The notes under the pieces: generated by a model
Databases searched by the model: none
Told to the model about the DNA's origin: nothing
The model's input: the letters and a program-made list of their open reading frames with translations, nothing else
Shown: piece after piece, positions 1-18,378 of the stretch
How positions within the stretch are numbered: the first letter of the stretch is position 1
How the letters are laid out: the number at the start of each line of letters is the position of its first letter
DNA from: a virus
Lineage: Duplodnaviria > Heunggongvirae > Uroviricota > Caudoviricetes
DNA length: 18,378 bases
Reading direction: 5' to 3' (one strand)
IMG/VR virus record: IMGVR_UViG_3300029190_000051
Position numbers and translations under genes: made by a program

Positions 1-168
1 GACCTGTCAAAAGCCTGCGGCGTTGGCAAAGAGGTATTCGGCGTACTGGAACCGTTCAACATTCGCATGATTTGTTACGGCGCATCCAGCCATAACCTGT
101 GCTTCCTGGTGCCCGGCGAAGATGCCGAGCAGGTGGTGCAGAAGCTGCATTTTAATTTATTTGAGTAA
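1..168 (+). CDS. lysC: 3' end of aspartate kinase gene (LysC-like C-terminal regulatory domain), partial at window edge
   Basis: Frame 1 translates to ...DLSKACGVGKEVFGVLEPFNIRMICYGASSHNLCFLVPGEDAEQVVQKLHFNLFE-stop (TAA 166-168). This matches my recollection of the enterobacterial aspartokinase III C-terminus. No start codon in the window. Confidence 0.7.
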   Translation, partial: DLSKACGVGKEVFGVLEPFNIRMICYGASSHNLCFLVPGEDAEQVVQKLHFNLFE

Positions 169-180
169 ACGATCAGTAGA

Positions 181-210
181 GGTGAATAGCGACCCACGAC
201 GCTATTCACC
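181..210. terminator. Inverted repeat/hairpin between convergent lysC and the Mor-like gene; possible bidirectional terminator
   Basis: GGTGAATAGC (181-190) is the exact reverse complement of GCTATTCACC (201-210), with a 10-nt spacer. There is no clear U-tract on either side, so terminator function is uncertain. Confidence 0.4.
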
Positions 211-222
211 ATGCCGGTTCAA

Positions 223-570
223 TTACGAATTACTGCGGCGCTGTTGCTTTTCCGCATGTACGCGTTTCACAATCTTATAAATCCATTGCAGCGTCAGATT
301 ATATTTCTTCGCTAATTCGGCGTAGTTGCGCCCATCGCACTCGCTATAGATTTGGTAGTCACGCTCCGATGCTCGTCCGGAGATCCCCTTAGGGAAATAG
401 ATGCTTTGTCCGCCCCAGTTACGCATCATTCGGTCGGCAATGGCAAAACCCACATTTTCTGCCGATGAACTGTCGAGATTGATGCTTTCAATCAGAACTT
501 GCGATGCATGAAAAGCCAGGTCGTTAATGATCTCCGGTGTCCGGGCCATCTCTTTTGATTTTCGTATCAT
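223..570 (-). CDS. Mor/C-family transcriptional activator (phage Mu middle/late activator homologue)
   Basis: 115-aa ORF. The segment RNWGGQSIYFPKGISGRASERDYQIYSECDGRNYAELAKKYNLTLQWIYKIVKR aligns by eye with the recalled Mu Mor core (GGGQVYIPRG...IWNDFNGRN..EL...YG.T...VYK..RR), including the C-terminal helix-turn-helix. A GGAG ribosome-binding site lies 8 nt upstream of the ATG on the minus strand. Confidence 0.8.
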   Translation of the reverse strand: MIRKSKEMARTPEIINDLAFHASQVLIESINLDSSSAENVGFAIADRMMRNWGGQSIYFPKGISGRASERDYQIYSECDGRNYAELAKKYNLTLQWIYKIVKRVHAEKQQRRSNS

Positions 571-791
571 TTTTCATCTCCATATATCTTGCATCCTGAA
601 TAAGACCCGATGCGTGTAAAACCACGGATATACGCTAAGCAGTTGTCATTACTGCTACTCAATACATTCAATAAACAAATAAACAATCACCAAAAATATA
701 AACTTTTAATATTAATGAACGTCATAAATTCACGAAATAAATATATTGTTTGGATTATGTTTCTTATCAACAGGAGTATCATTTTACACTA

Positions 792-811
792 TACTGTATA
801 CATATACAGTA
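792..811. promoter_or_regulatory. LexA operator (SOS box), near-consensus
   Basis: TACTGTATACATATACAGTA matches the enterobacterial LexA consensus TACTGTATATATATACAGTA at 19 of 20 positions (CTGT-N8-ACAG with an AT-rich spacer), and is part of a perfect 10-bp inverted repeat ATACTGTATA/TATACAGTAT. It sits in the AT-rich divergent region between the Mor-like gene and the lysis/tail operon. Confidence 0.75.
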
Positions 812-1107
812 TTATTTTTACCTGTAGAGTAAAAAGATCGTTTCCCTCACAGTCGCTGACTTTCTTAAACAAACTTTAAAAATCAAATAACTATCGACTA
901 TTCCTACGATCCACCATCATCTTTCCCCTGCATAATGACGCGCTTATTAGCCTGGTCACCTTTTGCTCTTTAATTGCTGAGTCGATTTATTAGCGGGCTT
1001 GTTCATTTATAGAGAATCTATTTTTTAAACTTATTTATTAAAGCTTTTTTCATTCTTCACTGGCGGGTTCTGACGACACTAAACGCTCACTTATCAGGAG
1101 ATATCGT

Positions 1108-1395
1108 ATGAAAAAAGTCACTTTTCCCCGGCTTTCCGGCTGGCTAGTCGCTTCCGCCGCGCTGTTTGTCGTGATCGGCTGGACCTCTTCCGCACAGATC
1201 CCGGTCGTCATTTATAAACTAAGCCTGGTTTCGCTTTCCGCGGTGCTGGGATACTGGCTCGATCGCAGTTTGTTCCCCTGGGCACGGCCTGACTCTTTTA
1301 GCCCCTGGAAGGAACCTCGTTGCTGCGCGGCGGCAATGATTCGCCGCGCCATCATCGTTGCCGCCGTCTGTCTTTCCGTCGCCTTAGGGCTATAG
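1108..1395 (+). CDS. Putative holin (small membrane protein with about three hydrophobic segments), first gene of the lysis cassette
   Basis: 95 aa with hydrophobic stretches WLVASAALFVVIGW, VVIYKLSLVSLSAVLGYWL and AIIVAAVCLSVALGL. AGGAG lies 7 nt upstream of the ATG. The stop overlaps the endolysin start (TAGTGATG). Called by position and topology only. Confidence 0.45.
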   Translation: MKKVTFPRLSGWLVASAALFVVIGWTSSAQIPVVIYKLSLVSLSAVLGYWLDRSLFPWARPDSFSPWKEPRCCAAAMIRRAIIVAAVCLSVALGL

Positions 1396-1397
1396 TG

Positions 1398-2003
1398 ATG
1401 TGGCTGAAATATATCGCGTCTATGATTATTTTCGTTCTTTTCCCGCTTAACGCCTCTGAACCGCCGCGAGCCTCTCTGGCATGGCGAAACGAACTAATTC
1501 GTACAGCTCGAGAAGTCTGGGGGCTGAATGCTCCAGTGGCCGACTTTGCCGGGCAATTACACCAGGAGTCCGCCTGGCAGCCAATGGTACGTTCCCCCGT
1601 TGGCGCACAAGGTATGGCGCAATTTATGCCTGCTACAGCGACATGGATAAGCCAGTTGTATCCACAATTGCGTGAAAACAAACCGTATAACCCAACCTGG
1701 GCGATTCGCGCGCTGGTGCAATATGACCAGCATTTGTGGAAAAACATCTCTGCGAAAAATGATTGTCAGCGTATGGCGTTTACCCTAAGCGCCTATAACG
1801 GCGGTCAGGGGTGGGTTAACCGGGATAAAAAACTGGCTGCATCCAAAGGGTTAGATGCCACTAGCTGGTTTGGTCATGTTGAGCAAGTCAACGCCGGGCG
1901 CAGCGCCACGAACTGGCGAGAAAATCGTCGCTATCCAAAGATGATCCTCTATCAACATGCCGCCCGCTATTTACTCTGGGGACAGGCAAGCTGTCTTCAT
2001 TAA
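1398..2003 (+). CDS. Endolysin, soluble lytic transglycosylase (SLT/GH23-like) with N-terminal hydrophobic signal or SAR-like segment
   Basis: Contains the SLT-type motif region HQESAWQP...GAQGMAQFMPATA and a downstream AYNGG motif. The N-terminus MWLKYIASMIIFVLFPLNA is hydrophobic. I prefer the ATG at 1398 (GTG at 1395 also possible) over the track start at 1320, which would overlap the holin by about 75 nt. Confidence 0.75.
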   Translation: MWLKYIASMIIFVLFPLNASEPPRASLAWRNELIRTAREVWGLNAPVADFAGQLHQESAWQPMVRSPVGAQGMAQFMPATATWISQLYPQLRENKPYNPTWAIRALVQYDQHLWKNISAKNDCQRMAFTLSAYNGGQGWVNRDKKLAASKGLDATSWFGHVEQVNAGRSATNWRENRRYPKMILYQHAARYLLWGQASCLH

Positions 2004-2015
2004 TCAGAGGGGCCG

Positions 2016-2330
2016 ATGAAACTCAGTATCGATTTTTGGGAAGTGATCTCCCTTATGCTTTCCTTCGTTGGATTAATGTTTGCTGCCGGAAAACTGCTGT
2101 TAGCACAAATTGAAAAACGACTTAATGAGCGTTTTGAGTCTCTGGAAAATGCCCGCAGGGAATCAGAAACAAGTTGGTCGAAACTGGAAAGAGAATTTCT
2201 CGAATTTCGTGCCGAGCTTCCGCTGCATTATGTCCGCAGAGAAGATTATCTTCGTGGGCAAGCAGTATTAGAAGCGAAGCTGGATGCCTTATATAGCAAA
2301 ATCGAGCTGTTACAACGTGGCAGTTATTGA
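2016..2330 (+). CDS. Lysis accessory protein: N-terminal transmembrane helix plus coiled-coil (i-spanin-like or releasin-like)
   Basis: 104 aa with one N-terminal hydrophobic helix (VISLMLSFVGLMFAAGKLLL) followed by a charged helical region. It immediately follows the endolysin. I found no embedded lipoprotein (o-spanin) ORF in the other frames. Confidence 0.4.
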   Translation: MKLSIDFWEVISLMLSFVGLMFAAGKLLLAQIEKRLNERFESLENARRESETSWSKLEREFLEFRAELPLHYVRREDYLRGQAVLEAKLDALYSKIELLQRGSY

Positions 2331-2333
2331 AAA

Positions 2334-2367
2334 ATCCCCACCCTTATGTAAGGGTGGGGATTTTTTT
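2334..2367 (+). terminator. Rho-independent terminator after the lysis cassette
   Basis: ATCCCCACCCT / AGGGTGGGGAT forms an 11-bp GC-rich stem with a short loop, followed by a run of seven T. Confidence 0.7.
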
Positions 2368-2474
2368 AACCATTCAATTTTTTCTCTAAATCACATTAAA
2401 AGATTCTTCACCTTCGCTGCTTCAGAATACATTTCAACGATAACGAAGTGAGCGGTAATTAAGGTACAGCCTAT

Positions 2475-2930
2475 ATGGAAATTTTATCTGTAATGAATTC
2501 TGTTGTGACCAGATTACGTGAACACAACTCCGAAATGGATATATTTATTTCATCTAAGGATGCCCAGAAATATATTCCACAGACACAACGAGTTGCAGTG
2601 ATTATTAATTATAGCGGTTCTGTCTTTGCTACGCCCGAAAGCAGTAATGCCATCGTGCAACAGCAAATACTCCGCTTAACCGCCACCGTTATTGTTGGCA
2701 AAAATTGTGATGCATTAAACGCACTTGATCACATACGCAGCGCATTGGGTGGCCTTCCGCTTCCTGATTGTGATCGTCTGCTTTGGCTTGAAAAAGAAAT
2801 TAATACGGGTGAGAGCGGCGGTTTCTGCCGCTACATCCTGGAAATGGCGACCAGCTCGCTGTTTATCGCTGAACAGGAAAGCACGGATCTTCCCCTGCTT
2901 ACGGAAGTTAACTACGAGGAAACTGAATGA
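2475..2930 (+). CDS. Phage tail protein immediately upstream of the sheath gene (Mu gp37-like position; tail terminator/completion-like)
   Basis: 151-aa ORF, first gene after the terminator, overlapping the next ORF by 4 bp. Assigned by gene order and size relative to Mu-like tail modules, not by a recognised motif. Confidence 0.35.
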   Translation: MEILSVMNSVVTRLREHNSEMDIFISSKDAQKYIPQTQRVAVIINYSGSVFATPESSNAIVQQQILRLTATVIVGKNCDALNALDHIRSALGGLPLPDCDRLLWLEKEINTGESGGFCRYILEMATSSLFIAEQESTDLPLLTEVNYEETE

Positions 2931-3124
2931 AATACATCTACAACGGCCCAGCAAGCGGCGTCACCCTTGCCGATGGACAAGAAATCTTATTGTGGCCGAA
3001 CAGTGAAATTGATCTGCCAGAAGACAACGAGTGGGTCATGACCATGATTGCCCGCAATCATCTGACTCCTGTCATCACTCAGGAAGAACAAAATAACGTA
3101 GAGGAAATTGTACATGGCAGCTAA
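2927..3124 (+). CDS. Small phage tail-associated protein (Mu gp38-like position)
   Basis: 65-aa ORF translationally coupled to its neighbours, directly upstream of the sheath gene. Assigned by position only. Confidence 0.3.
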   Translation: MKYIYNGPASGVTLADGQEILLWPNSEIDLPEDNEWVMTMIARNHLTPVITQEEQNNVEEIVHGS

Positions 3125-4538
3125 TTATCTGCACGGTGTAGAAACTATTGAAATTGAAACCGGCCCGCGTCCGGTTAAAGCGGTAAAATCCGCCGTCATC
3201 GCTTTAATCGGTACATCCCCCTGCGGTCCGGTAAATAAACCAACATTATGCCTTTCTGAAAGCGATGCTGCGCAGTTTGGCTCGACTCAGGCTAACTTTA
3301 CGATCCCACAGGCACTGAAGGCAATTTATGACCACGGTGCCGGTACGGTGGTGGTGATTAACGTGCTGGATCCGGCAAAACATGGCTCCAACATCAGCAA
3401 TGAGAGTATCACTTTTGATGCTAACAACCAGGCGAAGCTCGCTCACCGCAATGTGCGTAACGTGGTACTAAAGCCCTCTTCATCAAATTCATCAACCTTT
3501 AACACCGCAGCATTTAGCGTAGATGAACAAACAGGCATAATTACCCGTAAAGGAGCCGACATTCCTCCTGGTGCGAAAGTTTGTGCCTATTATTCCTGGT
3601 GCGACCCTACAAAGGTCACCGCAGCCGATATTATCGGTACCGTAAATACCGCAGGCGACCGCACGGGGATGAAACTCCTTCAGGACACCTATAACCTGTA
3701 CGGTTTCTACGCCAAAATCCTGCTTGCTCCTGTGTTTTGTACGCAAAAATCGGTGACTACTGAGCTGATTGCACAAGCGGAAAAACTCGGTGCGATTACC
3801 TACATTGATGCCCCGATTGGGACAACATTCCAGCAGGTATTGGCTGGACGCGGTTCGCAAGGGGCTATCAACTTCAATACCAGCTCTGATCGTGCGCGTT
3901 TATGTTACCCACATGTCAAAGTTTACGATGGCATCACTAACCAGGAAATTCTTGAGCCTCTCTCTTCGCGTGCTGCCGGGCTGCGTGCCAAAGTAGACCT
4001 CGAAAAAGGTTTCTGGTGGAGCAACTCAAACCAGGAAATTCAGGGTATTACCGGTATTGAACGTTCGCTTTCCGCAATGATTGATGATCCACAAAGCGAA
4101 GTGAATCAGCTCAACGAAAACGGCATTACCACTATTTTCAATAGTTACGGCTCTGGTCTGCGCTTGTGGGGTAACCGCACAGCGGCATGGCCTACCGTGA
4201 CCCATATGCGTAACTTTGAAAACGTCCGCCGGACAGGCGATGTAATCAATGAGTCAATCCGTTATTTCAGTCAGCAGTATATTGATATGCCGATTAATCA
4301 GGCACTTATTGACGCGCTGACCGAATCGGTAAATACCTGGGGCCGAAAACTGATTGCCGACGGCGCACTGCTTGGCTTTGAGTGCTGGTACGATCCGGCA
4401 CGAAATTCACCGGCTGAACTCAGCGCCGGGCATTTATTGCTGAGCTATAAATTCACCCCGCCACCGCCGCTGGAACGTCTGACGTTTGAAACTGAAATTA
4501 CTTCTGAATATTTAGTCTCTCTGGAGAGCAATAGCTAA
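3108..4538 (+). CDS. Contractile tail sheath protein
   Basis: 476 aa. Size, position ahead of the tube gene, and conserved C-terminal sheath-like segments (ITTIFNSYGSGLRLWGNRTAAWP) fit a Mu/P2-type sheath. The true start may be the ATG at 3114, which has better spacing from the GAGGA at 3099-3103. Confidence 0.85.
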   Translation: MYMAANYLHGVETIEIETGPRPVKAVKSAVIALIGTSPCGPVNKPTLCLSESDAAQFGSTQANFTIPQALKAIYDHGAGTVVVINVLDPAKHGSNISNESITFDANNQAKLAHRNVRNVVLKPSSSNSSTFNTAAFSVDEQTGIITRKGADIPPGAKVCAYYSWCDPTKVTAADIIGTVNTAGDRTGMKLLQDTYNLYGFYAKILLAPVFCTQKSVTTELIAQAEKLGAITYIDAPIGTTFQQVLAGRGSQGAINFNTSSDRARLCYPHVKVYDGITNQEILEPLSSRAAGLRAKVDLEKGFWWSNSNQEIQGITGIERSLSAMIDDPQSEVNQLNENGITTIFNSYGSGLRLWGNRTAAWPTVTHMRNFENVRRTGDVINESIRYFSQQYIDMPINQALIDALTESVNTWGRKLIADGALLGFECWYDPARNSPAELSAGHLLLSYKFTPPPPLERLTFETEITSEYLVSLESNS

Positions 4539-5062
4539 TGGCTGGAAAAATTCAAATTAACCGTATTACCAACGCCAATATTTATCTCGATGGTAATAAC
4601 CTTTTAGGTCGTGCAACAGAAATTAAATTGCCGGATGTAAGTTTAATTATGCAGGAGCATAAAGCACTGGGCATGGTGGGTAAAATCGAACTCCCGGCAG
4701 GTTTCGATAAACTGGAGGGCGAAATTAAATGGAACTCCTTCTATCAGGACGTAATGCGTAAAACGGCAAACCCGTGGCAGGCGGTTGCATTACAGTGCCG
4801 CTCCAGTATTGATTGCTATAACTCCCAGGGGAAAGCGAATCAATTAGCGCTAGTGACACATTTAACCGTGATGTTTAAAAAGAATCCACTGGGCACATTT
4901 AAACAGAATGAAAACCCGGAATTCAGCAGCGCCTTTGGTTGCACTTATATTAAACAAGTAGTTGATGGTGAAACGCTGCTTGAACTTGATTATATGGCCA
5001 ATATTTTCCGGGTTAATGGTGTGGATCAATTAAGTACCTATCGCAATAACATCGGTGGCTAA
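4538..5062 (+). CDS. Tail tube protein
   Basis: 174 aa, starting at an ATG that overlaps the sheath stop (TAATGG). Size and position are typical of a contractile-tail tube subunit. Confidence 0.75.
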   Translation: MAGKIQINRITNANIYLDGNNLLGRATEIKLPDVSLIMQEHKALGMVGKIELPAGFDKLEGEIKWNSFYQDVMRKTANPWQAVALQCRSSIDCYNSQGKANQLALVTHLTVMFKKNPLGTFKQNENPEFSSAFGCTYIKQVVDGETLLELDYMANIFRVNGVDQLSTYRNNIGG

Positions 5063-5112
5063 GTTATTCGGGGCTACGGCCCCGAACTTTGCAAAATAAA
5101 TAAGGACACAAA

Positions 5113-5430
5113 ATGAAAGAACATTATATCTTGCAGTTTCCATTTACGTCGGCAGCAGGAAATAATATCGACACGCTGCAATTACGTCGCCTGAAAGTAA
5201 AAGATATGCGCAACGCCCGCCGGATCAGCGAAAAGCCAGAAGAGTGGGATGAACCGCTGATGGCGGCGATGACCGGACTGGTGCCAGAAGATTTAGCCGA
5301 AATGGATTTGCTGGATTACCAGGCATTGCAGAAACGATTTCAATCCATGCTTACCGTGGTTACAGAATCCTCCCCTGCTATGGCAGGCAATGGCGCTACT
5401 GGCGAGATGGTTTCGCTTTCCGCCCAGTGA
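5113..5430 (+). CDS. Tail assembly chaperone (P2 gpE / Mu gp41-like position)
   Basis: 105-aa acidic protein located between the tube and tape-measure genes, the canonical chaperone position. An overlapping +1 frame stays open to 5518. Confidence 0.55.
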   Translation: MKEHYILQFPFTSAAGNNIDTLQLRRLKVKDMRNARRISEKPEEWDEPLMAAMTGLVPEDLAEMDLLDYQALQKRFQSMLTVVTESSPAMAGNGATGEMVSLSAQ

Positions 5431-5504
5431 GATAGACGCCCTTACCGTCGATGACTTTAGCAACTGGCTGGATGAAGCCAGCGCCCAAATAAAAATCGAA
5501 TATG

Positions 5505-5529
5505 ACTCGCAGACCTGATGTCTGCGAGT
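5505..5529. other. Perfect 10-bp stem-loop in the chaperone to tape-measure spacer
   Basis: ACTCGCAGAC ctgat GTCTGCGAGT. It is not followed by a U-tract. The stop codon of the +1-frame extension (TGA 5516-5518) lies in the loop. Confidence 0.45.
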
Positions 5530-5619
5530 TTCCCAAGCCCGTCAGGTTTATTTCTTCCCTGCCCCTTTTTTTAGAAAAATAACCAGCGGGCCATTATCAA
5601 TATTTAAAGAGAAACAATT

Positions 5620-7995
5620 TTGGCCAACGATATTATTACCCAGCTTCAGGCGCGTAATGAGACGTTGACGCAGGCAATAGCCCGTTACGGCTCACTCAAC
5701 GCCAGAACATTGTTAACTCTCTCTACTCAGCAGGCGACAGTTATCAAACTAACGCAGCAGCTTGCCGATTCCGCTCTCCGCCTGGAGGAAAATAGCCGCA
5801 GCCGCGCTAATCTGATGGAGAAAACCCAAACATTTGCCGGGCAATTTAGCAAAGTATTCAATGTTGAAGCCCCCGACTGGAAGTTGCCGTATGAGTTTCA
5901 GGACAACATGGTCAATATGGCGACCAAAGGTGGGATGAATGCTACAACCCGCGAGACGCTCAGCCTTAATCTGCGCGACTGGAGCATGGATTTTAACCAG
6001 CAGCAGACCACCTTACAGAACGCAGCCCAAACGCTGATCGAAGGCAATTTGTCGTCGATGCAGGATCTCAACCGTTATATGCCGGAGATCGCCAAAGCTG
6101 CCACCGCCACGCGCGAAAGTGCTGAAACGTGGGCGAATGCCGCGCTCGCGACTCATGATCGACTGAATATTGCCCCGGAAAATTTCCACGCCGCGCAAAA
6201 CATGATGTACGGCATTAGCAAAAGCGGTGGGCCTGCCATTGCTGAACAAACGCAGTGGATAGAGAAATTTGCAGGTAAAACCGGCGCTCAGGGTCTGGAA
6301 GGTATGGCTGAACTGACTGCCGCCATGCAGATCGCAATGAAAAATGGGGCCAGCGCCAGTGCGGCGGCGGAGAATTTTGACCACTTTCTGCAAACCACCT
6401 TTTCGAAAAAAACCGATAGCTGGTTCGCCAGCCAGGGCGTCGATCTGCAAGGCTCTCTGCTTGAACATCAGCAAAACGGTATGGGTGTTAGCGAAGCCAT
6501 GACTCATATCGTACAAATGCAGCTTGAGAAGATGAACCCGGCGATCCTCGACACCTTCAAACGTACTATGCAGATTGAAGATTTATCTGCTCGCAGCAAT
6601 GCGCTGCAATCGATGGTGTCGCAATTTAATCTGGGCGAAATGTTCGGCGATGTGCAAACGGTGGAATTCCTGGCACCTATGCTGGCGAATATGGAGGAAT
6701 ATCGCCAGTTAAAAGCCTCTGCCATGCAAGCCACCAGCAAGAATCTGATTAACGCTGACTTTTCTGCGCAAATGGCCTCGCCCATTGAACAGACTAAAGC
6801 GTTACAGCTGGCATTAAATGATTTATGGCTCAGCATTGGTTTGCAGCTTATGCCGGCGATTGGCGAGCTGGCACAAAGCCTTACGACGGTTATTCGCCAG
6901 TTCAGCGCCTGGCTACGCGAACATCCGGCGCTGGTGCAAAACATTGCGAAAATCGTCGGGGCGGTTTGGCTGTTTAACGGCGCGCTGAATGTTTTAAAGC
7001 TGGGCGCGAACCTCATCACCTCGCCGTTTATTCGTCTGGTCGATATCTTCCTGAAAGTCAAGGCAAGTCTGGCGCTCACAGGCGGGGCAAGTAAGATGCT
7101 ATCAGCGGTTAAGTCATTGGGTGGCGGCGCAAAATGGCTAATGCAACTGCTTGGTCGTGGCCTGATTGGCGCACTGAAACAGGTAGGTCAGACCGTCTTC
7201 TGGTTGGGTAGGGTTTTATTGATGAATCCCATTGGTCTGGTCATCACTGCGATTGCGGGCGCTGCTTATCTGATTTGTCGCAACTGGGAGCCTATCTCCA
7301 GGTTCTTTTCGACCATCTGGCAACGTATCACCACGGCCTTTGACGGCGGCATTGCAGGAATTTGTCGGTTGATTCTCGACTGGTCACCGCTGGAGTTGTT
7401 CTATAGCGCCTTTTCCAGTGTGATGAATTGGTTTGGTGTCGAGATGCCTGCAAGTTTTAGCGAGTTCGGCAGCAATCTTCTGGGCAGTCTGGTTGACGGC
7501 ATAATGAATGCCTTCCCCGCTCTGAAAGGCATTATTGATCAGGTAAAAAACGCCATCCCAGACTGGCTAAAAACCACGATGGGTATTAGTACAGAAGGAT
7601 CGGCTACAGCTATTACAAGCACGACTAATACCGCATCCGTCTCCCCCGCGACCGTTGTTCCAGGCGTTGCCGGTGCGATTTTAACACCGCCGGTGGGCAA
7701 ACAACTCGCGCCATCCGGCAAAACGGCTACGCCGTCATCGGCGCCAGCGGCAAAAAATACAGCCGCCAAACCCGTATCTGCCTCTTTACCTGGTAAATCC
7801 GTAACCAAACCGGCGACGCTACCCTCCCGTTCCTCAGGAAAAGTCCAGGTAAATTTTTCGCCACAAATTACCGTGCAGGGTAACGGACAAAACACCACTA
7901 AAGAGATTCAGAACGTGTTGACGATGAGTAAACGCGAACTGGAAAGAATGATTAACGATGTAATGGCGCAGCAGCAGCGCCGGGGGTATGCCTGA
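5620..7995 (+). CDS. Tail tape measure protein
   Basis: 791 aa, the largest ORF, downstream of the chaperone. It has hydrophobic segments in the C-terminal third and a Ser/Thr/Pro/Ala-rich low-complexity tail. It starts at a TTG (5620) after AAAGAGAAA; the first in-frame ATG is about 65 codons in. Confidence 0.85.
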   Translation: MANDIITQLQARNETLTQAIARYGSLNARTLLTLSTQQATVIKLTQQLADSALRLEENSRSRANLMEKTQTFAGQFSKVFNVEAPDWKLPYEFQDNMVNMATKGGMNATTRETLSLNLRDWSMDFNQQQTTLQNAAQTLIEGNLSSMQDLNRYMPEIAKAATATRESAETWANAALATHDRLNIAPENFHAAQNMMYGISKSGGPAIAEQTQWIEKFAGKTGAQGLEGMAELTAAMQIAMKNGASASAAAENFDHFLQTTFSKKTDSWFASQGVDLQGSLLEHQQNGMGVSEAMTHIVQMQLEKMNPAILDTFKRTMQIEDLSARSNALQSMVSQFNLGEMFGDVQTVEFLAPMLANMEEYRQLKASAMQATSKNLINADFSAQMASPIEQTKALQLALNDLWLSIGLQLMPAIGELAQSLTTVIRQFSAWLREHPALVQNIAKIVGAVWLFNGALNVLKLGANLITSPFIRLVDIFLKVKASLALTGGASKMLSAVKSLGGGAKWLMQLLGRGLIGALKQVGQTVFWLGRVLLMNPIGLVITAIAGAAYLICRNWEPISRFFSTIWQRITTAFDGGIAGICRLILDWSPLELFYSAFSSVMNWFGVEMPASFSEFGSNLLGSLVDGIMNAFPALKGIIDQVKNAIPDWLKTTMGISTEGSATAITSTTNTASVSPATVVPGVAGAILTPPVGKQLAPSGKTATPSSAPAAKNTAAKPVSASLPGKSVTKPATLPSRSSGKVQVNFSPQITVQGNGQNTTKEIQNVLTMSKRELERMINDVMAQQQRRGYA

Positions 7996-8948
7996 TGTAT
8001 GCCGTTTTAGGAGAGATTGAATTTAAGGTTGTCACATTCTGGGACGGCTTTAAAAGCACAATGGGCGTGGATTACGCCACACATGCCCGTATAGAAGGCA
8101 AACCCGGCGTGCAGTTTATTGGCGATAAGCTGGATATGCTGGCGCTGGAATTTTCCCTGCACAGCCAGTTTTGCCAGCCCACAACAGAGCTGAACCGACT
8201 GCGTGAAGCCATGCTTGCTCACAAGGCGATGGCACTGGTATTTGGCAATGGCGATTATCGCGGCTGGTTTGTGATTACGGAGCTAACCGCCACCCACCAG
8301 CACACCGATCCCTGGGGCAATGTGATTGCCCAAAACGGAACGATGTCGCTCCAGGAGTACACCGGCGATCCTAAAAATCCACTTTTACCTCCGGCGATTA
8401 CCACCCAGGAGCCCAACATCGAGGAAAAGGCGAGCGATTTTCCCGACAAGGTGGAGTCCTGGTTTGATCAGATATTAAACGCCATCGAAGAAGGTATGCG
8501 TAAGGCCAAAGAGATGCTGGATGAACTGACACAAGCCATTGAAGATATTAAAAAAACGGTGGCAAAAGTGAAAGCAATGATTAAAGAGGCCAAAGCGTTA
8601 AAAGAAAAGTGTGAAAAGATAATTACGTCATTGAAAAAGACAATCGACGCCATCGAAACCCTGTTTAAACAGCCAATGGATCTGCAAACGCTGGCAGGAC
8701 TCCCAAAAGCGTTGTCGGCGCAGATTAAAACTTTACTGGGTAACATGCCAGGTATCCGGGACTGCGCCAATGACGCCAGTACACTGGTTGACCATGCTCA
8801 GGCGCTTTTCGACGACATTACCAGCGACATCGCCGAAGCGACGTTTGATAAAGCCGCAACGTTGGTTGATCAGGCACGAACAACGGTACAACAAACCACT
8901 CCCACAGTGAGCCAGCTTGCTGCCGCGACCATTACGAGGATCTGGTGA
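7995..8948 (+). CDS. Tail protein, P2 gpU-like / Mu gp43 N-terminal-like, with a C-terminal coiled-coil extension
   Basis: 317 aa. The N-terminal roughly 125 aa (MYAVLGEIEFKVVTF...GDKLDMLALEFSLH...) resemble gpU-type proteins in pattern and position. The C-terminal roughly 190 aa are Ala/Lys/Glu/Leu-rich and predicted helical. The start overlaps the tape-measure stop (ATGA-type coupling). Confidence 0.55.
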   Translation: MYAVLGEIEFKVVTFWDGFKSTMGVDYATHARIEGKPGVQFIGDKLDMLALEFSLHSQFCQPTTELNRLREAMLAHKAMALVFGNGDYRGWFVITELTATHQHTDPWGNVIAQNGTMSLQEYTGDPKNPLLPPAITTQEPNIEEKASDFPDKVESWFDQILNAIEEGMRKAKEMLDELTQAIEDIKKTVAKVKAMIKEAKALKEKCEKIITSLKKTIDAIETLFKQPMDLQTLAGLPKALSAQIKTLLGNMPGIRDCANDASTLVDHAQALFDDITSDIAEATFDKAATLVDQARTTVQQTTPTVSQLAAATITRIW

Positions 8949-9157
8949 TGCGATACCTTGAACATATCACCACCGACGGCGAACGCTGGGATAATCTGGC
9001 ATGGCATTACTACGGTGATGCGCTGGCTTATGAACGCATAATCGCCGCCAATCCACATGTAGCCATTTACCCGGTACTGCCTTCCGGTATTCAGCTCATT
9101 ATTCCGGTCATTTCCGTCAATAAAACCTTATCGGAGATCCCACCATGGCTGAGATAA
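8945..9157 (+). CDS. Tail protein X (P2 gpX-like, LysM-like fold)
   Basis: 70 aa with the pattern G..WD.LAWHYYGDA...ERIIAANPHV....LPSGIQLIIP, which fits the recalled gpX signature (YYG...ANP...LP.G..L). Confidence 0.7.
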   Translation: MMRYLEHITTDGERWDNLAWHYYGDALAYERIIAANPHVAIYPVLPSGIQLIIPVISVNKTLSEIPPWLR

Positions 9158-10185
9158 GCGTAACTGGTGGCGTCTTTGCCACACTCACGCCCATTTTTAC
9201 CCTCTGGTATGGGCATAAAGATATCACTTATGACATCACACCCTATGTCACCAGCATCAGTTACCACGACAGCATCAAAAACGAGTCGGATACCATCGCA
9301 ATTACACTGGATGACACAGATGGACGCTGGATAAAAGAGTGGTATCCCGGCAAAGGCGATACGCTGGCGCTGCATATGGGTTATCAGGGAGAGAAGCTGC
9401 TCGATTGTGGTCAGTATATTATTGATAAAATTGATATTTCAGCGCCACCTTCTACGGTAAATATTGATGGCATCGCCACTTCCGTCAATCAGGCGCTGCG
9501 CACCCGTAACAGCCAGGGTTTTGAAGAAACGACGCTTTCGGCTATCGCCAGCCGTATCGCACAAACTCACGGCCTAAAGCTGGTGGGCAAAATCGAGCCT
9601 CTGACAATTGACCGGGTGACACAGTACGGCGAAACCGATGTTGGATTTCTCAAACGTCTGGCCAGTGAATATGGTTATGCCGTAAAAGTGACGACGAAAG
9701 AGCTGATTTTTTCACATTTACCCACGCTGCGCTGCCTGGCACCTGTGAAAAAGATCGACCGCAAAGACGTTTCGCATTTCACCTTCAAAGATACCATTAA
9801 CCGTATCTACAAAAACGCCACCGTACAGCATCAAAATAGTAAGAAAAAAGAACTGGTTATCTACACTCACAACAGCCAGCAAAAACCGTCTGCCCGTGGA
9901 GTCGGCACCAGTGCCGACACGCTAAAACTGAACAGTCGGGCGACGGACGTTGGCGCAGCACAGGCAAAAGCCAACGCTGCACTCGACAGCCACAACGAAT
10001 ATCAGCAAACCGGAACGCTCACAATGATGGGCTGCCCGGAACTGACGGCGGGCAATAAAATCGAGCTAACCGATTTTGGCGTGCTTTCCGGTCAATGGCT
10101 AATTGATAAATCGACTCACAGTTTTGTGCGCAGCGGCTATACCACTGAAATCGACGTGTCGCGCGGGCCAGCGACCAGCCAGTAA
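9145..10185 (+). CDS. Baseplate hub protein (P2 gpD-like / Mu gp44-like)
   Basis: 346 aa, in the conserved U-X-D position after the tape measure. Size and order support the call. Confidence 0.7.
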   Translation: MAEISVTGGVFATLTPIFTLWYGHKDITYDITPYVTSISYHDSIKNESDTIAITLDDTDGRWIKEWYPGKGDTLALHMGYQGEKLLDCGQYIIDKIDISAPPSTVNIDGIATSVNQALRTRNSQGFEETTLSAIASRIAQTHGLKLVGKIEPLTIDRVTQYGETDVGFLKRLASEYGYAVKVTTKELIFSHLPTLRCLAPVKKIDRKDVSHFTFKDTINRIYKNATVQHQNSKKKELVIYTHNSQQKPSARGVGTSADTLKLNSRATDVGAAQAKANAALDSHNEYQQTGTLTMMGCPELTAGNKIELTDFGVLSGQWLIDKSTHSFVRSGYTTEIDVSRGPATSQ

Positions 10186-10194
10186 GGAGGAAAT

Positions 10195-10896
10195 ATGAAA
10201 GGAGTAACCCGTCAAACGGGGATTATCAGCGATATTGACGAAACCAGCGTTCGGGTGCGGGTCACGCTCCCGGAGTGTGACAATCTGAAGAGCAACTGGC
10301 TTGCGGTACTTCAACGCAATTCCCAGGACAATAAAGACTACTGGCTACCGGATATGGGCGAGCAAGTGGAAGTTCTGCTGGACAATAACGGTGAAGATGG
10401 CGTGGTGCTGGGCGCAGTTTATTCTACGGTTGACACCGCGCCTGTAGCCTCGCGCGACAAACGTTACGTCCAGTTTTCTGATGGCGCAGCGTTTGAATAT
10501 GACCGCAGCACGCACCAGCTGACGATCAACGGCGGTATCGAGAAAATCGTGATTGAGGTTATCAACGGTACCTGCCTGACATCGCCCAACGTTGAGATTA
10601 AAGCCCAACAGGTCACCGTGACTTCCGATACCGTCGATGTTAAAGCGACCGATGTCAGCATCGACGCCACTAAGGTCGAGGTTAAAGCAGCAGCAGTGAC
10701 GGTAGATGCGCCCATGAGCACCTTTACTGGCAACGTCACGGTAATGAAAAAACTCACCTGGCTTGGCGGGATGGCAGGAAGTGGAGGCATCGGTAACGCA
10801 GCCACGATAACCGGCAATGTCAACGTGATCGGCAACGTTCAGGCCAGCGGCGCATTGCAGGACAGCGGTGGCAACTCCAACCACCATTCACACTGA
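10195..10896 (+). CDS. Baseplate central spike (P2 gpV-like / gp5-VgrG-like) with a His-rich C-terminal tip
   Basis: 233 aa. The N-terminal region is OB-fold-like, followed by repetitive beta-strand-like V/T/D-rich segments (VTVTSDTVDVKATDVSIDATKVEVKAAAVTVDA). The C-terminus is ...GGNSNHHSH, consistent with an apex metal-binding His motif. Confidence 0.75.
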   Translation: MKGVTRQTGIISDIDETSVRVRVTLPECDNLKSNWLAVLQRNSQDNKDYWLPDMGEQVEVLLDNNGEDGVVLGAVYSTVDTAPVASRDKRYVQFSDGAAFEYDRSTHQLTINGGIEKIVIEVINGTCLTSPNVEIKAQQVTVTSDTVDVKATDVSIDATKVEVKAAAVTVDAPMSTFTGNVTVMKKLTWLGGMAGSGGIGNAATITGNVNVIGNVQASGALQDSGGNSNHHSH

Positions 10897-10902
10897 CGTT
10901 TA

Positions 10903-10931
10903 ACCCGCCTGATGGCGGGTTTTCTCTTTTT
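10903..10931 (+). terminator. Rho-independent terminator-like hairpin between the spike and wedge genes
   Basis: ACCCGCC tgat GGCGGGT followed by TTTCTCTTTTT. Confidence 0.5.
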
Positions 10932-10994
10932 AATCAATCAGTTTTCTAAATCGCTTTAATATCTCCACAGCCCGTTCAGGGCGAAAATACCCTC

Positions 10995-11354
10995 ATGAAC
11001 ACAAAAACACGCCCCTCAACGCTGCACTGGCAACCGGCCTTGCTGCGGCCTGAAGAATACGTCTGCGGACTGGATGATATTCACCAGGCAATACACATCA
11101 TTCTGCGTACACCGCGCGGCAGTGATCCCCACAGACCGCTGTTTGGCAGCAACTTGTGGCACTACATCGATTACCCCATCGAGCGGGCTATCCCGCATGT
11201 GGTACGGGAGTCGGTGGAAGCCATCCGCCAGTGGGAACCGCGCTGTCGGTTGCTGAAGGTGACACCAGTAATCGACGGCGAACATCTGACGTTACGTGTG
11301 CAATGGCGCGCCGCTGACGGCGTTATCAACTCAACGGAGGTGTTATGGCGATAG
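10995..11354 (+). CDS. Baseplate wedge protein (P2 gpW-like / T4 gp25-like)
   Basis: 119 aa with IHIILRTPRGSDPHRPLFGSNLWHYID...IRQWEPRCRL, which fits the recalled gpW/gp25 pattern (ILRTP.GSR...YGS.L...WEPR). Confidence 0.8.
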   Translation: MNTKTRPSTLHWQPALLRPEEYVCGLDDIHQAIHIILRTPRGSDPHRPLFGSNLWHYIDYPIERAIPHVVRESVEAIRQWEPRCRLLKVTPVIDGEHLTLRVQWRAADGVINSTEVLWR

Positions 11355-12460
11355 CCGAACCCAATTTTATTGACCGCGATCCTGCGCAAATTACCAGTGA
11401 GATGATTGCGCAATACGAAGATGCCAGTGGTAAAAAACTCTATCCGGCACAGGCTGAGCGGTTGCTCATCGACCTGTTTGCCTATCGTGAAAACCTTGTA
11501 CGCATCGCCATTCAGGAAGCGGCGAAACAAAACCTGGTCGCGTATTCCCGCGCGCCAATGCTGGATTATTTAGGAGAGCTGGTGGGCGTTCACCGTTTGC
11601 CTGCGCAGCCAGCAAAAACGACGTTGCAGTTTTCGGTCGTCAGTGCGTATACCAGCAATATCCTGATTCCCCAGGGGACGCGGGCCAGTGCCTCTGATAG
11701 CGTGATGTTCGCCACCGATGAAGATGTTCTGCTTCCGGCCTGGAGTTTGCATATCGCCGTTCCTGCCACCAGCCTCGCAGCAGGTGAACAGGGTAACGGC
11801 TGGCAGCCTGCACAAATTAGCGCTCTGGTCGACAGGATTGGTCATTATGACATCAACGTAACCAACCTGACTGCGTCAACGGGCGGCTGCGGTGAAGAGA
11901 GCGATGACGCATTGCGCCAGCGTATCCAACTGGCACCAGAAAGCTTTAGTAATGCGGGCAGCTATGGCGCATACCGCTTTCATACGCTTTCTGTTAGCCA
12001 GTCGATTATTGACGTTGCAGTACTGGGGCCGGACGAGGGATTGCCAGAAGGCTGCGTGGAGATCTACCCGCTAACCCTGAATGGACTGCCAGGAATAGAA
12101 CTGCTCGCGCAAATCGAACAGGAGGTTAGCAAGGAGAAAAAACGTCCGCTGACCGACAAAGTGAGTGCGAAATGCGCTCTTCGAGTGCCGTATGAGATCC
12201 GTGCGCAGCTAACGCTGTTTACCACCGCCGATCAGGAGACAACGCTGGCTGCGGCGCGTAAAGCGATTAGCCTCTGGACGCAACAGCGGCAGAAACATCT
12301 GGGGCAAGACATTGTGCCAAACCAGATAATCAAAGTGTTACAGGTCGATGGCGTCTATGACGTTGCGCTGAACTTGCCTACAAAACGTATTTTGCAGGCG
12401 CATGAATGGGCGGAATGCACTGCAATAGACGTCACGATCGCCGGAGTTAGCGATGGATAA
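11345..12460 (+). CDS. Baseplate wedge protein (P2 gpJ-like)
   Basis: 371 aa, overlapping the W-like gene by 10 bp and the I-like gene by 8 bp. Position and size fit the W-J-I baseplate triplet. Confidence 0.75.
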   Translation: MAIAEPNFIDRDPAQITSEMIAQYEDASGKKLYPAQAERLLIDLFAYRENLVRIAIQEAAKQNLVAYSRAPMLDYLGELVGVHRLPAQPAKTTLQFSVVSAYTSNILIPQGTRASASDSVMFATDEDVLLPAWSLHIAVPATSLAAGEQGNGWQPAQISALVDRIGHYDINVTNLTASTGGCGEESDDALRQRIQLAPESFSNAGSYGAYRFHTLSVSQSIIDVAVLGPDEGLPEGCVEIYPLTLNGLPGIELLAQIEQEVSKEKKRPLTDKVSAKCALRVPYEIRAQLTLFTTADQETTLAAARKAISLWTQQRQKHLGQDIVPNQIIKVLQVDGVYDVALNLPTKRILQAHEWAECTAIDVTIAGVSDG

Positions 12461-13169
12461 ATTGCTACCACCGCCGCCGCTTGCCAGCGATGAGCGTTTT
12501 TCGATTCTGGCAAATATCGCCGCCGAGCGTTTTGCCCAACTCGATCTGACGGCGTTGATGGTTTATCTGGTCGACCTGGTTGATGCTTCGGCATTACCAG
12601 CCCTTGCAGAACAATTTCACGTTCAGGGGTTGGAAGGTTGGTTATTTACCACCGATGAGCGGGAGAAACGCGAGTTAATTAAACAAGCCATTGAACTGCA
12701 TAAATATAAAGGAACAATTTGGGCGGTGCGGCGGGTGCTGGAAATACTCTCCTTACCCGGAACTATTTCAGAATGGTTTGAATATGGGGGAAGGGCTTAC
12801 TTTTTTAAGGTTGATATTACACTAGAGGAAAAAGGATTAAATGAAGATGAATTCAATGCACTTATCACATTAATTCATGAATATAAAAATGTCCGTTCAA
12901 AGCTGGAAAGCATTGTTATTTGGCTTATTAATCGAAGCCCAATACCAGTTATTGGCAGTGCCATGCAAGGAGGGGAAGTCATTACAGTATTGCCTCCTGT
13001 TGCAGAAAGCCTCAGCCAGTCATCTGGAATATTTTTAGCGACAGGTTATTGTGTGGAGGAATATATTCAACTACTACCTTATCAACCCGATCGACTAACA
13101 CAATCCCAACCGATGAAGGTCGGCACAGGATACTGGAGCACCGAAATTATGTCTGTATATCCGGAGTAA
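12453..13169 (+). CDS. Baseplate protein (P2 gpI-like) with a C-terminal extension
   Basis: 238 aa. [13 protein letters not shown]...[17 protein letters not shown]...EW.EY...FKVDITLEE...GEVITVLP parallels the recalled P2 gpI sequence. About 55 residues follow the gpI-like end and finish with a similar ...IMSVYPE. Confidence 0.7.
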
Positions 13170-13171
13170 TA

Positions 13172-14782
13172 ATGGCAAGTGAATTTTTTACAATATTAAC
13201 TGCTGCAGGCAAAGCCAAAATTGCCTCAGCACTGGCCGAGCAAAAACAGATCCGTCTGCAAACTATGGTAGTTGGCGACGGTAATGGTAAATATATCGAA
13301 CCGACAGAAAGTCAGACCAAAGTAGTCCATGAGGTCTGGCGTGGTCAGCTCAATACATTAAAAATTGCGCCAGATAATCCGGCCTGGGTTATCGCAGAAG
13401 CGATTATTCCCGAACAAGTCGGAGGCTGGTATGTACGCGAAGTTGGGTTACTGGATACCGACGGCACGATGGTCGCTATTGGTAAATTCCCGGAAACCTA
13501 TAAGCCACGATTACCTGCGGGGGCCAGTAAGCAAATCGTTATACGCGCGGTCATGGAAGTCACCAATGCAGATGCGGTGACGCTTTTGATCGACCCTTCA
13601 GTCGTTGTGGCAACCAGGGAATATGTCGATGACGCGTTGAAAACACATCAGCAATCACGAAATCATCCTGATGCGACGCTGACACAAAAAGGTTTTACGC
13701 AGCTGAGTAATGCGACTAATAGCGATGATGAAACCAAAGCGGCCACGCCAAAAGCGGTAAAAACGGCATATGACCTGGCAAATAGCAAAGCTGCCACCAG
13801 TCATAATCATGCCTGGAATCAGATTACTGGTATCCCTGATGGTACACTGACGCAGAAAGGAGTCGTTAAGCTTAACAATACAACAAATAGCACCAGTACG
13901 ACGGAAGCTGCAACACCAAGTGCGGTTAAGGCAGCGATGGATAAGGCTATTGCTGCGGCACCGTCCAGCCATACCCATGCCTGGGGGCAAATAACAGGTA
14001 TCCCCGACGGTACGCTGACGCAAAAAGGGGTCGTGAAACTTAATAATGCGACCAACAGCACCAGTACGACGGAAGCTGCAACGCCGAACGCTGTTAAGGC
14101 AGCGATGGATAAGGCTATTGCTGCGGAAAGCTGTCCTGTTGGGATGCCTATTCCCTGGCCATCTGATTCTGTACCTTCAGGCTACGCTCTGATGACAGGT
14201 CAGACATTTAATAAAACCTCCTATCCCAAACTGGCAATTGCATATCCATCTGGTGTTATTCCTGATATGCGCGGATGGATAATTAAAGGAAAACCATCCA
14301 GTGGGCGCGCTATATTATCTACTGAACTGGATGGAGTTAAATCACATAACCATACGGGCAGTATTTCGAGTACGGACTTAGGGACGAAATCTGTATCATC
14401 AATAGATCTAGGAACAAAGAACACTCAGTCATTTAATCATGGGATAAAAACAACAAATACAGCAGGCGCGCATAGCCATGATAGTGGTTCTGGCGAAAGT
14501 AGTGAGGGGGGAAAACCTCGGTATGGTACTCGTGATAACACAACAAATAATTTTGGTTCTGGTGAATCAGATCATGACAATTACAAATTTAACACATCCA
14601 CGGATGGAGAGCATGCACATTCAGTTAATGTTGGCTCACACTCTCACTCTGTTATTTTAGGGTCACATAATCATTCAATTGCCCTTGGTTCCCATAATCA
14701 CTCCCTAACCATTAATAATACCGGCAACACCGAAAACACCGTCAAAAATATCGCATTCAACTATATTGTGAGGCTAGCATGA
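13172..14782 (+). CDS. Tail fibre protein (P2 gpH-like N-terminal anchor, tandem fibre repeats, His-motif C-terminal receptor-binding region)
   Basis: Start at the ATG 13172 (GGAG 7 nt upstream), not the track start at 13049. The N-terminus ([28 protein letters not shown]...[34 protein letters not shown]...[34 protein letters not shown]) closely parallels the recalled P2 gpH N-terminus. Three fibre-type repeats follow, and the C-terminus carries [27 protein letters not shown]. Confidence 0.85.
13664..14127 (+). repeat. In-frame tandem repeats inside the tail fibre gene (about 3 copies of about 165 bp / 55 aa)
   Basis: Copies at about 13664-13798 (degenerate), 13799-13966 and 13967-14127. The last two share long identical stretches (AGCACCAGTACGACGGAAGCTGCAAC and GTTAAGGCAGCGATGGATAAGGCTATTGCTGCGG). 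Protein unit: [48 protein letters not shown]. Confidence 0.75.
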
Positions 14783-15486
14783 ATACTTTTACCTTTTCCG
14801 ATGAAGCTCAAATACTAACTGTATATAATTTTTCACAAGACTCCCAAGAATATATCGGTGAGTCTGATGCATACATTGCACCTAATACAGGCTTGCCAAA
14901 TTATTGCACATTAATTTCACCTCCCGAAAAGGTTCCTGGTTTTACTCCAGTGTGGGAGAATGAAACATGGAGACTTATTGAAGATCATCGAGGCCAAACT
15001 GTTTATAACAAAGTTGATGGTAGCCAGCTTATTATTCAAGAATTGGGCCAATTACCTGAAAATGTAACAGTCATTTCCCCGACAGGTTCTTTTGAACGTT
15101 GGGATGGTGAAAAATGGCAACCATCTATAACCGATGCTAAAGAGGCGAAATACTCTGCAATCAAAAATCAACGCGATGCCATCACAACCGATTACATCAT
15201 CATCAACAACCATCACTTCCACAGTGATACAAATAGCCGTATCCAACAGCTTTCACTCACAAAAATGGGAGCGGAGAAAAAAATTCCGCCAGGTTTAATG
15301 TGGAAAACTAAAAATAATGGTCTGATTGAGTTAACCAACGAAATCGCTGCCCAGTTTGAATCGGTCACCATGGATCACGATATGCGCTTGTTCGCAAACG
15401 CCCAGCGTCATATCGCGGCGGTGGAAGCACTGGACGATATTCAGGCGGTGCTCGACTACGATTATTCAACAGGCTGGCAACCATGA
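14779..15486 (+). CDS. Tail fibre assembly protein (lambda Tfa-like chaperone)
   Basis: 235 aa. The N-terminal half ([102 protein letters not shown]) parallels the recalled lambda Tfa N-terminus almost motif for motif. The start overlaps the fibre stop (ATGA). Confidence 0.8.
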
Positions 15487-15938
15487 GTAAAACCACTGTC
15501 TGGCTCGCTTGTTATAAGGGCCGAACAGAGCACCGTGGTATTGCCCGACTGGCTGACTGGCTTACCCGTAAAATCACACGCGGTCATTATTCCCACTGTG
15601 AATTAGCCGTTAAGCATGGTGAAAAGAGATACCTTTGTTACTCTGCATCACTGCGCGATCGCGGTGTACGCGGAAAGATAATGCCATTGCCAGCGGATAA
15701 GTGGGATATGCTGCCGCTCCAGGCTAGCCTTCAGGATGTGGAAACTTTTTTCCGTAAACATGATGGCAAAAAATATGACTGGCGCGGAGCATTAGGAATT
15801 ATTACCGGTAATAAAGAACAGCGCGATCGCCTGTTTTGCAGTGAATTTTGTGCTGAATTTCTGCAACTGAAGGAAAGCTGGCGCTATTCTCCAAACCACT
15901 TGTACGCTTTAGTCAGCAGCTGGCAATACCAGCAATAA
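15483..15938 (+). CDS. Hypothetical cargo protein, last gene of the tail operon; possible permuted papain-like (His then Cys) hydrolase
   Basis: 151 aa, translationally coupled to tfa (ATGA). It has His-containing GHYSHCELAV upstream of a Cys-containing LFCSEFCAEF segment, which resembles the C-[ST]-E-F catalytic-Cys motif of YiiX/YaeF-type permuted papain-fold proteins. The functional call is weak. Confidence 0.4.
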   Translation: MSKTTVWLACYKGRTEHRGIARLADWLTRKITRGHYSHCELAVKHGEKRYLCYSASLRDRGVRGKIMPLPADKWDMLPLQASLQDVETFFRKHDGKKYDWRGALGIITGNKEQRDRLFCSEFCAEFLQLKESWRYSPNHLYALVSSWQYQQ

Positions 15939-15943
15939 ATCAC

Positions 15944-15962
15944 GCCGGGCTTTATGCCCGGC
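15944..15962. terminator. GC-rich hairpin shared by the convergent tail operon and nucleotidyltransferase operon
   Basis: GCCGGGC ttta(t) GCCCGGC lies 6 nt after the cargo-gene stop and overlaps the last codons of the minus-strand gene. Confidence 0.5.
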
Positions 15963-16752
15963 ACATTACCGTTTGATACAGCAAATTATCTAGCTCCCGA
16001 ACATCTCCATCTCGACTGTCCGGTAAAATCGGTGGAATTTCCCCGCGCGCCAGTTCCGCGCGAATAAACGCATGCAATAAAGGACGGCGCAGTCCATATT
16101 CCGCTTCACTCGCACGCTGTTTACGCTCCAGCAATTCATCTATTTCTGCGCGTAAGGCCGCATCCAACTCACTTCCCGCCAGTAACTCGGCAAAGCGCAT
16201 TGGCGGCACGCCTTTTCCCGCTTCAACCCAGCGTACGGCCAGCAGCGGGCGCAGCACGTAAAAGTATTTTTTCAGTCGAACTTCGTCGCCCTGTAAATAA
16301 CCGCGAAAGTTTTTCTGCGCCATCGAATAGTAATGCCAACGCGCGCGCAACGAAGAAAACCACATTGGGACCATTGCCTTAAGCGCCGTTATCGTTTCTT
16401 CATCTTGTTGATAGACCACCGGAGAATCCAGCCATTCTATCAGCGTCGGATTCGCGCCTTTCAATAATCCCAGCGCCTTACGCCACTCCCAACCGGAAAC
16501 ATCTAACTCGTCGTCGATAGGCAGTTCGATAACATCGCGCGGTGACTCTACACGCAGATACCATTCTAGCGGATGGACATACAAAAACCGTACATCGTAG
16601 TCGCTATCGGGCGAGGCAAATCCCCAGCCGCGGCTGCCTGATTCACAGGCGTACAGCACTTTCACGCCATAGCGACGTTCTATTTCTTTTAACTGCTGCG
16701 ATACCCGTTCGCGCATCGCAGCACTGACTCCATTTAATGGCATTTGACTCAT
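15952..16752 (-). CDS. Pol-beta-superfamily nucleotidyltransferase-fold protein
   Basis: 266 aa. VLYACESGSRGWGFASPDSDYDVRFLYV contains the G-S...D-x-D signature of minimal nucleotidyltransferases, with a further acidic cluster (IDDELDVSGWEW). The start overlaps the upstream gene's stop (ATGA on the minus strand). Confidence 0.65.
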   Translation of the reverse strand: MSQMPLNGVSAAMRERVSQQLKEIERRYGVKVLYACESGSRGWGFASPDSDYDVRFLYVHPLEWYLRVESPRDVIELPIDDELDVSGWEWRKALGLLKGANPTLIEWLDSPVVYQQDEETITALKAMVPMWFSSLRARWHYYSMAQKNFRGYLQGDEVRLKKYFYVLRPLLAVRWVEAGKGVPPMRFAELLAGSELDAALRAEIDELLERKQRASEAEYGLRRPLLHAFIRAELARGEIPPILPDSRDGDVRELDNLLYQTVMCRA

Positions 16753-17876
16753 CCTTTGATATTCACTAACCCGTGCAGAACCTGATCCAGACCACCAAAT
16801 ACAGAGATGTTATCGATCCGCTCAGCCACTCTCTCCAGCGTTTCCAGTTCTTTTAAGCGTAACGCCACCGGGTTGTTTTCCATGACTTTAGCGGTATTGA
16901 GTAACGAACGCGTCGCTGCCGTTTCTTCACGCCGACGAATCACATTCGCCTGCGCAGATTTCTCTGCCTCAACCAGCTGCGCGAGGATATTTTTCATATC
17001 ACCAGGCAGGACGATATCTTTCACCCCTAATGAGGCAATCTCCATACCAAATGGCAACATGCGCGATTTCACCTGTTCGCTGACAACGTCATCAATGACC
17101 TGTTTATCTTCCAGCAACTCATCCAGCGTACGCGTACCTACCGCTTCACGCAGTGCAAATTGCAATTCCCGATACAAATGATCAATCGGCTTCGTTAACT
17201 GACTAAATGCCAATAACACGTCGCTGTAGCGCCAGTTGGCGGCGAGGTTAATCCGCAGATTGACCTTATCTTTCGTTAAGATTTCTTGCCCGCTGACTTC
17301 CAGTACCTGCAAGCGGGTGTCAACCACTTCAGCTTCAACCAGATGGTTAATTTTCCAGTACGCAGTCAGTCCCGGCGGTAACAGCGCCTGCGTTTTACCA
17401 TCGATTTTCAGTACACCTACGTGCCAGGCCGGAACCTGCACCGTCAGTATCGCATCGCGGCCTTTAACTGCCCCTTTGCGCCGTGGCTGCAATACCGCAT
17501 TCATCACCTCCGTTTGAACCTGGACTTGCTGCGTACTCATCCGCACCAGCGTCAAATCATCCTCTACACGCCAGTACAAACGACGCGTTGATGGCGGCAG
17601 GATCTCCAGCAAAATACCGTCCATATACAACGCCCCGGCTTCAGTCTCCGACAAGTCGGCCACCACGCAATATCTTTCCACCCACTCTGGCTGAAAGCGG
17701 CGCAAATAATCCGCCAGCACGTCGGGAACTTCGCTGCCATCGAGCGTAATCAGCAAGACTTCTGGCGTATTTAACCAGGGTAAAAGATGCTCGCCTGCAT
17801 GCAGCACTTTGTAGTAATCGCCATTTCTGGAAAGTAATGCCAGCTGATCTTTTCTTACGCTTATTTTCTTAATCAT
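16749..17876 (-). CDS. Soluble SPFH/band-7-like domain protein with an unassigned N-terminal domain of about 150 aa
   Basis: 375 aa. The C-terminal roughly 220 aa have stomatin/HflC-like character (LEVSGQEILTKDKVNLRINLAANWRYSD..., ...AEKSAQANVIRRREE..., ...LRLKELETLERVAERIDNISVFGG). No N-terminal hydrophobic membrane anchor is visible. AGGAA lies 6 nt upstream of the ATG. Confidence 0.5.
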   Translation of the reverse strand: MIKKISVRKDQLALLSRNGDYYKVLHAGEHLLPWLNTPEVLLITLDGSEVPDVLADYLRRFQPEWVERYCVVADLSETEAGALYMDGILLEILPPSTRRLYWRVEDDLTLVRMSTQQVQVQTEVMNAVLQPRRKGAVKGRDAILTVQVPAWHVGVLKIDGKTQALLPPGLTAYWKINHLVEAEVVDTRLQVLEVSGQEILTKDKVNLRINLAANWRYSDVLLAFSQLTKPIDHLYRELQFALREAVGTRTLDELLEDKQVIDDVVSEQVKSRMLPFGMEIASLGVKDIVLPGDMKNILAQLVEAEKSAQANVIRRREETAATRSLLNTAKVMENNPVALRLKELETLERVAERIDNISVFGGLDQVLHGLVNIKG

Positions 17877-18378
17877 TATCTATTCCTTGCTTAATAGCCG
17901 TCGCGGAAGCAGATACGAAGCGACAGGGGAATTCCCTTTTGCCTGTTACCCGGCGTCTTTATCGGCGACGTTATCGGGGATCGCTGACTGCGCAATCCCT
18001 CATTTTTTATTTAATAAGTTACAACCAGTATTCATTTCAGGAATGAATTCGGGAATCGAACCCGTAATTGGCGTCAAAGGCTGACGGAACACGCCCGGAA
18101 AACAGCCTGGCCGTTCCTGGTGTGCCGACGGGGTTTAATCCCCTTTGAAATTCGGTATCAACGCAAAAGAGTTATTGCGAAAAGTGTGCCAAAAGTGAAA
18201 TAACACACTTAATATATTGAATAATAAAGATTTAATTAAATCAGATAACTTGCCGGATAATAATTTGCGTTAAATTTTTATCTGTATTTATCGCTAATTA
18301 TCGAAAGAGATAAATAGTTAAGAGAAGGCAAAATGAATATTATCAGTTCTGCTCGCAAACGAATTCCCGTACACTGAA

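What the first reader, a model, noticed from the sequence alone, without database searches (positions are those of the whole stretch)
223..15938. Headless Mu-like contractile-tail cluster with its own lysis cassette and activator: candidate R-type tailocin
Within about 15.7 kb every recognisable gene is an activator, a lysis gene or a tail gene (terminator-like, sheath, tube, chaperone, tape measure, gpU/X/D-like, spike, W/J/I-like wedge, fibre, Tfa). The block starts 55 bp after lysC and ends at a convergent operon, leaving no room for head, packaging, integration or immunity genes. That architecture matches domesticated phage-tail bacteriocins (R-pyocin-like particles) rather than a prophage. 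The gene order is Mu-type (sheath-tube-tape measure-baseplate-fibre) rather than the P2 order seen in the best-known R-pyocins, which would make it a less common lineage of tailocin.
Basis: partly seen in the sequence, partly recalled or inferred. Interest (0 to 1): 0.75.

Follow-up and report, generated by a model that had tools for sequence, protein, structure and literature searches.

The report
Headless phage-tail weapon cluster in E. coli
This stretch of an E. coli chromosome holds an intact set of genes for a contractile phage tail, cell lysis and an activator, but no head genes; it most likely makes a tail-shaped bacteriocin related to carotovoricin of plant pathogens, though no experiment has tested this.

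Summary
Window 223-15938 carries a Mor activator, a holin, an SLT endolysin and a full contractile-tail gene set. No head, packaging, transposition, integration or repressor gene lies in it or within 14 kb on either side. The block is gene-for-gene collinear with the transposable Burkholderia phage BcepMu. It lacks exactly the BcepMu early region (gp2-20), the Rz/Rz1 spanins and the head module (gp26-36). It sits between lysC and yjbD in about 200 of 5426 complete E. coli genomes. It occupies the same lysC site in Salmonella (STM4198-STM4219), Superficieibacter and Phytobacter. Every gene compared between E. coli and Salmonella is under purifying selection (dN/dS 0.04-0.24). Synonymous divergence matches that of the flanking core genes. 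A near-consensus LexA box found only in this clade lies between mor and the lysis genes. Fibre and Tfa alleles are mosaic between strains. The closest characterised relative is carotovoricin of Pectobacterium (sheath 75% identical), which appears to have lost its head genes independently. Best reading: a domesticated, SOS-wired R-type tailocin, a new member of a known kind. Particle production and killing are untested, and no spanin was found.

The parts
1..168 (+). 3' end of lysC (left flank; core gene)
   Evidence: Aligns with K-12 lysC up to base 169; annotated as lysC in identical genomes
181..210 (+). GC-rich hairpin after lysC, probably the lysC terminator
   Evidence: Read directly from the sequence; function inferred
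223..570 (-). Mor-family late transcription activator (BcepMu gp1 homologue)
   Evidence: Pfam Mor E=7e-38; phrog_532; 49% identical to BcepMu gp1
783..811 (+). LexA box TACTGTATACATATACAGTA (792-811) overlapping a sigma-70-like promoter TTTACA-16-TACAGT (783-810) that reads toward the lysis genes
   Evidence: 19 of 20 matches to the consensus; none expected by chance. Promoter scan. Conserved in E. coli, Salmonella, Superficieibacter and Phytobacter inside a divergent spacer. Absent from Ctv, Lelliottia and complete prophages
1016..1043 (+). A/T-rich block (TTTTTTAAAsTTATTTATTAAAG) conserved in all six aligned loci, starting 83-84 bp upstream of the holin start codon; candidate Mor-dependent late promoter
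   Evidence: Alignment A1; single copy in the window and found only in the lysC clade; the role is inferred
1108..1395 (+). Holin (2/3-TMD family; BcepMu gp21 homologue)
   Evidence: Pfam Holin_2-3 E=1e-26; phrog_1528 holin
1398..2003 (+). Lytic transglycosylase endolysin with a hydrophobic N-terminus (BcepMu gp22 homologue)
   Evidence: Pfam SLT E=9e-15; phrog_669 endolysin; 53% identical to gp22
2016..2330 (+). 104-aa membrane-anchored protein (BcepMu gp25 homologue); possible releasin-type lysis accessory, not a spanin
   Evidence: 46% identical to gp25; phrog_462. One N-terminal TMD followed by basic residues (sequence). No BLASTP similarity to Mu gp25
2331..2367 (+). Intrinsic-terminator-like hairpin with a T run after the lysis cassette
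   Evidence: Sequence; found on the minus strand by the scan; present in 5 of 6 aligned loci
2368..2474 (+). Conserved promoter-like block (…TTTTTTCTCTAAA…ATTAAAAGA…AATAC…) upstream of the tail genes
   Evidence: Alignment A2; the role is inferred
2475..2930 (+). Tail terminator (Gp37 family; homologue of Salmonella PDB entry 2GJV)
   Evidence: Pfam Gp37 E=4e-32; PDB 2GJV E=3.5e-54. 2GJV is treated as a hexameric tail terminator in bioRxiv 10.1101/2024.10.16.618446
2927..3124 (+). Small conserved tail protein (BcepMu gp38 homologue)
   Evidence: phrog_895 E=3.5e-35
3114..4538 (+). Contractile tail sheath
   Evidence: Pfam Phage_sheath_1 and 1C; 71% identical to BcepMu gp39; R2-pyocin sheath PA0622 E=4e-45
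4538..5062 (+). Tail tube
   Evidence: Pfam Phage_tube E=4e-56; 69% identical to BcepMu gp40
5113..5430 (+). Tail assembly chaperone (gpE-like)
   Evidence: Pfam Phage_TAC_7 E=2e-19
5378..5518 (+). Overlapping +1-frame ORF encoding a GpE'-like peptide (…WFRFPPSEIDALTVDDFSNWLDEA…)
   Evidence: Frame translations; a matching peptide was found next to the chaperone gene in all 84 related loci that were scored, in the same +1 frame in nearly all of them
5620..7995 (+). Tape measure protein
   Evidence: Pfam PhageMin_Tail; aligns with BcepMu gp44
7995..8948 (+). gpU-like tail protein with a coiled-coil C-terminal half
   Evidence: Pfam Phage_P2_GpU E=6e-34; phrog_788
8948..9157 (+). Tail protein X
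   Evidence: Pfam Phage_tail_X E=2e-23
9145..10185 (+). Baseplate hub (gpD-like)
   Evidence: Pfam Phage_GPD; 44% identical to BcepMu gp47
10195..10896 (+). Baseplate spike (gpV-like)
   Evidence: Pfam Phage_base_V
10995..11354 (+). Baseplate wedge gpW/gp25-like
   Evidence: Pfam GPW_gp25; 61% identical to BcepMu gp49
11345..12460 (+). Baseplate wedge gpJ-like
   Evidence: Pfam Baseplate_J E=8e-62
12453..13169 (+). Baseplate wedge gpI-like
   Evidence: Pfam Tail_P2_I E=3e-33
13172..14782 (+). Tail fibre; N-terminal part shared between strains, mosaic C-terminal receptor-binding part
   Evidence: Pfam Phage_tail_fib, Phage_fiber_2 and Collar; allele comparison
14779..15486 (+). Tail fibre assembly protein (Tfa), which co-varies with the fibre tip
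   Evidence: Pfam Caudo_TAP and DUF4376; phrog_1807 and phrog_105
15483..15938 (+). 151-aa YiiX-like permuted papain-fold (NlpC/P60 superfamily) enzyme with invariant His38 and Cys119; role unknown

Best explanation
The block is a domesticated remnant of a BcepMu-like transposable myovirus. It has kept only what is needed to build, regulate and release a contractile tail, so it is a candidate R-type tailocin.

Proposed mechanism:
1. In unstressed cells LexA occupies the box at 792-811 and blocks the overlapping promoter in the mor/holin spacer.
2. DNA damage cleaves LexA. Mor, transcribed divergently, then activates the conserved A/T-rich late promoters ahead of the lysis cassette (1016-1043) and the tail genes (2368-2474).
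3. The baseplate (gpD hub, V spike, W/J/I wedges) nucleates tube polymerisation around the tape measure, helped by its chaperones. The sheath assembles around the tube. The Gp37 hexamer and gp38 cap the tail. Fibres are attached with the help of Tfa.
4. The holin, the SLT endolysin and the gp25-like membrane protein lyse the producer cell.
5. Free particles bind related strains through the strain-specific fibre tip, contract and puncture the envelope.

What is shown: gene content, collinearity with BcepMu, absence of head and mobility genes, conserved locus, purifying selection, conserved LexA box and fibre mosaicism. What is inferred: steps 1-5 as events, by analogy with Mu Mor/C, R-pyocins and carotovoricin.
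For: All tail, lysis and activator calls are supported. The block is collinear with BcepMu gp1, 21, 22, 25 and 37-51, and lacks exactly gp2-20, gp23/24 and gp26-36. The deletion keeps the tail terminator and removes the head-tail adaptor.

There are no head or mobility genes in 14-kb flanks. The K-12 empty site defines the insertion as 170-18253.

The structural region is present in 191-200 of 5426 complete E. coli genomes and is always chromosomal. All genes are intact in four sampled lineages. The same lysC-adjacent headless cluster occurs in Salmonella, Superficieibacter and Phytobacter.

For the 17 cluster genes that could be scored between E. coli and Salmonella, dN/dS is 0.04-0.24 and dS is 0.5-2.6. 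Flanking core genes have dS 0.7-1.7.

The LexA box differs from the consensus at one position. It is conserved in all lysC-clade loci and absent from the other relatives.

Fibre tips and Tfa N-termini are swapped between strains. The Salmonella fibre gene STM4200 is close to serovar-specific (PMC6201931).

The sheath is 75-76% identical to that of the Pectobacterium carotovoricin cluster. That cluster was identified by its tolC-like neighbour (PMC13195805).
Against: No particle, induction or killing data exist for this locus in any paper found. No spanin gene could be found, although BcepMu, carotovoricin and most relatives have Rz/Rz1; release may therefore be inefficient or depend on other factors. 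The direction in which the LexA-controlled promoter acts, and how mor is transcribed, cannot be settled from sequence. Some genomes carry disrupted copies: frameshifts in NCTC9699, an IS26 island in FDAARGOS_497 and ISKox3 in OW967966. The cluster is absent from about 96% of complete E. coli genomes, so it is dispensable.
Confidence: 0.75

Rival explanations
1. It is a functionless, slowly decaying remnant of a BcepMu-like prophage that happens to have lost its head and early genes.
For: The cluster is absent from most E. coli. Some copies are disrupted by frameshifts or insertion sequences. The spanin genes have been lost. No function has been published.
Against: Twenty-one ORFs remain intact at synonymous divergence above 1 between E. 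coli and Salmonella, with dN/dS 0.04-0.24. The regulatory blocks and the LexA box are conserved inside an otherwise divergent spacer. The deletion boundaries keep every tail gene. The fibres are actively exchanged.
Confidence: 0.1
2. The tail has another use. It could supply tails to tail-less capsids made by other elements in the cell, or act as an extracellular injection device against non-bacterial targets.
For: The evidence here does not distinguish the target of the particle. A conserved enzyme of unknown role (orf151) is co-transcribed with the tail genes.
Against: The head-tail adaptor (gp36 homologue) is missing. There is no AAA+ ATPase, Afp16-type cap or toxin cargo gene typical of Afp/PVC systems. 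The fibres are of the enterobacterial P2/Mu type with variable tips, as in bacteriocin-type tails. The closest characterised relative is a bacteriocin.
Confidence: 0.07
3. It is one arm of a complete prophage whose head and integration genes lie just outside the window.
For: None found.
Against: Annotated flanks of 14 kb on both sides in an identical genome are housekeeping genes. The same holds in four other E. coli lineages and in Salmonella. The K-12 empty site brackets the insertion.
Confidence: 0.01

Closest known systems
Carotovoricin (Ctv) of Pectobacterium, a characterised R-type tailocin
   Same: Ctv is also a headless BcepMu-type cluster with the order holin, SLT, gp25-like, gp37, gp38, sheath, tube, chaperone, TMP, U, X, D, V, W, J, I. 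The sheath is 75-76% and the tube 76% identical. The +1-frame GpE' ORF is shared.
   Different: Ctv lies next to a tolC-like gene, not lysC (PMC13195805). It keeps Rz and gp26 homologues. No Mor homologue or LexA box was found upstream of it. It forms a separate clade in the NJ tree, next to complete enterobacterial prophages, which suggests an independent head loss. From my own knowledge, Ctv Er has an invertible fibre region with an invertase; none is present here.
Burkholderia phage BcepMu (Bcepmuvirus), a complete transposable myovirus
   Same: The two are collinear for gp1, 21, 22, 25 and 37-51. The sheath is 71%, the tube 69% and gpW 61% identical.
   Different: The window has no transposase, MuB, repressor, spanins, terminase, portal, capsid or adaptor. 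The fibre and Tfa are replaced by an enterobacterial type. LexA takes the place of phage-repressor control.
Salmonella enterica STM4198-STM4219 island (uncharacterised orthologue)
   Same: It has the same lysC-adjacent position, gene order, LexA box and promoter blocks. Nucleotide identity is 77.5% over the shared part.
   Different: The Salmonella copy carries a gtrABC O-antigen glucosylation operon between V and W. Its right flank has different genes, an acetyltransferase instead of RlaP and slipin.
R2 pyocin of Pseudomonas aeruginosa
   Same: Both are headless contractile tails with a lysis cassette and DNA-damage induction through an activator. The sheath matches PA0622 at E=4e-45.
   Different: From my own knowledge, R2 pyocin has the P2 gene order (baseplate and fibre before sheath and tube) and a PrtR/PrtN circuit rather than LexA/Mor. 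The two are distant in sequence.
The E. coli ST131 'tailocin' of Tantoso et al. 2022 and kosakonicin
   Same: Both are enterobacterial phage-tail loci proposed as tailocins.
   Different: Both are P2-like. The ST131 element is an intact prophage with head genes (PMC9205054). Kosakonicin derives from P2 (PMC6629978). Neither is this locus.

Membership tests
R-type tailocin | Complete contractile-tail gene set (sheath, tube, TMP with chaperone, hub, spike, wedges, terminator, fibre, Tfa) | tested here: met
R-type tailocin | No capsid, portal, terminase, replication or integration genes in the locus or its flanks | tested here: met
R-type tailocin | Own lysis cassette for release | tested here: inconclusive
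   Holin, SLT endolysin and a gp25-like protein are present. No spanin or lipobox ORF was found.
R-type tailocin | Stress (SOS) inducible expression | tested here: inconclusive
   A conserved near-consensus LexA box overlaps a promoter, and a Mor activator is present. Induction itself cannot be tested here.
R-type tailocin | Fixed chromosomal locus and purifying selection (domestication rather than decay) | tested here: met
R-type tailocin | Headless sheathed particles seen by EM | not testable with these tools
   Needs induction and microscopy
R-type tailocin | Fibre-dependent killing of related strains | not testable with these tools
   Needs killing assays. Fibre mosaicism is only circumstantial.
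Carotovoricin (Ctv) lineage | Structural genes orthologous to Ctv and in the same clade | tested here: not met
   The genes are homologous (sheath 75%), but Ctv forms a separate clade in the NJ tree (no bootstrap support values).
Carotovoricin (Ctv) lineage | Locus between tolC_2 and ybiB | tested here: not met
   This cluster lies between lysC and yjbD. Ctv lies next to a tolC-like OEP gene (PMC13195805).
BcepMu-like transposable phage | Transposase and MuB module, and a head module | tested here: not met
   No tblastn hit to gp8, gp9 or gp27-36
Afp/PVC-type extracellular injection system | AAA+ ATPase, Afp16-type cap, toxin cargo genes | tested here: not met
   None appeared in the Pfam scans of all ORFs

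The most novel reading that the evidence does not exclude
The lysC cluster may be an ancient Enterobacteriaceae tailocin that was already in place before Escherichia and Salmonella diverged. It would then have been kept in Salmonella and lost from most E. coli. On this reading it was rewired from phage-repressor control to direct LexA plus Mor control, and it releases without spanins. The headless relatives in Lelliottia, Brenneria and Lonsdalea that still carry transposase and MuB would then be intermediate 'transposable tailocins', showing that head loss came before loss of mobility.
Probability: 0.3. Interest if true: 0.65.

Novelty: new member of a known kind. Interest (0 to 1): 0.5.

Why it matters
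I found no experimental work on native R-type tailocins of E. coli or Salmonella in the papers searched. If this cluster is active, it is a strain-specific killing device in about 3.5% of complete E. coli genomes, with a counterpart at the same site in Salmonella. It would bear on gut competition and on engineering narrow-spectrum antibacterials from a host-native scaffold. It also gives a clean comparative series (complete phage; headless with transposase; headless and fixed) for studying how phage tails are domesticated. Finally, it offers a natural test of lysis without spanins.

Tried and rejected
- Full prophage: rejected by the flanks and by the K-12 empty site.
- Identity with the published ST131 'tailocin': rejected, because that element is a P2-like intact prophage.
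- Identity with kosakonicin: rejected, because it is P2-derived.
- The gp25-like protein as an i-spanin: rejected on topology (basic residues follow the TMD) and because no o-spanin or lipobox ORF exists.
- The gp25-like protein as a Mu gp25 releasin homologue: no BLASTP similarity and no Pfam hit. Only position and topology are shared (PMC9239132).
- A second copy of the holin-upstream 20-mer ahead of the tail genes: none found. Only a looser ATTAAA(A)G similarity is present.
- PADLOC on orf151, RlaP, slipin and Mor: no hits.
- Rfam and tRNA scans of the window: nothing found, so there is no tRNA-type attachment site.
- RlaP and slipin as part of the tail island: rejected. They occur in 1632 genomes against about 200 for the tails. 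In tail-less genomes a zeta-toxin-family gene takes the place of the tail cluster.
- Literature searches for lysC, STM42xx locus tags or Mor together with tailocin found no characterisation of this locus.


Full report
**Observation**

The window is E. coli chromosome. It is 100% identical over all 18378 bases to many complete genomes, such as MS6198 and WP5-S18-ESBL-08.
- Mor activator, 223-570, minus strand
- 2/3-TMD holin, 1108-1395
- SLT-domain endolysin, 1398-2003
- Gp37-family protein, 2475-2930
- sheath, 3114-4538
- tube, 4538-5062
- gpE-type chaperone, 5113-5430
- tape measure, 5620-7995
- gpU-like protein, 7995-8948
- tail protein X, 8948-9157
- gpD-like hub, 9145-10185
- gpV spike, 10195-10896
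- gpW, 10995-11354
- gpJ, 11345-12460
- gpI, 12453-13169
- collar-type fibre, 13172-14782
- Tfa, 14779-15486

The block begins 54 nt after the lysC stop codon. It ends 13 nt before a convergent pair of genes, an RlaP-type nucleotidyltransferase and a slipin.

**Flanks and insertion site**

In an identical genome, 14 kb of annotated sequence on each side holds only housekeeping genes. K-12 has lysC and yjbD 252 bp apart. Its homology to the window stops at base 169 and resumes at 18254.

The RlaP-slipin pair is a separate accessory module. It occurs in 1632 of 5426 complete genomes, whereas the tail genes occur in about 200. In tail-less genomes a zeta-toxin-family gene sits where the tail cluster would be. 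The tail island proper is therefore about 170-15940. No tRNA or Rfam element is present.

**Origin**

The sheath is 71% identical to gp39 of the transposable Burkholderia phage BcepMu, and 74% identical to those of enterobacterial BcepMu-like phages. A tblastn of BcepMu proteins against the window shows strict collinearity: gp1 (Mor), gp21 (holin), gp22 (SLT), gp25, then gp37 to gp51.

Three parts of BcepMu are missing:
- the early, transposition and immunity region (gp2-20)
- the Rz/Rz1 spanins (gp23/24)
- gp26 and the whole head module, up to and including the head-tail adaptor (gp27-36)

The first retained structural gene, the Gp37 homologue, matches PDB 2GJV from Salmonella at E=3.5e-54. 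That entry is a hexameric ring treated in the literature as a tail terminator. The deletion therefore removes everything head-related and keeps the cap a free tail needs.

More precisely it is BcepMu-type, built from P2-family tail proteins.

**Distribution and selection**

The structural region is present in 191-200 of 5426 complete E. coli genomes at 94.7-100% identity, and it is always chromosomal. Five sampled lineages carry it at the same site. Four have every gene intact and one has frameshifts. Occasional copies are broken by an IS26 resistance island or by ISKox3.

A scan of one genome per species found the same headless, lysC-adjacent cluster in Superficieibacter (two species) and Phytobacter. 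Salmonella carries it as STM4198-STM4219.

Seventeen cluster genes could be scored between E. coli and Salmonella. They show dN/dS of 0.04-0.24, with dS of 0.5-2.6. Six flanking core genes have dS of 0.7-1.7. A 15-kb cluster of 21 ORFs does not stay intact at that divergence without selection. The similar synonymous divergence is compatible with presence at lysC before the two genera split, although transfer between similarly distant lineages is not excluded.

**Regulation**

The 537-bp mor/holin spacer is poorly conserved between genera except for two islands.

The first island is CATTTTACAC-N-ATACTGTAT-N-CA-N-ATACAGT. It contains a LexA box (792-811) that differs from the consensus at one position, with none expected by chance. 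The box overlaps a TTTACA-16-TACAGT promoter that reads toward the lysis genes. An A/T-rich LexA box of this kind occurs upstream of the sheath gene in all eight lysC-clade loci. It occurs in none of the carotovoricin, Lelliottia or complete-prophage loci. Direct wiring to the host SOS repressor, in place of the lost phage repressor, is therefore specific to this clade.

The second island is an A/T-rich block that is conserved across the aligned loci and starts 83-84 bp upstream of the holin start codon. After the gp25-like gene comes a terminator-like hairpin (2331-2367). This is followed by another conserved block sharing an ATTAAA(A)G core, just ahead of gp37.

I read the two A/T-rich blocks as Mor-dependent late promoters, by analogy with Mu; this is inference. 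I could not determine whether LexA also controls mor, or which strand the LexA-controlled promoter mainly serves.

**Lysis**

The cassette comprises a holin, an SLT endolysin with a strongly hydrophobic N-terminus, and a 104-aa homologue of BcepMu gp25.

The gp25-like protein has one N-terminal transmembrane segment followed by basic residues. That suggests an N-out, C-in membrane-tethered cytoplasmic protein rather than an i-spanin. It occupies the same position as the Mu gp25 'releasin' (PMC9239132), but it shows no BLASTP similarity to it.

No Rz/Rz1 homologue and no lipobox ORF exist in 1000-2600. BcepMu, carotovoricin and most relatives do have Rz. The missing spanin is the main anatomical weakness of the tailocin reading.

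**Other features**

A GpE'-like peptide (…WFRFPPSEIDAL…WLDEA…) is encoded in the +1 frame overlapping the end of the chaperone gene. A matching peptide lies next to the chaperone gene in all 84 related loci that were scored, in the +1 frame in nearly all of them.

Fibres are mosaic. Four E. coli alleles (526-608 aa) share the N-terminal part at 62-100% identity. Some then drop to 0-16% identity in the C-terminal part, and the N-terminus of Tfa co-varies with them. The Salmonella fibre gene STM4200 is specific enough to serve as a Typhimurium qPCR marker.

**Comparison with known systems**

The Pectobacterium and Samsonia loci with 75-76% sheath identity are headless. In P. carotovorum the locus sits next to a tolC-like gene, which is the published position of carotovoricin (PMC13195805).

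Carotovoricin keeps Rz and gp26 homologues and has no detected Mor or LexA box. In a concatenated NJ tree without support values, it forms a clade next to complete enterobacterial prophages. The lysC clade groups instead with a Lelliottia element. This suggests at least two independent head losses within the same phage lineage.

Elements in Lelliottia, Brenneria and Lonsdalea lack head genes between the lysis cassette and gp37 but still carry transposase, and most also MuB. Chromobacterium has yet another headless form.

The published E. coli ST131 'tailocin' and kosakonicin are P2-like and are different loci. I found no paper that characterises the lysC cluster. A 2026 Salmonella T6SS survey mentions 'tailocin/phage loci' only to discard them. 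One microarray study reports indole induction of the Salmonella sheath gene STM4213.

**Verdict**

This is most likely a domesticated, SOS-wired R-type tailocin of the BcepMu/carotovoricin kind. It is a new member of a known kind rather than a new kind. Particle formation, induction and killing remain untested, and the missing spanin needs explaining.

Noticed in passing
window 15952-17876 (minus strand): A convergent RlaP-type nucleotidyltransferase and slipin (SPFH) pair. It is present in 1632 of 5426 complete E. coli genomes, far more than carry the tail cluster. In tail-less genomes a zeta-toxin-family gene lies between lysC and this pair, so lysC-yjbD is a hotspot with at least three configurations. 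No PADLOC hit.
   Followed up: partly
window 18333-18377 (plus strand): A 14-codon ORF (MNIISSARKRIPVH) with a Shine-Dalgarno-like AAGGC just upstream. It lies in the stretch upstream of yjbD that aligns with K-12 at 90% identity, and the same ORF is present in K-12. It could be a leader peptide or a small protein.
   Followed up: no
L001 23361-26196 (Salmonella Infantis): The Salmonella orthologue carries a gtrABC O-antigen glucosylation operon inside the baseplate genes, between V and W, and an acetyltransferase after the last cluster gene. O-antigen modification genes inside a tail cluster could serve self-protection; this is speculation.
   Followed up: no
L007 (Lelliottia), L011 and L015 (Brenneria), L043 and L048 (Lonsdalea): These BcepMu-like elements keep the transposase (most also MuB), the lysis genes and the full tail, and the Lelliottia and Brenneria ones also Mor. 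They have no head genes between gp25/gp26 and gp37. They may be intermediate, still mobile headless elements. Head genes further away on the contig were not excluded.
   Followed up: partly
window 5378-5518, and the scored loci among L001-L085: The conserved GpE'-like extension of the tail chaperone lies in the +1 (or -2) frame relative to the chaperone gene in nearly all of the 84 loci where it was found. From my own knowledge, P2 E/E' uses the -1 frame. No slippery site was identified.
   Followed up: partly
L091 8997-10421 (FDAARGOS_497); H8 (OW967966): In one strain an IS26-flanked resistance island (tet(A), OXA-1, aac(6')-Ib-cr, aac(3)-IIe) has replaced the left part of the cluster and truncated the tape measure gene. 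In another strain an ISKox3 element interrupts the cluster.
   Followed up: no
L073 8802-9801 (Chromobacterium sp. CV08): Another headless arrangement, in which Mor lies directly next to gp37 with no lysis cassette between them and the baseplate genes are rearranged.
   Followed up: no
window 15483-15938: The YiiX-like permuted papain-fold gene is annotated 'enoyl-CoA hydratase' in several phage and Pasteurellaceae records. The predicted fold does not support that annotation.
   Followed up: yes

What the first reader, a model, noticed from the sequence alone, without database searches (positions are those of the whole stretch)
792..811. Near-consensus LexA box in the divergent control region: the tail cluster is probably wired directly to the SOS response
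TACTGTATACATATACAGTA differs from the canonical SOS box at one position and is embedded in a perfect 10-bp inverted repeat. It lies between the Mor/C-like activator gene (minus strand, start 570) and the lysis/tail operon (plus strand, start 1108). No phage repressor gene is present in the element, so the likely circuit is LexA repressing the Mor-like activator, which in turn drives the late operons. That is simpler than the PrtR/PrtN relay of pyocins. The box is 220-300 bp from either start codon, which is unusually far and implies long leaders or an unannotated transcript.
Basis: partly seen in the sequence, partly recalled or inferred. Interest (0 to 1): 0.7.

Follow-up and report, generated by a model that had tools for sequence, protein, structure and literature searches.

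The report
LexA operator controlling a tailocin activator
A real, strongly conserved binding site for the DNA-damage repressor LexA sits in the control region of the Mor-type master activator of a headless phage-tail (bacteriocin-like) gene cluster in E. coli, so DNA damage probably triggers tail production and cell lysis without any phage repressor.

Summary
TACTGTATACATATACAGTA lies at 792-811, one mismatch from the SOS-box consensus, inside a perfect 10-bp inverted repeat. It is the only strong LexA-type site in the window.

The window is an E. coli chromosomal island next to lysC. It encodes a headless contractile tail, a lysis cassette and one Mor-family activator. It has no repressor, head, integrase or transposase. 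The sheath is 76% identical to that of the Pectobacterium carotovoricin cluster.

The box is kept at the same place in Salmonella, Phytobacter, Dryocola and Superficieibacter. Only 22% of intergenic columns are invariant across the six aligned sequences, yet all eight CTGT/ACAG positions are. Alleles differ only in the central spacer.

The late genes have their own compact Mor-type promoters (dyad, 23 nt, -10). These occur three times in the window and also in BcepMu and carotovoricin. SOS can therefore reach the late genes only through mor.

Which promoter LexA blocks is not settled. The leftward, mor-directed reading is favoured. A rightward promoter (TTTACA-16-TACAGT) is not excluded.

The closest analogues are RdgA/RdgB in Pectobacterium and PrtR/PrtN in Pseudomonas; here host LexA replaces the dedicated repressor. 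I rate it a new variant of a known kind, of moderate interest.

The parts
792..811 (.). LexA (SOS) box TACTGTATACATATACAGTA; CTGT at 794-797 and ACAG at 806-809
   Evidence: Conserved in orthologous islands. Heterology-index-like score 1.82.
791..812 (.). Perfect 10-bp inverted repeat ATACTGTATA / TATACAGTAT with a 2-nt centre
779..811 (.). Conserved block 1 (CATTTTACAC plus the LexA box). It is one of only two islands in the 537-bp intergenic region with at least 15 of 20 invariant columns.
781..808 (-). Candidate leftward (mor-directed) sigma-70 promoter: -35 TGTATA 808->803, 16-nt spacer, -10 TAAAAT 786->781. An A-tract lies just upstream at 820->812. Predicted start about 774. The LexA box covers the -35 and the spacer.
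   Evidence: Read from the sequence. The hexamer TAAAAT/TAAAGT is conserved in all box-bearing orthologues. This is an inference.
783..810 (+). Candidate rightward sigma-70 promoter: -35 TTTACA 783-788, 16-nt spacer, -10 TACAGT 805-810. Predicted start about 817. The LexA box covers the spacer and the -10.
   Evidence: 9 of 12 matches. Recovered at the orthologous position in 8 of the 9 sequences scanned (3 E. coli alleles and 5 of the 6 other orthologues; not Dryocola).
837..879 (-). Mor-box-like promoter pointing at mor ('block 3'): dyad TTAAA-GTTTG-TTTAA 879->865, 22 nt, -10 AACGAT 842->837. Predicted start about 830, which places the LexA box at about +20 to +39. GATC 836-839 overlaps the -10.
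   Evidence: Same-sense hits in Dryocola and Phytobacter. Near-match in Enterobacter, weaker -10 in Salmonella, absent in Superficieibacter. This is a hypothesis.
223..570 (-). mor: Mor/C-family late transcriptional activator, 115 aa
   Evidence: Pfam PF08765 E=7e-38. PHROG 532 'late transcriptional activator'. 50% identical to the Pectobacterium RdgB-type protein.
571..1107 (.). 537-bp AT-rich divergent control region (26-29% G+C at 601-900)
1038..1080 (+). Late promoter 1 (lysis cassette): Mor-type dyad TTAAA-GCTT-TTTTC 1038-1051, 23 nt, -10 GACACT 1075-1080. Predicted start about 1087. The conserved A/T block 1019-1043 lies just upstream.
   Evidence: The same grammar precedes the holin of BcepMu, a BcepMu-like E. 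coli prophage and carotovoricin.
1108..2330 (+). Lysis cassette: holin 1108-1395, SLT transglycosylase 1398-2003, lipoprotein/membrane protein 2016-2330
2329..2367 (+). Intrinsic terminator: 17-bp perfect hairpin plus a U run
   Evidence: -26.9 kcal/mol, z = -5.6
2386..2428 (+). Late promoter 2 (gp37-sheath-tube operon): CTAAA-TCAC-ATTAA, 23 nt, CAGAAT
   Evidence: Orthologous hits in Salmonella, Dryocola, Phytobacter and carotovoricin.
2475..10896 (+). Tail genes: gp37-like, 65-aa protein, sheath (3114-4538), tube, assembly chaperone, tape measure, gpU, gpX, gpD, gpV
   Evidence: Sheath 76% identical to the carotovoricin-cluster sheath.
10902..10931 (+). Intrinsic terminator
10946..10988 (+). 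Late promoter 3 (baseplate/fibre operon): CTAAA-TCGC-TTTAA, 23 nt, GAAAAT
10995..15938 (+). Baseplate gpW/J/I, tail fibre (13172-14782), fibre assembly protein and a 151-aa ORF

Best explanation
The 20-bp palindrome at 792-811 is a functional, high-affinity LexA operator. It gates transcription of mor, the only regulator encoded in a carotovoricin-type (BcepMu-derived) headless tail and lysis island next to lysC.

In undamaged cells LexA sits on the operator and keeps leftward transcription into mor low. It would do this in two ways. It would occlude a weak sigma-70 promoter whose -35 and spacer it covers (-10 TAAAAT at 786->781). It would also act as a roadblock about 20-39 nt downstream of a Mor-box-type promoter at 879->837.

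Strong or prolonged DNA damage causes RecA-stimulated LexA self-cleavage and mor is transcribed. Mor then activates three -35-less late promoters: 1038-1080 before the lysis cassette, 2386-2428 before the sheath/tube operon, and 10946-10988 before the baseplate/fibre operon. Mor possibly also activates its own upstream promoter, which would make the decision all-or-none. The cell then assembles tail particles and lyses.

Shown here: the site, its statistical significance, its conservation, the absence of a repressor, the homology to carotovoricin and RdgB, and the recurrence and conservation of the late-promoter grammar.

Inferred: LexA binding, the leftward direction, the roadblock and feedback steps, and particle production.
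For: 1. The site scores 26.6 bits; the next best in the window is 13.9. None of 5000 local simulations reached 20 bits.

2. The box lies 222-231 bp upstream of mor in E. coli, Salmonella, Dryocola, Phytobacter and one Superficieibacter genome. In S. electus it is about 290 bp upstream because of a 62-bp insertion. A metagenome-assembled relative also keeps it. Seventy distant Mor loci have no such site near mor.

3. The intergenic region is only 22% invariant across six aligned sequences from five genera. The box has 15 of 20 invariant columns and all 8 CTGT/ACAG positions are invariant.

4. Nine box alleles were found within and between species. They vary in the central N8, plus the first base (T to G in Superficieibacter) and the last base (A to T in Salmonella). 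CTGT and ACAG are never altered.

5. No repressor, integrase or head gene lies between lysC and yjbD.

6. The late-promoter grammar occurs exactly three times in the window. All three are on the + strand and each lies in an inter-operon gap. Simulations give a mean of 0.06 hits, and none of 500 gave 3 or more. The same grammar precedes the holin genes of BcepMu and of a BcepMu-like prophage, and precedes both the holin and gp37 of carotovoricin. The late genes therefore do not need the distant LexA-box promoter.

7. In BcepMu, mor is the last gene of the leftward early operon, while the repressor and holin read rightward. Deleting the early, repressor and head genes gives exactly this layout. 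That makes a leftward operator-controlled promoter the natural driver of mor.

8. The conserved elements to the right of the box (block 3 plus its -10) are oriented toward mor in E. coli, Dryocola and Phytobacter.

9. In Salmonella 14028 RNA-seq, STM14_5073 rose 4.08-fold with nalidixic acid. I identify it as mor from its 348-nt length and neighbouring tag numbers. lexA rose 6.9-fold and umuC 3.9-fold in the same data set (PMC8072944 Dataset S1).

10. The Pectobacterium homologue (50% identity) sits behind an S24/HTH repressor. This matches the published DNA-damage-responsive RdgA/RdgB pair cited. The activator family is thus already tied to damage-induced tailocin production.
Against: The direction is not demonstrated. 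The rightward promoter TTTACA-16-TACAGT matches the consensus better (9 of 12) than the leftward one (8 of 12, poor -35), and it is recovered at the orthologous position in almost every species.

The mor leader of about 200 nt shows no conserved structure.

Enterobacter orthologues keep mor and the late promoter but have lost both half-sites of the box, so the element can persist without it.

The Salmonella data set is confounded by growth phase: ribosomal protein genes rise 35-48-fold. No tail or lysis gene appears in its differential list. The authors did not list the locus among SOS genes.

The Mor-box-like promoter aimed at mor uses a 5-nt spacer, has a weak -10 in Salmonella, and is missing in Superficieibacter.

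The late-promoter pattern was partly refined on the sites it then counts.

The LexA matrix rests on sites recalled from memory.
Confidence: 0.6

Rival explanations
1. LexA controls a rightward promoter (-35 TTTACA 783-788, -10 TACAGT 805-810). This promoter transcribes a leader of about 290 nt and then the holin/endolysin cassette, up to the terminator at 2329-2367. It could act alone or together with the leftward promoter as a divergent pair sharing one operator. SOS would then de-repress lysis genes directly, or prime the silenced AT-rich region. mor would have a separate promoter.
For: This is the best sigma-70 match overlapping the box. Both hexamers are recovered at the orthologous position in 8 of the 9 sequences scanned, all except Dryocola. 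The -35 hexamer is invariant across genera. No terminator is predicted between 817 and 1107. In BcepMu-type phages the rightward promoter of the divergent control region drives the repressor-to-holin side, so a relic could remain.
Against: The holin already has a complete, conserved Mor-type promoter with a short leader. A strong terminator after the lysis cassette would uncouple such a transcript from the tail genes, giving lysis without particles. The sequence between 812 and 1018 is poorly conserved and full of indels. The TACAGT hexamer is conserved anyway because it is part of the LexA half-site. No holin or tail gene was in the nalidixic-acid differential list, whereas mor was.
Confidence: 0.17
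2. The palindrome is an evolutionary relic or a chance AT-rich palindrome with no present regulatory role. The island would be silent, for example through H-NS, or controlled otherwise.
For: Enterobacter orthologues lack the box yet keep the island. In at least two E. coli genomes an IS element splits the box with no sign of harm. Tail genes were not induced in the one data set found. The region is very AT-rich.
Against: All eight core positions are invariant across five genera in a region that is 22% invariant. Variation is confined to the positions LexA tolerates. The score exceeds all training sites. None of 5000 simulations came close.
Confidence: 0.07
3. The LexA box controls an unannotated SOS-induced small RNA or small toxic peptide in the intergenic region, in the manner of tisB/istR, dinQ/agrB or symE/symR, rather than mor or the late genes.
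For: The box is 222 and 297 bp from the annotated start codons. Several short ORFs exist in the region.
Against: There is no Rfam match in the window. No ORF of 12 codons or more is conserved beyond the short stretches that overlap the conserved DNA blocks. No consensus RNA structure was found on the mor-sense side. The flanks of the box contain indels in every species comparison. No terminator is predicted nearby.
Confidence: 0.05
4. The palindrome is bound by a protein other than LexA, such as a repressor supplied in trans by a resident BcepMu-like prophage. It might also serve mainly as a preferred insertion target.
For: ISEc53 inserted exactly at its centre. E. coli can carry complete BcepMu-like prophages.
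Against: The sequence matches the LexA consensus position by position, including the flanking TA. It varies only where LexA sites vary. The BcepMu control region shows nothing similar. The box is conserved across genera irrespective of prophage content.
Confidence: 0.03

Closest known systems
RdgA/RdgB control of carotovoricin, pectin lyase and lysis in Pectobacterium carotovorum (Liu, Chatterjee & Chatterjee 1994; McEvoy et al. 1992). Both are cited in PMC13566846 and PMC3349551; the mechanistic details are from my own knowledge.
   Same: The tail clusters are homologous: same gene order holin-SLT-...-gp37-65 aa-sheath-tube, and the sheath is 76% identical. The activators are homologous Mor-family proteins, 50% identical. 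The same Mor-type promoter grammar precedes the holin and gp37. Both respond, or are predicted to respond, to DNA damage.
   Different: In Pectobacterium the activator gene is unlinked from the tail cluster. It sits behind a dedicated S24/HTH repressor (RdgA-like, 244 aa) and has its own TTGACA-17-TTAAAT promoter with no LexA box. Here mor is adjacent to the cluster, no S24 repressor exists, and a host LexA operator takes its place.
[quoted passage not shown]
   Same: The logic is the same: DNA damage removes a repressor, a single activator is made, and the activator turns on tail and lysis operons through a shared promoter box.
   Different: PrtR is a dedicated cI-like repressor and PrtN is not a Mor-family protein. 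The pyocin tail is P2-like with a different origin. Here the relay has one step fewer, because LexA itself is the repressor.
Direct LexA repression of colicin operons and of phage regulators: the Tum antirepressor of coliphage 186 and the Gifsy antirepressors (the latter mentioned in PMC7067206 and PMC8072944)
   Same: A host LexA operator sits on the promoter of a gene whose product starts a lethal or lytic programme. High-affinity boxes delay induction.
   Different: In colicin operons LexA sits on the toxin/lysis promoter itself. In 186 and Gifsy the product is an antirepressor acting on a phage repressor. Here the product would be a positive transcription factor, and no phage repressor remains.
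Phage Mu Mor and C cascade, and the layout of Burkholderia phage BcepMu
   Same: The activator is in the Mor/C family. The late promoters lack a -35 and carry a dyad centred about 33 bp upstream of the centre of the -10. BcepMu has the same box before its holin and the same mor-left, holin-right layout.
   Different: Mu-type phages place mor under the phage repressor through the early promoter, and Mu uses two activators in series. This island has lost its early genes, repressor, transposase and heads, and it carries a LexA box that BcepMu lacks.

Membership tests
Gammaproteobacterial LexA (SOS) box | 16-bp palindromic core CTGT-N8-ACAG within the 20-bp consensus TACTGTATATATATACAGTA | tested here: met
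   19 of 20 positions match and the core is perfect. Score 26.6 bits, above all 28 reference sites.
Gammaproteobacterial LexA (SOS) box | Position overlapping, or just downstream of, a promoter | tested here: inconclusive
   The box overlaps two sigma-70-like hexamer pairs, one on each strand. It also lies about +20 to +39 from a Mor-box-like promoter. None has a mapped start site.
Gammaproteobacterial LexA (SOS) box | Conservation in orthologous regulatory regions | tested here: met
   Present in five genera. All 8 core positions are invariant against a 22% background. It is lost in Enterobacter.
Gammaproteobacterial LexA (SOS) box | Binding by LexA, and LexA/RecA-dependent induction of the adjacent gene | not testable with these tools
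   The only indirect data are from Salmonella: the mor orthologue rose 4.08-fold with nalidixic acid in a confounded data set.
Mor/C family of late transcription activators | Mor domain with a C-terminal helix-turn-helix, about 110-140 aa | tested here: met
   PF08765 E=7e-38 over profile positions 2-103 of 107. PHROG 532 E=1e-35.
Mor/C family of late transcription activators | Target promoters without a -35, carrying a dyad upstream of a -10 and located before late operons | tested here: met
   Three sites with identical geometry lie in the three inter-operon gaps. The grammar is shared with BcepMu, a BcepMu-like prophage and carotovoricin. Binding itself was not tested.
R-type tailocin (carotovoricin type) | Complete contractile-tail gene set plus a lysis cassette | tested here: met
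   Sheath, tube, chaperone, tape measure, gpU/X/D/V/W/J/I, fibre, fibre assembly protein, holin and SLT endolysin are all present.
R-type tailocin (carotovoricin type) | No head, DNA packaging, replication, transposition or integration genes; fixed chromosomal site | tested here: met
   None lies between lysC and yjbD. The island occupies the same lysC-pgi site in E. coli, Salmonella, Enterobacter and a metagenome-assembled relative.
R-type tailocin (carotovoricin type) | Homology and synteny with the carotovoricin cluster | tested here: met
   Sheath 76% identical, holin 56% identical, same gene order. I identify L088 as carotovoricin by inference: PMC13195805 reports carotovoricin as the only tailocin in Pectobacterium.
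R-type tailocin (carotovoricin type) | Production of bactericidal tail particles | not testable with these tools
   No experimental report on this island was found in the library.
Repressor/activator relays (RdgA/RdgB, PrtR/PrtN) | A dedicated RecA-sensitive S24-type repressor encoded with, or for, the activator | tested here: not met
   The island has no S24 or HTH repressor. The Pectobacterium homologue has one immediately upstream.

The most novel reading that the evidence does not exclude
A BcepMu-type transposable phage was domesticated into a chromosomal tailocin at the lysC site of an enterobacterial ancestor. In the process its own repressor and operator were replaced by a single host LexA operator on the promoter of its Mor-type activator. 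The activator also feeds back on its own gene from a Mor-type promoter that must read through the LexA operator. LexA would therefore set the threshold and Mor would lock in an all-or-none suicidal decision. The switch is evolutionarily labile: it is decayed in Enterobacter, split by an IS element in some E. coli, and deleted together with the tails in some Salmonella.
Probability: 0.3. Interest if true: 0.65.

Novelty: new variant of a known kind. Interest (0 to 1): 0.55.

Why it matters
If correct, this is a minimal SOS-to-tailocin circuit with one operator, one activator and three late promoters. It occurs in about 3.6% of complete E. coli genomes and in the long-annotated but uncharacterised STM4201-4219 region of Salmonella Typhimurium.

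It would add a lethal, lysis-causing function to the LexA regulon of these species. The genome-wide Salmonella SOS study I read did not list this locus.

It also shows how a domesticated phage module can swap its own repressor for a host one. The sister system in Pectobacterium keeps a dedicated repressor, which gives a natural comparison.

Practically, it predicts which clinical E. coli and Salmonella lineages release tail particles and lyse under quinolones or mitomycin C. It also offers a compact, host-controlled expression switch for engineered tailocins.

Tried and rejected
- **Rfam scan of the whole window:** no family matched.
- **Conserved small ORFs in 571-1107:** the 89-aa ORF at 610-879 and ten shorter ones are similar between species only where they cross the conserved DNA blocks.
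- **Consensus RNA structure of the putative mor leader:** none found.
- **A closer mor promoter** (TTGATA or TTGACA at 770->765 with TATATT): it has a 19-nt spacer and is not conserved outside E. coli. Rejected as the family-wide promoter.
- **Block 3 as a rightward promoter:** there is no conserved -10 on that side.
- **A LexA box in front of carotovoricin or rdgB in Pectobacterium:** none found.
- **The 'ST131 tailocin' paper (PMC9205054):** it describes a different, P2-like prophage.
- **Experimental start sites and mitomycin C arrays for Salmonella:** the papers I tried (a J Bacteriol 2005 DOI, PMC3356629, PMC206390) are not held. PMC7067206 does not cover this locus.
- **Literature searches for a prior description of a Mor-plus-LexA tailocin circuit, or of this island:** nothing found.
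- **PADLOC scan of the right-end genes:** no hits.

Full report
**1. The observation**

The sequence at 792-811 is TACTGTATACATATACAGTA. It differs from the SOS-box consensus TACTGTATATATATACAGTA at one central position. It is the only match in the 18,378-bp window at up to three mismatches, and none of 200 shuffles gave any match. CTGT-N8-ACAG occurs once in the window. The arms 791-800 and 803-812 form a perfect 10-bp inverted repeat.

I built a weight matrix from 28 E. coli LexA sites recalled from memory; treat it as a reasonable but unofficial model. It scores the site at 26.6 bits, above every training site. The runner-up in the window scores 13.9 bits. The local DNA is only 26-29% G+C, so I simulated the 537-bp intergenic region 5000 times with a first-order Markov model. 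The best simulated score was 19.9 bits. A heterology-index-like score on the same site set gives 1.82. On that scale umuDC scores 1.25, sulA 3.55 and recA 4.5. This is the class of operators released only by strong SOS induction.

**2. What the window is**

The first 1400 bases are 100% identical to several E. coli chromosomes. One hundred and eighty-six of 5,426 complete genomes carry the region next to lysC. The intergenic region alone is found in 197 genomes.

RefSeq annotation and Pfam/PHROG scans give the following order:

- the lysC 3' end
- a Mor-family gene at 223-570 (-)
- a 537-bp gap
- holin, SLT transglycosylase and a lipoprotein
- gp37-like protein, sheath, tube, chaperone and tape measure
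- gpU, gpX, gpD, gpV, gpW, gpJ and gpI
- tail fibre and fibre assembly protein
- an RlaP nucleotidyltransferase and an SPFH protein on the other strand, followed by yjbD

There is no head, terminase, transposase, integrase or repressor gene. The island is therefore a headless contractile-tail and lysis cluster with one regulator.

**3. Relatives**

Salmonella has the same island at the same site; the annotation of strain SARB27 maps it to LT2 tags STM4212-4219. A scan of species-representative genomes with a Mor alignment found close relatives (81-88% identity) in Dryocola, Phytobacter and two Superficieibacter genomes. It also found 70 distant Mor loci in Pectobacterium, Pseudomonas, Burkholderia, Pasteurellaceae and other groups. 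Enterobacter and a metagenome-assembled relative also carry the island beside lysC.

The Pectobacterium holin homologue heads a cluster with the same gene order, and its sheath is 76% identical. Carotovoricin is reported as the only tailocin of that genus (PMC13195805). It is described as 'Mu-type' (PMC13566846). Yamada et al. 2006, whose title is cited, relate it to a Salmonella Typhi prophage. On that basis I take the Pectobacterium cluster to be carotovoricin, and the island here to be a carotovoricin-type tailocin cluster.

Phage BcepMu shares DNA similarity in the endolysin. Its layout is mor at the far end of the leftward early operon, with the repressor and then the holin reading rightward. 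Deleting the early, repressor and head genes gives the arrangement seen here.

**4. Conservation of the box**

All box-bearing relatives have a LexA-type site of 21.6-28.7 bits. It lies 222-231 bp upstream of mor, or about 290 bp in S. electus, which has a 62-bp insertion. None of the 70 distant Mor loci has such a site near mor.

In a six-sequence alignment spanning five genera, only 22% of the intergenic columns are invariant. The box has 15 of 20 invariant columns, and all eight CTGT/ACAG positions are invariant. Only two islands in the whole region reach 15 of 20: 779-811 and 1019-1052.

Three E. coli alleles and three Salmonella alleles differ only in the central spacer. Between genera, the first base (G in Superficieibacter) and the last base (T in Salmonella) also vary. 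This is the pattern expected for a site kept for LexA.

There are exceptions. Both half-sites are decayed in the Enterobacter versions. Some Salmonella keep only an orphan mor, with the tails and the box deleted. In at least two E. coli genomes an ISL3-like ISEc53 sits in the centre of the box, with an 8-bp duplication ATGCACAT.

**5. The late genes have their own promoters**

The second conserved island, 1019-1052, lies just upstream of the holin. I compared it with the regions upstream of the holins of carotovoricin, a complete BcepMu-like E. coli prophage and BcepMu itself. This gave a common grammar: [C/T]TAAA-N4-[A/T]TT[A/T][A/C], then 23 nt, then a -10 of the form nAnnnT, with no -35.

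In the window the pattern occurs exactly three times. All three sites are on the + strand and each lies in an inter-operon gap:

- 1038-1080, before the holin
- 2386-2428, before gp37 and the sheath
- 10946-10988, before gpW

Markov simulations give a mean of 0.06 hits, and none of 500 gave three or more. The pattern was partly refined on these sites, so that figure is optimistic. The orthologous sites in Salmonella, Dryocola, Phytobacter, Enterobacter and carotovoricin give independent support.

Terminators separate the operons. One is a 17-bp hairpin at 2329-2366 (-26.9 kcal/mol). The other is at 10902-10931.

The dyad centre lies 33 bp upstream of the centre of the -10. To my knowledge that is the geometry of Mor- and C-dependent promoters of Mu. 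The 297 bp between the box and the holin start is therefore not a leader. The holin leader is about 20 nt, and SOS control can reach the late genes only through Mor.

**6. Which promoter does LexA block?**

Two sigma-70-like promoters overlap the box.

- Rightward: TTTACA (783-788), 16 nt, TACAGT (805-810). It matches 9 of 12 consensus positions. It is recovered at the orthologous position in 8 of the 9 sequences scanned, all except Dryocola.
- Leftward: TGTATA (808->803), 16 nt, TAAAAT (786->781). It matches 8 of 12, with an A-tract just upstream.

The conserved hexamer TTTACA/TGTAAA serves either reading, so the sequence alone does not decide.

I favour the leftward, mor-directed reading for five reasons.

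1. The holin needs no further promoter.
2. A rightward transcript would stop at the terminator after the lysis cassette. That would give lysis without tails.
3. The BcepMu layout makes the leftward promoter the descendant of the early promoter.
4. The third conserved element of the region, the dyad TTAAA-N5-TTTAA at 865-879, is followed on the mor-sense strand by a -10-like hexamer after 22-23 nt. The hexamer is AACGAT in E. coli and Phytobacter, TACACT in Dryocola and TACGAT in Enterobacter. This is the same dyad-to-(-10) geometry as the late promoters. It would be a Mor-dependent promoter reading through the LexA box (+20 to +39) into mor, which is positive feedback gated by LexA. This is a hypothesis. 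The -10 is weaker in Salmonella and the element is absent in Superficieibacter.
5. In the supplementary RNA-seq table of the Salmonella SOS study, STM14_5073 rises 4.08-fold with nalidixic acid. It is a 348-nt gene on the + strand, which I identify as mor from its length and neighbouring tag numbers. No gene tagged STM14_506x or STM14_5070-5072 is listed.

That last comparison is confounded by growth phase: ribosomal protein genes rise 35-48-fold. The authors did not list the locus among their 48 SOS genes. I could not confirm that strain 14028 carries the box. All five Salmonella loci with the full cluster that I fetched, and SARB27, do carry it.

**7. Comparison with known systems**

The Pectobacterium Mor homologue is 50% identical. 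It sits directly behind a 244-aa HTH/S24 repressor, in a housekeeping neighbourhood and unlinked from the tail cluster. Its own promoter is TTGACA-17-TTAAAT, flanked by AAAACAAC repeats, with no LexA box.

This matches the published rdgA-rdgB pair, which controls damage-induced pectin lyase, carotovoricin and lysis. The references are cited; the details are from my own knowledge. The circuit logic also parallels PrtR/PrtN of the pyocins. Direct LexA control is known for colicins and for the antirepressors of phage 186 and the Gifsy prophages.

What differs here is that host LexA replaces the dedicated repressor on a Mor-type activator gene that is physically attached to its tailocin. I did not find this arrangement described in the searchable library. 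I cannot exclude a description in literature that the library does not hold.

**8. Verdict**

LexA binding, the transcription start sites, the Mor dependence of the late promoters and particle production all remain to be shown.

I put about 0.6 on 'LexA operator gating mor' and about 0.17 on a purely rightward target. The remaining probability goes to a relic, a small RNA or another binding protein. This is a new variant of a known kind and of moderate interest.

Noticed in passing
L077 2093-2125 and 3990-4020 (E. coli MS 21-1); L078 (E. coli AF10); equivalent to window 798-805: An ISL3-like ISEc53 element carrying a ClbS/DfsB-family gene is inserted exactly in the centre of the LexA box, with an 8-bp target duplication ATGCACAT. 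No LexA-type site remains. Eleven of 197 E. coli carriers give only a partial match to the intergenic region; I inspected two of them.
   Followed up: partly
L084 3496-4000; L091 2584-3000 (Enterobacter): Enterobacter versions of the island keep mor, the holin promoter dyad and block 3. Both LexA half-sites are decayed (CTGT to TTTT or ATCT; ACAG to ACAC), and a perfect TATAAT has formed on the holin-sense strand at that spot.
   Followed up: partly
L094 and L095 (Salmonella, the P0004 cluster of 332 member sequences): An orphan mor lies next to lysC. The tail cluster and the LexA box are deleted, homology ends about 150 bp upstream of mor, and a hexapeptide-repeat acetyltransferase gene lies beyond.
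   Followed up: partly
window 865-879 and 837-842: A conserved dyad TTAAA-CAAAC-TTTAA ('block 3') resembles the Mor box. On the mor-sense strand it is followed by a -10-like AACGAT that overlaps a GATC (Dam) site at 836-839. Salmonella has two GATC sites in an inverted repeat, CGATCAAAAAGATCG, at this position.
   Followed up: partly
window 2329-2367 and 10902-10931: Strong intrinsic terminators split the cluster into at least three transcription units (lysis; sheath to gpV; baseplate and fibres). Each unit is restarted by a Mor-type promoter.
   Followed up: yes
window 10983-10997: The predicted start of late promoter 3 falls on, or within a base or two of, the annotated ATG at 10995. The gpW-like gene may therefore be leaderless, or may start further downstream.
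   Followed up: no
window 15952-17876 (minus strand): An RlaP-family nucleotidyltransferase and an SPFH/slipin protein form a convergent pair at the right end of the island. They have no PADLOC hit. They could be cargo, or a defence-like or immunity-like module of unknown role.
   Followed up: partly
window 15483-15938: A 151-aa ORF after the fibre assembly gene has no Pfam hit. It matches the N-terminal half of a 381-position PHROG profile annotated 'enoyl-CoA hydratase/carnithine racemase-like' (E=3e-58). It may be a second fibre chaperone or a truncated gene.
   Followed up: no
L006 about 4820-4885 (Superficieibacter electus): A 62-bp insertion with hairpin potential lies in the putative mor leader. 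It is the only large change in the box-to-mor distance among the orthologues.
   Followed up: no
L007 4800-4900 (Pectobacterium, upstream of the RdgB-type gene): A near-consensus promoter TTGACA-17-TTAAAT is flanked by three AAAACAAC repeats. These are candidate operators for the adjacent S24 repressor.
   Followed up: no
PMC8072944, Table 1 and Dataset S1: The genome-wide Salmonella SOS study lists 48 LexA-box genes but not this locus. Other Salmonella genomes have a near-perfect box within 400 bp of both start codons, and mor is in the study's own up-regulated list (4.08-fold).
   Followed up: partly

What the first reader, a model, noticed from the sequence alone, without database searches (positions are those of the whole stretch)
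1037..1060. Shared upstream motif (ATTAAAG ... ATTCTTCAC) before both the lysis operon and the tail operon: candidate activator-dependent late promoters
An exact 9-mer ATTCTTCAC occurs at 1052-1060 (48 bp before the holin ATG) and again at 2403-2411 (64 bp before the first tail gene). Each copy is preceded by ATTAAAG within 10 bp, and each is preceded further upstream by a TTTTTTAA(A)C run. A related TCTAAATC element occurs at 2385-2392 and at 10945-10952, upstream of the wedge/fibre gene block. Mor/C-family activators act at specific upstream sites of phage late promoters, so these shared elements are the best candidates for the activator's targets here.
Basis: seen in the sequence. Interest (0 to 1): 0.45.

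Follow-up and report, generated by a model that had tools for sequence, protein, structure and literature searches.

The report
Mor-type late promoters of a tailocin

Summary
The window is an E. coli chromosomal island beside lysC. It carries mor, a lysis cassette and a complete contractile-tail module, with no head genes.

The exact 9-mer ATTCTTCAC is not a conserved element:
- Some shared 9-mer between two such T-rich regions appears in 11-17% of shuffles.
- It lies 3 bp out of register at the two sites.
- Across five genera it is invariant at only 2/9 columns (lysis site) and 0/9 columns (tail site).

What is conserved is a 16-bp dyad, consensus TTTAAAGC|GCTTTAAA, starting exactly 38 nt before a -10 hexamer nAnnnT, with no -35. 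It occurs before the holin gene (1037-1052, -10 at 1075-1080), gp37 (2385-2400, 2423-2428) and gpW (10945-10960, 10983-10988).

A matrix trained only on gpW sites of other genomes ranks these three as the top hits in the window. It also finds 200 same-strand hits against 6 opposite-strand hits in 1.57 Mb of related loci. The geometry matches the Mu Mor site (16-bp dyad centred at -43.5).

This is a new member of a known kind. No transcription start or protein binding was measured here.

The parts
223..570 (-). mor: a Mor/C-family transcription activator (115 aa), the only regulator gene in the island
   Evidence: Pfam PF08765, E=7e-38. 27% identical to Mu Mor and 34% to Mu C. 45% (alignment) to 49% (tblastn) identical to BcepMu gp01. 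It shares the helix (T/S)LQWIYKI with gp01 but not with Mu Mor or C.
792..811 (.). LexA (SOS) box TACTGTATACATATACAGTA in the mor-holin intergenic region
   Evidence: One mismatch to the consensus, none expected by chance. Conserved in Salmonella, L002, L003 and L005, about 230-295 nt upstream of mor. The only sigma-70-like promoters in 560-2500 overlap or adjoin it.
1016..1036 (+). Invariant A+T-rich block (ATTTTTTAAAsTTATTTAT) just upstream of the lysis-promoter dyad; UP-element-like or a second, distal dyad (TAAACT|TATTTA, 1026-1037)
   Evidence: Almost every column is invariant in five genera while the flanks diverge (A1, A3). Its role is inferred by analogy with the proximal UP subsite of Mu Pm (PMC4390567).
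1037..1052 (+). P_lys dyad ATTAAAGC|TTTTTTCA: strong left half, weak right half
   Evidence: 10/16 columns invariant in five genera. Third-best matrix hit in the window at 12.1 bits. 8/2000 shuffles of its own intergenic region score as high.
1052..1060 (+).
   Evidence: 2/9 columns invariant. No sigma-70-type promoter is called here.
1075..1080 (+). P_lys -10 hexamer GACACT; start inferred near 1086-1089; holin ATG at 1108
   Evidence: The 12-bp dyad core ends 24 nt before it, as in all relatives. Columns A87, A89, C90 and T91 are invariant.
2329..2366 (+).
   Evidence: 17-bp stem, -26.9 kcal/mol, z=-5.96.
2385..2400 (+). P_tail dyad TCTAAATC|ACATTAAA
   Evidence: Second-best matrix hit at 23.4 bits; 0/300 whole-window and 0/2000 local shuffles reach it. 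9/16 columns invariant, plus the AG flank.
2403..2411 (+).
   Evidence: 0/9 columns invariant. Salmonella reads ACGCCTGAT here.
2423..2428 (+). P_tail -10 hexamer CAGAAT; start inferred near 2435-2436; gp37 ATG at 2475
   Evidence: 24 nt after the dyad core. Columns A100, A102, A103 and T104 are invariant.
10902..10921 (+). Intrinsic terminator after gpV
   Evidence: -15.3 kcal/mol, z=-5.7.
10945..10960 (+). P_W dyad TCTAAATC|GCTTTAAT, the best site in the window
   Evidence: 35.7 bits. The core has one mismatch to TAAAGCGCTTTA. Homologous sites run from Enterobacterales to Burkholderia, Chromobacterium and Pseudomonas.
10983..10988 (+). P_W -10 hexamer GAAAAT, 6 nt before the gpW ATG (10995), with no Shine-Dalgarno sequence; a leaderless mRNA is inferred
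   Evidence: Dyad-to-ATG distance is 36 nt in 47 loci, 37 in 6 and 38 in 11, while dyad-to-(-10) stays at 24.

Best explanation
Positions 1037-1060 are the core of the lysis-operon late promoter of a Mu/BcepMu-derived phage-tail island.

The functional signal is not ATTCTTCAC. It is an imperfect 16-bp dyad with consensus TTTAAAGC|GCTTTAAA: two 5-bp inverted repeats, TTTAA and TTAAA, separated by 6 bp. The dyad begins exactly 38 nt upstream of a -10 hexamer nAnnnT, and there is no -35 hexamer. The same architecture precedes gp37 (first tail gene) and gpW (baseplate and fibre genes).

Inferred mechanism:
- The island's Mor protein binds the dyad, centred about -42.5 to -43.5, and recruits sigma-70 RNA polymerase in place of a -35 contact, as Mu Mor does at Pm and Mu C does at the Mu late promoters.
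- mor itself lies behind a conserved LexA box. The likely cascade is DNA damage, then Mor, then the three late operons.
- Site scores are graded (gpW 35.7, tail 23.4, lysis 12.1 bits). This could place lysis last.
- The gpW transcript is predicted to start at its ATG, that is, to be leaderless.

Shown here: the sequence conservation, the fixed geometry, the strand bias, the absence of a -35, and the presence of a Mor-family gene.
Inferred: Mor binding, the transcription starts, SOS control of mor, and the timing.
For: - Closest orthologues (E. coli, Salmonella, two Superficieibacter, Phytobacter) conserve the dyad and the -10 but not the spacer.
- A matrix trained only on gpW-upstream sites of other loci ranks 10947, 2387 and 1039 (all + strand) as the top three of about 36,700 positions. 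Scores are 35.7, 23.4 and 12.1 bits. In 300 shuffles the maximum averaged 6.4 bits, and the third-best hit never exceeded 8.7.
- Local-composition shuffles reach the observed scores in 0/2000, 0/2000 and 8/2000 cases.
- In 1.57 Mb of 80 related loci there are 200 hits of 14 bits or more on the gene strand and 6 on the other. They recur before the holin, gp37, head-protease, tail-chaperone and gpW genes.
- Among 92 unique dyad-only hits outside gpW, 99% have A at position 2 and T at position 6 of a hexamer exactly 24 nt after the 12-bp core. Neighbouring offsets give 0-20%.
- Phage BcepMu, whose Mor homologue is gp01, has sites before gp21 (holin), gp32, gp41 and gp49.
- No sigma-70 -35/-10 pair is found at any of the three sites.
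- mor is Pfam PF08765, E=7e-38, and is the only regulator annotated in the island.
- Mor genes lie next to such promoters in Chromobacterium, Brenneria, Lelliottia and Pseudomonas loci.
- Mu Pm has a 16-bp dyad with 5-bp inverted repeats centred at -43.5, no -35, and a proximal UP subsite (PMC4390567, PMC4287176; cryo-EM preprint 10.1101/2025.05.02.651988).
Against: - No transcription start, binding or activation data exist for this element. Positions relative to +1 assume a start 7-8 nt after the -10.
- The lysis-promoter dyad has a weak right half (TTTTTT) and scores only 12.1 bits.
- The dyad sequence is unlike the Mu Mor and Mu C sites, so Mor binding is argued from geometry and gene linkage only.
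- Pectobacterium loci carry the same promoters but no Mor gene within the 21 kb fetched.
- Within the window alone, TAAAGCGCTTTA with up to 3 mismatches is no more frequent than chance: 13 matches against 10.3 expected.
- The gpW training sites are homologous to each other, so their number overstates independent evidence.
Confidence: 0.72

Rival explanations
1. One reading: the exact 9-mer ATTCTTCAC, with ATTAAAG just upstream, is the activator's recognition element shared by the lysis and tail promoters.
For: There are two exact copies where 0.15 are expected for that word. Both lie in the promoter regions. TCTTC is kept in four of the five lysis-site orthologues.
Against: Some shared 9-mer is expected in 11-17% of shuffles. 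The two copies are 23 and 20 nt before the -10, so they are 3 bp out of register. Only 2/9 and 0/9 columns are invariant across five genera, and Salmonella reads ACGCCTGAT at the tail site. The word is absent from the gpW promoter and from every more distant relative.
Confidence: 0.04
2. The conserved dyad is real, but something other than Mor reads it. One option is a host nucleoid protein or another factor. Another is that its right half plus flank (TTTAATAT / TTTAAAAG) is itself a -10 for an activator-independent promoter.
For: TAATAT at 10957-10962 matches TATAAT at 5 of 6 positions. The site is A+T-rich, like IHF or Fis sites. Pectobacterium loci lack a nearby Mor gene. Mor binding has not been tested.
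Against: The right halves at the lysis promoter (TTTTTT, GGTTTT, CCTTTT) are not -10-like. No -35 partner is called. A separate hexamer with invariant A2 and T6 sits exactly 24 nt downstream in 99% of independent sites. The island has no other regulator. The motif follows Mor-bearing BcepMu-type elements across two proteobacterial classes.
Confidence: 0.12
3. The three sites are read-through or processing signals rather than promoters, and the operons are transcribed from the LexA-controlled rightward promoter at 783-810.
For: A sigma-70-like promoter, TTTACA-16-TACAGT, points rightwards and overlaps the LexA box.
Against: Strong intrinsic terminators stand between the operons at 2329-2366 and 10902-10921. 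The fixed dyad-to-(-10) geometry is what a promoter needs, not an RNA signal. No Rfam family matches.
Confidence: 0.05

Closest known systems
Bacteriophage Mu middle promoter Pm (Mor-dependent)
   Same: A 16-bp imperfect dyad with two 5-bp inverted repeats centred near -43.5. A -10 is present and no -35 is recognisable. A/T-rich bases lie just upstream of the site. The activator belongs to the Mor/C family (PMC4390567, PMC4287176).
   Different: The half-site sequence is A+T-rich TTTAA/TTAAA around a GC centre, whereas Mu has G+C-rich repeats around TTAA. The protein is only 27% identical, with a different recognition helix. Here the activator drives late genes (lysis, tail) directly, with no intermediate C step.
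Mu late promoters Plys, PI, PP, Pmom (C-dependent)
   Same: One activator switches on several late operons, including a lysis operon and a mid-tail operon, from sites just upstream of the -35 region (PMC4461284).
   Different: The site sequence differs. C-specific features such as DNA untwisting at Pmom were not assessed.
Phage BcepMu and BcepMu-like prophages
   Same: Homologous Mor (gp01: 49% identity in tblastn; 45% in the alignment), holin, SLT lysin, Gp37, sheath and tube. The same dyad and -10 promoters occur before the lysis, head, tail-chaperone and gpW genes.
   Different: The E. coli island has lost the head, transposition and immunity genes and the tail-chaperone promoter. It has gained a LexA box.
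R-type tailocins (carotovoricin of Pectobacterium, R-pyocins)
   Same: A lysis cassette plus a contractile tail and no head. Pectobacterium clusters are 75% identical in sheath and carry the same promoter motif.
   Different: No particle or killing activity is known for the E. coli island. R-pyocins are regulated through PrtR/PrtN (from memory), whereas here the route would be LexA then Mor.
P2 gene V, a leaderless baseplate-operon mRNA (from memory: Moll et al. 2002 review; not found in the library)
   Same: A P2-type baseplate operon whose first gene has no leader and no Shine-Dalgarno sequence. Here the -10 ends 6 nt before the gpW ATG.
   Different: P2 uses Ogr and a TGT-N12-ACA site, which is absent here. 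The operon here starts at W, not V. The start is not mapped.

Membership tests
Mor/C-dependent promoters (Mu Pm and late-promoter type) | A Mor/C-family activator is encoded in the same element | tested here: met
   Pfam PF08765, E=7e-38, 129 bits against a cut-off of 24.9. BLASTP to Mu Mor gives 9e-13 and to Mu C 6e-11.
Mor/C-dependent promoters (Mu Pm and late-promoter type) | An imperfect dyad of about 16 bp with 5-bp inverted repeats centred near -43.5 | tested here: inconclusive
   The dyad TTTAAAGC|GCTTTAAA is present at all three sites and conserved. Its centre lies 30.5 bp before the -10, which gives -42.5 or -43.5 if the start is 7 or 8 nt after the -10. The start was not measured.
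Mor/C-dependent promoters (Mu Pm and late-promoter type) | A -10 hexamer is present and no usable -35 hexamer | tested here: met
   nAnnnT lies at a fixed 24 nt in 99% of 92 sites. No sigma-70 -35/-10 pair is called at 812-2500 (+ strand) or 10800-11100.
Mor/C-dependent promoters (Mu Pm and late-promoter type) | Transcription depends on the activator, and the activator binds the dyad | not testable with these tools
   Needs EMSA or footprinting and reporter assays.
P2/186 Ogr/Delta-dependent late promoters | A TGT-N12-ACA dyad near -55 and a zinc-finger Ogr/Delta gene | tested here: not met
   There are 4 TGT-N12-ACA matches where 4.3 are expected, none near the three promoters. No Ogr-like gene is annotated.
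LexA (SOS) operator | The palindrome TACTGTATATATATACAGTA (CTGT-N8-ACAG) overlapping a promoter | tested here: met
   792-811 has one mismatch and none is expected by chance. It is conserved in four other genera and overlaps sigma-70-like hexamers. The consensus was recalled from memory.
R-type tailocin | A complete contractile-tail gene set and a lysis cassette without capsid, packaging or replication genes | tested here: met
   Pfam finds sheath, tube, chaperone, tape measure, U, X, D, V, W, J, I, fibre, and holin plus SLT. Host genes flank the island on both sides.
R-type tailocin | Particles are produced and kill related strains | not testable with these tools
   Needs induction, electron microscopy and spot assays.
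Leaderless mRNA | The transcript's 5' end is at, or within a few nt of, the start codon | not testable with these tools
   Only geometry is available. The -10 ends 6-8 nt before the ATG in 64 loci and there is no Shine-Dalgarno sequence.

The most novel reading that the evidence does not exclude
Some E. coli lineages (196 of 5426 complete genomes) carry an intact, uncharacterised R-type tailocin beside lysC. Its whole programme would be a two-step circuit. A single LexA box releases one Mor-family activator. That activator then fires three promoters of graded strength: baseplate and fibre first, sheath and tube next, lysis last. The baseplate operon would be made as a leaderless mRNA. The promoter code (TTTAAAGC|GCTTTAAA, then 22 nt, then nAnnnT) would be shared by BcepMu-like phages and carotovoricin-type tailocins across Gamma- and Betaproteobacteria.
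Probability: 0.4. Interest if true: 0.5.

Novelty: new member of a known kind. Interest (0 to 1): 0.33.

Why it matters
The result gives a testable promoter code for the Mor homologues of BcepMu-like phages and the tailocins derived from them. About 200 instances with one rigid geometry were found here. I found no description of this code in the searchable literature.

It also lays out a minimal regulatory circuit for an apparently intact tailocin in E. coli, made of a LexA box, one activator and three promoters. That would help anyone who wants to induce, engineer or silence such particles.

The result also shows that an exact 9-mer shared by two short T-rich regions is weak evidence on its own.

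Tried and rejected
- The 9-mer as a motif: rejected by shuffles, register and conservation.
- The 12-bp palindrome counted in the window alone with up to 3 mismatches: not enriched, 13 matches against 10.3 expected. Only the composite of dyad, fixed spacing and -10, together with the comparison, carries weight.
- P2 Ogr-type sites: absent.
- Ordinary sigma-70 promoters at the three sites: none.
- Known RNA families: none in the window.
- An RNA hairpin bracketing the gpW -10: RNAalifold predicted nothing. Pair counts beat the shuffles, but a 1-column slide scores nearly as well. In the window itself the minimum-energy fold uses a different pairing. Left as inconclusive.
- Literature searches for an earlier description of this promoter motif, of a Mor-regulated tailocin, or of this E. 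coli island: none found. The ST131 'tailocin' paper concerns a P2-like prophage, not this locus. The original BcepMu and carotovoricin papers are not in the searchable library, so prior description cannot be excluded.
- A search for the P2 gene V leaderless mRNA in the library found nothing.

Full report
**What the window is.**
- The first 168 bases are the end of lysC.
- Then come a minus-strand mor gene (223-570) and a 537-bp intergenic region.
- Next is a lysis cassette: holin 1108-1395, SLT transglycosylase 1398-2003, and a small membrane protein 2016-2330.
- Next is a complete P2/BcepMu-type contractile tail module from Gp37 (2475) to the fibre and its assembly genes (to 15938).
- Last come two minus-strand cargo genes, a nucleotidyltransferase and a slipin.
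- There are no head, packaging, replication or immunity genes.
- The island lies between lysC and yjbD and is present in 196 of 5426 complete E. coli genomes.
- Salmonella has the same island at the same place (STM4207-STM4219). There it is cut off after gpV and followed by gtr genes.
- By gene content it is an R-type tailocin candidate.

**Checking the observation.**
The one exception is the second 'ATTAAAG', which is ATTAAAAG.
- The gap between that word and the 9-mer is 8 nt at one site and 0 nt at the other.
- ATTCTTCAC occurs twice where 0.15 copies are expected, but that is a post-hoc test of one word.
- I asked instead how often the 150 bp before the holin gene and the 144 bp before gp37 share any exact 9-mer. 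The answer was 17% and 15% of dinucleotide shuffles and 11% of mononucleotide shuffles.
- The same analysis turned up an equally long exact repeat, TGGCGGGTT. It links 1061-1069 to the stem of the terminator at 10913-10921 and is clearly meaningless.
- TCTAAATC twice or more occurs in 19/200 shuffles.
- On word statistics alone, nothing here is significant.

**What is conserved.**
- I fetched 80 loci encoding a close relative of the sheath protein, one genome per species.
- I located homologues of the window's genes in them.
- I read the regions upstream of the holin, gp37 and gpW homologues.
- In the four closest islands (two Superficieibacter, Phytobacter, Lelliottia) and in Salmonella, the intergenic DNA has diverged strongly.
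- Each of the three regions nevertheless keeps two blocks: a dyad, and a -10-like hexamer exactly 24 nt after the 12-bp core of the dyad.
- The dyad is a perfect palindrome in some relatives. Lelliottia has TTAAAGCGCTTTAA before gp37, and Phytobacter and Pandoraea have TAAAGCGCTTTA before gpW.
- Taken to 16 bp, the consensus is TTTAAAGC|GCTTTAAA: 5-bp inverted repeats TTTAA and TTAAA separated by 6 bp.

| Promoter | Dyad in the window | Coordinates | -10 hexamer | Coordinates |
|---|---|---|---|---|
| Lysis (before holin) | ATTAAAGC\|TTTTTTCA | 1037-1052 | GACACT | 1075-1080 |
| Tail (before gp37) | TCTAAATC\|ACATTAAA | 2385-2400 | CAGAAT | 2423-2428 |
| Baseplate (before gpW) | TCTAAATC\|GCTTTAAT | 10945-10960 | GAAAAT | 10983-10988 |

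- Each dyad starts exactly 38 nt before its -10.
- The 9-mer starts 23 nt before the -10 at the first site and 20 nt before it at the second.

Conservation in five-genus alignments (A3, A4), as invariant columns:

| Element | Lysis site | Tail site |
|---|---|---|
| 16-bp dyad | 10/16 | 9/16 |
| -10 hexamer | 4/6 | 4/6 |

- In Salmonella, the closest relative, the tail-site 9-mer reads ACGCCTGAT.

**Statistical tests that avoid circularity.**
- I built a weight matrix only from gpW-upstream sites of other loci.
- Using only the dyad, its flank and the -10 columns, I scanned both strands of the window.
- The top three of about 36,700 positions were 10947, 2387 and 1039, all on the + strand. They scored 35.7, 23.4 and 12.1 bits, and the next hit scored 8.8.
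- In 300 shuffled windows the best score averaged 6.4 bits (maximum 18.1). The third-best never exceeded 8.7.
- When each intergenic region was shuffled on its own composition, the observed score was reached in 0/2000 cases (gpW), 0/2000 (tail) and 8/2000 (lysis).
- Across the 1.57 Mb of related loci there are 200 hits of 14 bits or more on the gene strand and 6 on the other strand.
- These hits recur at fixed places: before the holin, before gp37 in tailocin-type clusters, before a head gene, before the tail-chaperone gene, and before gpW.
- I then scanned with the dyad columns alone and set aside the gpW sites.
- In that set, 99% of 92 unique sites have A at position 2 and T at position 6 of a hexamer exactly 24 nt downstream. 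Every other offset tested gave 0-21%.
- That pattern is the signature of a -10 element held at a rigid distance from an activator site.
- Phage BcepMu has its best hits before gp49 (gpW), gp32 (head protease), gp21 (holin) and gp41 (tail chaperone), plus one site of unclear target about 200 bp before gp19. Its gp01 is 49% identical to the window's Mor in tblastn.

**Comparison with what is known.**
- Mu Pm has a -10 but no recognisable -35, and it has a proximal UP subsite just upstream of the Mor site (PMC4390567, PMC4287176).
- A cryo-EM preprint shows Mor and C contacting the alpha C-terminal domain and sigma region 4 (10.1101/2025.05.02.651988).
- Here the dyad centre lies 30.5 bp before the -10. 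That places it at -42.5 or -43.5 for a start 7 or 8 nt after the -10.
- No sigma-70 -35/-10 pair is found at any of the three sites.
- T-rich DNA lies just upstream of each dyad.
- The dyad sequence itself is unlike Mu's. This fits a protein that is 27% identical to Mu Mor, with a different putative recognition helix.
- That helix is shared with BcepMu gp01: LTLQWIYKI against SLQWIYKI.
- P2-type Ogr sites are absent.

- ATTAAAG at 1037 and TCTAAATC at 2385 and 10945 are the left half of the dyad.
- ATTAAAAG at 2395 is the right half, so pairing it with 1037 compares non-equivalent positions.
- TTTTTTTAAC at 2361 is the U-tract of a strong terminator at 2329-2366 (-26.9 kcal/mol).
- TTTTTTAAAC at 1021 belongs to an A+T-rich block (1016-1036) that is invariant in five genera. 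It may be an UP-like element or a second, distal dyad.
- ATTCTTCAC is spacer.

**Most likely mechanism.** Everything in this section beyond the sequence facts is inferred.
- Mor binds the three dyads and recruits RNA polymerase.
- mor lies about 220 nt from a near-perfect LexA box at 792-811 (one mismatch, none expected).
- That box is conserved in Salmonella, Superficieibacter and Phytobacter but absent from more distant relatives.
- The only sigma-70-like promoters in the region overlap or adjoin the box, on both strands.
- DNA damage would therefore induce mor. Whether the box controls mor, a rightward transcript or both is unresolved.
- Terminators after the lysis genes and after gpV make three separate units.
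- The gpW -10 ends 6 nt before the ATG, with no Shine-Dalgarno sequence.
- In 64 related loci the -10-to-ATG gap is 6-8 nt, while the dyad-to-(-10) distance stays at 24 nt in almost all.
- A leaderless gpW mRNA is therefore predicted. P2 gene V is reported to be leaderless, but that is my recollection and I could not find it in the library.

**Caveats.**
- No start sites or binding data exist for this element.
- The lysis dyad is weak on its right side.
- Pectobacterium clusters have the promoters but no Mor gene within the DNA fetched.
- The original BcepMu and carotovoricin papers are not in the searchable library, so an earlier description of the motif cannot be excluded.

**Verdict.**
- The feature is a new member of a known kind, the Mor/C-type promoters, with a recognition sequence that appears to be undescribed.

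Noticed in passing
window 792-811: A near-consensus LexA box, TACTGTATACATATACAGTA, lies between mor and the holin gene. It is conserved in Salmonella, Superficieibacter and Phytobacter but not in more distant Mor-bearing relatives. It suggests direct SOS control of the island. Which strand it controls is unresolved.
   Followed up: partly
window 10983-10997: The gpW start codon follows the -10 hexamer by 6 nt with no Shine-Dalgarno sequence. The arrangement (6-8 nt) holds in 64 related loci across two proteobacterial classes. A leaderless baseplate-operon mRNA is predicted.
   Followed up: partly
L006:19133-19164, L049:18585-18616 and other gpW promoters; window 10977-10994: A G+C-rich inverted repeat brackets the gpW -10 in many relatives (GGGGGC GATACT GCCCCC; GCGGC ACGATA GCCGC), with some compensatory and G-T changes. 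The statistics are suggestive but not decisive, and no role is evident if the mRNA starts at the ATG.
   Followed up: partly
window 865-884: TTAAACAAACTTTAAAAATC resembles the dyad, but its half-sites are 1 nt further apart and there is no -10 at 24 nt. It is identical in Phytobacter (L005).
   Followed up: no
window 1061-1069 and 10913-10921: A second exact 9-mer, TGGCGGGTT, is shared between the lysis promoter spacer and the stem of the gpV terminator. It illustrates how easily such matches arise.
   Followed up: yes
L084 (Salmonella Infantis contig, STM4204-STM4219): Salmonella carries the orthologous island at the same lysC site. It ends after gpV, and gtrABC-type O-antigen glucosylation genes stand where the gpW-to-fibre genes should be. 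It keeps mor, the LexA box and the first two promoters.
   Followed up: partly
window 15952-17876 (- strand): Two non-tail cargo genes sit at the far end of the island, a nucleotidyltransferase-domain protein and a slipin (SPFH) family protein. Their function here is unknown, and a defence or accessory role was not examined.
   Followed up: no
window 5063-5112: Most relatives, including BcepMu, have a further Mor-type promoter between the tube and tail-chaperone genes. The window has only a hairpin there (TTCGGGGCTACGGCCCCGAA) and no dyad. This clade seems to have lost that promoter.
   Followed up: partly
window 10932-10944: AATCAATCAGTTT, just upstream of the gpW dyad, resembles the IHF consensus WATCAANNNNTTR (recalled from memory). 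TAATCAA-N4-TTT is kept in the three closest orthologues.
   Followed up: no
L023:6345, L027:6399, L004:11949, L007:12026 and similar: In relatives, the late promoters before the head-protease and tail-chaperone genes are followed at once by a stable hairpin. That hairpin would form the 5' end of the mRNA and holds the Shine-Dalgarno-like bases in its 3' arm.
   Followed up: no

What the first reader, a model, noticed from the sequence alone, without database searches (positions are those of the whole stretch)
13664..14127. Tail fibre gene contains roughly three tandem, near-identical fibre repeats: potential for recombinational length variation
The last two repeat copies share stretches of more than 25 and 34 identical bases in the same orientation, enough for slipped-strand or RecA-mediated copy-number change. 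Each copy encodes the [45 protein letters not shown] unit typical of fibre shafts. Copy-number variation would alter fibre length and possibly reach to the receptor.
Basis: seen in the sequence. Interest (0 to 1): 0.45.

Follow-up and report, generated by a model that had tools for sequence, protein, structure and literature searches.

The report
Shaft repeats in a tail-fibre gene
The tail-fibre gene of a headless phage-tail island in E. coli has three 56-residue shaft repeats; related islands carry two to six, with changes at a 34-base identical stretch, an ordinary and slow kind of fibre evolution.

Summary
The fibre gene (13172-14782, +) has three in-frame 168-nt units, all matching Pfam PF03406. 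Only units 2 and 3 are near-identical (136/168 nt, 49/56 aa). Unit 1 is diverged (about 50% nt, 26/56 aa). The 26-nt and 34-nt identical runs are real.

Syntenic islands in E. coli, E. albertii, E. fergusonii and unnamed samples carry 2, 3, 4, 5 or 6 units in strict register. A 2-unit allele differs from the window by a clean 168-nt indel, and its hybrid unit switches parent inside the 34-nt tract. Two swaps of the receptor-binding tip also break near the 3' end of a unit.

The array is not unstable. All 149 complete E. coli genomes with this allele have exactly three units; synthetic 2- and 4-unit queries found none.

The repeats are therefore structural shaft modules. Their conserved 3' tract supports rare unequal recombination and tip exchange, as already described for T-even fibre genes.

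In passing: the window is a complete lysC-yjbD island with a lysis cassette and contractile tail but no head genes, so it looks like an R-type tailocin.

The parts
13172..14782 (+). Tail fibre gene (536 aa): baseplate-attachment domain, three shaft repeats, collar and gp37-like receptor-binding tip
   Evidence: ORF and translation. Pfam PF12571, PF03406 x3 and PF07484. Annotated 'phage tail protein' WP_022646408.1 in 100%-identical E. coli genomes.
13172..13630 (+). N-terminal 'tail-collar fibre' domain (aa 1-153), constant part of the fibre
   Evidence: PF12571, E=2.1e-59, aa 1-149. DNA is 87-98% identical in all orthologous islands whatever the copy number or tip.
13631..13798 (+). Repeat unit 1 (aa 154-209), diverged copy without the HxHxW head
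   Evidence: 82-85/168 nt and 26/56 aa identical to units 2 and 3. Matches PF03406 at aa 169-208. Aligns to Mu gpS residues 99-158 in 5YVQ/8JU3.
13799..13966 (+). Repeat unit 2 (aa 210-265)
   Evidence: TRF and the repeat finder. 136/168 nt and 49/56 aa identical to unit 3.
13967..14134 (+). Repeat unit 3 (aa 266-321); its last 8 nt (AESC) join it to the collar/tip instead of to another unit
   Evidence: Identical to unit 3 of the 5-unit E. fergusonii allele at 160/160 nt, then 8/8 different in the tail.
13889..13914 (+). 26-nt tract identical in units 2 and 3 (second copy 14057-14082)
13925..13958 (+). 34-nt tract identical in units 2 and 3 (second copy 14093-14126); inferred crossover site for the unit indel and for tip exchange
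   Evidence: Parental switches of the hybrid units L002_c2 and L007_c3 fall in this interval. The Q/L004 and L005/L006 homology breakpoints lie at or next to it.
14120..14782 (+). Collar plus needle receptor-binding tip homologous to T4 gp37, with HxH motifs; contains a hypervariable stretch
   Evidence: 2XGF E=3.1e-66, aa 317-536. PF07484. Gene nt about 1200-1500 is only 35-60% identical between otherwise 95-100% identical alleles.
14779..15486 (+). Tail fibre assembly chaperone, co-varies with tip type
   Evidence: PF02413 and PF14301, phrog_105 and phrog_1807. A different chaperone (217 aa or 172 aa) accompanies the other tips in L004 and L006.
12453..13169 (+). Baseplate protein gpI, immediately upstream of the fibre gene
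   Evidence: PF09684 Tail_P2_I, E=3.2e-33.

Best explanation
The three 168-nt units encode PF03406 shaft modules of a trimeric P2/Mu-type tail fibre. They lie between the constant baseplate-attachment domain and a T4-gp37-like receptor-binding tip.

The units arose by tandem duplication and are kept by purifying selection on the protein. Their 3' third (...[19 protein letters not shown]) is also conserved at the DNA level. This gives short identical tracts of 26 and 34 nt that are in register with the protein repeat.

Rare unequal homologous recombination in these tracts adds or removes whole units, always in frame. It may occur within one chromosome or with an incoming related allele. The same tracts serve as the 5' crossover point when the tip and its chaperone are replaced by another cassette.

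The result is lineage-to-lineage variation in shaft length (2-6 units) and in tip type. Within a lineage the array is stable.

Shown here: the repeat anatomy, the family assignment, the copy-number differences among syntenic loci, the location of breakpoints, and stability in 149 genomes.

Inferred: the recombination mechanism, and that copy number changes physical fibre length or target range.
For: Anatomy and family:
- Three PF03406 stretches (172.8 bits), PF12571, Collar, and a gp37 tip (2XGF, E=3e-66).
- Selection on the protein: dN 0.08 against dS about 1.0 between units 2 and 3, with 23 of 32 differences at third codon positions.

Copy-number variation among orthologues:
- Loci share the same gene order (V-W-J-I-fibre-chaperone-151 aa protein). 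Most also carry the RlaP and SPFH genes downstream; L005, L006, L008 and L009 do not. The 3 kb upstream is 91-98% identical.
- They carry 2 units (L002/L003, L008), 3 (window, L007), 4 (L005; E. coli L011/L012), 5 (L004, L009) or 6 (L006).
- Among the 120 best protein hits, 2/3/4/5/6 units occur in 8/5/97/6/4 proteins.
- Each tip type occurs with several copy numbers: gp37-like tip with 2-4, short 65-aa tip with 4-6.

Breakpoints:
- Q vs L002 is a clean 168-nt indel with 95-100% identity on both sides.
- L002 unit 2 has parental sites 22 a: 4 b before the 34-nt tract and 0 a: 6 b after it (p=2e-4). Three of the four 'b' sites are shared with L004 unit 2, so they are allelic polymorphisms.
- Window unit 3 matches L004 unit 3 at 160/160 nt, then 8/8 differ, then homology ends.
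- L005 and L006 are about 100% identical up to the 3' third of unit 4 and unrelated afterwards.

Recent amplification: the inner units of the E. albertii arrays are 97-98% identical (162-165/168).

Stability: 0 of 149 E. coli carriers have 2 or 4 units.

[quoted passage not shown] 1996, 1998).
Against: - The direction of each event (gain or loss) is not resolved.
- An intramolecular slip cannot be told apart from an out-of-register crossover with an incoming allele. Alleles that differ in copy number also differ in the hypervariable tip stretch.
- The 2-unit alleles closest to the window come only from short-read assemblies (Logan/ENA). The 3-unit L007 is a metagenome assembly whose hybrid unit could be a collapse of two nearly identical units. 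Complete genomes document only the 3-, 4- and 6-unit states.
- The signal for homogenisation of the 3' part of the unit is weak: 19/84 differences in the 5' part against 7/76 in the 3' part, Fisher p=0.03.
- No structural evidence links copy number to length. The AF2 monomer model was unusable (mean pLDDT 41).
Confidence: 0.8

Rival explanations
1. The array is a hypermutable contingency-type locus. Slipped-strand mispairing or RecA-mediated exchange changes copy number often enough that any culture holds a mixture of fibre lengths.
For: Direct repeats 168 nt apart share 26- and 34-nt identical runs. Copy number differs among close relatives.
Against: None of 149 complete E. coli genomes with this allele deviates from three units, although the alleles span up to 3.6% divergence. 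Units 2 and 3 are only 81-84% identical, and synonymous sites are near saturation (dS about 1.0), so they have coexisted for a long time without being homogenised or lost. From my own knowledge, the identical runs are near the minimum length for efficient RecA-dependent exchange in E. coli (about 20-30 bp, Shen and Huang 1986).
Confidence: 0.05
2. Copy number never changes within an array. Each array plus tip was acquired as one cassette from other phages, and the crossover in the conserved unit merely happened to be out of register. The variation is then a by-product of tip exchange, not a process of its own.
For: Alleles that differ in copy number also differ in the tip. The terminal unit next to a foreign tip is itself foreign: L004 unit 5 and L006 unit 6 match all other units at only 116-139/168 nt. 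Homology breakpoints for tip swaps lie in the unit 3' tract.
Against: In L005 vs L007 and in Q vs L002, the indel is separated from the hypervariable tip stretch by about 250-400 nt of 91-100% identity. The inner units of the E. albertii arrays are 97-98% identical to each other, and the 4- and 6-unit arrays are about 100% identical through unit 4. This pattern fits local amplification.
Confidence: 0.3
3. The apparent copy-number differences are assembly artefacts, caused by collapse or expansion of tandem repeats in short-read assemblies.
For: L002, L003, L008 and L009 come from Logan or ENA short-read assemblies, and L007 from a k141 metagenome assembly. The L007 hybrid unit is what a collapse of L005 units 3 and 4 would produce; those units differ at 1 of the first 84 nt.
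Against: The 3-, 4- and 6-unit states are seen in complete chromosomes: 149 E. coli, CP010229, CP117620 and CP099877. The 6-unit protein is recorded on 37 contigs. The 2-unit allele was assembled identically in two independent samples. It carries its own SNPs, and its parents would be about 19% diverged units, which do not collapse.
Confidence: 0.07

Closest known systems
Pfam PF03406 (Phage_fiber_2, 'phage tail fibre repeat') in P2 gpH / Mu gpS-type fibres
   Same: All three units match the model (172.8 bits). Unit 1 aligns to Mu gpS residues 99-158 of 5YVQ/8JU3. The gene follows gpI and precedes a fibre-assembly chaperone, as in P2 and Mu.
   Different: The period here is a strict 56 aa: a roughly 40-aa Pfam core plus a conserved 'AAPxSHxHxWxQITGIPD' linker. 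There is no invertible G-type segment or invertase.
T4 gp37 distal long-tail-fibre tip (PDB 2XGF), and the T-even 'recombination between conserved motifs' and 'duplication of a small adhesin domain' paradigm (Tetart et al. 1996, 1998, as cited in PMC3157838)
   Same: The C-terminal 220 aa are homologous to the gp37 tip (E=3e-66). Crossovers fall in short conserved motifs, and whole-domain duplications occur in frame.
   Different: The duplicated module here is a proximal shaft unit, not part of the adhesin tip. No host-range consequence has been shown.
R-type tailocins with recombining fibres (R-pyocins; carotovoricin, PMC13195805)
   Same: The island has a headless contractile-tail cluster with a lysis cassette at a fixed chromosomal site. 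Its fibre has a constant N-terminus and exchangeable C-terminus.
   Different: Carotovoricin switches fibres with the Ein invertase; no invertase is present here. The tail module is BcepMu/Mu-like (Mor, Gp37 family). Killing activity is untested.
Length-variable repeat regions in E. coli prophage side-tail-fibre proteins (collagen-like EPcl proteins, PMC3368898)
   Same: Fibre proteins there have repeat domains whose length varies between prophages in multiples of the repeat period. One architecture includes a PF03406 unit.
   Different: In those proteins the variable parts are collagen triplets and coiled-coil heptads. Here the variable part is the 56-aa PF03406 unit.

Membership tests
PF03406 Phage_fiber_2 repeat | Match to the curated profile above the gathering score | tested here: met
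   172.8 bits against cut-off 22, E=9.5e-52, 3 stretches.
P2 gpH / Mu gpS-type tail fibre | N-terminal baseplate-attachment domain PF12571 | tested here: met
   E=2.1e-59, aa 1-149 of a 150-position profile.
P2 gpH / Mu gpS-type tail fibre | Gene lies after baseplate genes J and I and before a fibre-assembly chaperone | tested here: met
   PF09684 (gpI) upstream, PF02413/PF14301 downstream. RefSeq annotation agrees.
P2 gpH / Mu gpS-type tail fibre | Trimeric fibre incorporated into a particle | not testable with these tools
   The AF2 monomer model had mean pLDDT 41.
T4 gp37-type receptor-binding tip | Sequence homology to the solved tip, including collar and HxH needle motifs | tested here: met
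   2XGF_A E=3.1e-66 over aa 317-536. GSHSHS/GSHNHS motifs are visible in the alignment.
Simple-sequence contingency (phase-variable) locus | Short units (1-9 nt), near-perfect copies, and copy-number changes that shift the frame or promoter spacing | tested here: not met
   The unit is 168 nt, in frame, and 81-84% identical between copies.
Simple-sequence contingency (phase-variable) locus | Copy number varies among closely related isolates | tested here: not met
   0 of 149 complete E. coli genomes deviate from 3 units.
Invertase-switched fibre (Mu G segment, P1 C segment, carotovoricin Ein) | Inverted repeats flanking alternative fibre 3' ends, plus a serine invertase gene | tested here: not met
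   No inverted repeats in 13000-15000. No invertase among the island's genes.
R-type tailocin | Complete contractile-tail and baseplate gene set plus a lysis cassette | tested here: met
   Sheath, tube, TAC, TMP, U, X, D, V, W, J, I, fibre and chaperone are present, with a holin (PF13272) and an SLT transglycosylase.
R-type tailocin | No capsid, portal, terminase, integrase or replication genes; fixed chromosomal site | tested here: met
   The island fills lysC to yjbD with only the genes listed. The same site is used by the diverged 4-unit E. coli islands. The 151-aa Gp37-family protein is labelled 'portal' by phrog_209 but is far too small to be one.
R-type tailocin | Particles are produced and kill related strains | not testable with these tools
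   Needs induction, electron microscopy and killing assays.

The most novel reading that the evidence does not exclude
The lysC-yjbD island is an undescribed, vertically inherited R-type tailocin shared by E. coli, E. albertii and E. fergusonii. Its killing spectrum would be set by two independently evolving parameters. One is which tip cassette is present. The other is how many 56-aa shaft units hold the tip away from the baseplate, with unit number adaptively matched to the depth of the target's receptor under O-antigen or capsule. The conserved 34-nt tract would then be maintained partly because it allows both kinds of change.
Probability: 0.15. Interest if true: 0.55.

Novelty: new member of a known kind. 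Interest (0 to 1): 0.3.

Why it matters
This is a clear natural example of fibre-gene modularity. An in-frame protein repeat doubles as a DNA homology tract. Rare recombination there can lengthen or shorten the shaft and can swap receptor-binding tips without disrupting the protein.

For engineers of phages or tailocins, it marks a junction that nature already uses: the end of a PF03406 unit, ...[12 protein letters not shown]. Grafting tips or changing shaft length there may be well tolerated.

It is not a new mechanism, and it is not a hypervariable locus.

Tried and rejected
- Megablast of the fibre gene against 50,697 phage records found nothing. tblastn found only mosaic relatives.
- The AlphaFold2 monomer model of the fibre was unusable (mean pLDDT 41, pTM 0.27). 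I therefore ran no fold search and make no claim about length per unit. Only a recurrent helix at the end of each unit was seen, at low confidence.
- The genome-contig scan with the N-terminal domain returned only 7 loci, with 0-1 units in the named species and weaker PF03406-like arrays in an alphaproteobacterial MAG. It added little.
- Literature searches for Phage_fiber_2, PF03406, repeat number and fibre length found no study of copy-number variation of this repeat. One search failed on a term that was too short.
- The E. coli ST131 'tailocin' paper (PMC9205054) describes a different element, a complete P2-like prophage.
- There are no Chi sites inside the fibre gene.
- There are no inverted repeats and no invertase gene, so DNA inversion is rejected.
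- The PADLOC scan of the RlaP, SPFH and 151-aa proteins found nothing.
- The minus-strand ORFs over the repeats (13655-14023, 13819-14061) are treated as spurious. The pattern of differences between units fits the + frame (dN/dS about 0.08).
- Homogenisation of the unit 3' part by gene conversion is only weakly suggested (p=0.03) and is not claimed.

Full report
**What is in the sequence**

The finding lies inside one ORF, 13172-14782 on the + strand (536 aa). The ATG sits 2 nt after the stop of the upstream gene.

Tandem Repeats Finder reports one strong array in the window: 13797-14126, period 168, 2.0 copies, 83% matches, score 478. The repeat finder adds a 57-nt core that occurs three times at exactly 168-nt spacing.

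In codon register the units are 13631-13798, 13799-13966 and 13967-14134.
- Units 2 and 3 share 136/168 nt and 49/56 residues.
- Of their differing codons, 17 are synonymous and 7 are not. 23 of the 32 nucleotide differences are at third codon positions, giving NG86 dN 0.08 and dS about 1.0.
- Their longest identical runs are 26 nt (13889-13914 / 14057-14082) and 34 nt (13925-13958 / 14093-14126).
- Unit 1 is much more diverged (82-85/168 nt, 26/56 aa) and lacks the SHxHAWxQITGIP head.

It describes two similar units plus one old one, not three near-identical ones.

**What the gene is**

Pfam gives the following:
- PF12571 (tail-collar fibre N-terminal domain, E=2e-59, aa 1-149)
- three stretches of PF03406 Phage_fiber_2 (172.8 bits, cut-off 22)
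- PF07484 Collar

The last 220 residues are homologous to the crystallised receptor-binding tip of T4 gp37 (2XGF, E=3e-66), including the GSHxHS motifs. Unit 1 aligns to residues 99-158 of the Mu fibre gpS (5YVQ, 8JU3).

Upstream is gpI (PF09684). Downstream is a fibre-assembly chaperone (PF02413/PF14301; phrog_105).

The protein is therefore a mosaic P2/Mu-type fibre: constant attachment domain, repeat shaft, gp37-like tip.

**Where it sits**

The fibre gene is 100% identical in many complete E. coli chromosomes and is present in 149 of 5,426 genomes.

In strain ST648 the annotated neighbourhood shows that the window is the whole island between lysC and yjbD/rluF. In order, it holds:
- a Mor activator, a holin, an SLT transglycosylase and a small membrane protein
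- a BcepMu Gp37-family protein
- sheath, tube, chaperone, tape measure, U, X, D, V, W, J, I, the fibre and its chaperone
- a 151-aa protein
- an RlaP nucleotidyltransferase and an SPFH/slipin protein on the other strand

Pfam scans of the window's own ORFs agree. There are no capsid, portal, terminase, integrase or replication genes. This is the gene content of an R-type tailocin rather than a prophage. Activity is untested.

I found no paper on this island in the library. The published ST131 'tailocin' is a different, complete P2-like prophage.

**Is copy number variable? Within the lineage, no**

A 1,001-nt query spanning the array matched 149 genomes. All 60 rows sampled evenly down the ranking were single colinear pieces with no change of array length, at identities from 100% down to 96.4%.

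A 168-nt indel could hide between sampled rows, so I built synthetic 2-unit and 4-unit alleles with the crossover in the 34-nt tract and searched with them.
- In both searches the best-ranked records were ordinary 3-unit genomes, matched in two pieces over a 1,001-nt span.
- No record matched either synthetic allele in one piece.

All 149 carriers therefore have three units.

**Across lineages, yes**

A protein search returned thousands of relatives. Among the best 120, a profile built from the three units counts 2, 3, 4, 5 or 6 units in 8, 5, 97, 6 and 4 proteins, always in a 56-aa register.

I fetched the DNA for eight of them. All share the gene order V-W-J-I-fibre-chaperone-151 aa protein. 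L002, L003, L004 and L007 also carry RlaP and SPFH downstream; L005, L006, L008 and L009 do not. The 3 kb upstream is 91-98% identical to the window. They are orthologous islands.

| Units | Loci |
|---|---|
| 2 | L002/L003, L008 |
| 3 | window, L007 |
| 4 | E. albertii CP117620 (L005) |
| 5 | E. fergusonii (L004), L009 |
| 6 | E. albertii CP099877 (L006) |

In E. coli itself, a further 46 genomes hold a diverged copy of the island (about 89% identical) at the same site. The two I examined have 4 units and a glycine-rich tip.

Each tip type occurs with several unit numbers: the gp37-like tip with 2, 3 or 4, and a short 65-aa tip with 4, 5 or 6.

**Where the changes happened**

*Window vs L002.* The pairwise profile shows 95-100% identity on both sides of one clean 168-nt gap.
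- At sites that distinguish the window's units 2 and 3, L002's second unit is unit-2-like at 22 of 26 sites before the 34-nt tract and unit-3-like at 6 of 6 after it (Fisher p=2e-4).
- Three of the four exceptions are shared with unit 2 of L004, so they are allelic polymorphisms.
- This is the product expected from an unequal exchange inside the 34-nt tract, or its reverse, a duplication.

*L005 (4 units) vs L007 (3 units).* The same pattern appears, with about 100% identical flanks. L007 is a short-read metagenome assembly and its hybrid unit could be a collapse, so I give it little weight.

*Tip replacements.* These break in the same place.
- The window's unit 3 equals L004's unit 3 at 160/160 nt, differs at 8/8 nt of the tail, and homology ends there.
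- L005 and L006 are about 100% identical up to the 3' third of unit 4 and unrelated beyond.
- The unit adjoining a foreign tip is itself foreign (116-139/168 to all other units).

*Recent amplification.* The inner units of the E. albertii arrays are 97-98% identical to each other, which indicates recent local amplification.

**Mechanism, and what is inferred**

Shown: an in-frame protein repeat whose 3' third is conserved as DNA; whole-unit differences among orthologues; and breakpoints for both indels and tip swaps in that conserved third.

Inferred: the events are homologous recombination, either intramolecular unequal exchange or out-of-register exchange with an incoming allele. Also inferred is that unit number sets shaft length.

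From my own knowledge, 26-34 bp is close to the minimum for efficient RecA-dependent exchange in E. coli. That fits rare events and the stability seen in 149 genomes.

The near-saturated synonymous divergence of units 2 and 3 also shows they have coexisted for a long time without loss or homogenisation. Differences are fewer in the 3' part (7/76) than in the 5' part (19/84), but only weakly so (p=0.03). I do not claim gene conversion.

The SHxHxW motif at each unit head resembles the HxH motifs of the gp37 needle, which I recall as metal-binding in the solved T4 structure. This is a lead, not a result. The monomer AF2 model was too poor to use (pLDDT 41).

**Comparison with what is known**

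PF03406 is a curated fibre repeat. Mosaic fibre genes are well described, with crossovers in conserved motifs and duplications of small domains that change host range. For T-even phages see Tetart et al. 1996 and 1998 as cited in PMC3157838. For tailocins see PMC13195805. Length variation in multiples of a repeat period is documented for other E. coli prophage fibre proteins (PMC3368898).

This locus is a new, well-resolved example of that kind. It fails the tests for a contingency locus (long imperfect in-frame units, no variation among isolates). It also fails the tests for an invertase-switched fibre (no inverted repeats, no invertase).

**Verdict**

The finding is ordinary in kind and of modest interest.

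The more interesting by-product is that the window appears to be an uncharacterised headless-tail island conserved at lysC-yjbD in several Escherichia species.

Noticed in passing
window 1-18378 (lysC 3' end at about 1-168; island genes 223-17876): The window is the complete island between lysC and yjbD. It holds a Mor activator, holin, SLT transglycosylase, a full BcepMu/P2-like contractile tail and baseplate, fibre and chaperone, but no head, terminase, integrase or replication genes. That is the gene content of an R-type tailocin. It is present in 195 of 5,426 complete E. coli genomes (two diverged forms) and in E. albertii and E. fergusonii. I found no paper on it in the library.
   Followed up: partly
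window 15952-17876 (- strand): An RlaP-family nucleotidyltransferase (PF10127, E=4e-96) and an SPFH/slipin protein (PF01145) sit convergent to the tail operon at the island's end. They are conserved in several orthologous islands but replaced by a glycosyltransferase region in others (L005, L006, L009). There were no PADLOC hits, and their role (cargo, immunity or defence) is unknown.
   Followed up: partly
window 14370-14670 (gene nt about 1200-1500): A hypervariable stretch inside the gp37-like tip is only 35-60% identical between alleles that are 95-100% identical on both sides (Q vs L002, L005 vs L007). It is probably the receptor-contact region and is exchanged independently of the shaft repeats.
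   Followed up: partly
L001 (NZ_CP033850.1) 1-14824; L010 (NZ_CP008697.1) 1481-6996: In some carriers the island or its flank is disrupted by resistance elements. In FDAARGOS_497 an IS26/Tn3 resistance region (tet(A), OXA-1, aac(6')-Ib-cr, aac(3)-IIe) truncates the tape-measure gene. In ST648 an ISEcp1-CTX-M-14 unit splits lysC and the tape-measure gene is annotated as frameshifted. In several genomes the fibre gene is annotated as two CDSs.
   Followed up: no
window 6731, 8294, 9579, 11578, 11766: There are five Chi sites (GCTGGTGG) against 0.47 expected from shuffles (1 of 200 shuffles reaches 5). From my own knowledge this is about the E. coli chromosomal density, consistent with long residence in the host. 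None lies in the fibre gene.
   Followed up: no
window 15483-15938 (+): A 151-aa protein follows the chaperone and is conserved in most of the orthologous islands fetched whatever the tip (absent from L006). It has no Pfam match. Its best PHROG (phrog_1128) is labelled enoyl-CoA hydratase-like but covers only part of a 381-position profile. Function unknown.
   Followed up: no
window 610-879 (+): An 89-aa ORF between Mor and the holin has no Pfam or PHROG match and is not annotated in RefSeq genomes. It may be spurious or a small regulatory or lysis gene.
   Followed up: no

What the first reader, a model, noticed from the sequence alone, without database searches (positions are those of the whole stretch)
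14130..14782. Fibre C-terminal region with stacked His-x-His motifs and AT-rich mosaic composition: likely a swapped receptor-binding tip
The C-terminal roughly 210 residues contain many HxH motifs (SHNHTG, AHSHDS, EHAHSV) ending in three 9-residue repeats, GSHSHSVIL / GSHNHSIAL / GSHNHSLTI. That pattern recalls the metal-coordinating HxH repeats in the needle-like tips of T4-type long and short tail fibres. The DNA here looks clearly more AT-rich by eye than the N-terminal anchor region, suggesting the specificity domain was acquired separately. This region would determine which cells the particle kills.
Basis: partly seen in the sequence, partly recalled or inferred. Interest (0 to 1): 0.55.

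Follow-up and report, generated by a model that had tools for sequence, protein, structure and literature searches.

The report
T4 gp37-type tail-fibre tip, cassette-swapped
The end of this E. coli tail-fibre gene encodes a clear relative of phage T4's needle-shaped, iron-studded receptor-binding tip, and it travels with its folding chaperone as an exchangeable cassette; this is a correct but ordinary example of a well-known phage module.

Summary
Fibre residues 317-536 (nt 14120-14782) carry six HxH motifs, four of them in tandem 9-residue units (shuffle P about 1e-5). Third-position GC is 0.31 here against 0.45 upstream in the same gene.

This region is a direct homologue of the T4 gp37 receptor-binding tip (PDB 2XGF, E 3e-66, about 55% identity). 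Six of T4's seven iron-ligand HxH motifs are kept, and five are invariant in 41 homologues.

The next gene's N-terminal domain is related to T4 gp38 and lambdoid Tfa, and it is equally AT-rich at third positions (GC3 0.25).

Comparative genomes show swapping at two scales:
- The gp37-type tip plus the chaperone N-domain combine with different anchors. Alternatively, a glycine-rich tip with its own chaperone domain takes their place.
- A 296-nt patch (14376-14671) covering the needle's distal stem and apex is replaced between otherwise 98-100% identical alleles.

The gene sits in a headless Mu/P2-type tail cluster between lysC and yjbD, present in 196 of 5426 E. coli genomes and syntenic with Salmonella STM4198-4219.

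More than 1300 homologues of the tip exist, so this is a new member of a known kind. Trimerisation, iron binding, the receptor and killing activity remain untested.

The parts
13172..14782 (+). Tail-fibre gene (536 aa), in the P2 gpH / Mu gpS position after the gpJ and gpI genes
   Evidence: Pfam PF12571 (E 2e-59), PF03406 x3 (E 1e-51) and PF07484 (E 1e-10). PHROG 295 tail fiber, E 8e-224.
13172..13618 (+). N-terminal baseplate anchor (aa 1-149, Phage_tail_fib PF12571)
   Evidence: GC3 0.447. 99% identical in L002 but only 64-65% identical to the anchors of the L003, L004 and Salmonella fibres.
13634..14119 (+). Shaft made of Phage_fiber_2 repeats (aa 155-316). It includes a 168-nt tandem duplication (13797-14126, 83-84% identical); each copy ends in an HxH (SHNHAW at aa 211, SHTHAW at aa 267).
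   Evidence: Residues 155-214 match Mu fibre S (PDB 5YVQ/8JU3, E 2e-06).
14126..14341 (+). Collar domain, first part (aa 319-390; equivalent to T4 gp37 D10 residues 811-881)
   Evidence: Pfam Collar PF07484 at aa 324-370. Alignments to 2XGF. T4 domain limits from PMC6957217. Lowest entropy in the family alignment.
14342..14479 (+). Outward strand of the needle stem (aa 391-436). It has HxH at 14345-14353 (aa 392-394) and 14471-14479 (aa 434-436), three 10-residue xDLGTKxxxx-like units, and a lone His423.
   Evidence: H392/394 are invariant and H434/436 are at least 90% conserved in 41 homologues.
14480..14593 (+). Hypervariable apex (aa 437-474; positional equivalent of the T4 'tip subdomain' 932-959 that contacts LPS and OmpC)
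   Evidence: Column entropy 2.0-2.8 bits with indels, against 0.2-0.9 in the flanks. No similarity to the T4 apex. T4 tip function from PMC6957217.
14594..14728 (+). Return strand of the needle stem (aa 475-519). It has four 9-residue units, each with an HxH: 14612-14620, 14639-14647, 14666-14674 and 14693-14701.
   Evidence: All eight His are invariant in 41 homologues. They align to T4 H966/968, 980/982, 989/991 and 998/1000.
14729..14779 (+). C-terminal strand returning to the collar (aa 520-536, [17 protein letters not shown]; equivalent to T4 1010-1026)
   Evidence: Identical to the T4 gp37 C-terminus over these 17 residues.
14376..14671 (+). Allelic replacement patch (aa 402-500, distal stem plus apex). 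It is about 50% divergent from the L002 allele while the flanks are about 99-100% identical.
   Evidence: This exact patch is in 83 of 5426 complete E. coli genomes, all at least 99% identical, with no intermediate alleles.
14779..15159 (+). Chaperone gene, N-terminal domain (aa 1-127), gp38/Tfa-like. Its start codon overlaps the fibre stop codon.
   Evidence: BLASTP against T4 gp38: 25% identity, E 2e-12. Against lambdoid phage Chlobot Tfa: 44% identity, E 1e-40. Pfam Caudo_TAP and PHROG 105. GC3 0.25. It co-varies with tip type.
15160..15486 (+). Chaperone gene, C-terminal DUF4376 domain, constant across all variants of the cluster
   Evidence: Pfam PF14301. 95-100% identical in L002, L003 and L004 whatever the tip type. 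Recombination breakpoint at 15157-15164. GC3 0.53.
12453..13169 (+). gpI-like baseplate protein. The part from the 12961 breakpoint to its end (aa ~170-238) is AT3-rich and swaps together with the fibre anchor.
   Evidence: Pfam Tail_P2_I. Breakpoint at 12961 against L003/L004. C-terminal identity 51-53% against 91-92% for the N-terminal part. GC3 0.2-0.3.
15483..15938 (+). Conserved 151-aa ORF that closes the tail operon; function unknown
   Evidence: Present in every cluster variant and in Salmonella as STM4198. No Pfam or PADLOC hit. PHROG 1128. dN/dS 0.10-0.17.
15941..15965 (-). Terminator-like hairpin (10 pairs, 7 G-C) between the convergent tail operon and the nucleotidyltransferase gene

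Best explanation
Nucleotides about 14120-14782 encode the receptor-binding tip of a short P2/Mu-type tail fibre, and that tip belongs to the T4 gp37 / lambdoid Stf family.

Inferred by homology to the T4 structure:
- Three chains form a collar (aa 319-390 plus 520-536).
- A thin needle projects from the collar. Each chain runs outward (391-436), forms the apex (437-474) and returns (475-519).
- Each of the six HxH motifs contributes two His per chain. Three chains therefore give six ligands for one octahedral metal ion, iron in T4, on the threefold axis. That makes a ladder of six predicted sites that register and stiffen the trimer.
- The hypervariable apex loops would contact the surface receptor, which is LPS or a porin in T4 and unknown here.
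- Folding would need the protein encoded immediately downstream, whose N-terminal domain is gp38/Tfa-like.

Shown directly:
- The tip plus the chaperone N-domain form an AT3-rich cassette (about 14120-15160) that recombines independently of the fibre anchor.
- Inside it, a 296-nt distal-stem and apex patch is exchanged between near-identical alleles, with the conserved collar and C-terminal HxH repeats flanking it.

The gene lies in a headless contractile-tail cluster, so the tip probably sets the target range of a tailocin-like particle. This last step is inferred.
For: Homology:
- PDB 2XGF, E 3.1e-66, over aa 317-536.
- tblastn to T4 g37, 55% identity over 99% of the query. 449 phage records match, spanning Tequatrovirus gp37, lambdoid side tail fibres and Peduovirus fibres.
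- 1345 database proteins at E<=1e-10.
- Pfam Collar domain.
- Foldseek on the AF2 model ranks 2xgf_A first, E 5.7e-14.

HxH motifs:
- T4 has exactly seven HxH in residues 883-1000, matching the seven irons reported for it (PMC6957217; HxH-iron geometry in PMC6116203).
- The window keeps six. Five are invariant and one is at least 90% conserved in 41 homologues. 31 of the 41 homologues have six.

Apex: hypervariable at aa 437-476.

Chaperone: homologous to gp38 and Tfa.

Mosaic structure:
- GC3 is 0.31 for the tip and 0.25 for the chaperone N-domain, against 0.45 upstream in the fibre, 0.53 in the chaperone C-domain and 0.57 in gpJ.
- The same contrast appears in Salmonella (0.61 falling to 0.29), and T4's tip has GC3 0.33.
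- Breakpoints against other alleles lie at 12961 and 15157-15164, and at about 14376 and 14671.
- The Salmonella fibre combines the L003-type anchor (96% identity) with a gp37-type tip (58%) and a window-type chaperone N-domain (66%). L003 and L004 have an unrelated glycine-rich tip with an unrelated chaperone N-domain.

Maintenance: dN/dS is 0.02-0.17 for J, I, fibre aa 1-400, the chaperone and orf151.

Context: the island from lysC to yjbD holds tail, lysis and Mor genes only.
Against: - Trimer formation, metal binding and the axial His ladder were not observed. Only a monomer model could be made, and it is weak (mean pLDDT 64, pTM 0.30, TM 0.32 to 2XGF).
- One T4 iron site has no counterpart here, and the two alignments disagree on which. 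MAFFT says H915/917, phmmer says H929/931.
- The apex has no detectable similarity to any characterised tip, so the receptor cannot be named.
- T4 gp37 also needs gp57A, and no equivalent is encoded in the island.
- Some strains carry a frameshifted tape-measure gene or a disrupted fibre gene. No paper describing particles from this cluster was found.
- The glycine-rich alternative cassettes are also AT3-rich. Low GC3 therefore marks the exchangeable slot in general, not a T4-like donor specifically.
Confidence: 0.85

Rival explanations
1. The tip is correctly identified, but the cluster is a decaying prophage remnant. No particle is made, and the tip has no current role in killing or adsorption.
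For: There are no head genes. The tape-measure gene is frameshifted in strain ST648 and the fibre is annotated as a pseudogene in strain 20. No literature on particles from this locus was found.
Against: Purifying selection is strong: dN/dS is 0.02-0.17 within E. coli and 0.07 for J between E. coli and Salmonella at dS 1.16. All tail ORFs in the window are intact. The cluster has its own holin, transglycosylase and Mor activator. Identical fibre alleles occur in about 100 genomes. Cassette turnover is what one would expect if specificity is under selection.
Confidence: 0.2
2. The low GC is a by-product of the Ser/Asn/His/Thr-rich amino-acid composition, or chance, and not a sign of separate ancestry.
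For: The tip is rich in residues with AT-rich codons. The total GC difference is modest, 0.42 against 0.49.
Against: GC at second positions is not lower (0.495 against 0.42-0.51). The drop is in GC3 (0.314 against 0.446, Fisher P 0.002). The compositional edges coincide with the start of gp37 homology (about 14120) and with a mapped recombination breakpoint (15157-15164). The same module is AT3-rich in Salmonella, where the rest of the fibre has GC3 0.61.
Confidence: 0.05
3. The region is a T4 gp12-type short-tail-fibre head with a single zinc site, not a gp37-type multi-iron needle.
For: It shares the Collar domain. A short tail fibre (PDB 9CUY) matches aa 318-398 at E 1e-07.
Against: Similarity to short fibres stops at the collar. 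The gp37 match is full length and about 59 orders of magnitude stronger. gp12 structures score E>0.1 in Foldseek. The region has six HxH motifs, not one.
Confidence: 0.02
4. Fibre variation arises from a site-specific inversion switch, as in the Mu G segment or P1 C segment, and not from allelic cassette replacement.
For: The tail cluster has Mu-like gene order and a Mor regulator. Mu switches between S/U and S'/U' by inversion (general knowledge).
Against: There is no invertase gene in the island and no alternative fibre C-terminus on the opposite strand. The only inverted repeat is a 19-nt pair at 84% complementarity. Variants differ between genomes, not by orientation.
Confidence: 0.02

Closest known systems
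Phage T4 gp37 long-tail-fibre receptor-binding tip (PDB 2XGF; domains D10 collar and D11 needle) with chaperone gp38
   Same: Homology covers the whole tip: E 3e-66, about 55% identity. The collar, the outward and return stem strands, six of the seven HxH iron motifs and the last 17 residues (identical) are all shared. A gp38-related gene follows.
   Different: Here the tip caps a 536-aa P2/Mu-type fibre that attaches directly to a simple baseplate. In T4 it caps a 1026-aa distal half-fibre. One distal outward-strand HxH is missing. The apex is about 10 residues longer and unrelated in sequence. The chaperone has an extra DUF4376 C-terminal domain. No gp57A is encoded nearby.
Lambdoid side tail fibre Stf with Tfa (closest sequenced phage: Escherichia phage Chlobot fibre and 'tail fiber assembly' gene)
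   Same: This is the closest phage relative of the tip (62% identity) and of the chaperone N-domain (44%, E 1e-40). The pattern of six HxH motifs and 'SFNH-G' is the same.
   Different: The Stf tip sits on a siphovirus side fibre of more than 1100 aa. Tfa lacks the DUF4376 domain. DNA identity is only about 69-75% over parts of the tip and megablast found nothing, so the tip was not recently transferred from any sequenced phage.
Salmonella STM4200 / STM4199 (fibre and chaperone of the lysC-linked tail cluster STM4198-4219)
   Same: The cluster is orthologous and sits at the same chromosomal site. It has a gp37-type tip (58% identity) and the same two-domain chaperone (72% overall).
   Different: The anchor differs (64% identity). 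There is one shaft repeat fewer and extra HxH units in the return strand. A gtrABC operon is inserted between V and W.
R-type pyocin fibre (PA0620, R1/R2 structures) and its chaperone
   Same: It is a baseplate fibre of a headless contractile particle. Its trimeric shaft has an HxH-iron site, and specificity lies in the C-terminal part with a cognate downstream chaperone (PMC6116203).
   Different: The pyocin fibre has one iron site and a lectin-fold foot. It did not appear among the PDB sequence matches of the fibre at E<=1.
T4 gp12 short tail fibre
   Same: The Collar domain PF07484 and use of HxH metal ligands.
   Different: There is no similarity beyond the collar.

Membership tests
T4 gp37 / Stf-type receptor-binding tip (2XGF fold) | Significant sequence homology across the whole collar-plus-needle unit | tested here: met
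   phmmer E 3.1e-66, query 317-536 against chain 25-242. tblastn to T4, 54.9% identity over 99% of the query.
T4 gp37 / Stf-type receptor-binding tip (2XGF fold) | Collar domain (Pfam PF07484) at the base | tested here: met
   E 1.2e-10, 41.6 bits against a cutoff of 24, aa 324-370.
T4 gp37 / Stf-type receptor-binding tip (2XGF fold) | HxH motifs at the positions of the iron-ligand histidines | tested here: met
   Six of T4's seven are aligned. Five are invariant and one is at least 90% conserved in 41 homologues. One T4 site is absent, and which one depends on the alignment.
T4 gp37 / Stf-type receptor-binding tip (2XGF fold) | Conserved C-terminal strand that returns into the collar | tested here: met
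   [17 protein letters not shown] is identical to T4 1010-1026.
T4 gp37 / Stf-type receptor-binding tip (2XGF fold) | Predicted 3D fold matches 2XGF | tested here: inconclusive
   2xgf_A is the only significant Foldseek hit (E 5.7e-14, prob 1.00). However, the monomer model is poor (pLDDT 64, TM 0.32, rmsd 17 A), as expected for an intertwined trimer.
T4 gp37 / Stf-type receptor-binding tip (2XGF fold) | Homotrimer with axial octahedral Fe(His)6 sites | not testable with these tools
   Only monomer prediction is offered. The property is known for T4 from PMC6957217 and PMC6116203.
T4 gp37 / Stf-type receptor-binding tip (2XGF fold) | Cognate gp38/Tfa-type chaperone gene immediately downstream | tested here: met
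   BLASTP against gp38 E 2e-12 and against Chlobot Tfa E 1e-40. Pfam Caudo_TAP. Co-variation with tip type. Chaperone activity itself was not tested.
T4 gp12 short-tail-fibre receptor-binding domain | Homology extending beyond the collar into the gp12 head domain | tested here: not met
   The short-fibre match covers aa 318-398 only. gp12 structures score E 0.1-4 in Foldseek.
P2 gpH / Mu gpS-type baseplate fibre | N-terminal Phage_tail_fib domain (PF12571) and gene position after the gpJ and gpI homologues | tested here: met
   PF12571 E 2.1e-59. Baseplate_J and Tail_P2_I lie upstream. RefSeq annotation agrees.
R-type tailocin (headless contractile-tail bacteriocin) | Complete contractile-tail gene set with no capsid, packaging, integration or replication genes | tested here: met
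   The island from lysC to yjbD holds Mor, holin, SLT, Gp37, sheath, tube, TAC, TMP, U, X, D, V, W, J, I, fibre, chaperone and orf151, plus a nucleotidyltransferase and a slipin, and nothing else.
R-type tailocin (headless contractile-tail bacteriocin) | Own lysis cassette and regulator | tested here: met
   Holin_2-3 E 1e-26, SLT transglycosylase E 9e-15, Mor activator E 7e-38. No spanin was identified by Pfam.
R-type tailocin (headless contractile-tail bacteriocin) | Particles are produced and kill related strains | not testable with these tools
   No experimental report was found.
Invertible fibre switch (Mu G / P1 C segment type) | Invertase gene and inverted repeats flanking alternative fibre ends | tested here: not met
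   No invertase in the island. The only inverted repeat is a 19-nt pair at 84% complementarity.

The most novel reading that the evidence does not exclude
The lysC-linked headless Mu/P2-type tail cluster is an anciently domesticated R-type tailocin, shared by about 3.6% of complete E. coli genomes and by Salmonella (STM4198-4219). Its killing spectrum would be retargeted by drawing gp37/Stf-type tip cassettes from the coliphage pool, down to apex-only patches flanked by the conserved HxH repeats. Enteric bacteria would then use the same receptor-binding currency as T-even and lambdoid phages for strain-to-strain warfare.
Probability: 0.4. Interest if true: 0.55.

Novelty: new member of a known kind. 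Interest (0 to 1): 0.3.

Why it matters
The finding itself matters little, because gp37/Stf-type tips with HxH iron ladders and Tfa-like chaperones are textbook phage modules with over a thousand homologues.

It does have practical value. The exact module borders (about 14120 and 15160 for the cassette; 14376-14671 for the apex patch) and natural alternative alleles on a near-identical backbone give a ready design for retargeting a possible E. coli tailocin. They also allow mapping of which apex residues choose the receptor.

The context could be the more interesting lead. A conserved, selectively maintained headless tail cluster sits at the same locus in E. coli and Salmonella, including strains of the multidrug-resistant ST648 lineage. 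It would matter if particle production is shown.

Tried and rejected
- Megablast of the fibre gene against 50,697 phage records found nothing. Relatives appeared only in protein or 'distant' mode, so the tip was not recently transferred from a sequenced phage.
- The primary structure paper for 2XGF (Bartual et al. 2010) could not be read by DOI or PMC id. Its content is cited second-hand through PMC6957217 and PMC6116203.
- The AF2 prediction could only be run as a monomer and gave pLDDT 64.
- Tandem Repeats Finder did not detect the 27-nt HxH units.
- Literature searches for a tailocin at this E. coli locus returned only unrelated systems. The ST131 'tailocin' paper (PMC9205054) describes a P2/pyocin-like prophage region characteristic of ST131 and does not mention lysC or yjbD, so I could not link it to this cluster.
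- PADLOC gave no hit for the nucleotidyltransferase, the slipin or orf151.
- An inversion switch was considered and rejected.
- Assigning the missing T4 HxH to a specific site was left open, because phmmer and MAFFT disagree.
Full report
**1. What is there**

The window runs from the 3' end of lysC to just before yjbD in E. coli. It matches about 100 complete genomes at 100% identity, for example strain ST648 (NZ_CP008697).

Everything between those two core genes is a phage-tail island. In order it holds:
- A Mor-family activator on the minus strand.
- A holin, an SLT transglycosylase and a small membrane protein.
- A Gp37-family protein, then sheath, tube, tail assembly chaperone and a 791-aa tape measure.
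- gpU, X, D, V, W, J and I homologues.
- The fibre (13172-14782), a DUF4376/Tfa-like gene (14779-15486) and a 151-aa ORF (15483-15938).
- A terminator-like hairpin at 15941-15965.
- On the opposite strand, an RlaP-family nucleotidyltransferase and a slipin.

There are no capsid, portal, terminase, integrase or replication genes.

**2. The observation**

Translation of 13172-14782 gives a 536-aa protein. The last 220 residues contain six HxH motifs, at aa 392, 434, 481, 490, 499 and 508. The last four sit in consecutive 9-residue units: [27 protein letters not shown] and LGSHNHSLT.

Twelve of the 14 His in this segment are in HxH. Shuffling the segment gives a mean of 0.82 HxH and reaches six at a frequency of 1e-5.

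GC is 0.42 in 14130-14782, against 0.487 for the anchor and 0.492 for the shaft repeats. The difference lies in third codon positions: GC3 0.314 against 0.446 (Fisher P 0.002). GC2 is not lower. Both parts of the observation are therefore real and are not explained by chance or by amino-acid content.

**3. What the region is**

Pfam divides the fibre into three parts:
- An N-terminal Phage_tail_fib anchor (aa 1-149).
- Three Phage_fiber_2 repeats.
- A Collar domain (aa 324-370).

A search of all PDB sequences puts T4 gp37's receptor-binding tip (2XGF) far ahead of everything else, at E 3.1e-66, with fibre 317-536 aligned to chain 25-242. The last 17 residues are identical to T4.

Short-tail-fibre matches stop at the collar (aa 318-398), and Mu fibre S matches only a shaft repeat. 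The AF2 monomer model is weak (pLDDT 64), but its only significant Foldseek match is 2xgf_A (E 5.7e-14). gp12 entries follow at E>0.1.

The tip module is very common:
- 449 phage records match it, including T-even gp37, lambdoid side tail fibres and P2-like fibres. The best is 62% identical.
- 1345 database proteins match at E<=1e-10.

**4. Mapping onto the T4 structure**

Islam et al. 2019 (PMC6957217) summarise the crystal structure as follows:
- D10 (811-881 plus 1010-1026) has the collar fold.
- D11 (882-1009) is an insertion made of a stem (882-931 and 960-1009) and a tip subdomain (932-959).
- Seven iron atoms lie along the needle. H929 and H931 are iron ligands, and alanine substitutions there are lethal.
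- The tip subdomain carries the LPS and OmpC contact residues.

Buth et al. 2018 (PMC6116203) describe the HxH site as three symmetry copies of two His forming an octahedral iron site, and cite 2XGF as having the same motif.

T4 gp37 has exactly seven HxH in this region, starting at 883, 915, 929, 966, 980, 989 and 998.

By alignment, the window residues correspond to:
- Collar: 319-390 and 520-536.
- Outward strand: 391-436.
- Apex: 437-474.
- Return strand: 475-519.

Window HxH 392, 481, 490, 499 and 508 align with T4 883, 966, 980, 989 and 998.

HxH 434 is ambiguous. MAFFT aligns it with T4 929, leaving a lone His423 opposite T4 915. phmmer aligns it with T4 915. Either way, one distal outward-strand site of T4 has no counterpart here.

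In an alignment of 41 homologues:
- The His pairs at 392, 481, 490, 499 and 508 are invariant, and 434/436 are at least 90% conserved.
- 31 of the 41 have six HxH, so the six-site form is the common one and T4's seven is the variant.
- Column entropy is 0.2-0.9 bits in the collar and stem, and 2.0-2.8 bits with indels at aa 437-476. The apex is therefore the hypervariable element.

**5. The chaperone**

The next gene starts 4 nt before the end of the fibre gene. Its first roughly 130 residues are homologous to T4 gp38 (25% identity, E 2e-12) and to a lambdoid Tfa (44%, E 1e-40). Its C-terminal half is DUF4376.

gp38 is required for gp37 folding (PMC6957217). From memory, the classic work is Hashemolhosseini et al. 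1996 on gp38 and the lambda helper protein Tfa, which is listed as ref. 17 of that paper.

**6. Mosaic structure and swapping**

*Composition.* Sliding GC3 shows an AT3-rich block from about 14130 to about 15140 (0.23-0.35). This is the tip plus the chaperone N-domain. The blocks on either side are richer: shaft repeats 0.40-0.60 and the DUF4376 domain 0.42-0.62. A second AT3-rich block lies at about 12750-13230, covering the gpI C-terminus and the start of the fibre.

*Cluster variants.* Across 5426 complete E. coli genomes the cluster is present in 196. Three comparisons are informative:

(a) L003 and L004.
- Breakpoints against the window lie at 12961, inside gpI, and at 15157-15164, in the middle of the chaperone gene.
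- Between them these loci carry a different anchor (64-65% identity), a glycine-rich C-terminal domain unrelated to gp37, and an unrelated chaperone N-domain.
- The DUF4376 half stays 95-97% identical.

(b) The Salmonella orthologue (STM4200-like).
- Its anchor is 96% identical to L003's, but it has a gp37-type tip (58% identity to the window) and a window-type chaperone N-domain (66%).
- Tip type and chaperone N-domain therefore travel together and assort independently of the anchor.

(c) L002 and L005.
- These are 98-100% identical to the window except for 14376-14671, where there are 149 differences in 296 nt.
- The flanks 14101-14375 and 14672-15160 have 0.4-1.0 differences per 100 nt.
- The patch covers the distal stem and apex (aa 402-500). 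The L002 allele lacks the AHSH motif and has five HxH.
- The window's patch occurs in 83 genomes, all at least 99% identical, with no intermediates.

*Comparison across hosts.* The gp37-type tip and the chaperone N-domain are AT3-rich wherever I checked:

| Source | GC3, rest of fibre | GC3, tip |
|---|---|---|
| Salmonella | 0.61 | 0.29 |
| Chlobot | 0.48 | 0.40 |
| T4 | 0.25 | 0.33 |

The alternative glycine-rich cassettes are also AT3-rich. Low GC3 therefore marks the exchangeable slot, not one particular donor.

No invertase or convincing inverted repeats exist. Variation is by allelic replacement, not by inversion.

**7. Is the system alive?**

Pairwise dN/dS between the window and L002:

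| Gene | dN/dS |
|---|---|
| J | 0.075 |
| I | 0.019 |
| Fibre aa 1-400 | 0.032 |
| Chaperone | 0.13 |
| orf151 | 0.17 |

For J between E. coli and Salmonella, dS is 1.16 and dN/dS is 0.07.

The Salmonella cluster (LT2 tags STM4198-4219) lies next to lysC and pgi, the same site as in E. coli. A gtrABC operon is inserted between V and W.

This points to long-term retention under purifying selection, not decay. Individual strains do carry frameshifts. No report of particles or killing from this locus was found.

**8. Mechanism, with shown and inferred steps separated**

Shown:
- Homology to the gp37 tip.
- Conservation of the HxH ligands.
- A hypervariable apex.
- A linked gp38/Tfa-like gene.
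- Compositional and recombinational module borders.
- Purifying selection.

Inferred from the T4 and pyocin structures:
- A homotrimer with six axial Fe(His)6 sites.
- An apex that binds a surface receptor.
- Chaperone-dependent folding.

Inferred from context:
- The particle is a headless contractile tail whose target range is set by this tip.

**9. Comparison with what is known, and verdict**

The region passes every sequence-level membership test for the gp37/Stf tip family. The tests that need a trimer or a metal measurement could not be run.

Horizontal sharing of this module among T-even, lambdoid, P2 and Mu-type fibres is classic knowledge. From memory, the key papers are Haggard-Ljungquist et al. 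1992 and Sandmeier 1994. The finding is therefore correct but ordinary, a new member of a known kind.

The nested apex-only patch and the conserved lysC-linked headless cluster are the parts worth following up.

Noticed in passing
window 169-18378 (whole island); L009 (Salmonella AFYI01000007 27000-50000): The whole window is a headless Mu/P2-type contractile-tail island between lysC and yjbD. It is present in 196 of 5426 complete E. coli genomes. A syntenic cluster sits beside lysC-pgi in Salmonella (LT2 tags STM4198-4219). For gpJ between the two genera, dS is 1.16 and dN/dS is 0.07. It looks like an old, maintained tailocin-like locus, and I found no paper on it.
   Followed up: partly
window 12960-13169 (gpI C-terminus) and 13172-13230: The last roughly 70 residues of the gpI-like protein are AT3-rich (GC3 0.2-0.3). 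They are replaced together with the fibre anchor in the L003 and L004 variants (breakpoint 12961; gpI is 238 aa against 210 aa). This suggests a co-evolving adaptor-anchor interface.
   Followed up: partly
window 14779-15486: The chaperone is bipartite. The N-terminal gp38/Tfa-like half changes with the tip, while the C-terminal DUF4376 half is constant across all cluster variants. From memory, published Tfa proteins are described the other way round, with a conserved N-domain and a variable fibre-binding C-domain. This arrangement may deserve a look.
   Followed up: partly
window 15483-15938: A conserved 151-aa ORF closes the tail operon in every variant and in Salmonella (STM4198). It has no Pfam or PADLOC hit. 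Its PHROG 1128 label, 'enoyl-CoA hydratase-like', looks like an annotation artefact. dN/dS is 0.10-0.17, so it is maintained.
   Followed up: partly
window 15952-17876 (minus strand): A convergent gene pair lies at the island's edge: an RlaP-family nucleotidyltransferase (PF10127, E 4e-96) and a slipin/SPFH protein. It is conserved in all E. coli variants but is not at that position in the Salmonella locus. There is no PADLOC match. It may be cargo or a defence pair.
   Followed up: partly
window 13797-14126: A 168-nt (56-aa) tandem duplication lies in the shaft, with copies 83-84% identical. Each copy ends in an HxH (SHNHAW, SHTHAW). These could form further metal sites like the single HxH-iron site of R-pyocin shafts. 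Other variants have three such units and the Salmonella fibre has one.
   Followed up: no
L002 5828-7408 (E. coli STEFF_1 fibre): The alternative apex allele lacks the AHSH motif, so it has five HxH where the window has six. The number of predicted metal sites therefore varies between natural alleles on the same backbone. Homologues range from 5 to 9.
   Followed up: partly
L003 3244-4989 and L004 3244-5070: The alternative fibre cassette ends in a glycine-rich domain (poly-G run, C-terminal ...GFVKISW) with its own chaperone N-domain. It was not characterised here.
   Followed up: no
L001 1481-6996 (E. coli ST648, NZ_CP008697): In this strain an ISEcp1-blaCTX-M-14-IS903B unit has split lysC immediately next to the tail island. 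The strain's tape-measure gene is annotated as frameshifted, whereas the window's is intact.
   Followed up: no
L008 130-2965 / L009 586-3421: In Salmonella a gtrABC O-antigen glucosylation operon is inserted between the V and W genes of the orthologous tail cluster. The Salmonella fibre gene STM4200 is used as a qPCR marker for S. Typhimurium, with 94.6% exclusivity across other serovars (PMC6201931). That fits high allelic turnover of this fibre slot.
   Followed up: partly

What the first reader, a model, noticed from the sequence alone, without database searches (positions are those of the whole stretch)
15483..15938. Cargo gene coupled to the fibre chaperone: possible permuted papain-like cysteine hydrolase
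This 151-aa ORF overlaps the tfa stop (ATGA), so it is expressed with the tail genes, yet it is not a standard tail component. It contains a His-bearing GHYSHCELAV segment followed about 90 residues later by LFCSEFCAEF, which resembles the C-[ST]-E-F active-site motif of YiiX/YaeF-type permuted papain-fold enzymes. A hydrolase co-expressed with a killing particle could be a fibre-associated depolymerase accessory, an effector, or a self-protection factor. The call rests on a short motif and is speculative.
Basis: inference. Interest (0 to 1): 0.5.

Follow-up and report, generated by a model that had tools for sequence, protein, structure and literature searches.

The report
Papain-like enzyme coupled to fibre chaperone
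The last gene of this E. coli phage-tail cluster encodes a small cysteine enzyme with a rearranged papain fold that almost always sits directly after the tail-fibre chaperone gene in many phages; its substrate is unknown, and databases label it wrongly or not at all.

Summary
A 151-aa ORF lies at 15483-15938 (+) and its ATG overlaps the tfa stop (ATGA). Both quoted motifs are present.

The fold call also holds.
- A family profile matches the Bacillus cereus permuted papain-like enzyme 3kw0 (E 4e-5).
- His38, Tyr98 and Cys119 are invariant in 237 of 237 sequences compared. They align with the catalytic His49, Tyr115 and Cys128 of YiiX.

It is not loose cargo. Of 154 loci examined, 127 have a recognisable Tfa homologue directly upstream, often with the same 4-nt overlap. 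The chaperone's constant C-terminal DUF4376 half travels with this gene, while the fibre tip and the Tfa N-terminal half are swapped between alleles. The same fibre, DUF4376 chaperone and papain-like trio occurs in Alteromonas phage V22, where fibre and chaperone alone gave working fibres.

Best reading: a soluble cytoplasmic thiol acyl-hydrolase or acyl-transferase. It is a divergent branch of the YaeF/YiiX group and works with the chaperone module rather than with a particular receptor. The substrate is unknown. The database name "enoyl-CoA hydratase" is wrong.

The parts
15483..15938 (+). ORF151: a soluble 151-aa permuted papain-like (NlpC/P60, YaeF/YiiX-related) Cys-His-Tyr enzyme. Candidate catalytic residues are His38, Cys119 and Tyr98, with Glu40 as the probable relocated triad acid.
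   Evidence: pI 9.5, GRAVY -0.67, no signal peptide or TM segment. dN/dS 0.04-0.09.
14779..15486 (+). Tail-fibre assembly chaperone (Tfa). The N-terminal part (residues 1 to about 130) matches Caudo_TAP and is variable. The C-terminal DUF4376 domain (residues 119-227) is constant. The stop codon overlaps the ORF151 start.
   Evidence: Pfam DUF4376 at 1.9e-14 and Caudo_TAP at 3.3e-7. PHROG 1807/105. Mosaic junction at about 15175.
15133..15483 (+). Constant DUF4376 half of tfa, which is co-inherited with ORF151.
   Evidence: Its identity to relatives tracks that of ORF151. A tblastn search of this 117-aa piece hit 15 phage records, and all 15 have a papain-like gene next to it.
13172..14782 (+). 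Tail fibre (Phage_tail_fib N-terminal domain, fibre repeats, collar domain). Its C-terminal tip differs between alleles.
   Evidence: Pfam. (RefSeq start at window 13172). (C-terminus not conserved between E. coli alleles).
15483..15486 (+). ATGA stop/start overlap, indicating translational coupling of tfa and ORF151.
   Evidence: The same 4-nt overlap occurs in 57 of the 127 loci with a Tfa homologue upstream.
15941..15965 (.). GC-rich hairpin between the convergent ORF151 and RlaP genes. It marks the end of the tail operon and is terminator-like on the minus strand.
   Evidence: (-17 kcal/mol, z -2.9).

Best explanation
ORF151 is a genuine, strongly conserved gene for a small, soluble, basic, cytoplasmic enzyme.

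**Fold and active site (shown).**
- It has the circularly permuted papain-like (NlpC/P60) fold and is a divergent branch of the YaeF/YiiX (Pfam PF05708, C92) group that has no family model of its own.
- The proposed active site is His38 on strand beta2, Cys119 at the start of a helix, and Tyr98 as the oxyanion residue.
- The canonical third acid on strand beta3 is missing. It is apparently replaced by Glu40, two residues after the His.

**Chemistry (inferred).** Every characterised permuted NlpC/P60 enzyme works through an acyl-thioester. These are PLAAT/LRAT, RID, Tox-Act1/TseH and LnsA; YiiX, not itself characterised, was crystallised with a fatty acid bound. By analogy, ORF151 should form an acyl-thioester on Cys119 and then hydrolyse or transfer an acyl group, most likely a fatty acyl group, on an ester or amide bond.

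**Genetic setting (shown).**
- It is the last gene of the late tail operon of a head-less Mu-type tail cluster.
- It is translationally coupled to the fibre chaperone.
- Together with the chaperone's constant DUF4376 domain it forms a conserved two-gene unit found in fibre modules of myoviruses, siphoviruses and tail-only clusters across Proteobacteria.

**Target (inferred).** The enzyme allele does not change when the fibre tip is swapped. Its target is therefore generic: the chaperone-fibre complex or a common envelope lipid, not a strain-specific receptor. It is an accessory factor and not a folding factor, because in phage V22 the fibre and the DUF4376 chaperone sufficed without it.
For: **Fold**
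- Profile match to 3kw0 at E 4.1e-5.
- AF2 model with pLDDT 83.8 and pTM 0.83.
- Foldseek against PDB: 3kw0 at E 5e-4.

**Catalytic residues**
- H38, Y98 and C119 are invariant in 237 of 237 sequences, a set that includes YiiX.
- They align with YiiX His49, Tyr115 and Cys128 (residue roles from PMC3142127).
- Bridging relatives: the Manatee Spring phage protein gives hhalign 97.9% to the family and a sub-threshold PF05708 hit at E 2e-4. V22 gp28 gives 96.3% and RSA1 ORF26 gives 95.6%.

**Module linkage**
- 127 of 154 loci have a Tfa homologue directly upstream, 57 of them with the 4-nt overlap.
- After clustering at 90% identity, 77 of 102 clusters have one.
- Distant members at 32-40% identity also follow a fibre and a small chaperone-like gene.
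- The downstream neighbours vary.
- All 15 phage records that hit the DUF4376 half carry a papain-like gene next to it.

**Mosaic structure.** Junction inside tfa.

**Cytoplasmic and soluble.**

**Selection.**

**Lipid-directed chemistry of relatives.** PMC3142127, PMC12994826, PMC7387801.

**Not needed for fibre folding or binding in V22.** PMC7289586.
Against: - No Pfam, NCBIfam or PADLOC model matches the protein.
- The canonical triad Glu is absent from this clade.
- No activity, substrate, localisation or expression data exist for any member.
- The tight link to the chaperone could reflect operon position alone, without any functional interaction.
- Some relatives stand alone, away from tail genes (Ralstonia jumbo phage).
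- Phage A5 appears to have a DUF4376 chaperone module without this gene: A5 gp10, directly after the chaperone, matches V22 gp29 (PMC10579305), and no A5 record appeared among the listed papain-like hits.
Confidence: 0.6

Rival explanations
1. It is a peptidase or isopeptidase acting on the fibre-chaperone complex. For example, it could release or trim the DUF4376 chaperone "cap" from mature fibre tips, or remove a host-attached modifier from tail proteins.
For: - Co-inheritance with the DUF4376 domain.
- 1:1 translational coupling.
- DUF4376 chaperones have been proposed to act as transient caps on fibre tips (PMC10579305).
- The enzyme is basic (pI 9.5) and Tfa is acidic (pI 4.7).
Against: - The closest structural relatives, YiiX and BcPPNE, have hydrophobic S1 pockets and are judged unsuited to peptides (PMC3142127).
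- V22 gp27 dissociates from the fibre without gp28 (PMC7289586).
- No conserved cleavage site was identified.
Confidence: 0.15
2. It is a moron-type gene that modifies the producer's envelope, for example LPS or lipid A precursors, phospholipids or lipoproteins. The effect would be self-protection or superinfection exclusion.
For: - Position at the end of the fibre module, where receptor-related accessory genes often sit.
- Lipid-directed chemistry of the superfamily (PMC12994826, PMC7387801).
Against: - No promoter of its own; it depends on the late operon.
- No signal peptide.
- The allele does not co-vary with the fibre tip that determines the receptor.
- The same position is kept in lytic-type and temperate phages of many tail types.
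Confidence: 0.1
3. It is a late-acting phospholipase that helps membrane disruption or particle release at lysis.
For: - Relatives Tox-Act1 and TseH are phospholipases (PMC12994826).
- It is expressed late.
- In some phages it lies next to lysis genes.
Against: - This cluster already has holin, endolysin and a spanin-like gene at the other end, at positions 1108-2330.
- The conserved neighbour is the chaperone, not the lysis genes.
Confidence: 0.08
4. It is a toxin or effector carried by the killing particle into target cells.
For: Permuted NlpC/P60 domains serve as T6SS effectors (PMC12994826).
Against: - No adjacent immunity-like gene.
- The family is mostly in ordinary phages with heads.
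- No delivery domain, and the protein is a small stand-alone one in the 150 best representatives.
Confidence: 0.03

Closest known systems
E. coli YiiX (PDB 2if6) and Bacillus cereus BcPPNE (PDB 3kw0), YaeF/YiiX-like permuted NlpC/P60, Pfam PF05708 / C92
   Same: - Permuted order, His before Cys.
- Ser-His, Tyr and Cys-Ser-Glu motifs align residue for residue.
- The D-x-G-V-R loop is shared with BcPPNE.
- BcPPNE is described as likely cytoplasmic too.
   Different: - No hit to the PF05708 model.
- About 40-50 residues shorter than YiiX (202 aa) and BcPPNE (195 aa); the aligned YiiX sequence shows a long insert after the Cys helix that ORF151 lacks.
- The canonical beta3 Glu is replaced by Ser or Ala, with an invariant Glu at His+2.
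- The N-terminus of YiiX looks like a signal peptide in its sequence; ORF151 has none.
- Encoded in phage fibre modules.
Alteromonas phage V22 gp28 ("permuted papain-like amidase") and Ralstonia phage RSA1 ORF26
   Same: - Homologous (hhalign 96.3% and 95.6%).
- Same size.
- Same position directly after a chaperone or Tfa-like gene that follows the fibre, with overlapping stop and start. The chaperone is confirmed as DUF4376-type for V22 only; the RSA1 gene is merely annotated "tail fiber protein".
[quoted passage not shown]
   Different: - Only 17-24% identical to ORF151.
- They keep the canonical Glu and lack Glu at His+2.
- Neither has been studied functionally; V22 gp28 was only listed as "protein catabolism".
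Tox-Act1 / TseH (T6SS effectors) and LnsA (S. aureus lipoprotein N-acylation)
   Same: Permuted NlpC/P60 core with an essential His/Cys pair and acyl-directed chemistry (phospholipase; N-acyl transfer).
   Different: - They act outside the cytoplasm, come with immunity or partner proteins, and are larger.
LRAT / PLAAT (HRASLS) enzymes, MARTX RID and picornavirus 2A H-box/NC proteins
   Different: - Eukaryotic, viral or toxin contexts.
- Different third residue (His in PLAAT).
- No detectable sequence similarity.

Membership tests
YaeF/YiiX-like permuted NlpC/P60 (Pfam PF05708 Peptidase_C92) | Circular permutation: the catalytic His precedes the catalytic Cys in the sequence. | tested here: met
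   His38 and Cys119 are invariant in 237 of 237 sequences and align with YiiX His49 and Cys128.
YaeF/YiiX-like permuted NlpC/P60 (Pfam PF05708 Peptidase_C92) | Papain-like alpha/beta fold with the Cys at the N-terminus of a helix packed on an antiparallel sheet. | tested here: met
YaeF/YiiX-like permuted NlpC/P60 (Pfam PF05708 Peptidase_C92) | Conserved NlpC/P60 signature tyrosine (oxyanion or P1 carbonyl). | tested here: met
   Tyr98 is invariant and aligns with YiiX Tyr115 in the G-K-x-Y-D motif (PMC3142127).
YaeF/YiiX-like permuted NlpC/P60 (Pfam PF05708 Peptidase_C92) | Acidic third triad residue (Glu64 of YiiX and BcPPNE) on strand beta3. | tested here: not met
   The equivalent position 55 is Ser or Ala in 233 of 237 sequences. 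Glu40, at His+2, is present in 232 of 237 instead. V22 gp28 and RSA1 ORF26 show the reverse pattern.
YaeF/YiiX-like permuted NlpC/P60 (Pfam PF05708 Peptidase_C92) | Score above the Pfam gathering threshold. | tested here: not met
   No Pfam hit at E<=1 for ORF151. The relative from MW202455 scores 21.9 bits against a cut-off of 27.
YaeF/YiiX-like permuted NlpC/P60 (Pfam PF05708 Peptidase_C92) | Hydrophobic S1 pocket, lipid binding and thiol-dependent acyl hydrolase or transferase activity. | not testable with these tools
   Model coordinates are not exposed and no biochemical data exist. The secondary-structure elements that form the pocket (helix 20-32, helix 100-108) are present.
[quoted passage not shown] | Match to the PHROG profile. 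| tested here: met
   E 2.7e-58 over residues 1-150.
Enoyl-CoA hydratase / crotonase superfamily (implied by the database name) | Crotonase fold or an ECH Pfam domain. | tested here: not met
   No ECH Pfam hit. The fold is papain-like. At 151 aa the protein is far shorter than crotonase-fold enzymes (general knowledge).
Tail-fibre / chaperone module accessory gene | Conserved position directly downstream of, and coupled to, the fibre chaperone gene. | tested here: met
   127 of 154 loci, or 77 of 102 clusters at 90% identity. Also V22, RSA1, SuMu and Moraxella phages.
R-type tailocin cluster (context) | Regulator, lysis and complete contractile-tail genes, without head, replication or integration genes, at a fixed chromosomal site. 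| tested here: met
   Particle production and killing activity are not testable here.

The most novel reading that the evidence does not exclude
Fibre modules of many phages and tailocins would then have three parts rather than two. In this reading the DUF4376 domain of the chaperone recruits a dedicated Cys-His enzyme. That enzyme covalently edits the fibre-chaperone complex, by de-capping, de-acylation or acylation. Alternatively it rides on the fibre tip to deacylate envelope lipids at the adsorption site. Either way this would be an enzymatic step in fibre maturation or adsorption that has not been described.
Probability: 0.15. Interest if true: 0.75.

Novelty: new variant of a known kind. 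Interest (0 to 1): 0.45.

Why it matters
- Fibre and chaperone cassettes are the parts exchanged when phages and tailocins are retargeted. A conserved enzyme gene welded to the constant half of the chaperone has been ignored in that work.
- The family is large: 4,488 representatives at 50% identity. It has no Pfam or NCBIfam model.
- It carries a wrong legacy name, which has already been read as fatty-acid metabolism in a pathogen GWAS (PMC4532294).
- Defining its substrate would add a function to the poorly understood bacterial YaeF/YiiX group. It could also show whether fibres or their chaperones are chemically modified.

Tried and rejected
- **Family scans.** Pfam, NCBIfam and PADLOC scans of ORF151 found nothing.
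- **Domain fusions.** The 150 best of 4,488 representatives are stand-alone proteins. The few longer ones look like mis-called starts or unrelated tails.
- **Virion proteomics.** The SuMu paper does not mention the protein and its mass spectrometry is not informative.
- **Literature.** Searches on an E. coli tailocin at lysC and on the legacy name gave nothing functional.
- **afdb50 fold search.** The library was not available.
- **RlaP/slipin pair.** I considered it part of the element and rejected that, because it occurs in 1,632 genomes against about 200 for the tail cluster.
- **hhalign to a single YiiX sequence.** It gave only E 0.0015 and 17% probability. It is used for residue correspondence, not as proof of homology.
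- **Genome-contig scan.** The first attempt, with the broad alignment, failed and was repeated with a narrower one.

Full report
**1. The observation**

The window carries a 151-aa ATG ORF at 15483-15938 on the + strand. The upstream gene (14779-15486) matches Pfam Caudo_TAP and DUF4376 and the tail-fibre-assembly PHROGs. GHYSHCELAV is residues 34-43 and LFCSEFCAEF is residues 117-126. No sigma-70-like site lies on the + strand inside tfa. A GC-rich hairpin at 15941-15965 (-17 kcal/mol, z -2.9) separates the ORF from a convergent gene. The ORF therefore looks like the last, translationally coupled gene of the tail operon.

**2. Where the window comes from**

- The window is identical to several complete E. 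coli chromosomes.
- Bases 1-168 are the end of lysC. Then follow:
  - a Mor-type activator on the minus strand;
  - holin, an SLT endolysin and a lipoprotein;
  - a Mu gp37-like protein, sheath, tube, tape measure and baseplate genes;
  - fibre (13172-14782), Tfa and ORF151.
- After ORF151, on the minus strand, come an RlaP-family nucleotidyltransferase and a slipin, and then yjbD.
- No head, replication or integration genes are present. This is a head-less, Mu-type contractile-tail cluster, in other words tailocin-like.
- About 200 of 5,426 complete E. coli genomes carry it. In the three genomes whose surroundings I inspected it lies between lysC and yjbD. ORF151 is present in 203 genomes, always as a single copy next to the DUF4376 protein.
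- The RlaP/slipin pair occurs in 1,632 genomes and is therefore a separate element. Strains without the tail cluster have a zeta-toxin gene in the slot.

**3. What the protein is**

- *Database matches.* Pfam, NCBIfam and PADLOC give nothing. PHROG 1128 matches at 2.7e-58. [quoted passage not shown]
- *Sequence.* A search of 5.8 billion proteins returned 89 relatives, none with a Pfam domain. In a 39-sequence alignment the invariant residues are Y36-S37-H38-C39-E40, S56, D59, G61-V62-R63, K65, W74, Y98, C119-S120 and P137. The profile of that alignment hits the B. cereus "cysteine peptidase" 3kw0 at E 4.1e-5 across both motifs, and E. coli YiiX (2if6) weakly.
- *Structure.*
  - An AlphaFold2 model has pLDDT 83.8 and pTM 0.83.
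  - Next come TseH, Aichivirus 2A, the MARTX RID domain, PLAAT4 and a PPPDE deSUMOylase. Apart from one Euglena respiratory-complex subunit ranked sixth, these are papain-like enzymes; the permuted-NlpC/P60 literature cited here treats TseH, RID, LRAT/HRASLS-type enzymes (to which PLAAT4 belongs) and PPPDE as permuted (PMC3142127, PMC12994826).
  - Foldseek against the whole PDB finds only 3kw0.
- *Catalytic residues.*
  - Xu et al. (PMC3142127) define the catalytic residues as Cys154/His49/Glu64/Tyr127 in BcPPNE and Cys128/His49/Glu64/Tyr115 in YiiX.
  - In the hhalign alignment to YiiX, H38, Y98 and C119 fall exactly on His49, Tyr115 and Cys128.
  - In 237 sequences, including YiiX and distant phage relatives, H38, Y98 and C119 are each 237 of 237.
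- *Physical properties.* The protein is hydrophilic (GRAVY -0.67) and basic (pI 9.5; family median 9.1). It has no signal peptide or membrane segment.
- *Selection.* dN/dS against E. coli alleles is 0.04-0.09.
- *Family size.* There are 4,488 representatives at 50% identity with E<=1e-3. The best 150 are almost all stand-alone proteins of 135-170 aa.

**4. A difference from the known family**

The canonical third triad residue, Glu64 on strand beta3, corresponds to position 55. That position is Ser or Ala in this clade. Instead, Glu40, two residues after the His, is present in 232 of 237 sequences. The distant relatives V22 gp28 and RSA1 ORF26, like YiiX and BcPPNE, have the canonical Glu and no Glu at His+2. 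This looks like a relocated triad acid. The canonical side of the comparison rests on only four sequences, so the support is limited.

**5. It belongs to the fibre module**

- *Upstream neighbour.*
  - I collected 154 loci: 80 from IMG/VR, 73 from GTDB genomes, and the window.
  - In 127 of them the gene directly upstream on the same strand is a homologue of the window's Tfa. This was detected with an HMM iterated from the window's Tfa. In 57 of them the overlap is exactly 4 nt.
  - In 22 more loci the upstream gene is a different ORF, mostly of similar size. Several of those match tail-fibre-assembly PHROGs.
  - Five loci lack a qualifying upstream ORF, several because the match lies at the contig edge.
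  - After clustering at 90% identity, 77 of 102 clusters have the Tfa homologue.
- *Upstream domain content.* Of 53 upstream proteins, 32 match DUF4376 and 41 match the tail PHROG 2837.
- *Downstream neighbour.* It varies in size, strand and spacing.
- *Distant members.* At 32-40% identity they keep the arrangement in different tail types:
  - in a P2-like cluster, between the fibre genes and the sheath gene;
  - after a 2,486-aa fibre-like protein;
  - in a Pseudomonas phage, before the lysis genes.
- *DUF4376 linkage.* A tblastn search with only the C-terminal DUF4376 half of Tfa hit 15 of 50,697 phage records. Fourteen of them also hit ORF151. The fifteenth (MW202455) has a downstream CDS already annotated "permuted papain-like amidase enzyme". 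That CDS is homologous to the family (hhalign 97.9%) and scores just below the PF05708 threshold at E 2e-4.

**6. Mosaic structure**

Across E. coli and related enterobacterial alleles, identity in ORF151 tracks identity in the Tfa C-terminal half. The Tfa N-terminal half and the fibre C-terminus are often unrelated. A DNA alignment with strain D7 places the junction at about window 15175, inside tfa. Upstream of it the sequences are unalignable. Downstream, covering Tfa residues 133-235, ORF151 and the hairpin, they are about 95% identical. The specificity cassette is therefore the fibre tip plus the Tfa N-terminal half. The DUF4376 domain plus ORF151 is a constant unit.

**7. Published evidence on a relative**

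- Alteromonas myovirus V22 has ORF26 (fibre), ORF27 (DUF4376 chaperone) and ORF28 ("permuted papain-like amidase"), with the ORF28 start on the last base of ORF27.
- gp28 is homologous to this family (hhalign 96.3%).
- The V22 paper lists gp28 only as "protein catabolism". It shows that GFP-gp26 co-expressed with gp27 alone binds host cells (PMC7289586). The papain-like protein is therefore not required for fibre folding or binding in that system.
- A follow-up paper proposes that DUF4376 chaperones act as transient caps on fibre tips. In its comparison table, phage A5 gp10, the gene directly after the A5 chaperone, matches V22 gp29 rather than gp28 (PMC10579305). No A5 record appeared among the listed papain-like hits. 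The enzyme therefore appears to be an optional accessory.

**8. Mechanism**

- *Shown:* the fold, the conserved His/Cys/Tyr set, a soluble protein without export signals, coupling to the chaperone, and co-inheritance with DUF4376.
- *Inferred from the superfamily:* an acyl-thioester on Cys119 followed by hydrolysis or transfer.
- *Basis for that inference:* every characterised permuted member acts on fatty-acyl esters or amides.
  - LRAT and H-Rev107 (a PLAAT-type enzyme) (PMC3142127).
  - Tox-Act1 and TseH are phospholipases (PMC12994826).
  - LnsA acts in lipoprotein N-acylation (PMC7387801).
  - YiiX crystallised with a fatty acid and BcPPNE with lysine in S1' (PMC3142127).
  - RID as an N-epsilon fatty acyltransferase rests on my own knowledge, not on a paper read here.
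  - D59 of ORF151 aligns with BcPPNE Asp68, which binds the lysine amine.
- *Target:* because the enzyme allele is independent of the fibre tip, the target is probably generic. Candidates are the chaperone-fibre complex or a common lipid. I put 0.6 on the overall statement. The fold and catalytic competence alone would be about 0.9.

**9. Rivals**

- A cap-removing or fibre-editing peptidase (0.15).
- A producer-envelope modifier for self-protection (0.1). This is weakened by late coupled expression, the lack of an export signal and the lack of co-variation with the fibre tip.
- A lysis-assisting phospholipase (0.08).
- A delivered toxin (0.03).

**10. Novelty**

The fold assignment is not new for distant relatives, since V22 gp28 and MW202455 are already annotated that way. 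The E. coli protein is "hypothetical" in RefSeq and the clade has no curated model. I found no paper that discusses the conserved fibre, DUF4376 chaperone and papain-like trio, the mosaic junction or the relocated acid. I rate it a new variant of a known kind, with moderate interest.

Noticed in passing
window 170-15950: Head-less Mu-type contractile-tail cluster: Mor activator, holin, SLT endolysin, lipoprotein, gp37-like protein, sheath, tube, tape measure, baseplate, fibre and Tfa. It lies between lysC and yjbD. About 200 of 5,426 complete E. coli genomes carry it, with diversified fibre alleles. No paper on it was found.
   Followed up: partly
window 15952-17876 (minus strand): An RlaP-family nucleotidyltransferase and a slipin/SPFH protein, with overlapping genes. 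The pair is in 1,632 of 5,426 E. coli genomes, independent of the tail cluster, and has no PADLOC hit. A strain examined without the tail cluster has a zeta-toxin gene beside it. Phage V22, which has the same fibre, chaperone and papain-like trio, also encodes a stomatin-like protein.
   Followed up: partly
window about 15175 (inside tfa): A sharp recombination junction. The fibre C-terminus and Tfa residues 1 to about 130 are unrelated between E. coli alleles. Tfa residues 133-235 and ORF151 are about 95% identical. The N-terminal half of this chaperone therefore appears to be the fibre-specific part.
   Followed up: yes
L001 (NZ_CP033850.1) 1-14996: In strain FDAARGOS_497 an IS26/Tn3 resistance region splits the tail cluster and truncates the tape-measure gene. 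It carries tet(A), OXA-1, aac(6')-Ib-cr and aac(3)-IIe.
   Followed up: no
ORF151 residues 40 and 55; A4 alignment: Apparent relocation of the triad acid. Glu at His+2 and no acid at the canonical beta3 position in 232 of 237 sequences. The reverse holds in V22 gp28 and RSA1 ORF26 (alignment) and, per PMC3142127, in YiiX and BcPPNE.
   Followed up: partly
PHROG 1128; SuMu gp51 (L003 3944-4465): [quoted passage not shown] A Haemophilus parasuis GWAS listed the protein so named among pathogenicity-associated genes in a passage that links fatty-acid metabolism to virulence (PMC4532294). The protein is not a crotonase.
   Followed up: yes

What the first reader, a model, noticed from the sequence alone, without database searches (positions are those of the whole stretch)
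15952..17876. Translationally coupled operon of a soluble SPFH-like protein and a nucleotidyltransferase, abutting the tail cluster: candidate conflict or stress module
The two minus-strand genes overlap by 4 bp and converge on the tail operon, with only a shared hairpin between them. The first product has an SPFH/band-7-like C-terminal domain but lacks the N-terminal membrane anchor typical of stomatin/HflK/C proteins, and has an unassigned N-terminal domain of about 150 aa. The second has a Pol-beta nucleotidyltransferase signature (GS...DxD). I do not recognise this pair as a named system. Nucleotidyltransferases paired with scaffold-like partners are recurrent in anti-phage and RNA-repair systems, and this location next to a phage-derived island is where defence genes tend to cluster.
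Basis: partly seen in the sequence, partly recalled or inferred. Interest (0 to 1): 0.55.

Follow-up and report, generated by a model that had tools for sequence, protein, structure and literature searches.

The report
Orphan RNA-repair operon in E. coli
The two genes are a cut-down branch of the bacterial Rtc RNA-repair system: a membrane-less stomatin-like scaffold, an RNA 3'-end nucleotide-adding enzyme and a structured leader RNA, which sit next to the phage-tail genes only by accident.

Summary
Window 16749-17876(-) encodes a 375-aa SPFH/Band_7 protein with no membrane anchor. Window 15952-16743(-) encodes a full-length RlaP (PF10127) nucleotidyltransferase with its catalytic residues intact. 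The 4-bp overlap needs a non-conserved ATG; the conserved start leaves a 5-nt gap.

The link to the tail cluster is incidental. 1632 of 5426 complete E. coli genomes carry the pair between lysC and yjbD, and only about 196 have the tail cluster there.

In other proteobacteria this slipin family is the first gene of RtcR-controlled operons: rtcR, then leader RNA, slipin, RtcB, RlaP and RtcA. Enterobacteria keep only slipin-RlaP, and E. coli has also lost the adjacent rtcR.

- a sigma-54 promoter at 18191-18176;
- a composite motif at 18313-18278, the same one that abuts rtcR in other taxa;
- a roughly 290-nt leader RNA supported by covariation, with a tRNA T-arm at 18064-18050.

Best reading: a ligase-less satellite of the Rtc RNA-repair regulon, probably switched on in trans by the RtcR encoded at rtcBA. 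This kind of system has been predicted computationally but never studied experimentally. PADLOC gives no hit, so nothing supports it being an anti-phage defence system.

The parts
18278..18313 (-). Candidate RtcR upstream activating sequence: TTATC-N6-GATAA-N4-CGATA-N6-GATAA
   Evidence: The composite motif occurs once in the window and in 0 of 200 shuffles. The same motif abuts the rtcR start codon in Klebsiella and Mangrovibacter, and degenerate forms do so in many beta- and gamma-proteobacterial loci. It aligns without gaps, 35/45 identical, to the K. oxytoca rtcR-proximal region (score 40; highest of 300 shuffles 31). Binding by RtcR is inferred, not shown.
18176..18191 (-). Sigma-54 (-24/-12) promoter TGGCACACTTTTCGCA
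   Evidence: Single match in the window, 0.10 expected by chance. The equivalent TGGCACG-N4-(T/C)(G/C)GC(A/T) element lies at the same position in enteric and other loci. No sigma-70-like site was found in 15800-18378.
17889..18165 (-). Structured leader RNA of about 290 nt. P2 hairpin 18144-18129; long P3 hairpin 18130-18085; tRNA-type T-arm CGGG-TTCGATT-CCCG 18064-18050; hairpin 18048-18030; hairpin 17999-17977; long 3' hairpin 17970-17899
   Evidence: On 8 enteric sequences, 60 predicted pairs are 94% paired and 29 show compensatory changes. No shuffle out of 500 reaches this, and slid controls give 3-8. Covariance model R1 of the 5' domain hits window 18155-18043 at 116 bits. It also finds full-length matches at the same place upstream of slipin genes in non-enteric loci (L013 E 7.6e-9, L019 8e-6, L015 2e-4) and none in the K-12 control loci. 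In the 24-sequence alignment, 21 of 26 pairs show compensatory changes. There is no ATG-initiated ORF and no Rfam or ARAGORN hit.
16749..17876 (-). Soluble slipin (SPFH/Band_7) protein, 375 aa: three tandem beta units, the SPFH alpha/beta core and a long C-terminal helix
   Evidence: Pfam Band_7. A profile of the family matches stomatin in the PDB at 2e-32 over residues 146-352. AF2 model pLDDT 87.9. Foldseek hits stomatin, HflK/C, prohibitin, erlin, QmcA and major vault protein. No TM segment. dN/dS 0.063 between the two E. coli alleles.
15952..16743 (-). RlaP nucleotidyltransferase (PF10127), 263 aa from the conserved start; the ORF could extend to 16752
   Evidence: Pfam E 4e-96, full length. 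GS, DxD and a third Asp are invariant. The conserved start is the second ATG. dN/dS 0.063. Pseudomonas homologues add 1-2 NMP to RNA 3'-OH ends (PMC12776372).
15941..15965 (-). Intrinsic-terminator-like hairpin ending the operon, also the 3' boundary of the convergent tail cluster
   Evidence: 10-bp stem with 7 GC pairs, followed by ATTTATTGCT.

Best explanation
The locus is a reduced, ligase-less module of the RtcR-type RNA-repair system.

Shown by homology and context:
- Gene 2 is an RlaP enzyme, a family that extends broken RNA 3'-OH ends by one or two nucleotides.
- Gene 1 belongs to a soluble SPFH family that in other proteobacteria is the first gene of sigma-54/RtcR-controlled operons, which also encode the RtcB ligase, often RlaP and sometimes the RtcA cyclase.
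- These operons are preceded by a conserved structured leader RNA carrying tRNA T-arm modules.

Inferred for E. coli:
- RNA damage produces tRNA fragments with 2',3'-cyclic phosphate ends.
- These fragments activate the RtcR encoded at the distant rtcR-rtcBA locus.
- RtcR binds the retained TTATC/GATAA composite site at 18313-18278 and fires the sigma-54 promoter at 18191-18176.
- The transcript carries the T-arm leader, the slipin gene and the RlaP gene.

More speculative:
- The slipin oligomerises through its C-terminal helix into a ring or cage, as stomatin, HflK/C and vault shells do, but in the cytosol.
- Together with the leader-derived RNA, it concentrates or confines the promiscuous RlaP on damaged RNAs.
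- RtcB, made from the other operon, then reseals those RNAs.
For: Protein identities.

Context in 80 species-level loci: an RtcR CARF domain lies divergently upstream in 40, RtcB lies nearby in 48 (downstream on the same strand in about 45), RtcA is present in 21 and RlaP in 25, always downstream on the same strand. Klebsiella, Superficieibacter, Mangrovibacter and Lonsdalea have rtcR, then leader, slipin and RlaP, with no ligase. This shows the two-gene version is itself an RtcR-controlled unit.

Regulatory region: sigma-54 promoter, no sigma-70-like site, and the composite motif shared with rtcR-adjacent loci. The motif lies 122 nt from the -24 element, against 132 nt in K. oxytoca, a difference of one helical turn.

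RtcR supply: rtcR-rtcB is present at 80% coverage or more in 4839 of 5426 E. coli genomes. E. coli RtcR is 62% identical to the slipin-linked K. oxytoca RtcR, and the C-terminal DNA-binding region is nearly identical.

Leader RNA: covariation support, and T-loop motifs upstream of 64 of 77 slipin genes.

Selection: dN/dS 0.063 for both genes, and the leader is 280/296 identical while dS is 0.17-0.41.

Published biochemistry: RlaP adds NMPs to RNA 3'-OH ends and prefers damaged tRNA mimics (PMC12776372). The RtcR CARF domain binds 5' tRNA halves ending in cyclic phosphate (PMC7790460).
Against: - No rtcR and no ligase gene lie in cis in E. coli.
- The E. coli rtcBA upstream region resembles the composite motif only loosely, so activation in trans is unproven.
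- RlaP products end in 3'-OH, whereas RtcB needs 3'-phosphate. The preprint itself flags this incompatibility (PMC12776372).
- Deleting the P. aeruginosa homologue PaFlo8 gave no phenotype in standard assays (PMC13086221).
- The leader in the window lacks the canonical tRNA-like second module of most relatives and is not recognised by ARAGORN or Rfam.
- Its single-sequence folding energy is unremarkable (z -0.48).
- Cage formation and RNA binding by the slipin rest only on analogy with other SPFH proteins.
Confidence: 0.62

Rival explanations
1. An anti-phage or abortive-infection module. RlaP would act as a toxin that blocks tRNAs by adding nucleotides to their 3' ends, as MenT-type nucleotidyltransferase toxins do. 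The slipin would be its sensor or restraint. The pair would sit in a defence island next to phage-derived genes.
For: RlaP labels intact tRNAs and rRNAs as well as broken ones in vitro (PMC12776372), so uncontrolled activity could be harmful. The lysC-yjbD spacer is variable: a tail cluster, a zeta-toxin-family gene, or nothing. The pair is present in only 30% of E. coli genomes.
Against: No PADLOC model matches either protein. The family is tied to RtcR, RtcB and RtcA, not to defence genes. Only 4 relatives occur in 2.9 million viral contigs. The pair occupies the same chromosomal position across enterobacterial genera. The tail cluster accompanies it in only about 196 of 1632 E. coli genomes.
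Confidence: 0.12
2. A decaying remnant. After losing rtcR and the ligase, the E. coli genes are no longer expressed or useful, and the sigma-54 promoter and leader are fossils.
For: rtcR is absent in cis. K-12 and about 70% of E. coli genomes have lost the pair and keep only fragments of the UAS and leader. The P1 helix of the leader is weakened in the window allele.
Against: Both ORFs are intact in 1624 genomes. dN/dS is 0.063 for each gene between alleles with dS of 0.17-0.41, and the leader is more conserved than synonymous sites. The catalytic residues are intact. The promoter and composite motif are exact.
Confidence: 0.1
3. A membrane-microdomain SPFH scaffold with a housekeeping role unrelated to RNA. 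It would attach peripherally to the membrane, and RlaP would be a mere passenger gene.
For: All structurally characterised prokaryotic SPFH proteins (HflK/C, QmcA, archaeal stomatin) work at membranes. PGAP names the protein 'slipin family protein'.
Against: There is no hydrophobic anchor or hairpin and no NfeD partner gene. The gene is consistently linked to RNA-repair genes and to a structured RNA across classes of bacteria.
Confidence: 0.08

Closest known systems
RtcR-RtcB-RtcA RNA-repair operon (E. coli rtcBA; P. aeruginosa rtcR / PaFlo8-rtcB-rlaP-rtcA)
   Same: Both have a sigma-54 promoter and an RtcR-type upstream motif. The slipin and RlaP genes are orthologous to those inside Pseudomonas-type rtc operons (PMC13086221; PMC12776372).
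   Different: There is no RtcB, RtcA or RtcR at this locus; in E. coli they are encoded about 0.67 Mb away on the K-12 map, by the coordinates. The leader keeps only the first RNA module.
Salmonella rsr-yrlBA-rtcBA operon (Ro60 with Y-like RNAs that have a tRNA-like domain)
   Same: An RtcR/sigma-54 operon in which a ring- or cage-forming RNA-associated scaffold protein and operon-encoded structured RNAs with tRNA features come before the repair enzymes (PMC7790460).
   Different: The scaffold is an SPFH protein, not a TROVE/Ro protein. The RNA matches no Rfam Y-RNA or tRNA model. No Ro-binding stem is evident.
Stomatin / HflK-HflC / QmcA SPFH cages
   Same: The SPFH core plus a long C-terminal helix is clearly homologous (stomatin E 2e-32; Foldseek 1.6e-15).
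   Different: There is no membrane anchor and no NfeD or FtsH partner. Two extra N-terminal beta units repeat the motif of the first SPFH beta segment.
Eukaryotic vault (major vault protein with vault RNA)
   Same: The order of elements is the same: tandem beta repeats, then an SPFH-like shoulder, then a long helix. The particle is cytosolic and RNA-associated. MVP gives the longest Foldseek alignments (442-468 columns) and the highest query TM-scores (0.41-0.43).
CCA-adding enzymes and MenT-type nucleotidyltransferases
   Same: All are Pol-beta fold enzymes that add nucleotides to RNA 3' ends without a template.
   Different: RlaP is a separate Pfam family (PF10127). It adds one or two nucleotides with little NTP specificity and prefers broken tRNA mimics (PMC12776372).

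Membership tests
RlaP (PF10127) nucleotidyltransferase | Full-length match to the family profile above the curated cut-off | tested here: met
   321.9 bits against a cut-off of 23; profile positions 1-248 of 249.
RlaP (PF10127) nucleotidyltransferase | Pol-beta catalytic GS motif and three conserved aspartates | tested here: met
   G36, S37, D48, D50 and D81 are invariant in 19 homologues. The three strictly conserved Asp are described in PMC12776372.
RlaP (PF10127) nucleotidyltransferase | Gene neighbourhood with an RNA ligase (the origin of the family name) | tested here: not met
   There is no ligase within the window or at the E. coli locus. RtcB is present in the orthologous operons of other genera and elsewhere in E. 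coli.
RlaP (PF10127) nucleotidyltransferase | Addition of 1-2 NMP to RNA 3'-OH ends | not testable with these tools
   Shown only for the P. fluorescens and P. aeruginosa enzymes (PMC12776372).
SPFH / stomatin (slipin) family | Band_7/SPFH domain | tested here: met
   PF01145 E 9.7e-27; stomatin in the PDB 2e-32; Foldseek 1.6e-15.
SPFH / stomatin (slipin) family | N-terminal membrane anchor or hydrophobic hairpin | tested here: not met
   Highest 19-residue hydropathy mean is 1.13, and there is no conserved hydrophobic segment in 42 homologues.
SPFH / stomatin (slipin) family | C-terminal helix used for ring or cage oligomerisation | tested here: inconclusive
   The model has helices at 292-334 and 336-353 that align to the stomatin and HflK helices. 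Oligomerisation was not modelled.
SPFH / stomatin (slipin) family | NfeD-family partner gene in the operon (typical of prokaryotic stomatins) | tested here: not met
   The only operon partner is RlaP.
RtcR regulon | Sigma-54 -24/-12 promoter | tested here: met
   TGGCACACTTTTCGCA at 18191-18176, 0.10 expected by chance; conserved in relatives.
RtcR regulon | RtcR gene divergently adjacent | tested here: not met
   yjbD occupies that position in E. coli. rtcR is adjacent in 40 of 80 related loci, including all enteric genera sampled.
RtcR regulon | RtcR binding site upstream of the promoter | tested here: inconclusive
   The composite motif is shared with rtcR-adjacent loci, but I found no experimentally defined RtcR operator to compare it with.
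RtcR regulon | [quoted passage not shown] | not testable with these tools
   Shown for the Salmonella operon (PMC7790460).
Known anti-phage defence systems (PADLOC-DB 2.0) | Match of either protein to a defence-system model | tested here: not met
   No family at E up to 0.1.
tRNA / tRNA-like RNA | Cloverleaf recognised by ARAGORN or Rfam RF00005 | tested here: not met
   There is no hit in the window; only the T-arm is tRNA-like. In relatives a second module is called as a tRNA, with varying anticodons.
Vault-like particle (MVP architecture) | Tandem MVP-type beta repeats before an SPFH-like shoulder and a cap helix | tested here: inconclusive

The most novel reading that the evidence does not exclude
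The anchor-less slipin assembles into a cytosolic vault-like shell: beta repeats, then an SPFH shoulder, then a helical cap. Together with the T-arm RNA cut from its own leader, this shell would form a dedicated RNA-repair compartment. It would admit broken tRNAs and confine the promiscuous RlaP. That would make it a bacterial counterpart, possibly a relative, of eukaryotic vault ribonucleoprotein particles. In E. coli it would be wired in trans to the RtcR damage sensor.
Probability: 0.18. Interest if true: 0.85.

Novelty: new variant of a known kind. Interest (0 to 1): 0.5.

Why it matters
The function of the Rtc RNA-repair system is still poorly understood. So is the reason why some versions carry a scaffold protein and their own structured RNA.

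This locus shows that about 30% of E. coli strains, including O157:H7-type strains and strain 042, have an extra two-gene branch of that system. The branch comes with a clean sigma-54 promoter, a candidate RtcR operator and a roughly 290-nt RNA supported by covariation. All of these can be tested directly in a genetically tractable host.

If trans-activation by RtcR is confirmed, it would define the RtcR regulon beyond rtcBA. It would also give the first handle on what a soluble SPFH protein does.

The result also removes a false lead: the neighbouring tail cluster and 'defence island' context are irrelevant.

Tried and rejected
- PADLOC scan of both proteins: no hits. NCBIfam: only sub-threshold HflK/C hits for the slipin and none for RlaP.
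- Rfam at E up to 10 on 15700-18378, and ARAGORN on the whole window: nothing in the leader.
- Single-sequence folding of 17990-18160: z -0.48, uninformative. The RNA evidence therefore rests on covariation.
- A canonical cloverleaf for the leader was considered and rejected. Helix P1 closes before the T-arm, supported by an A-U to G-C compensatory change. By my own reading of alignment A3, not a formal count, the strand 3' of the T-arm pairs with a downstream hairpin that covaries between genera.
- PDB sequence search for RlaP: no solved relative.
- A link between the zeta-toxin-family neighbour and the pair: no zeta homologue in any of the 80 related loci, so I treat it as unrelated.
- blastn between the E. 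coli and Klebsiella regions upstream of the promoter found nothing. The shared motif emerged only from local alignment and motif comparison.
- Burroughs & Aravind 2016 (PMC5062991) could not be opened. What I say about it comes from memory of its abstract.
Full report
**Observation.**
- The upstream product (375 aa, 16749-17876) carries a Pfam Band_7/SPFH domain at residues 147-318 (E 9.7e-27).
- It has no stretch hydrophobic enough for a membrane anchor: the highest 19-residue Kyte-Doolittle mean is 1.13. Among 42 diverse homologues there is no conserved hydrophobic segment.
- The downstream product is a full-length member of PF10127, 'RlaP, RNA repair pathway DNA polymerase beta family' (E 4e-96). 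The GS motif, the DxD pair and a third aspartate are invariant in 19 homologues.
- A terminator-like hairpin at 15965-15941 ends the operon and abuts the last tail ORF.
- One detail needs correcting. The ATGA overlap depends on an ATG that is missing from the second E. coli allele and from four other genera. The conserved start is at 16743, has a well-spaced AAGGA, and is the one PGAP uses. This leaves a 5-nt gap.

**Where the window comes from, and whether the tail cluster matters.** The window is the E. coli chromosome between lysC and yjbD/rluF.
- The gene pair is present in 1632 of 5426 complete E. coli genomes.
- In most of these it is a 93%-identical allele flanked by a zeta-toxin-family gene rather than tail genes. 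E. coli 042 and strain 2013C-4187 are examples.
- Only about 196 genomes have the tail cluster at this position.
- K-12 lacks the pair but keeps part of the upstream motif and a 23-nt piece of the leader.
- Relatives of the slipin are almost absent from viral contigs: 4 in 2.9 million, one of them this same region.
- The adjacency to the tail cluster is therefore incidental.

**What the family does elsewhere.** The slipin, including its N-terminal domain, defines a large family with 549 clusters at 50% identity and E below 1e-30. I fetched 80 species-level loci.
- An RtcR CARF domain is encoded divergently upstream in 40 of them.
- RtcB is nearby in 48, and downstream on the same strand in about 45.
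- RtcA is present in 21 and RlaP in 25, always downstream on the same strand. Pfam confirmed the representatives.
- The typical order is rtcR, then leader RNA, slipin, RtcB, then RlaP, RtcA and others.
- This is the arrangement of the P. aeruginosa rtc locus. Its SPFH gene, PaFlo8, has been noted there (PMC13086221), and its RlaP has been shown to add one or two nucleotides to RNA 3'-OH ends, preferring broken-tRNA mimics (PMC12776372).
- In Klebsiella, Superficieibacter, Mangrovibacter and Lonsdalea the operon is reduced to rtcR, leader, slipin and RlaP, next to lysC where that could be seen. The two-gene version is therefore itself an RtcR-controlled unit.
- E. coli has this same unit without rtcR.

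**Regulatory region.** Three observations point to sigma-54/RtcR control.
- A sigma-54 promoter, TGGCACACTTTTCGCA, lies 300 nt upstream of the slipin start at 18191-18176. It is the only match in the window, with 0.10 expected by chance. No sigma-70-like site was found in the region.
- A further 122 nt upstream lies TTATC-N6-GATAA-N4-CGATA-N6-GATAA (18313-18278). It matched in 0 of 200 shuffles.
- The same composite motif abuts the rtcR start codon in Klebsiella and Mangrovibacter, where it lies 132 nt from the -24 element, one helical turn more. Degenerate forms occur next to rtcR in Pseudomonas, Burkholderia, Chitiniphilus and others.
- E. coli encodes RtcR at the rtcBA locus. rtcR-rtcB is present at 80% coverage or more in 4839 of 5426 genomes.
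- That RtcR is 62% identical to the slipin-linked Klebsiella RtcR, and the C-terminal DNA-binding region is nearly identical.
- I infer that the operon is activated in trans by this RtcR. Binding has not been shown, and the rtcBA upstream region resembles the motif only loosely.

**Leader RNA.** The roughly 290 nt between promoter and start codon are conserved among enteric genera (65% mean column identity).
- They fold into a consensus of 60 pairs, of which 29 show compensatory changes and 94% of cells are paired. No shuffle out of 500 reaches these values, and slid controls give 3-8 compensated pairs.
- The 5' domain contains a short hairpin, a long hairpin and a perfect tRNA T-arm, CGGG-TTCGATT-CCCG, at 18064-18050.
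- A covariance model of this domain finds full-length matches at the same place upstream of slipin genes in distant genera, and none in the K-12 control loci. In the resulting 24-sequence alignment, 21 of 26 pairs show compensatory changes. That alignment was fitted to the model, which favours the structure.
- T-loop motifs occur upstream of 64 of 77 slipin genes. By my own arithmetic, about 0.01 per locus is expected by chance.
- Most non-enteric loci have two modules. The first often ends in NCCA. The second is a cloverleaf that ARAGORN or Rfam calls a tRNA, with an anticodon that differs from species to species.
- The window keeps only the first module. It is not a cloverleaf and is not recognised by Rfam or ARAGORN.
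- Between the two E. coli alleles the leader is 280/296 identical, while synonymous divergence in the genes is 0.17-0.41.

**The slipin protein.** The AF2 model (pLDDT 87.9) shows three tandem beta units at residues 3-44, 70-114 and 143-186.
- The three units share the motif xxGxLxxDGxxxxxLxPGxxxxW.
- They are followed by the SPFH alpha/beta core and a long helix (292-353).
- The 'unassigned' N-terminal domain is thus two extra copies of the first beta segment of the SPFH domain.
- Foldseek matches stomatin (1.6e-15), HflK/C, prohibitin, erlin and QmcA, all of which form rings or cages. It also matches major vault protein, which gives the longest alignments and the highest query TM-scores (0.41-0.43).

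**Mechanism proposed.**
- Shown elsewhere: RtcR is activated by 5' tRNA halves ending in 2',3'-cyclic phosphate (PMC7790460), and RlaP extends broken RNA 3' ends (PMC12776372).
- Inferred here: RNA damage activates RtcR, which switches on both rtcBA and, through the retained motif and sigma-54 promoter, this operon. RlaP restores nucleotides lost from broken RNAs, and RtcB supplied from the other operon ligates them.
- More speculative: the slipin forms a soluble oligomeric scaffold that, with the leader-derived T-arm RNA, recruits substrates or restrains the promiscuous RlaP.
- Both genes are under strong purifying selection (dN/dS 0.063), so the module is in use.

**Rivals.**
- A defence or abortive-infection role is not excluded, but it has no positive support.
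- A decaying remnant is contradicted by the selection data.
- A membrane-scaffold role is contradicted by the lack of any anchor and by the consistent RNA-repair context.

**Comparison with what is known, and novelty.** The components and their association are not new in kind.
- PF10127 is named for RNA repair, and the SPFH gene in the Pseudomonas rtc locus has been noted (PMC13086221).
- From memory of its abstract, Burroughs & Aravind 2016 predicted SPFH/Band-7 scaffolds with a cognate tRNA-like RNA, together with RlaP, in RNA-repair systems. I could not open that paper.
- New here is the enterobacterial, ligase-less, single-module variant. In E. coli specifically, it has been separated from rtcR while keeping the promoter and candidate operator.
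- In the paper library I searched, I found no experimental work on the slipin in an RNA-repair role or on the leader RNA.

Noticed in passing
window 223-15938: A headless contractile-tail cluster between lysC and RlaP. It comprises a Mor-family activator (223-570, minus strand), holin, SLT lysin, sheath (3108-4538, 71% aa identity to BcepMu gp39), tube, tape measure, baseplate, fibre and DUF4376. PGAP annotates no head, integrase or transposase genes. It looks like an R-type tailocin or a prophage remnant, present in about 196 of 5426 E. coli genomes.
   Followed up: partly
L002:8039-8965 and L003:8039-8965 (E. coli 042 and 2013C-4187): In the commoner E. coli arrangement, a 308-aa zeta-toxin-family P-loop protein (PF06414, E 2.3e-41) occupies the place of the tail cluster, convergent with RlaP. 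No homologue lies near the slipin in any of the 80 other loci, so it is probably unrelated.
   Followed up: partly
L086:3133-3384 (K-12 yjbD-lysC spacer) against window 18378-18295 and 17965-17943: K-12 keeps the first half of the RtcR-type motif (100% identical to window 18378-18295) and a 23-nt fragment of the leader (21/23, E 0.004). K-12 therefore looks like a deletion derivative of a slipin-RlaP-bearing ancestor rather than the ancestral empty site.
   Followed up: partly
L010:4145-4705, L034:2904-3700, L065:35-840, L012:5118-5361, L019:4466-4807: Several relatives carry arrays of 3-7 ordinary-looking tRNA genes immediately upstream of the tRNA-like leader and the slipin gene. Whether they belong to the repair operon, for instance as spare tRNAs, is unknown.
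   Followed up: no
L011, L015-L017, L019, L023, L032, L043 and others, about 240-440 nt upstream of the slipin start: The second leader module in non-enteric loci is a cloverleaf with a normal D-arm and T-arm, but a short acceptor stem of 4-5 bp. Its anticodon differs between species (Met, Ile, Thr, Leu, Ser, Lys, Arg, Phe, Val, Pro, or unreadable), unlike a functional tRNA gene.
   Followed up: partly
L013:5989-7536, L025:3274-4881, L048; P0122, P0125, P0127: Slipin homologues of 500-550 aa match the query's N-terminal region twice. This suggests that the number of N-terminal beta repeats varies within the family.
   Followed up: no
L043:8431-9786; L017:7200-7562: Other recurrent genes in the slipin-RtcB operons are a HEAT-repeat protein and a small treble-clef zinc-finger protein (PF13451).
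   Followed up: no
L001:1-12296 (E. coli FDAARGOS_497): In one genome with the window-type allele, the tail tape-measure gene is truncated by an IS26-bounded resistance island carrying tet(A), OXA-1, aac(6')-Ib-cr and aac(3)-IIe.
   Followed up: no
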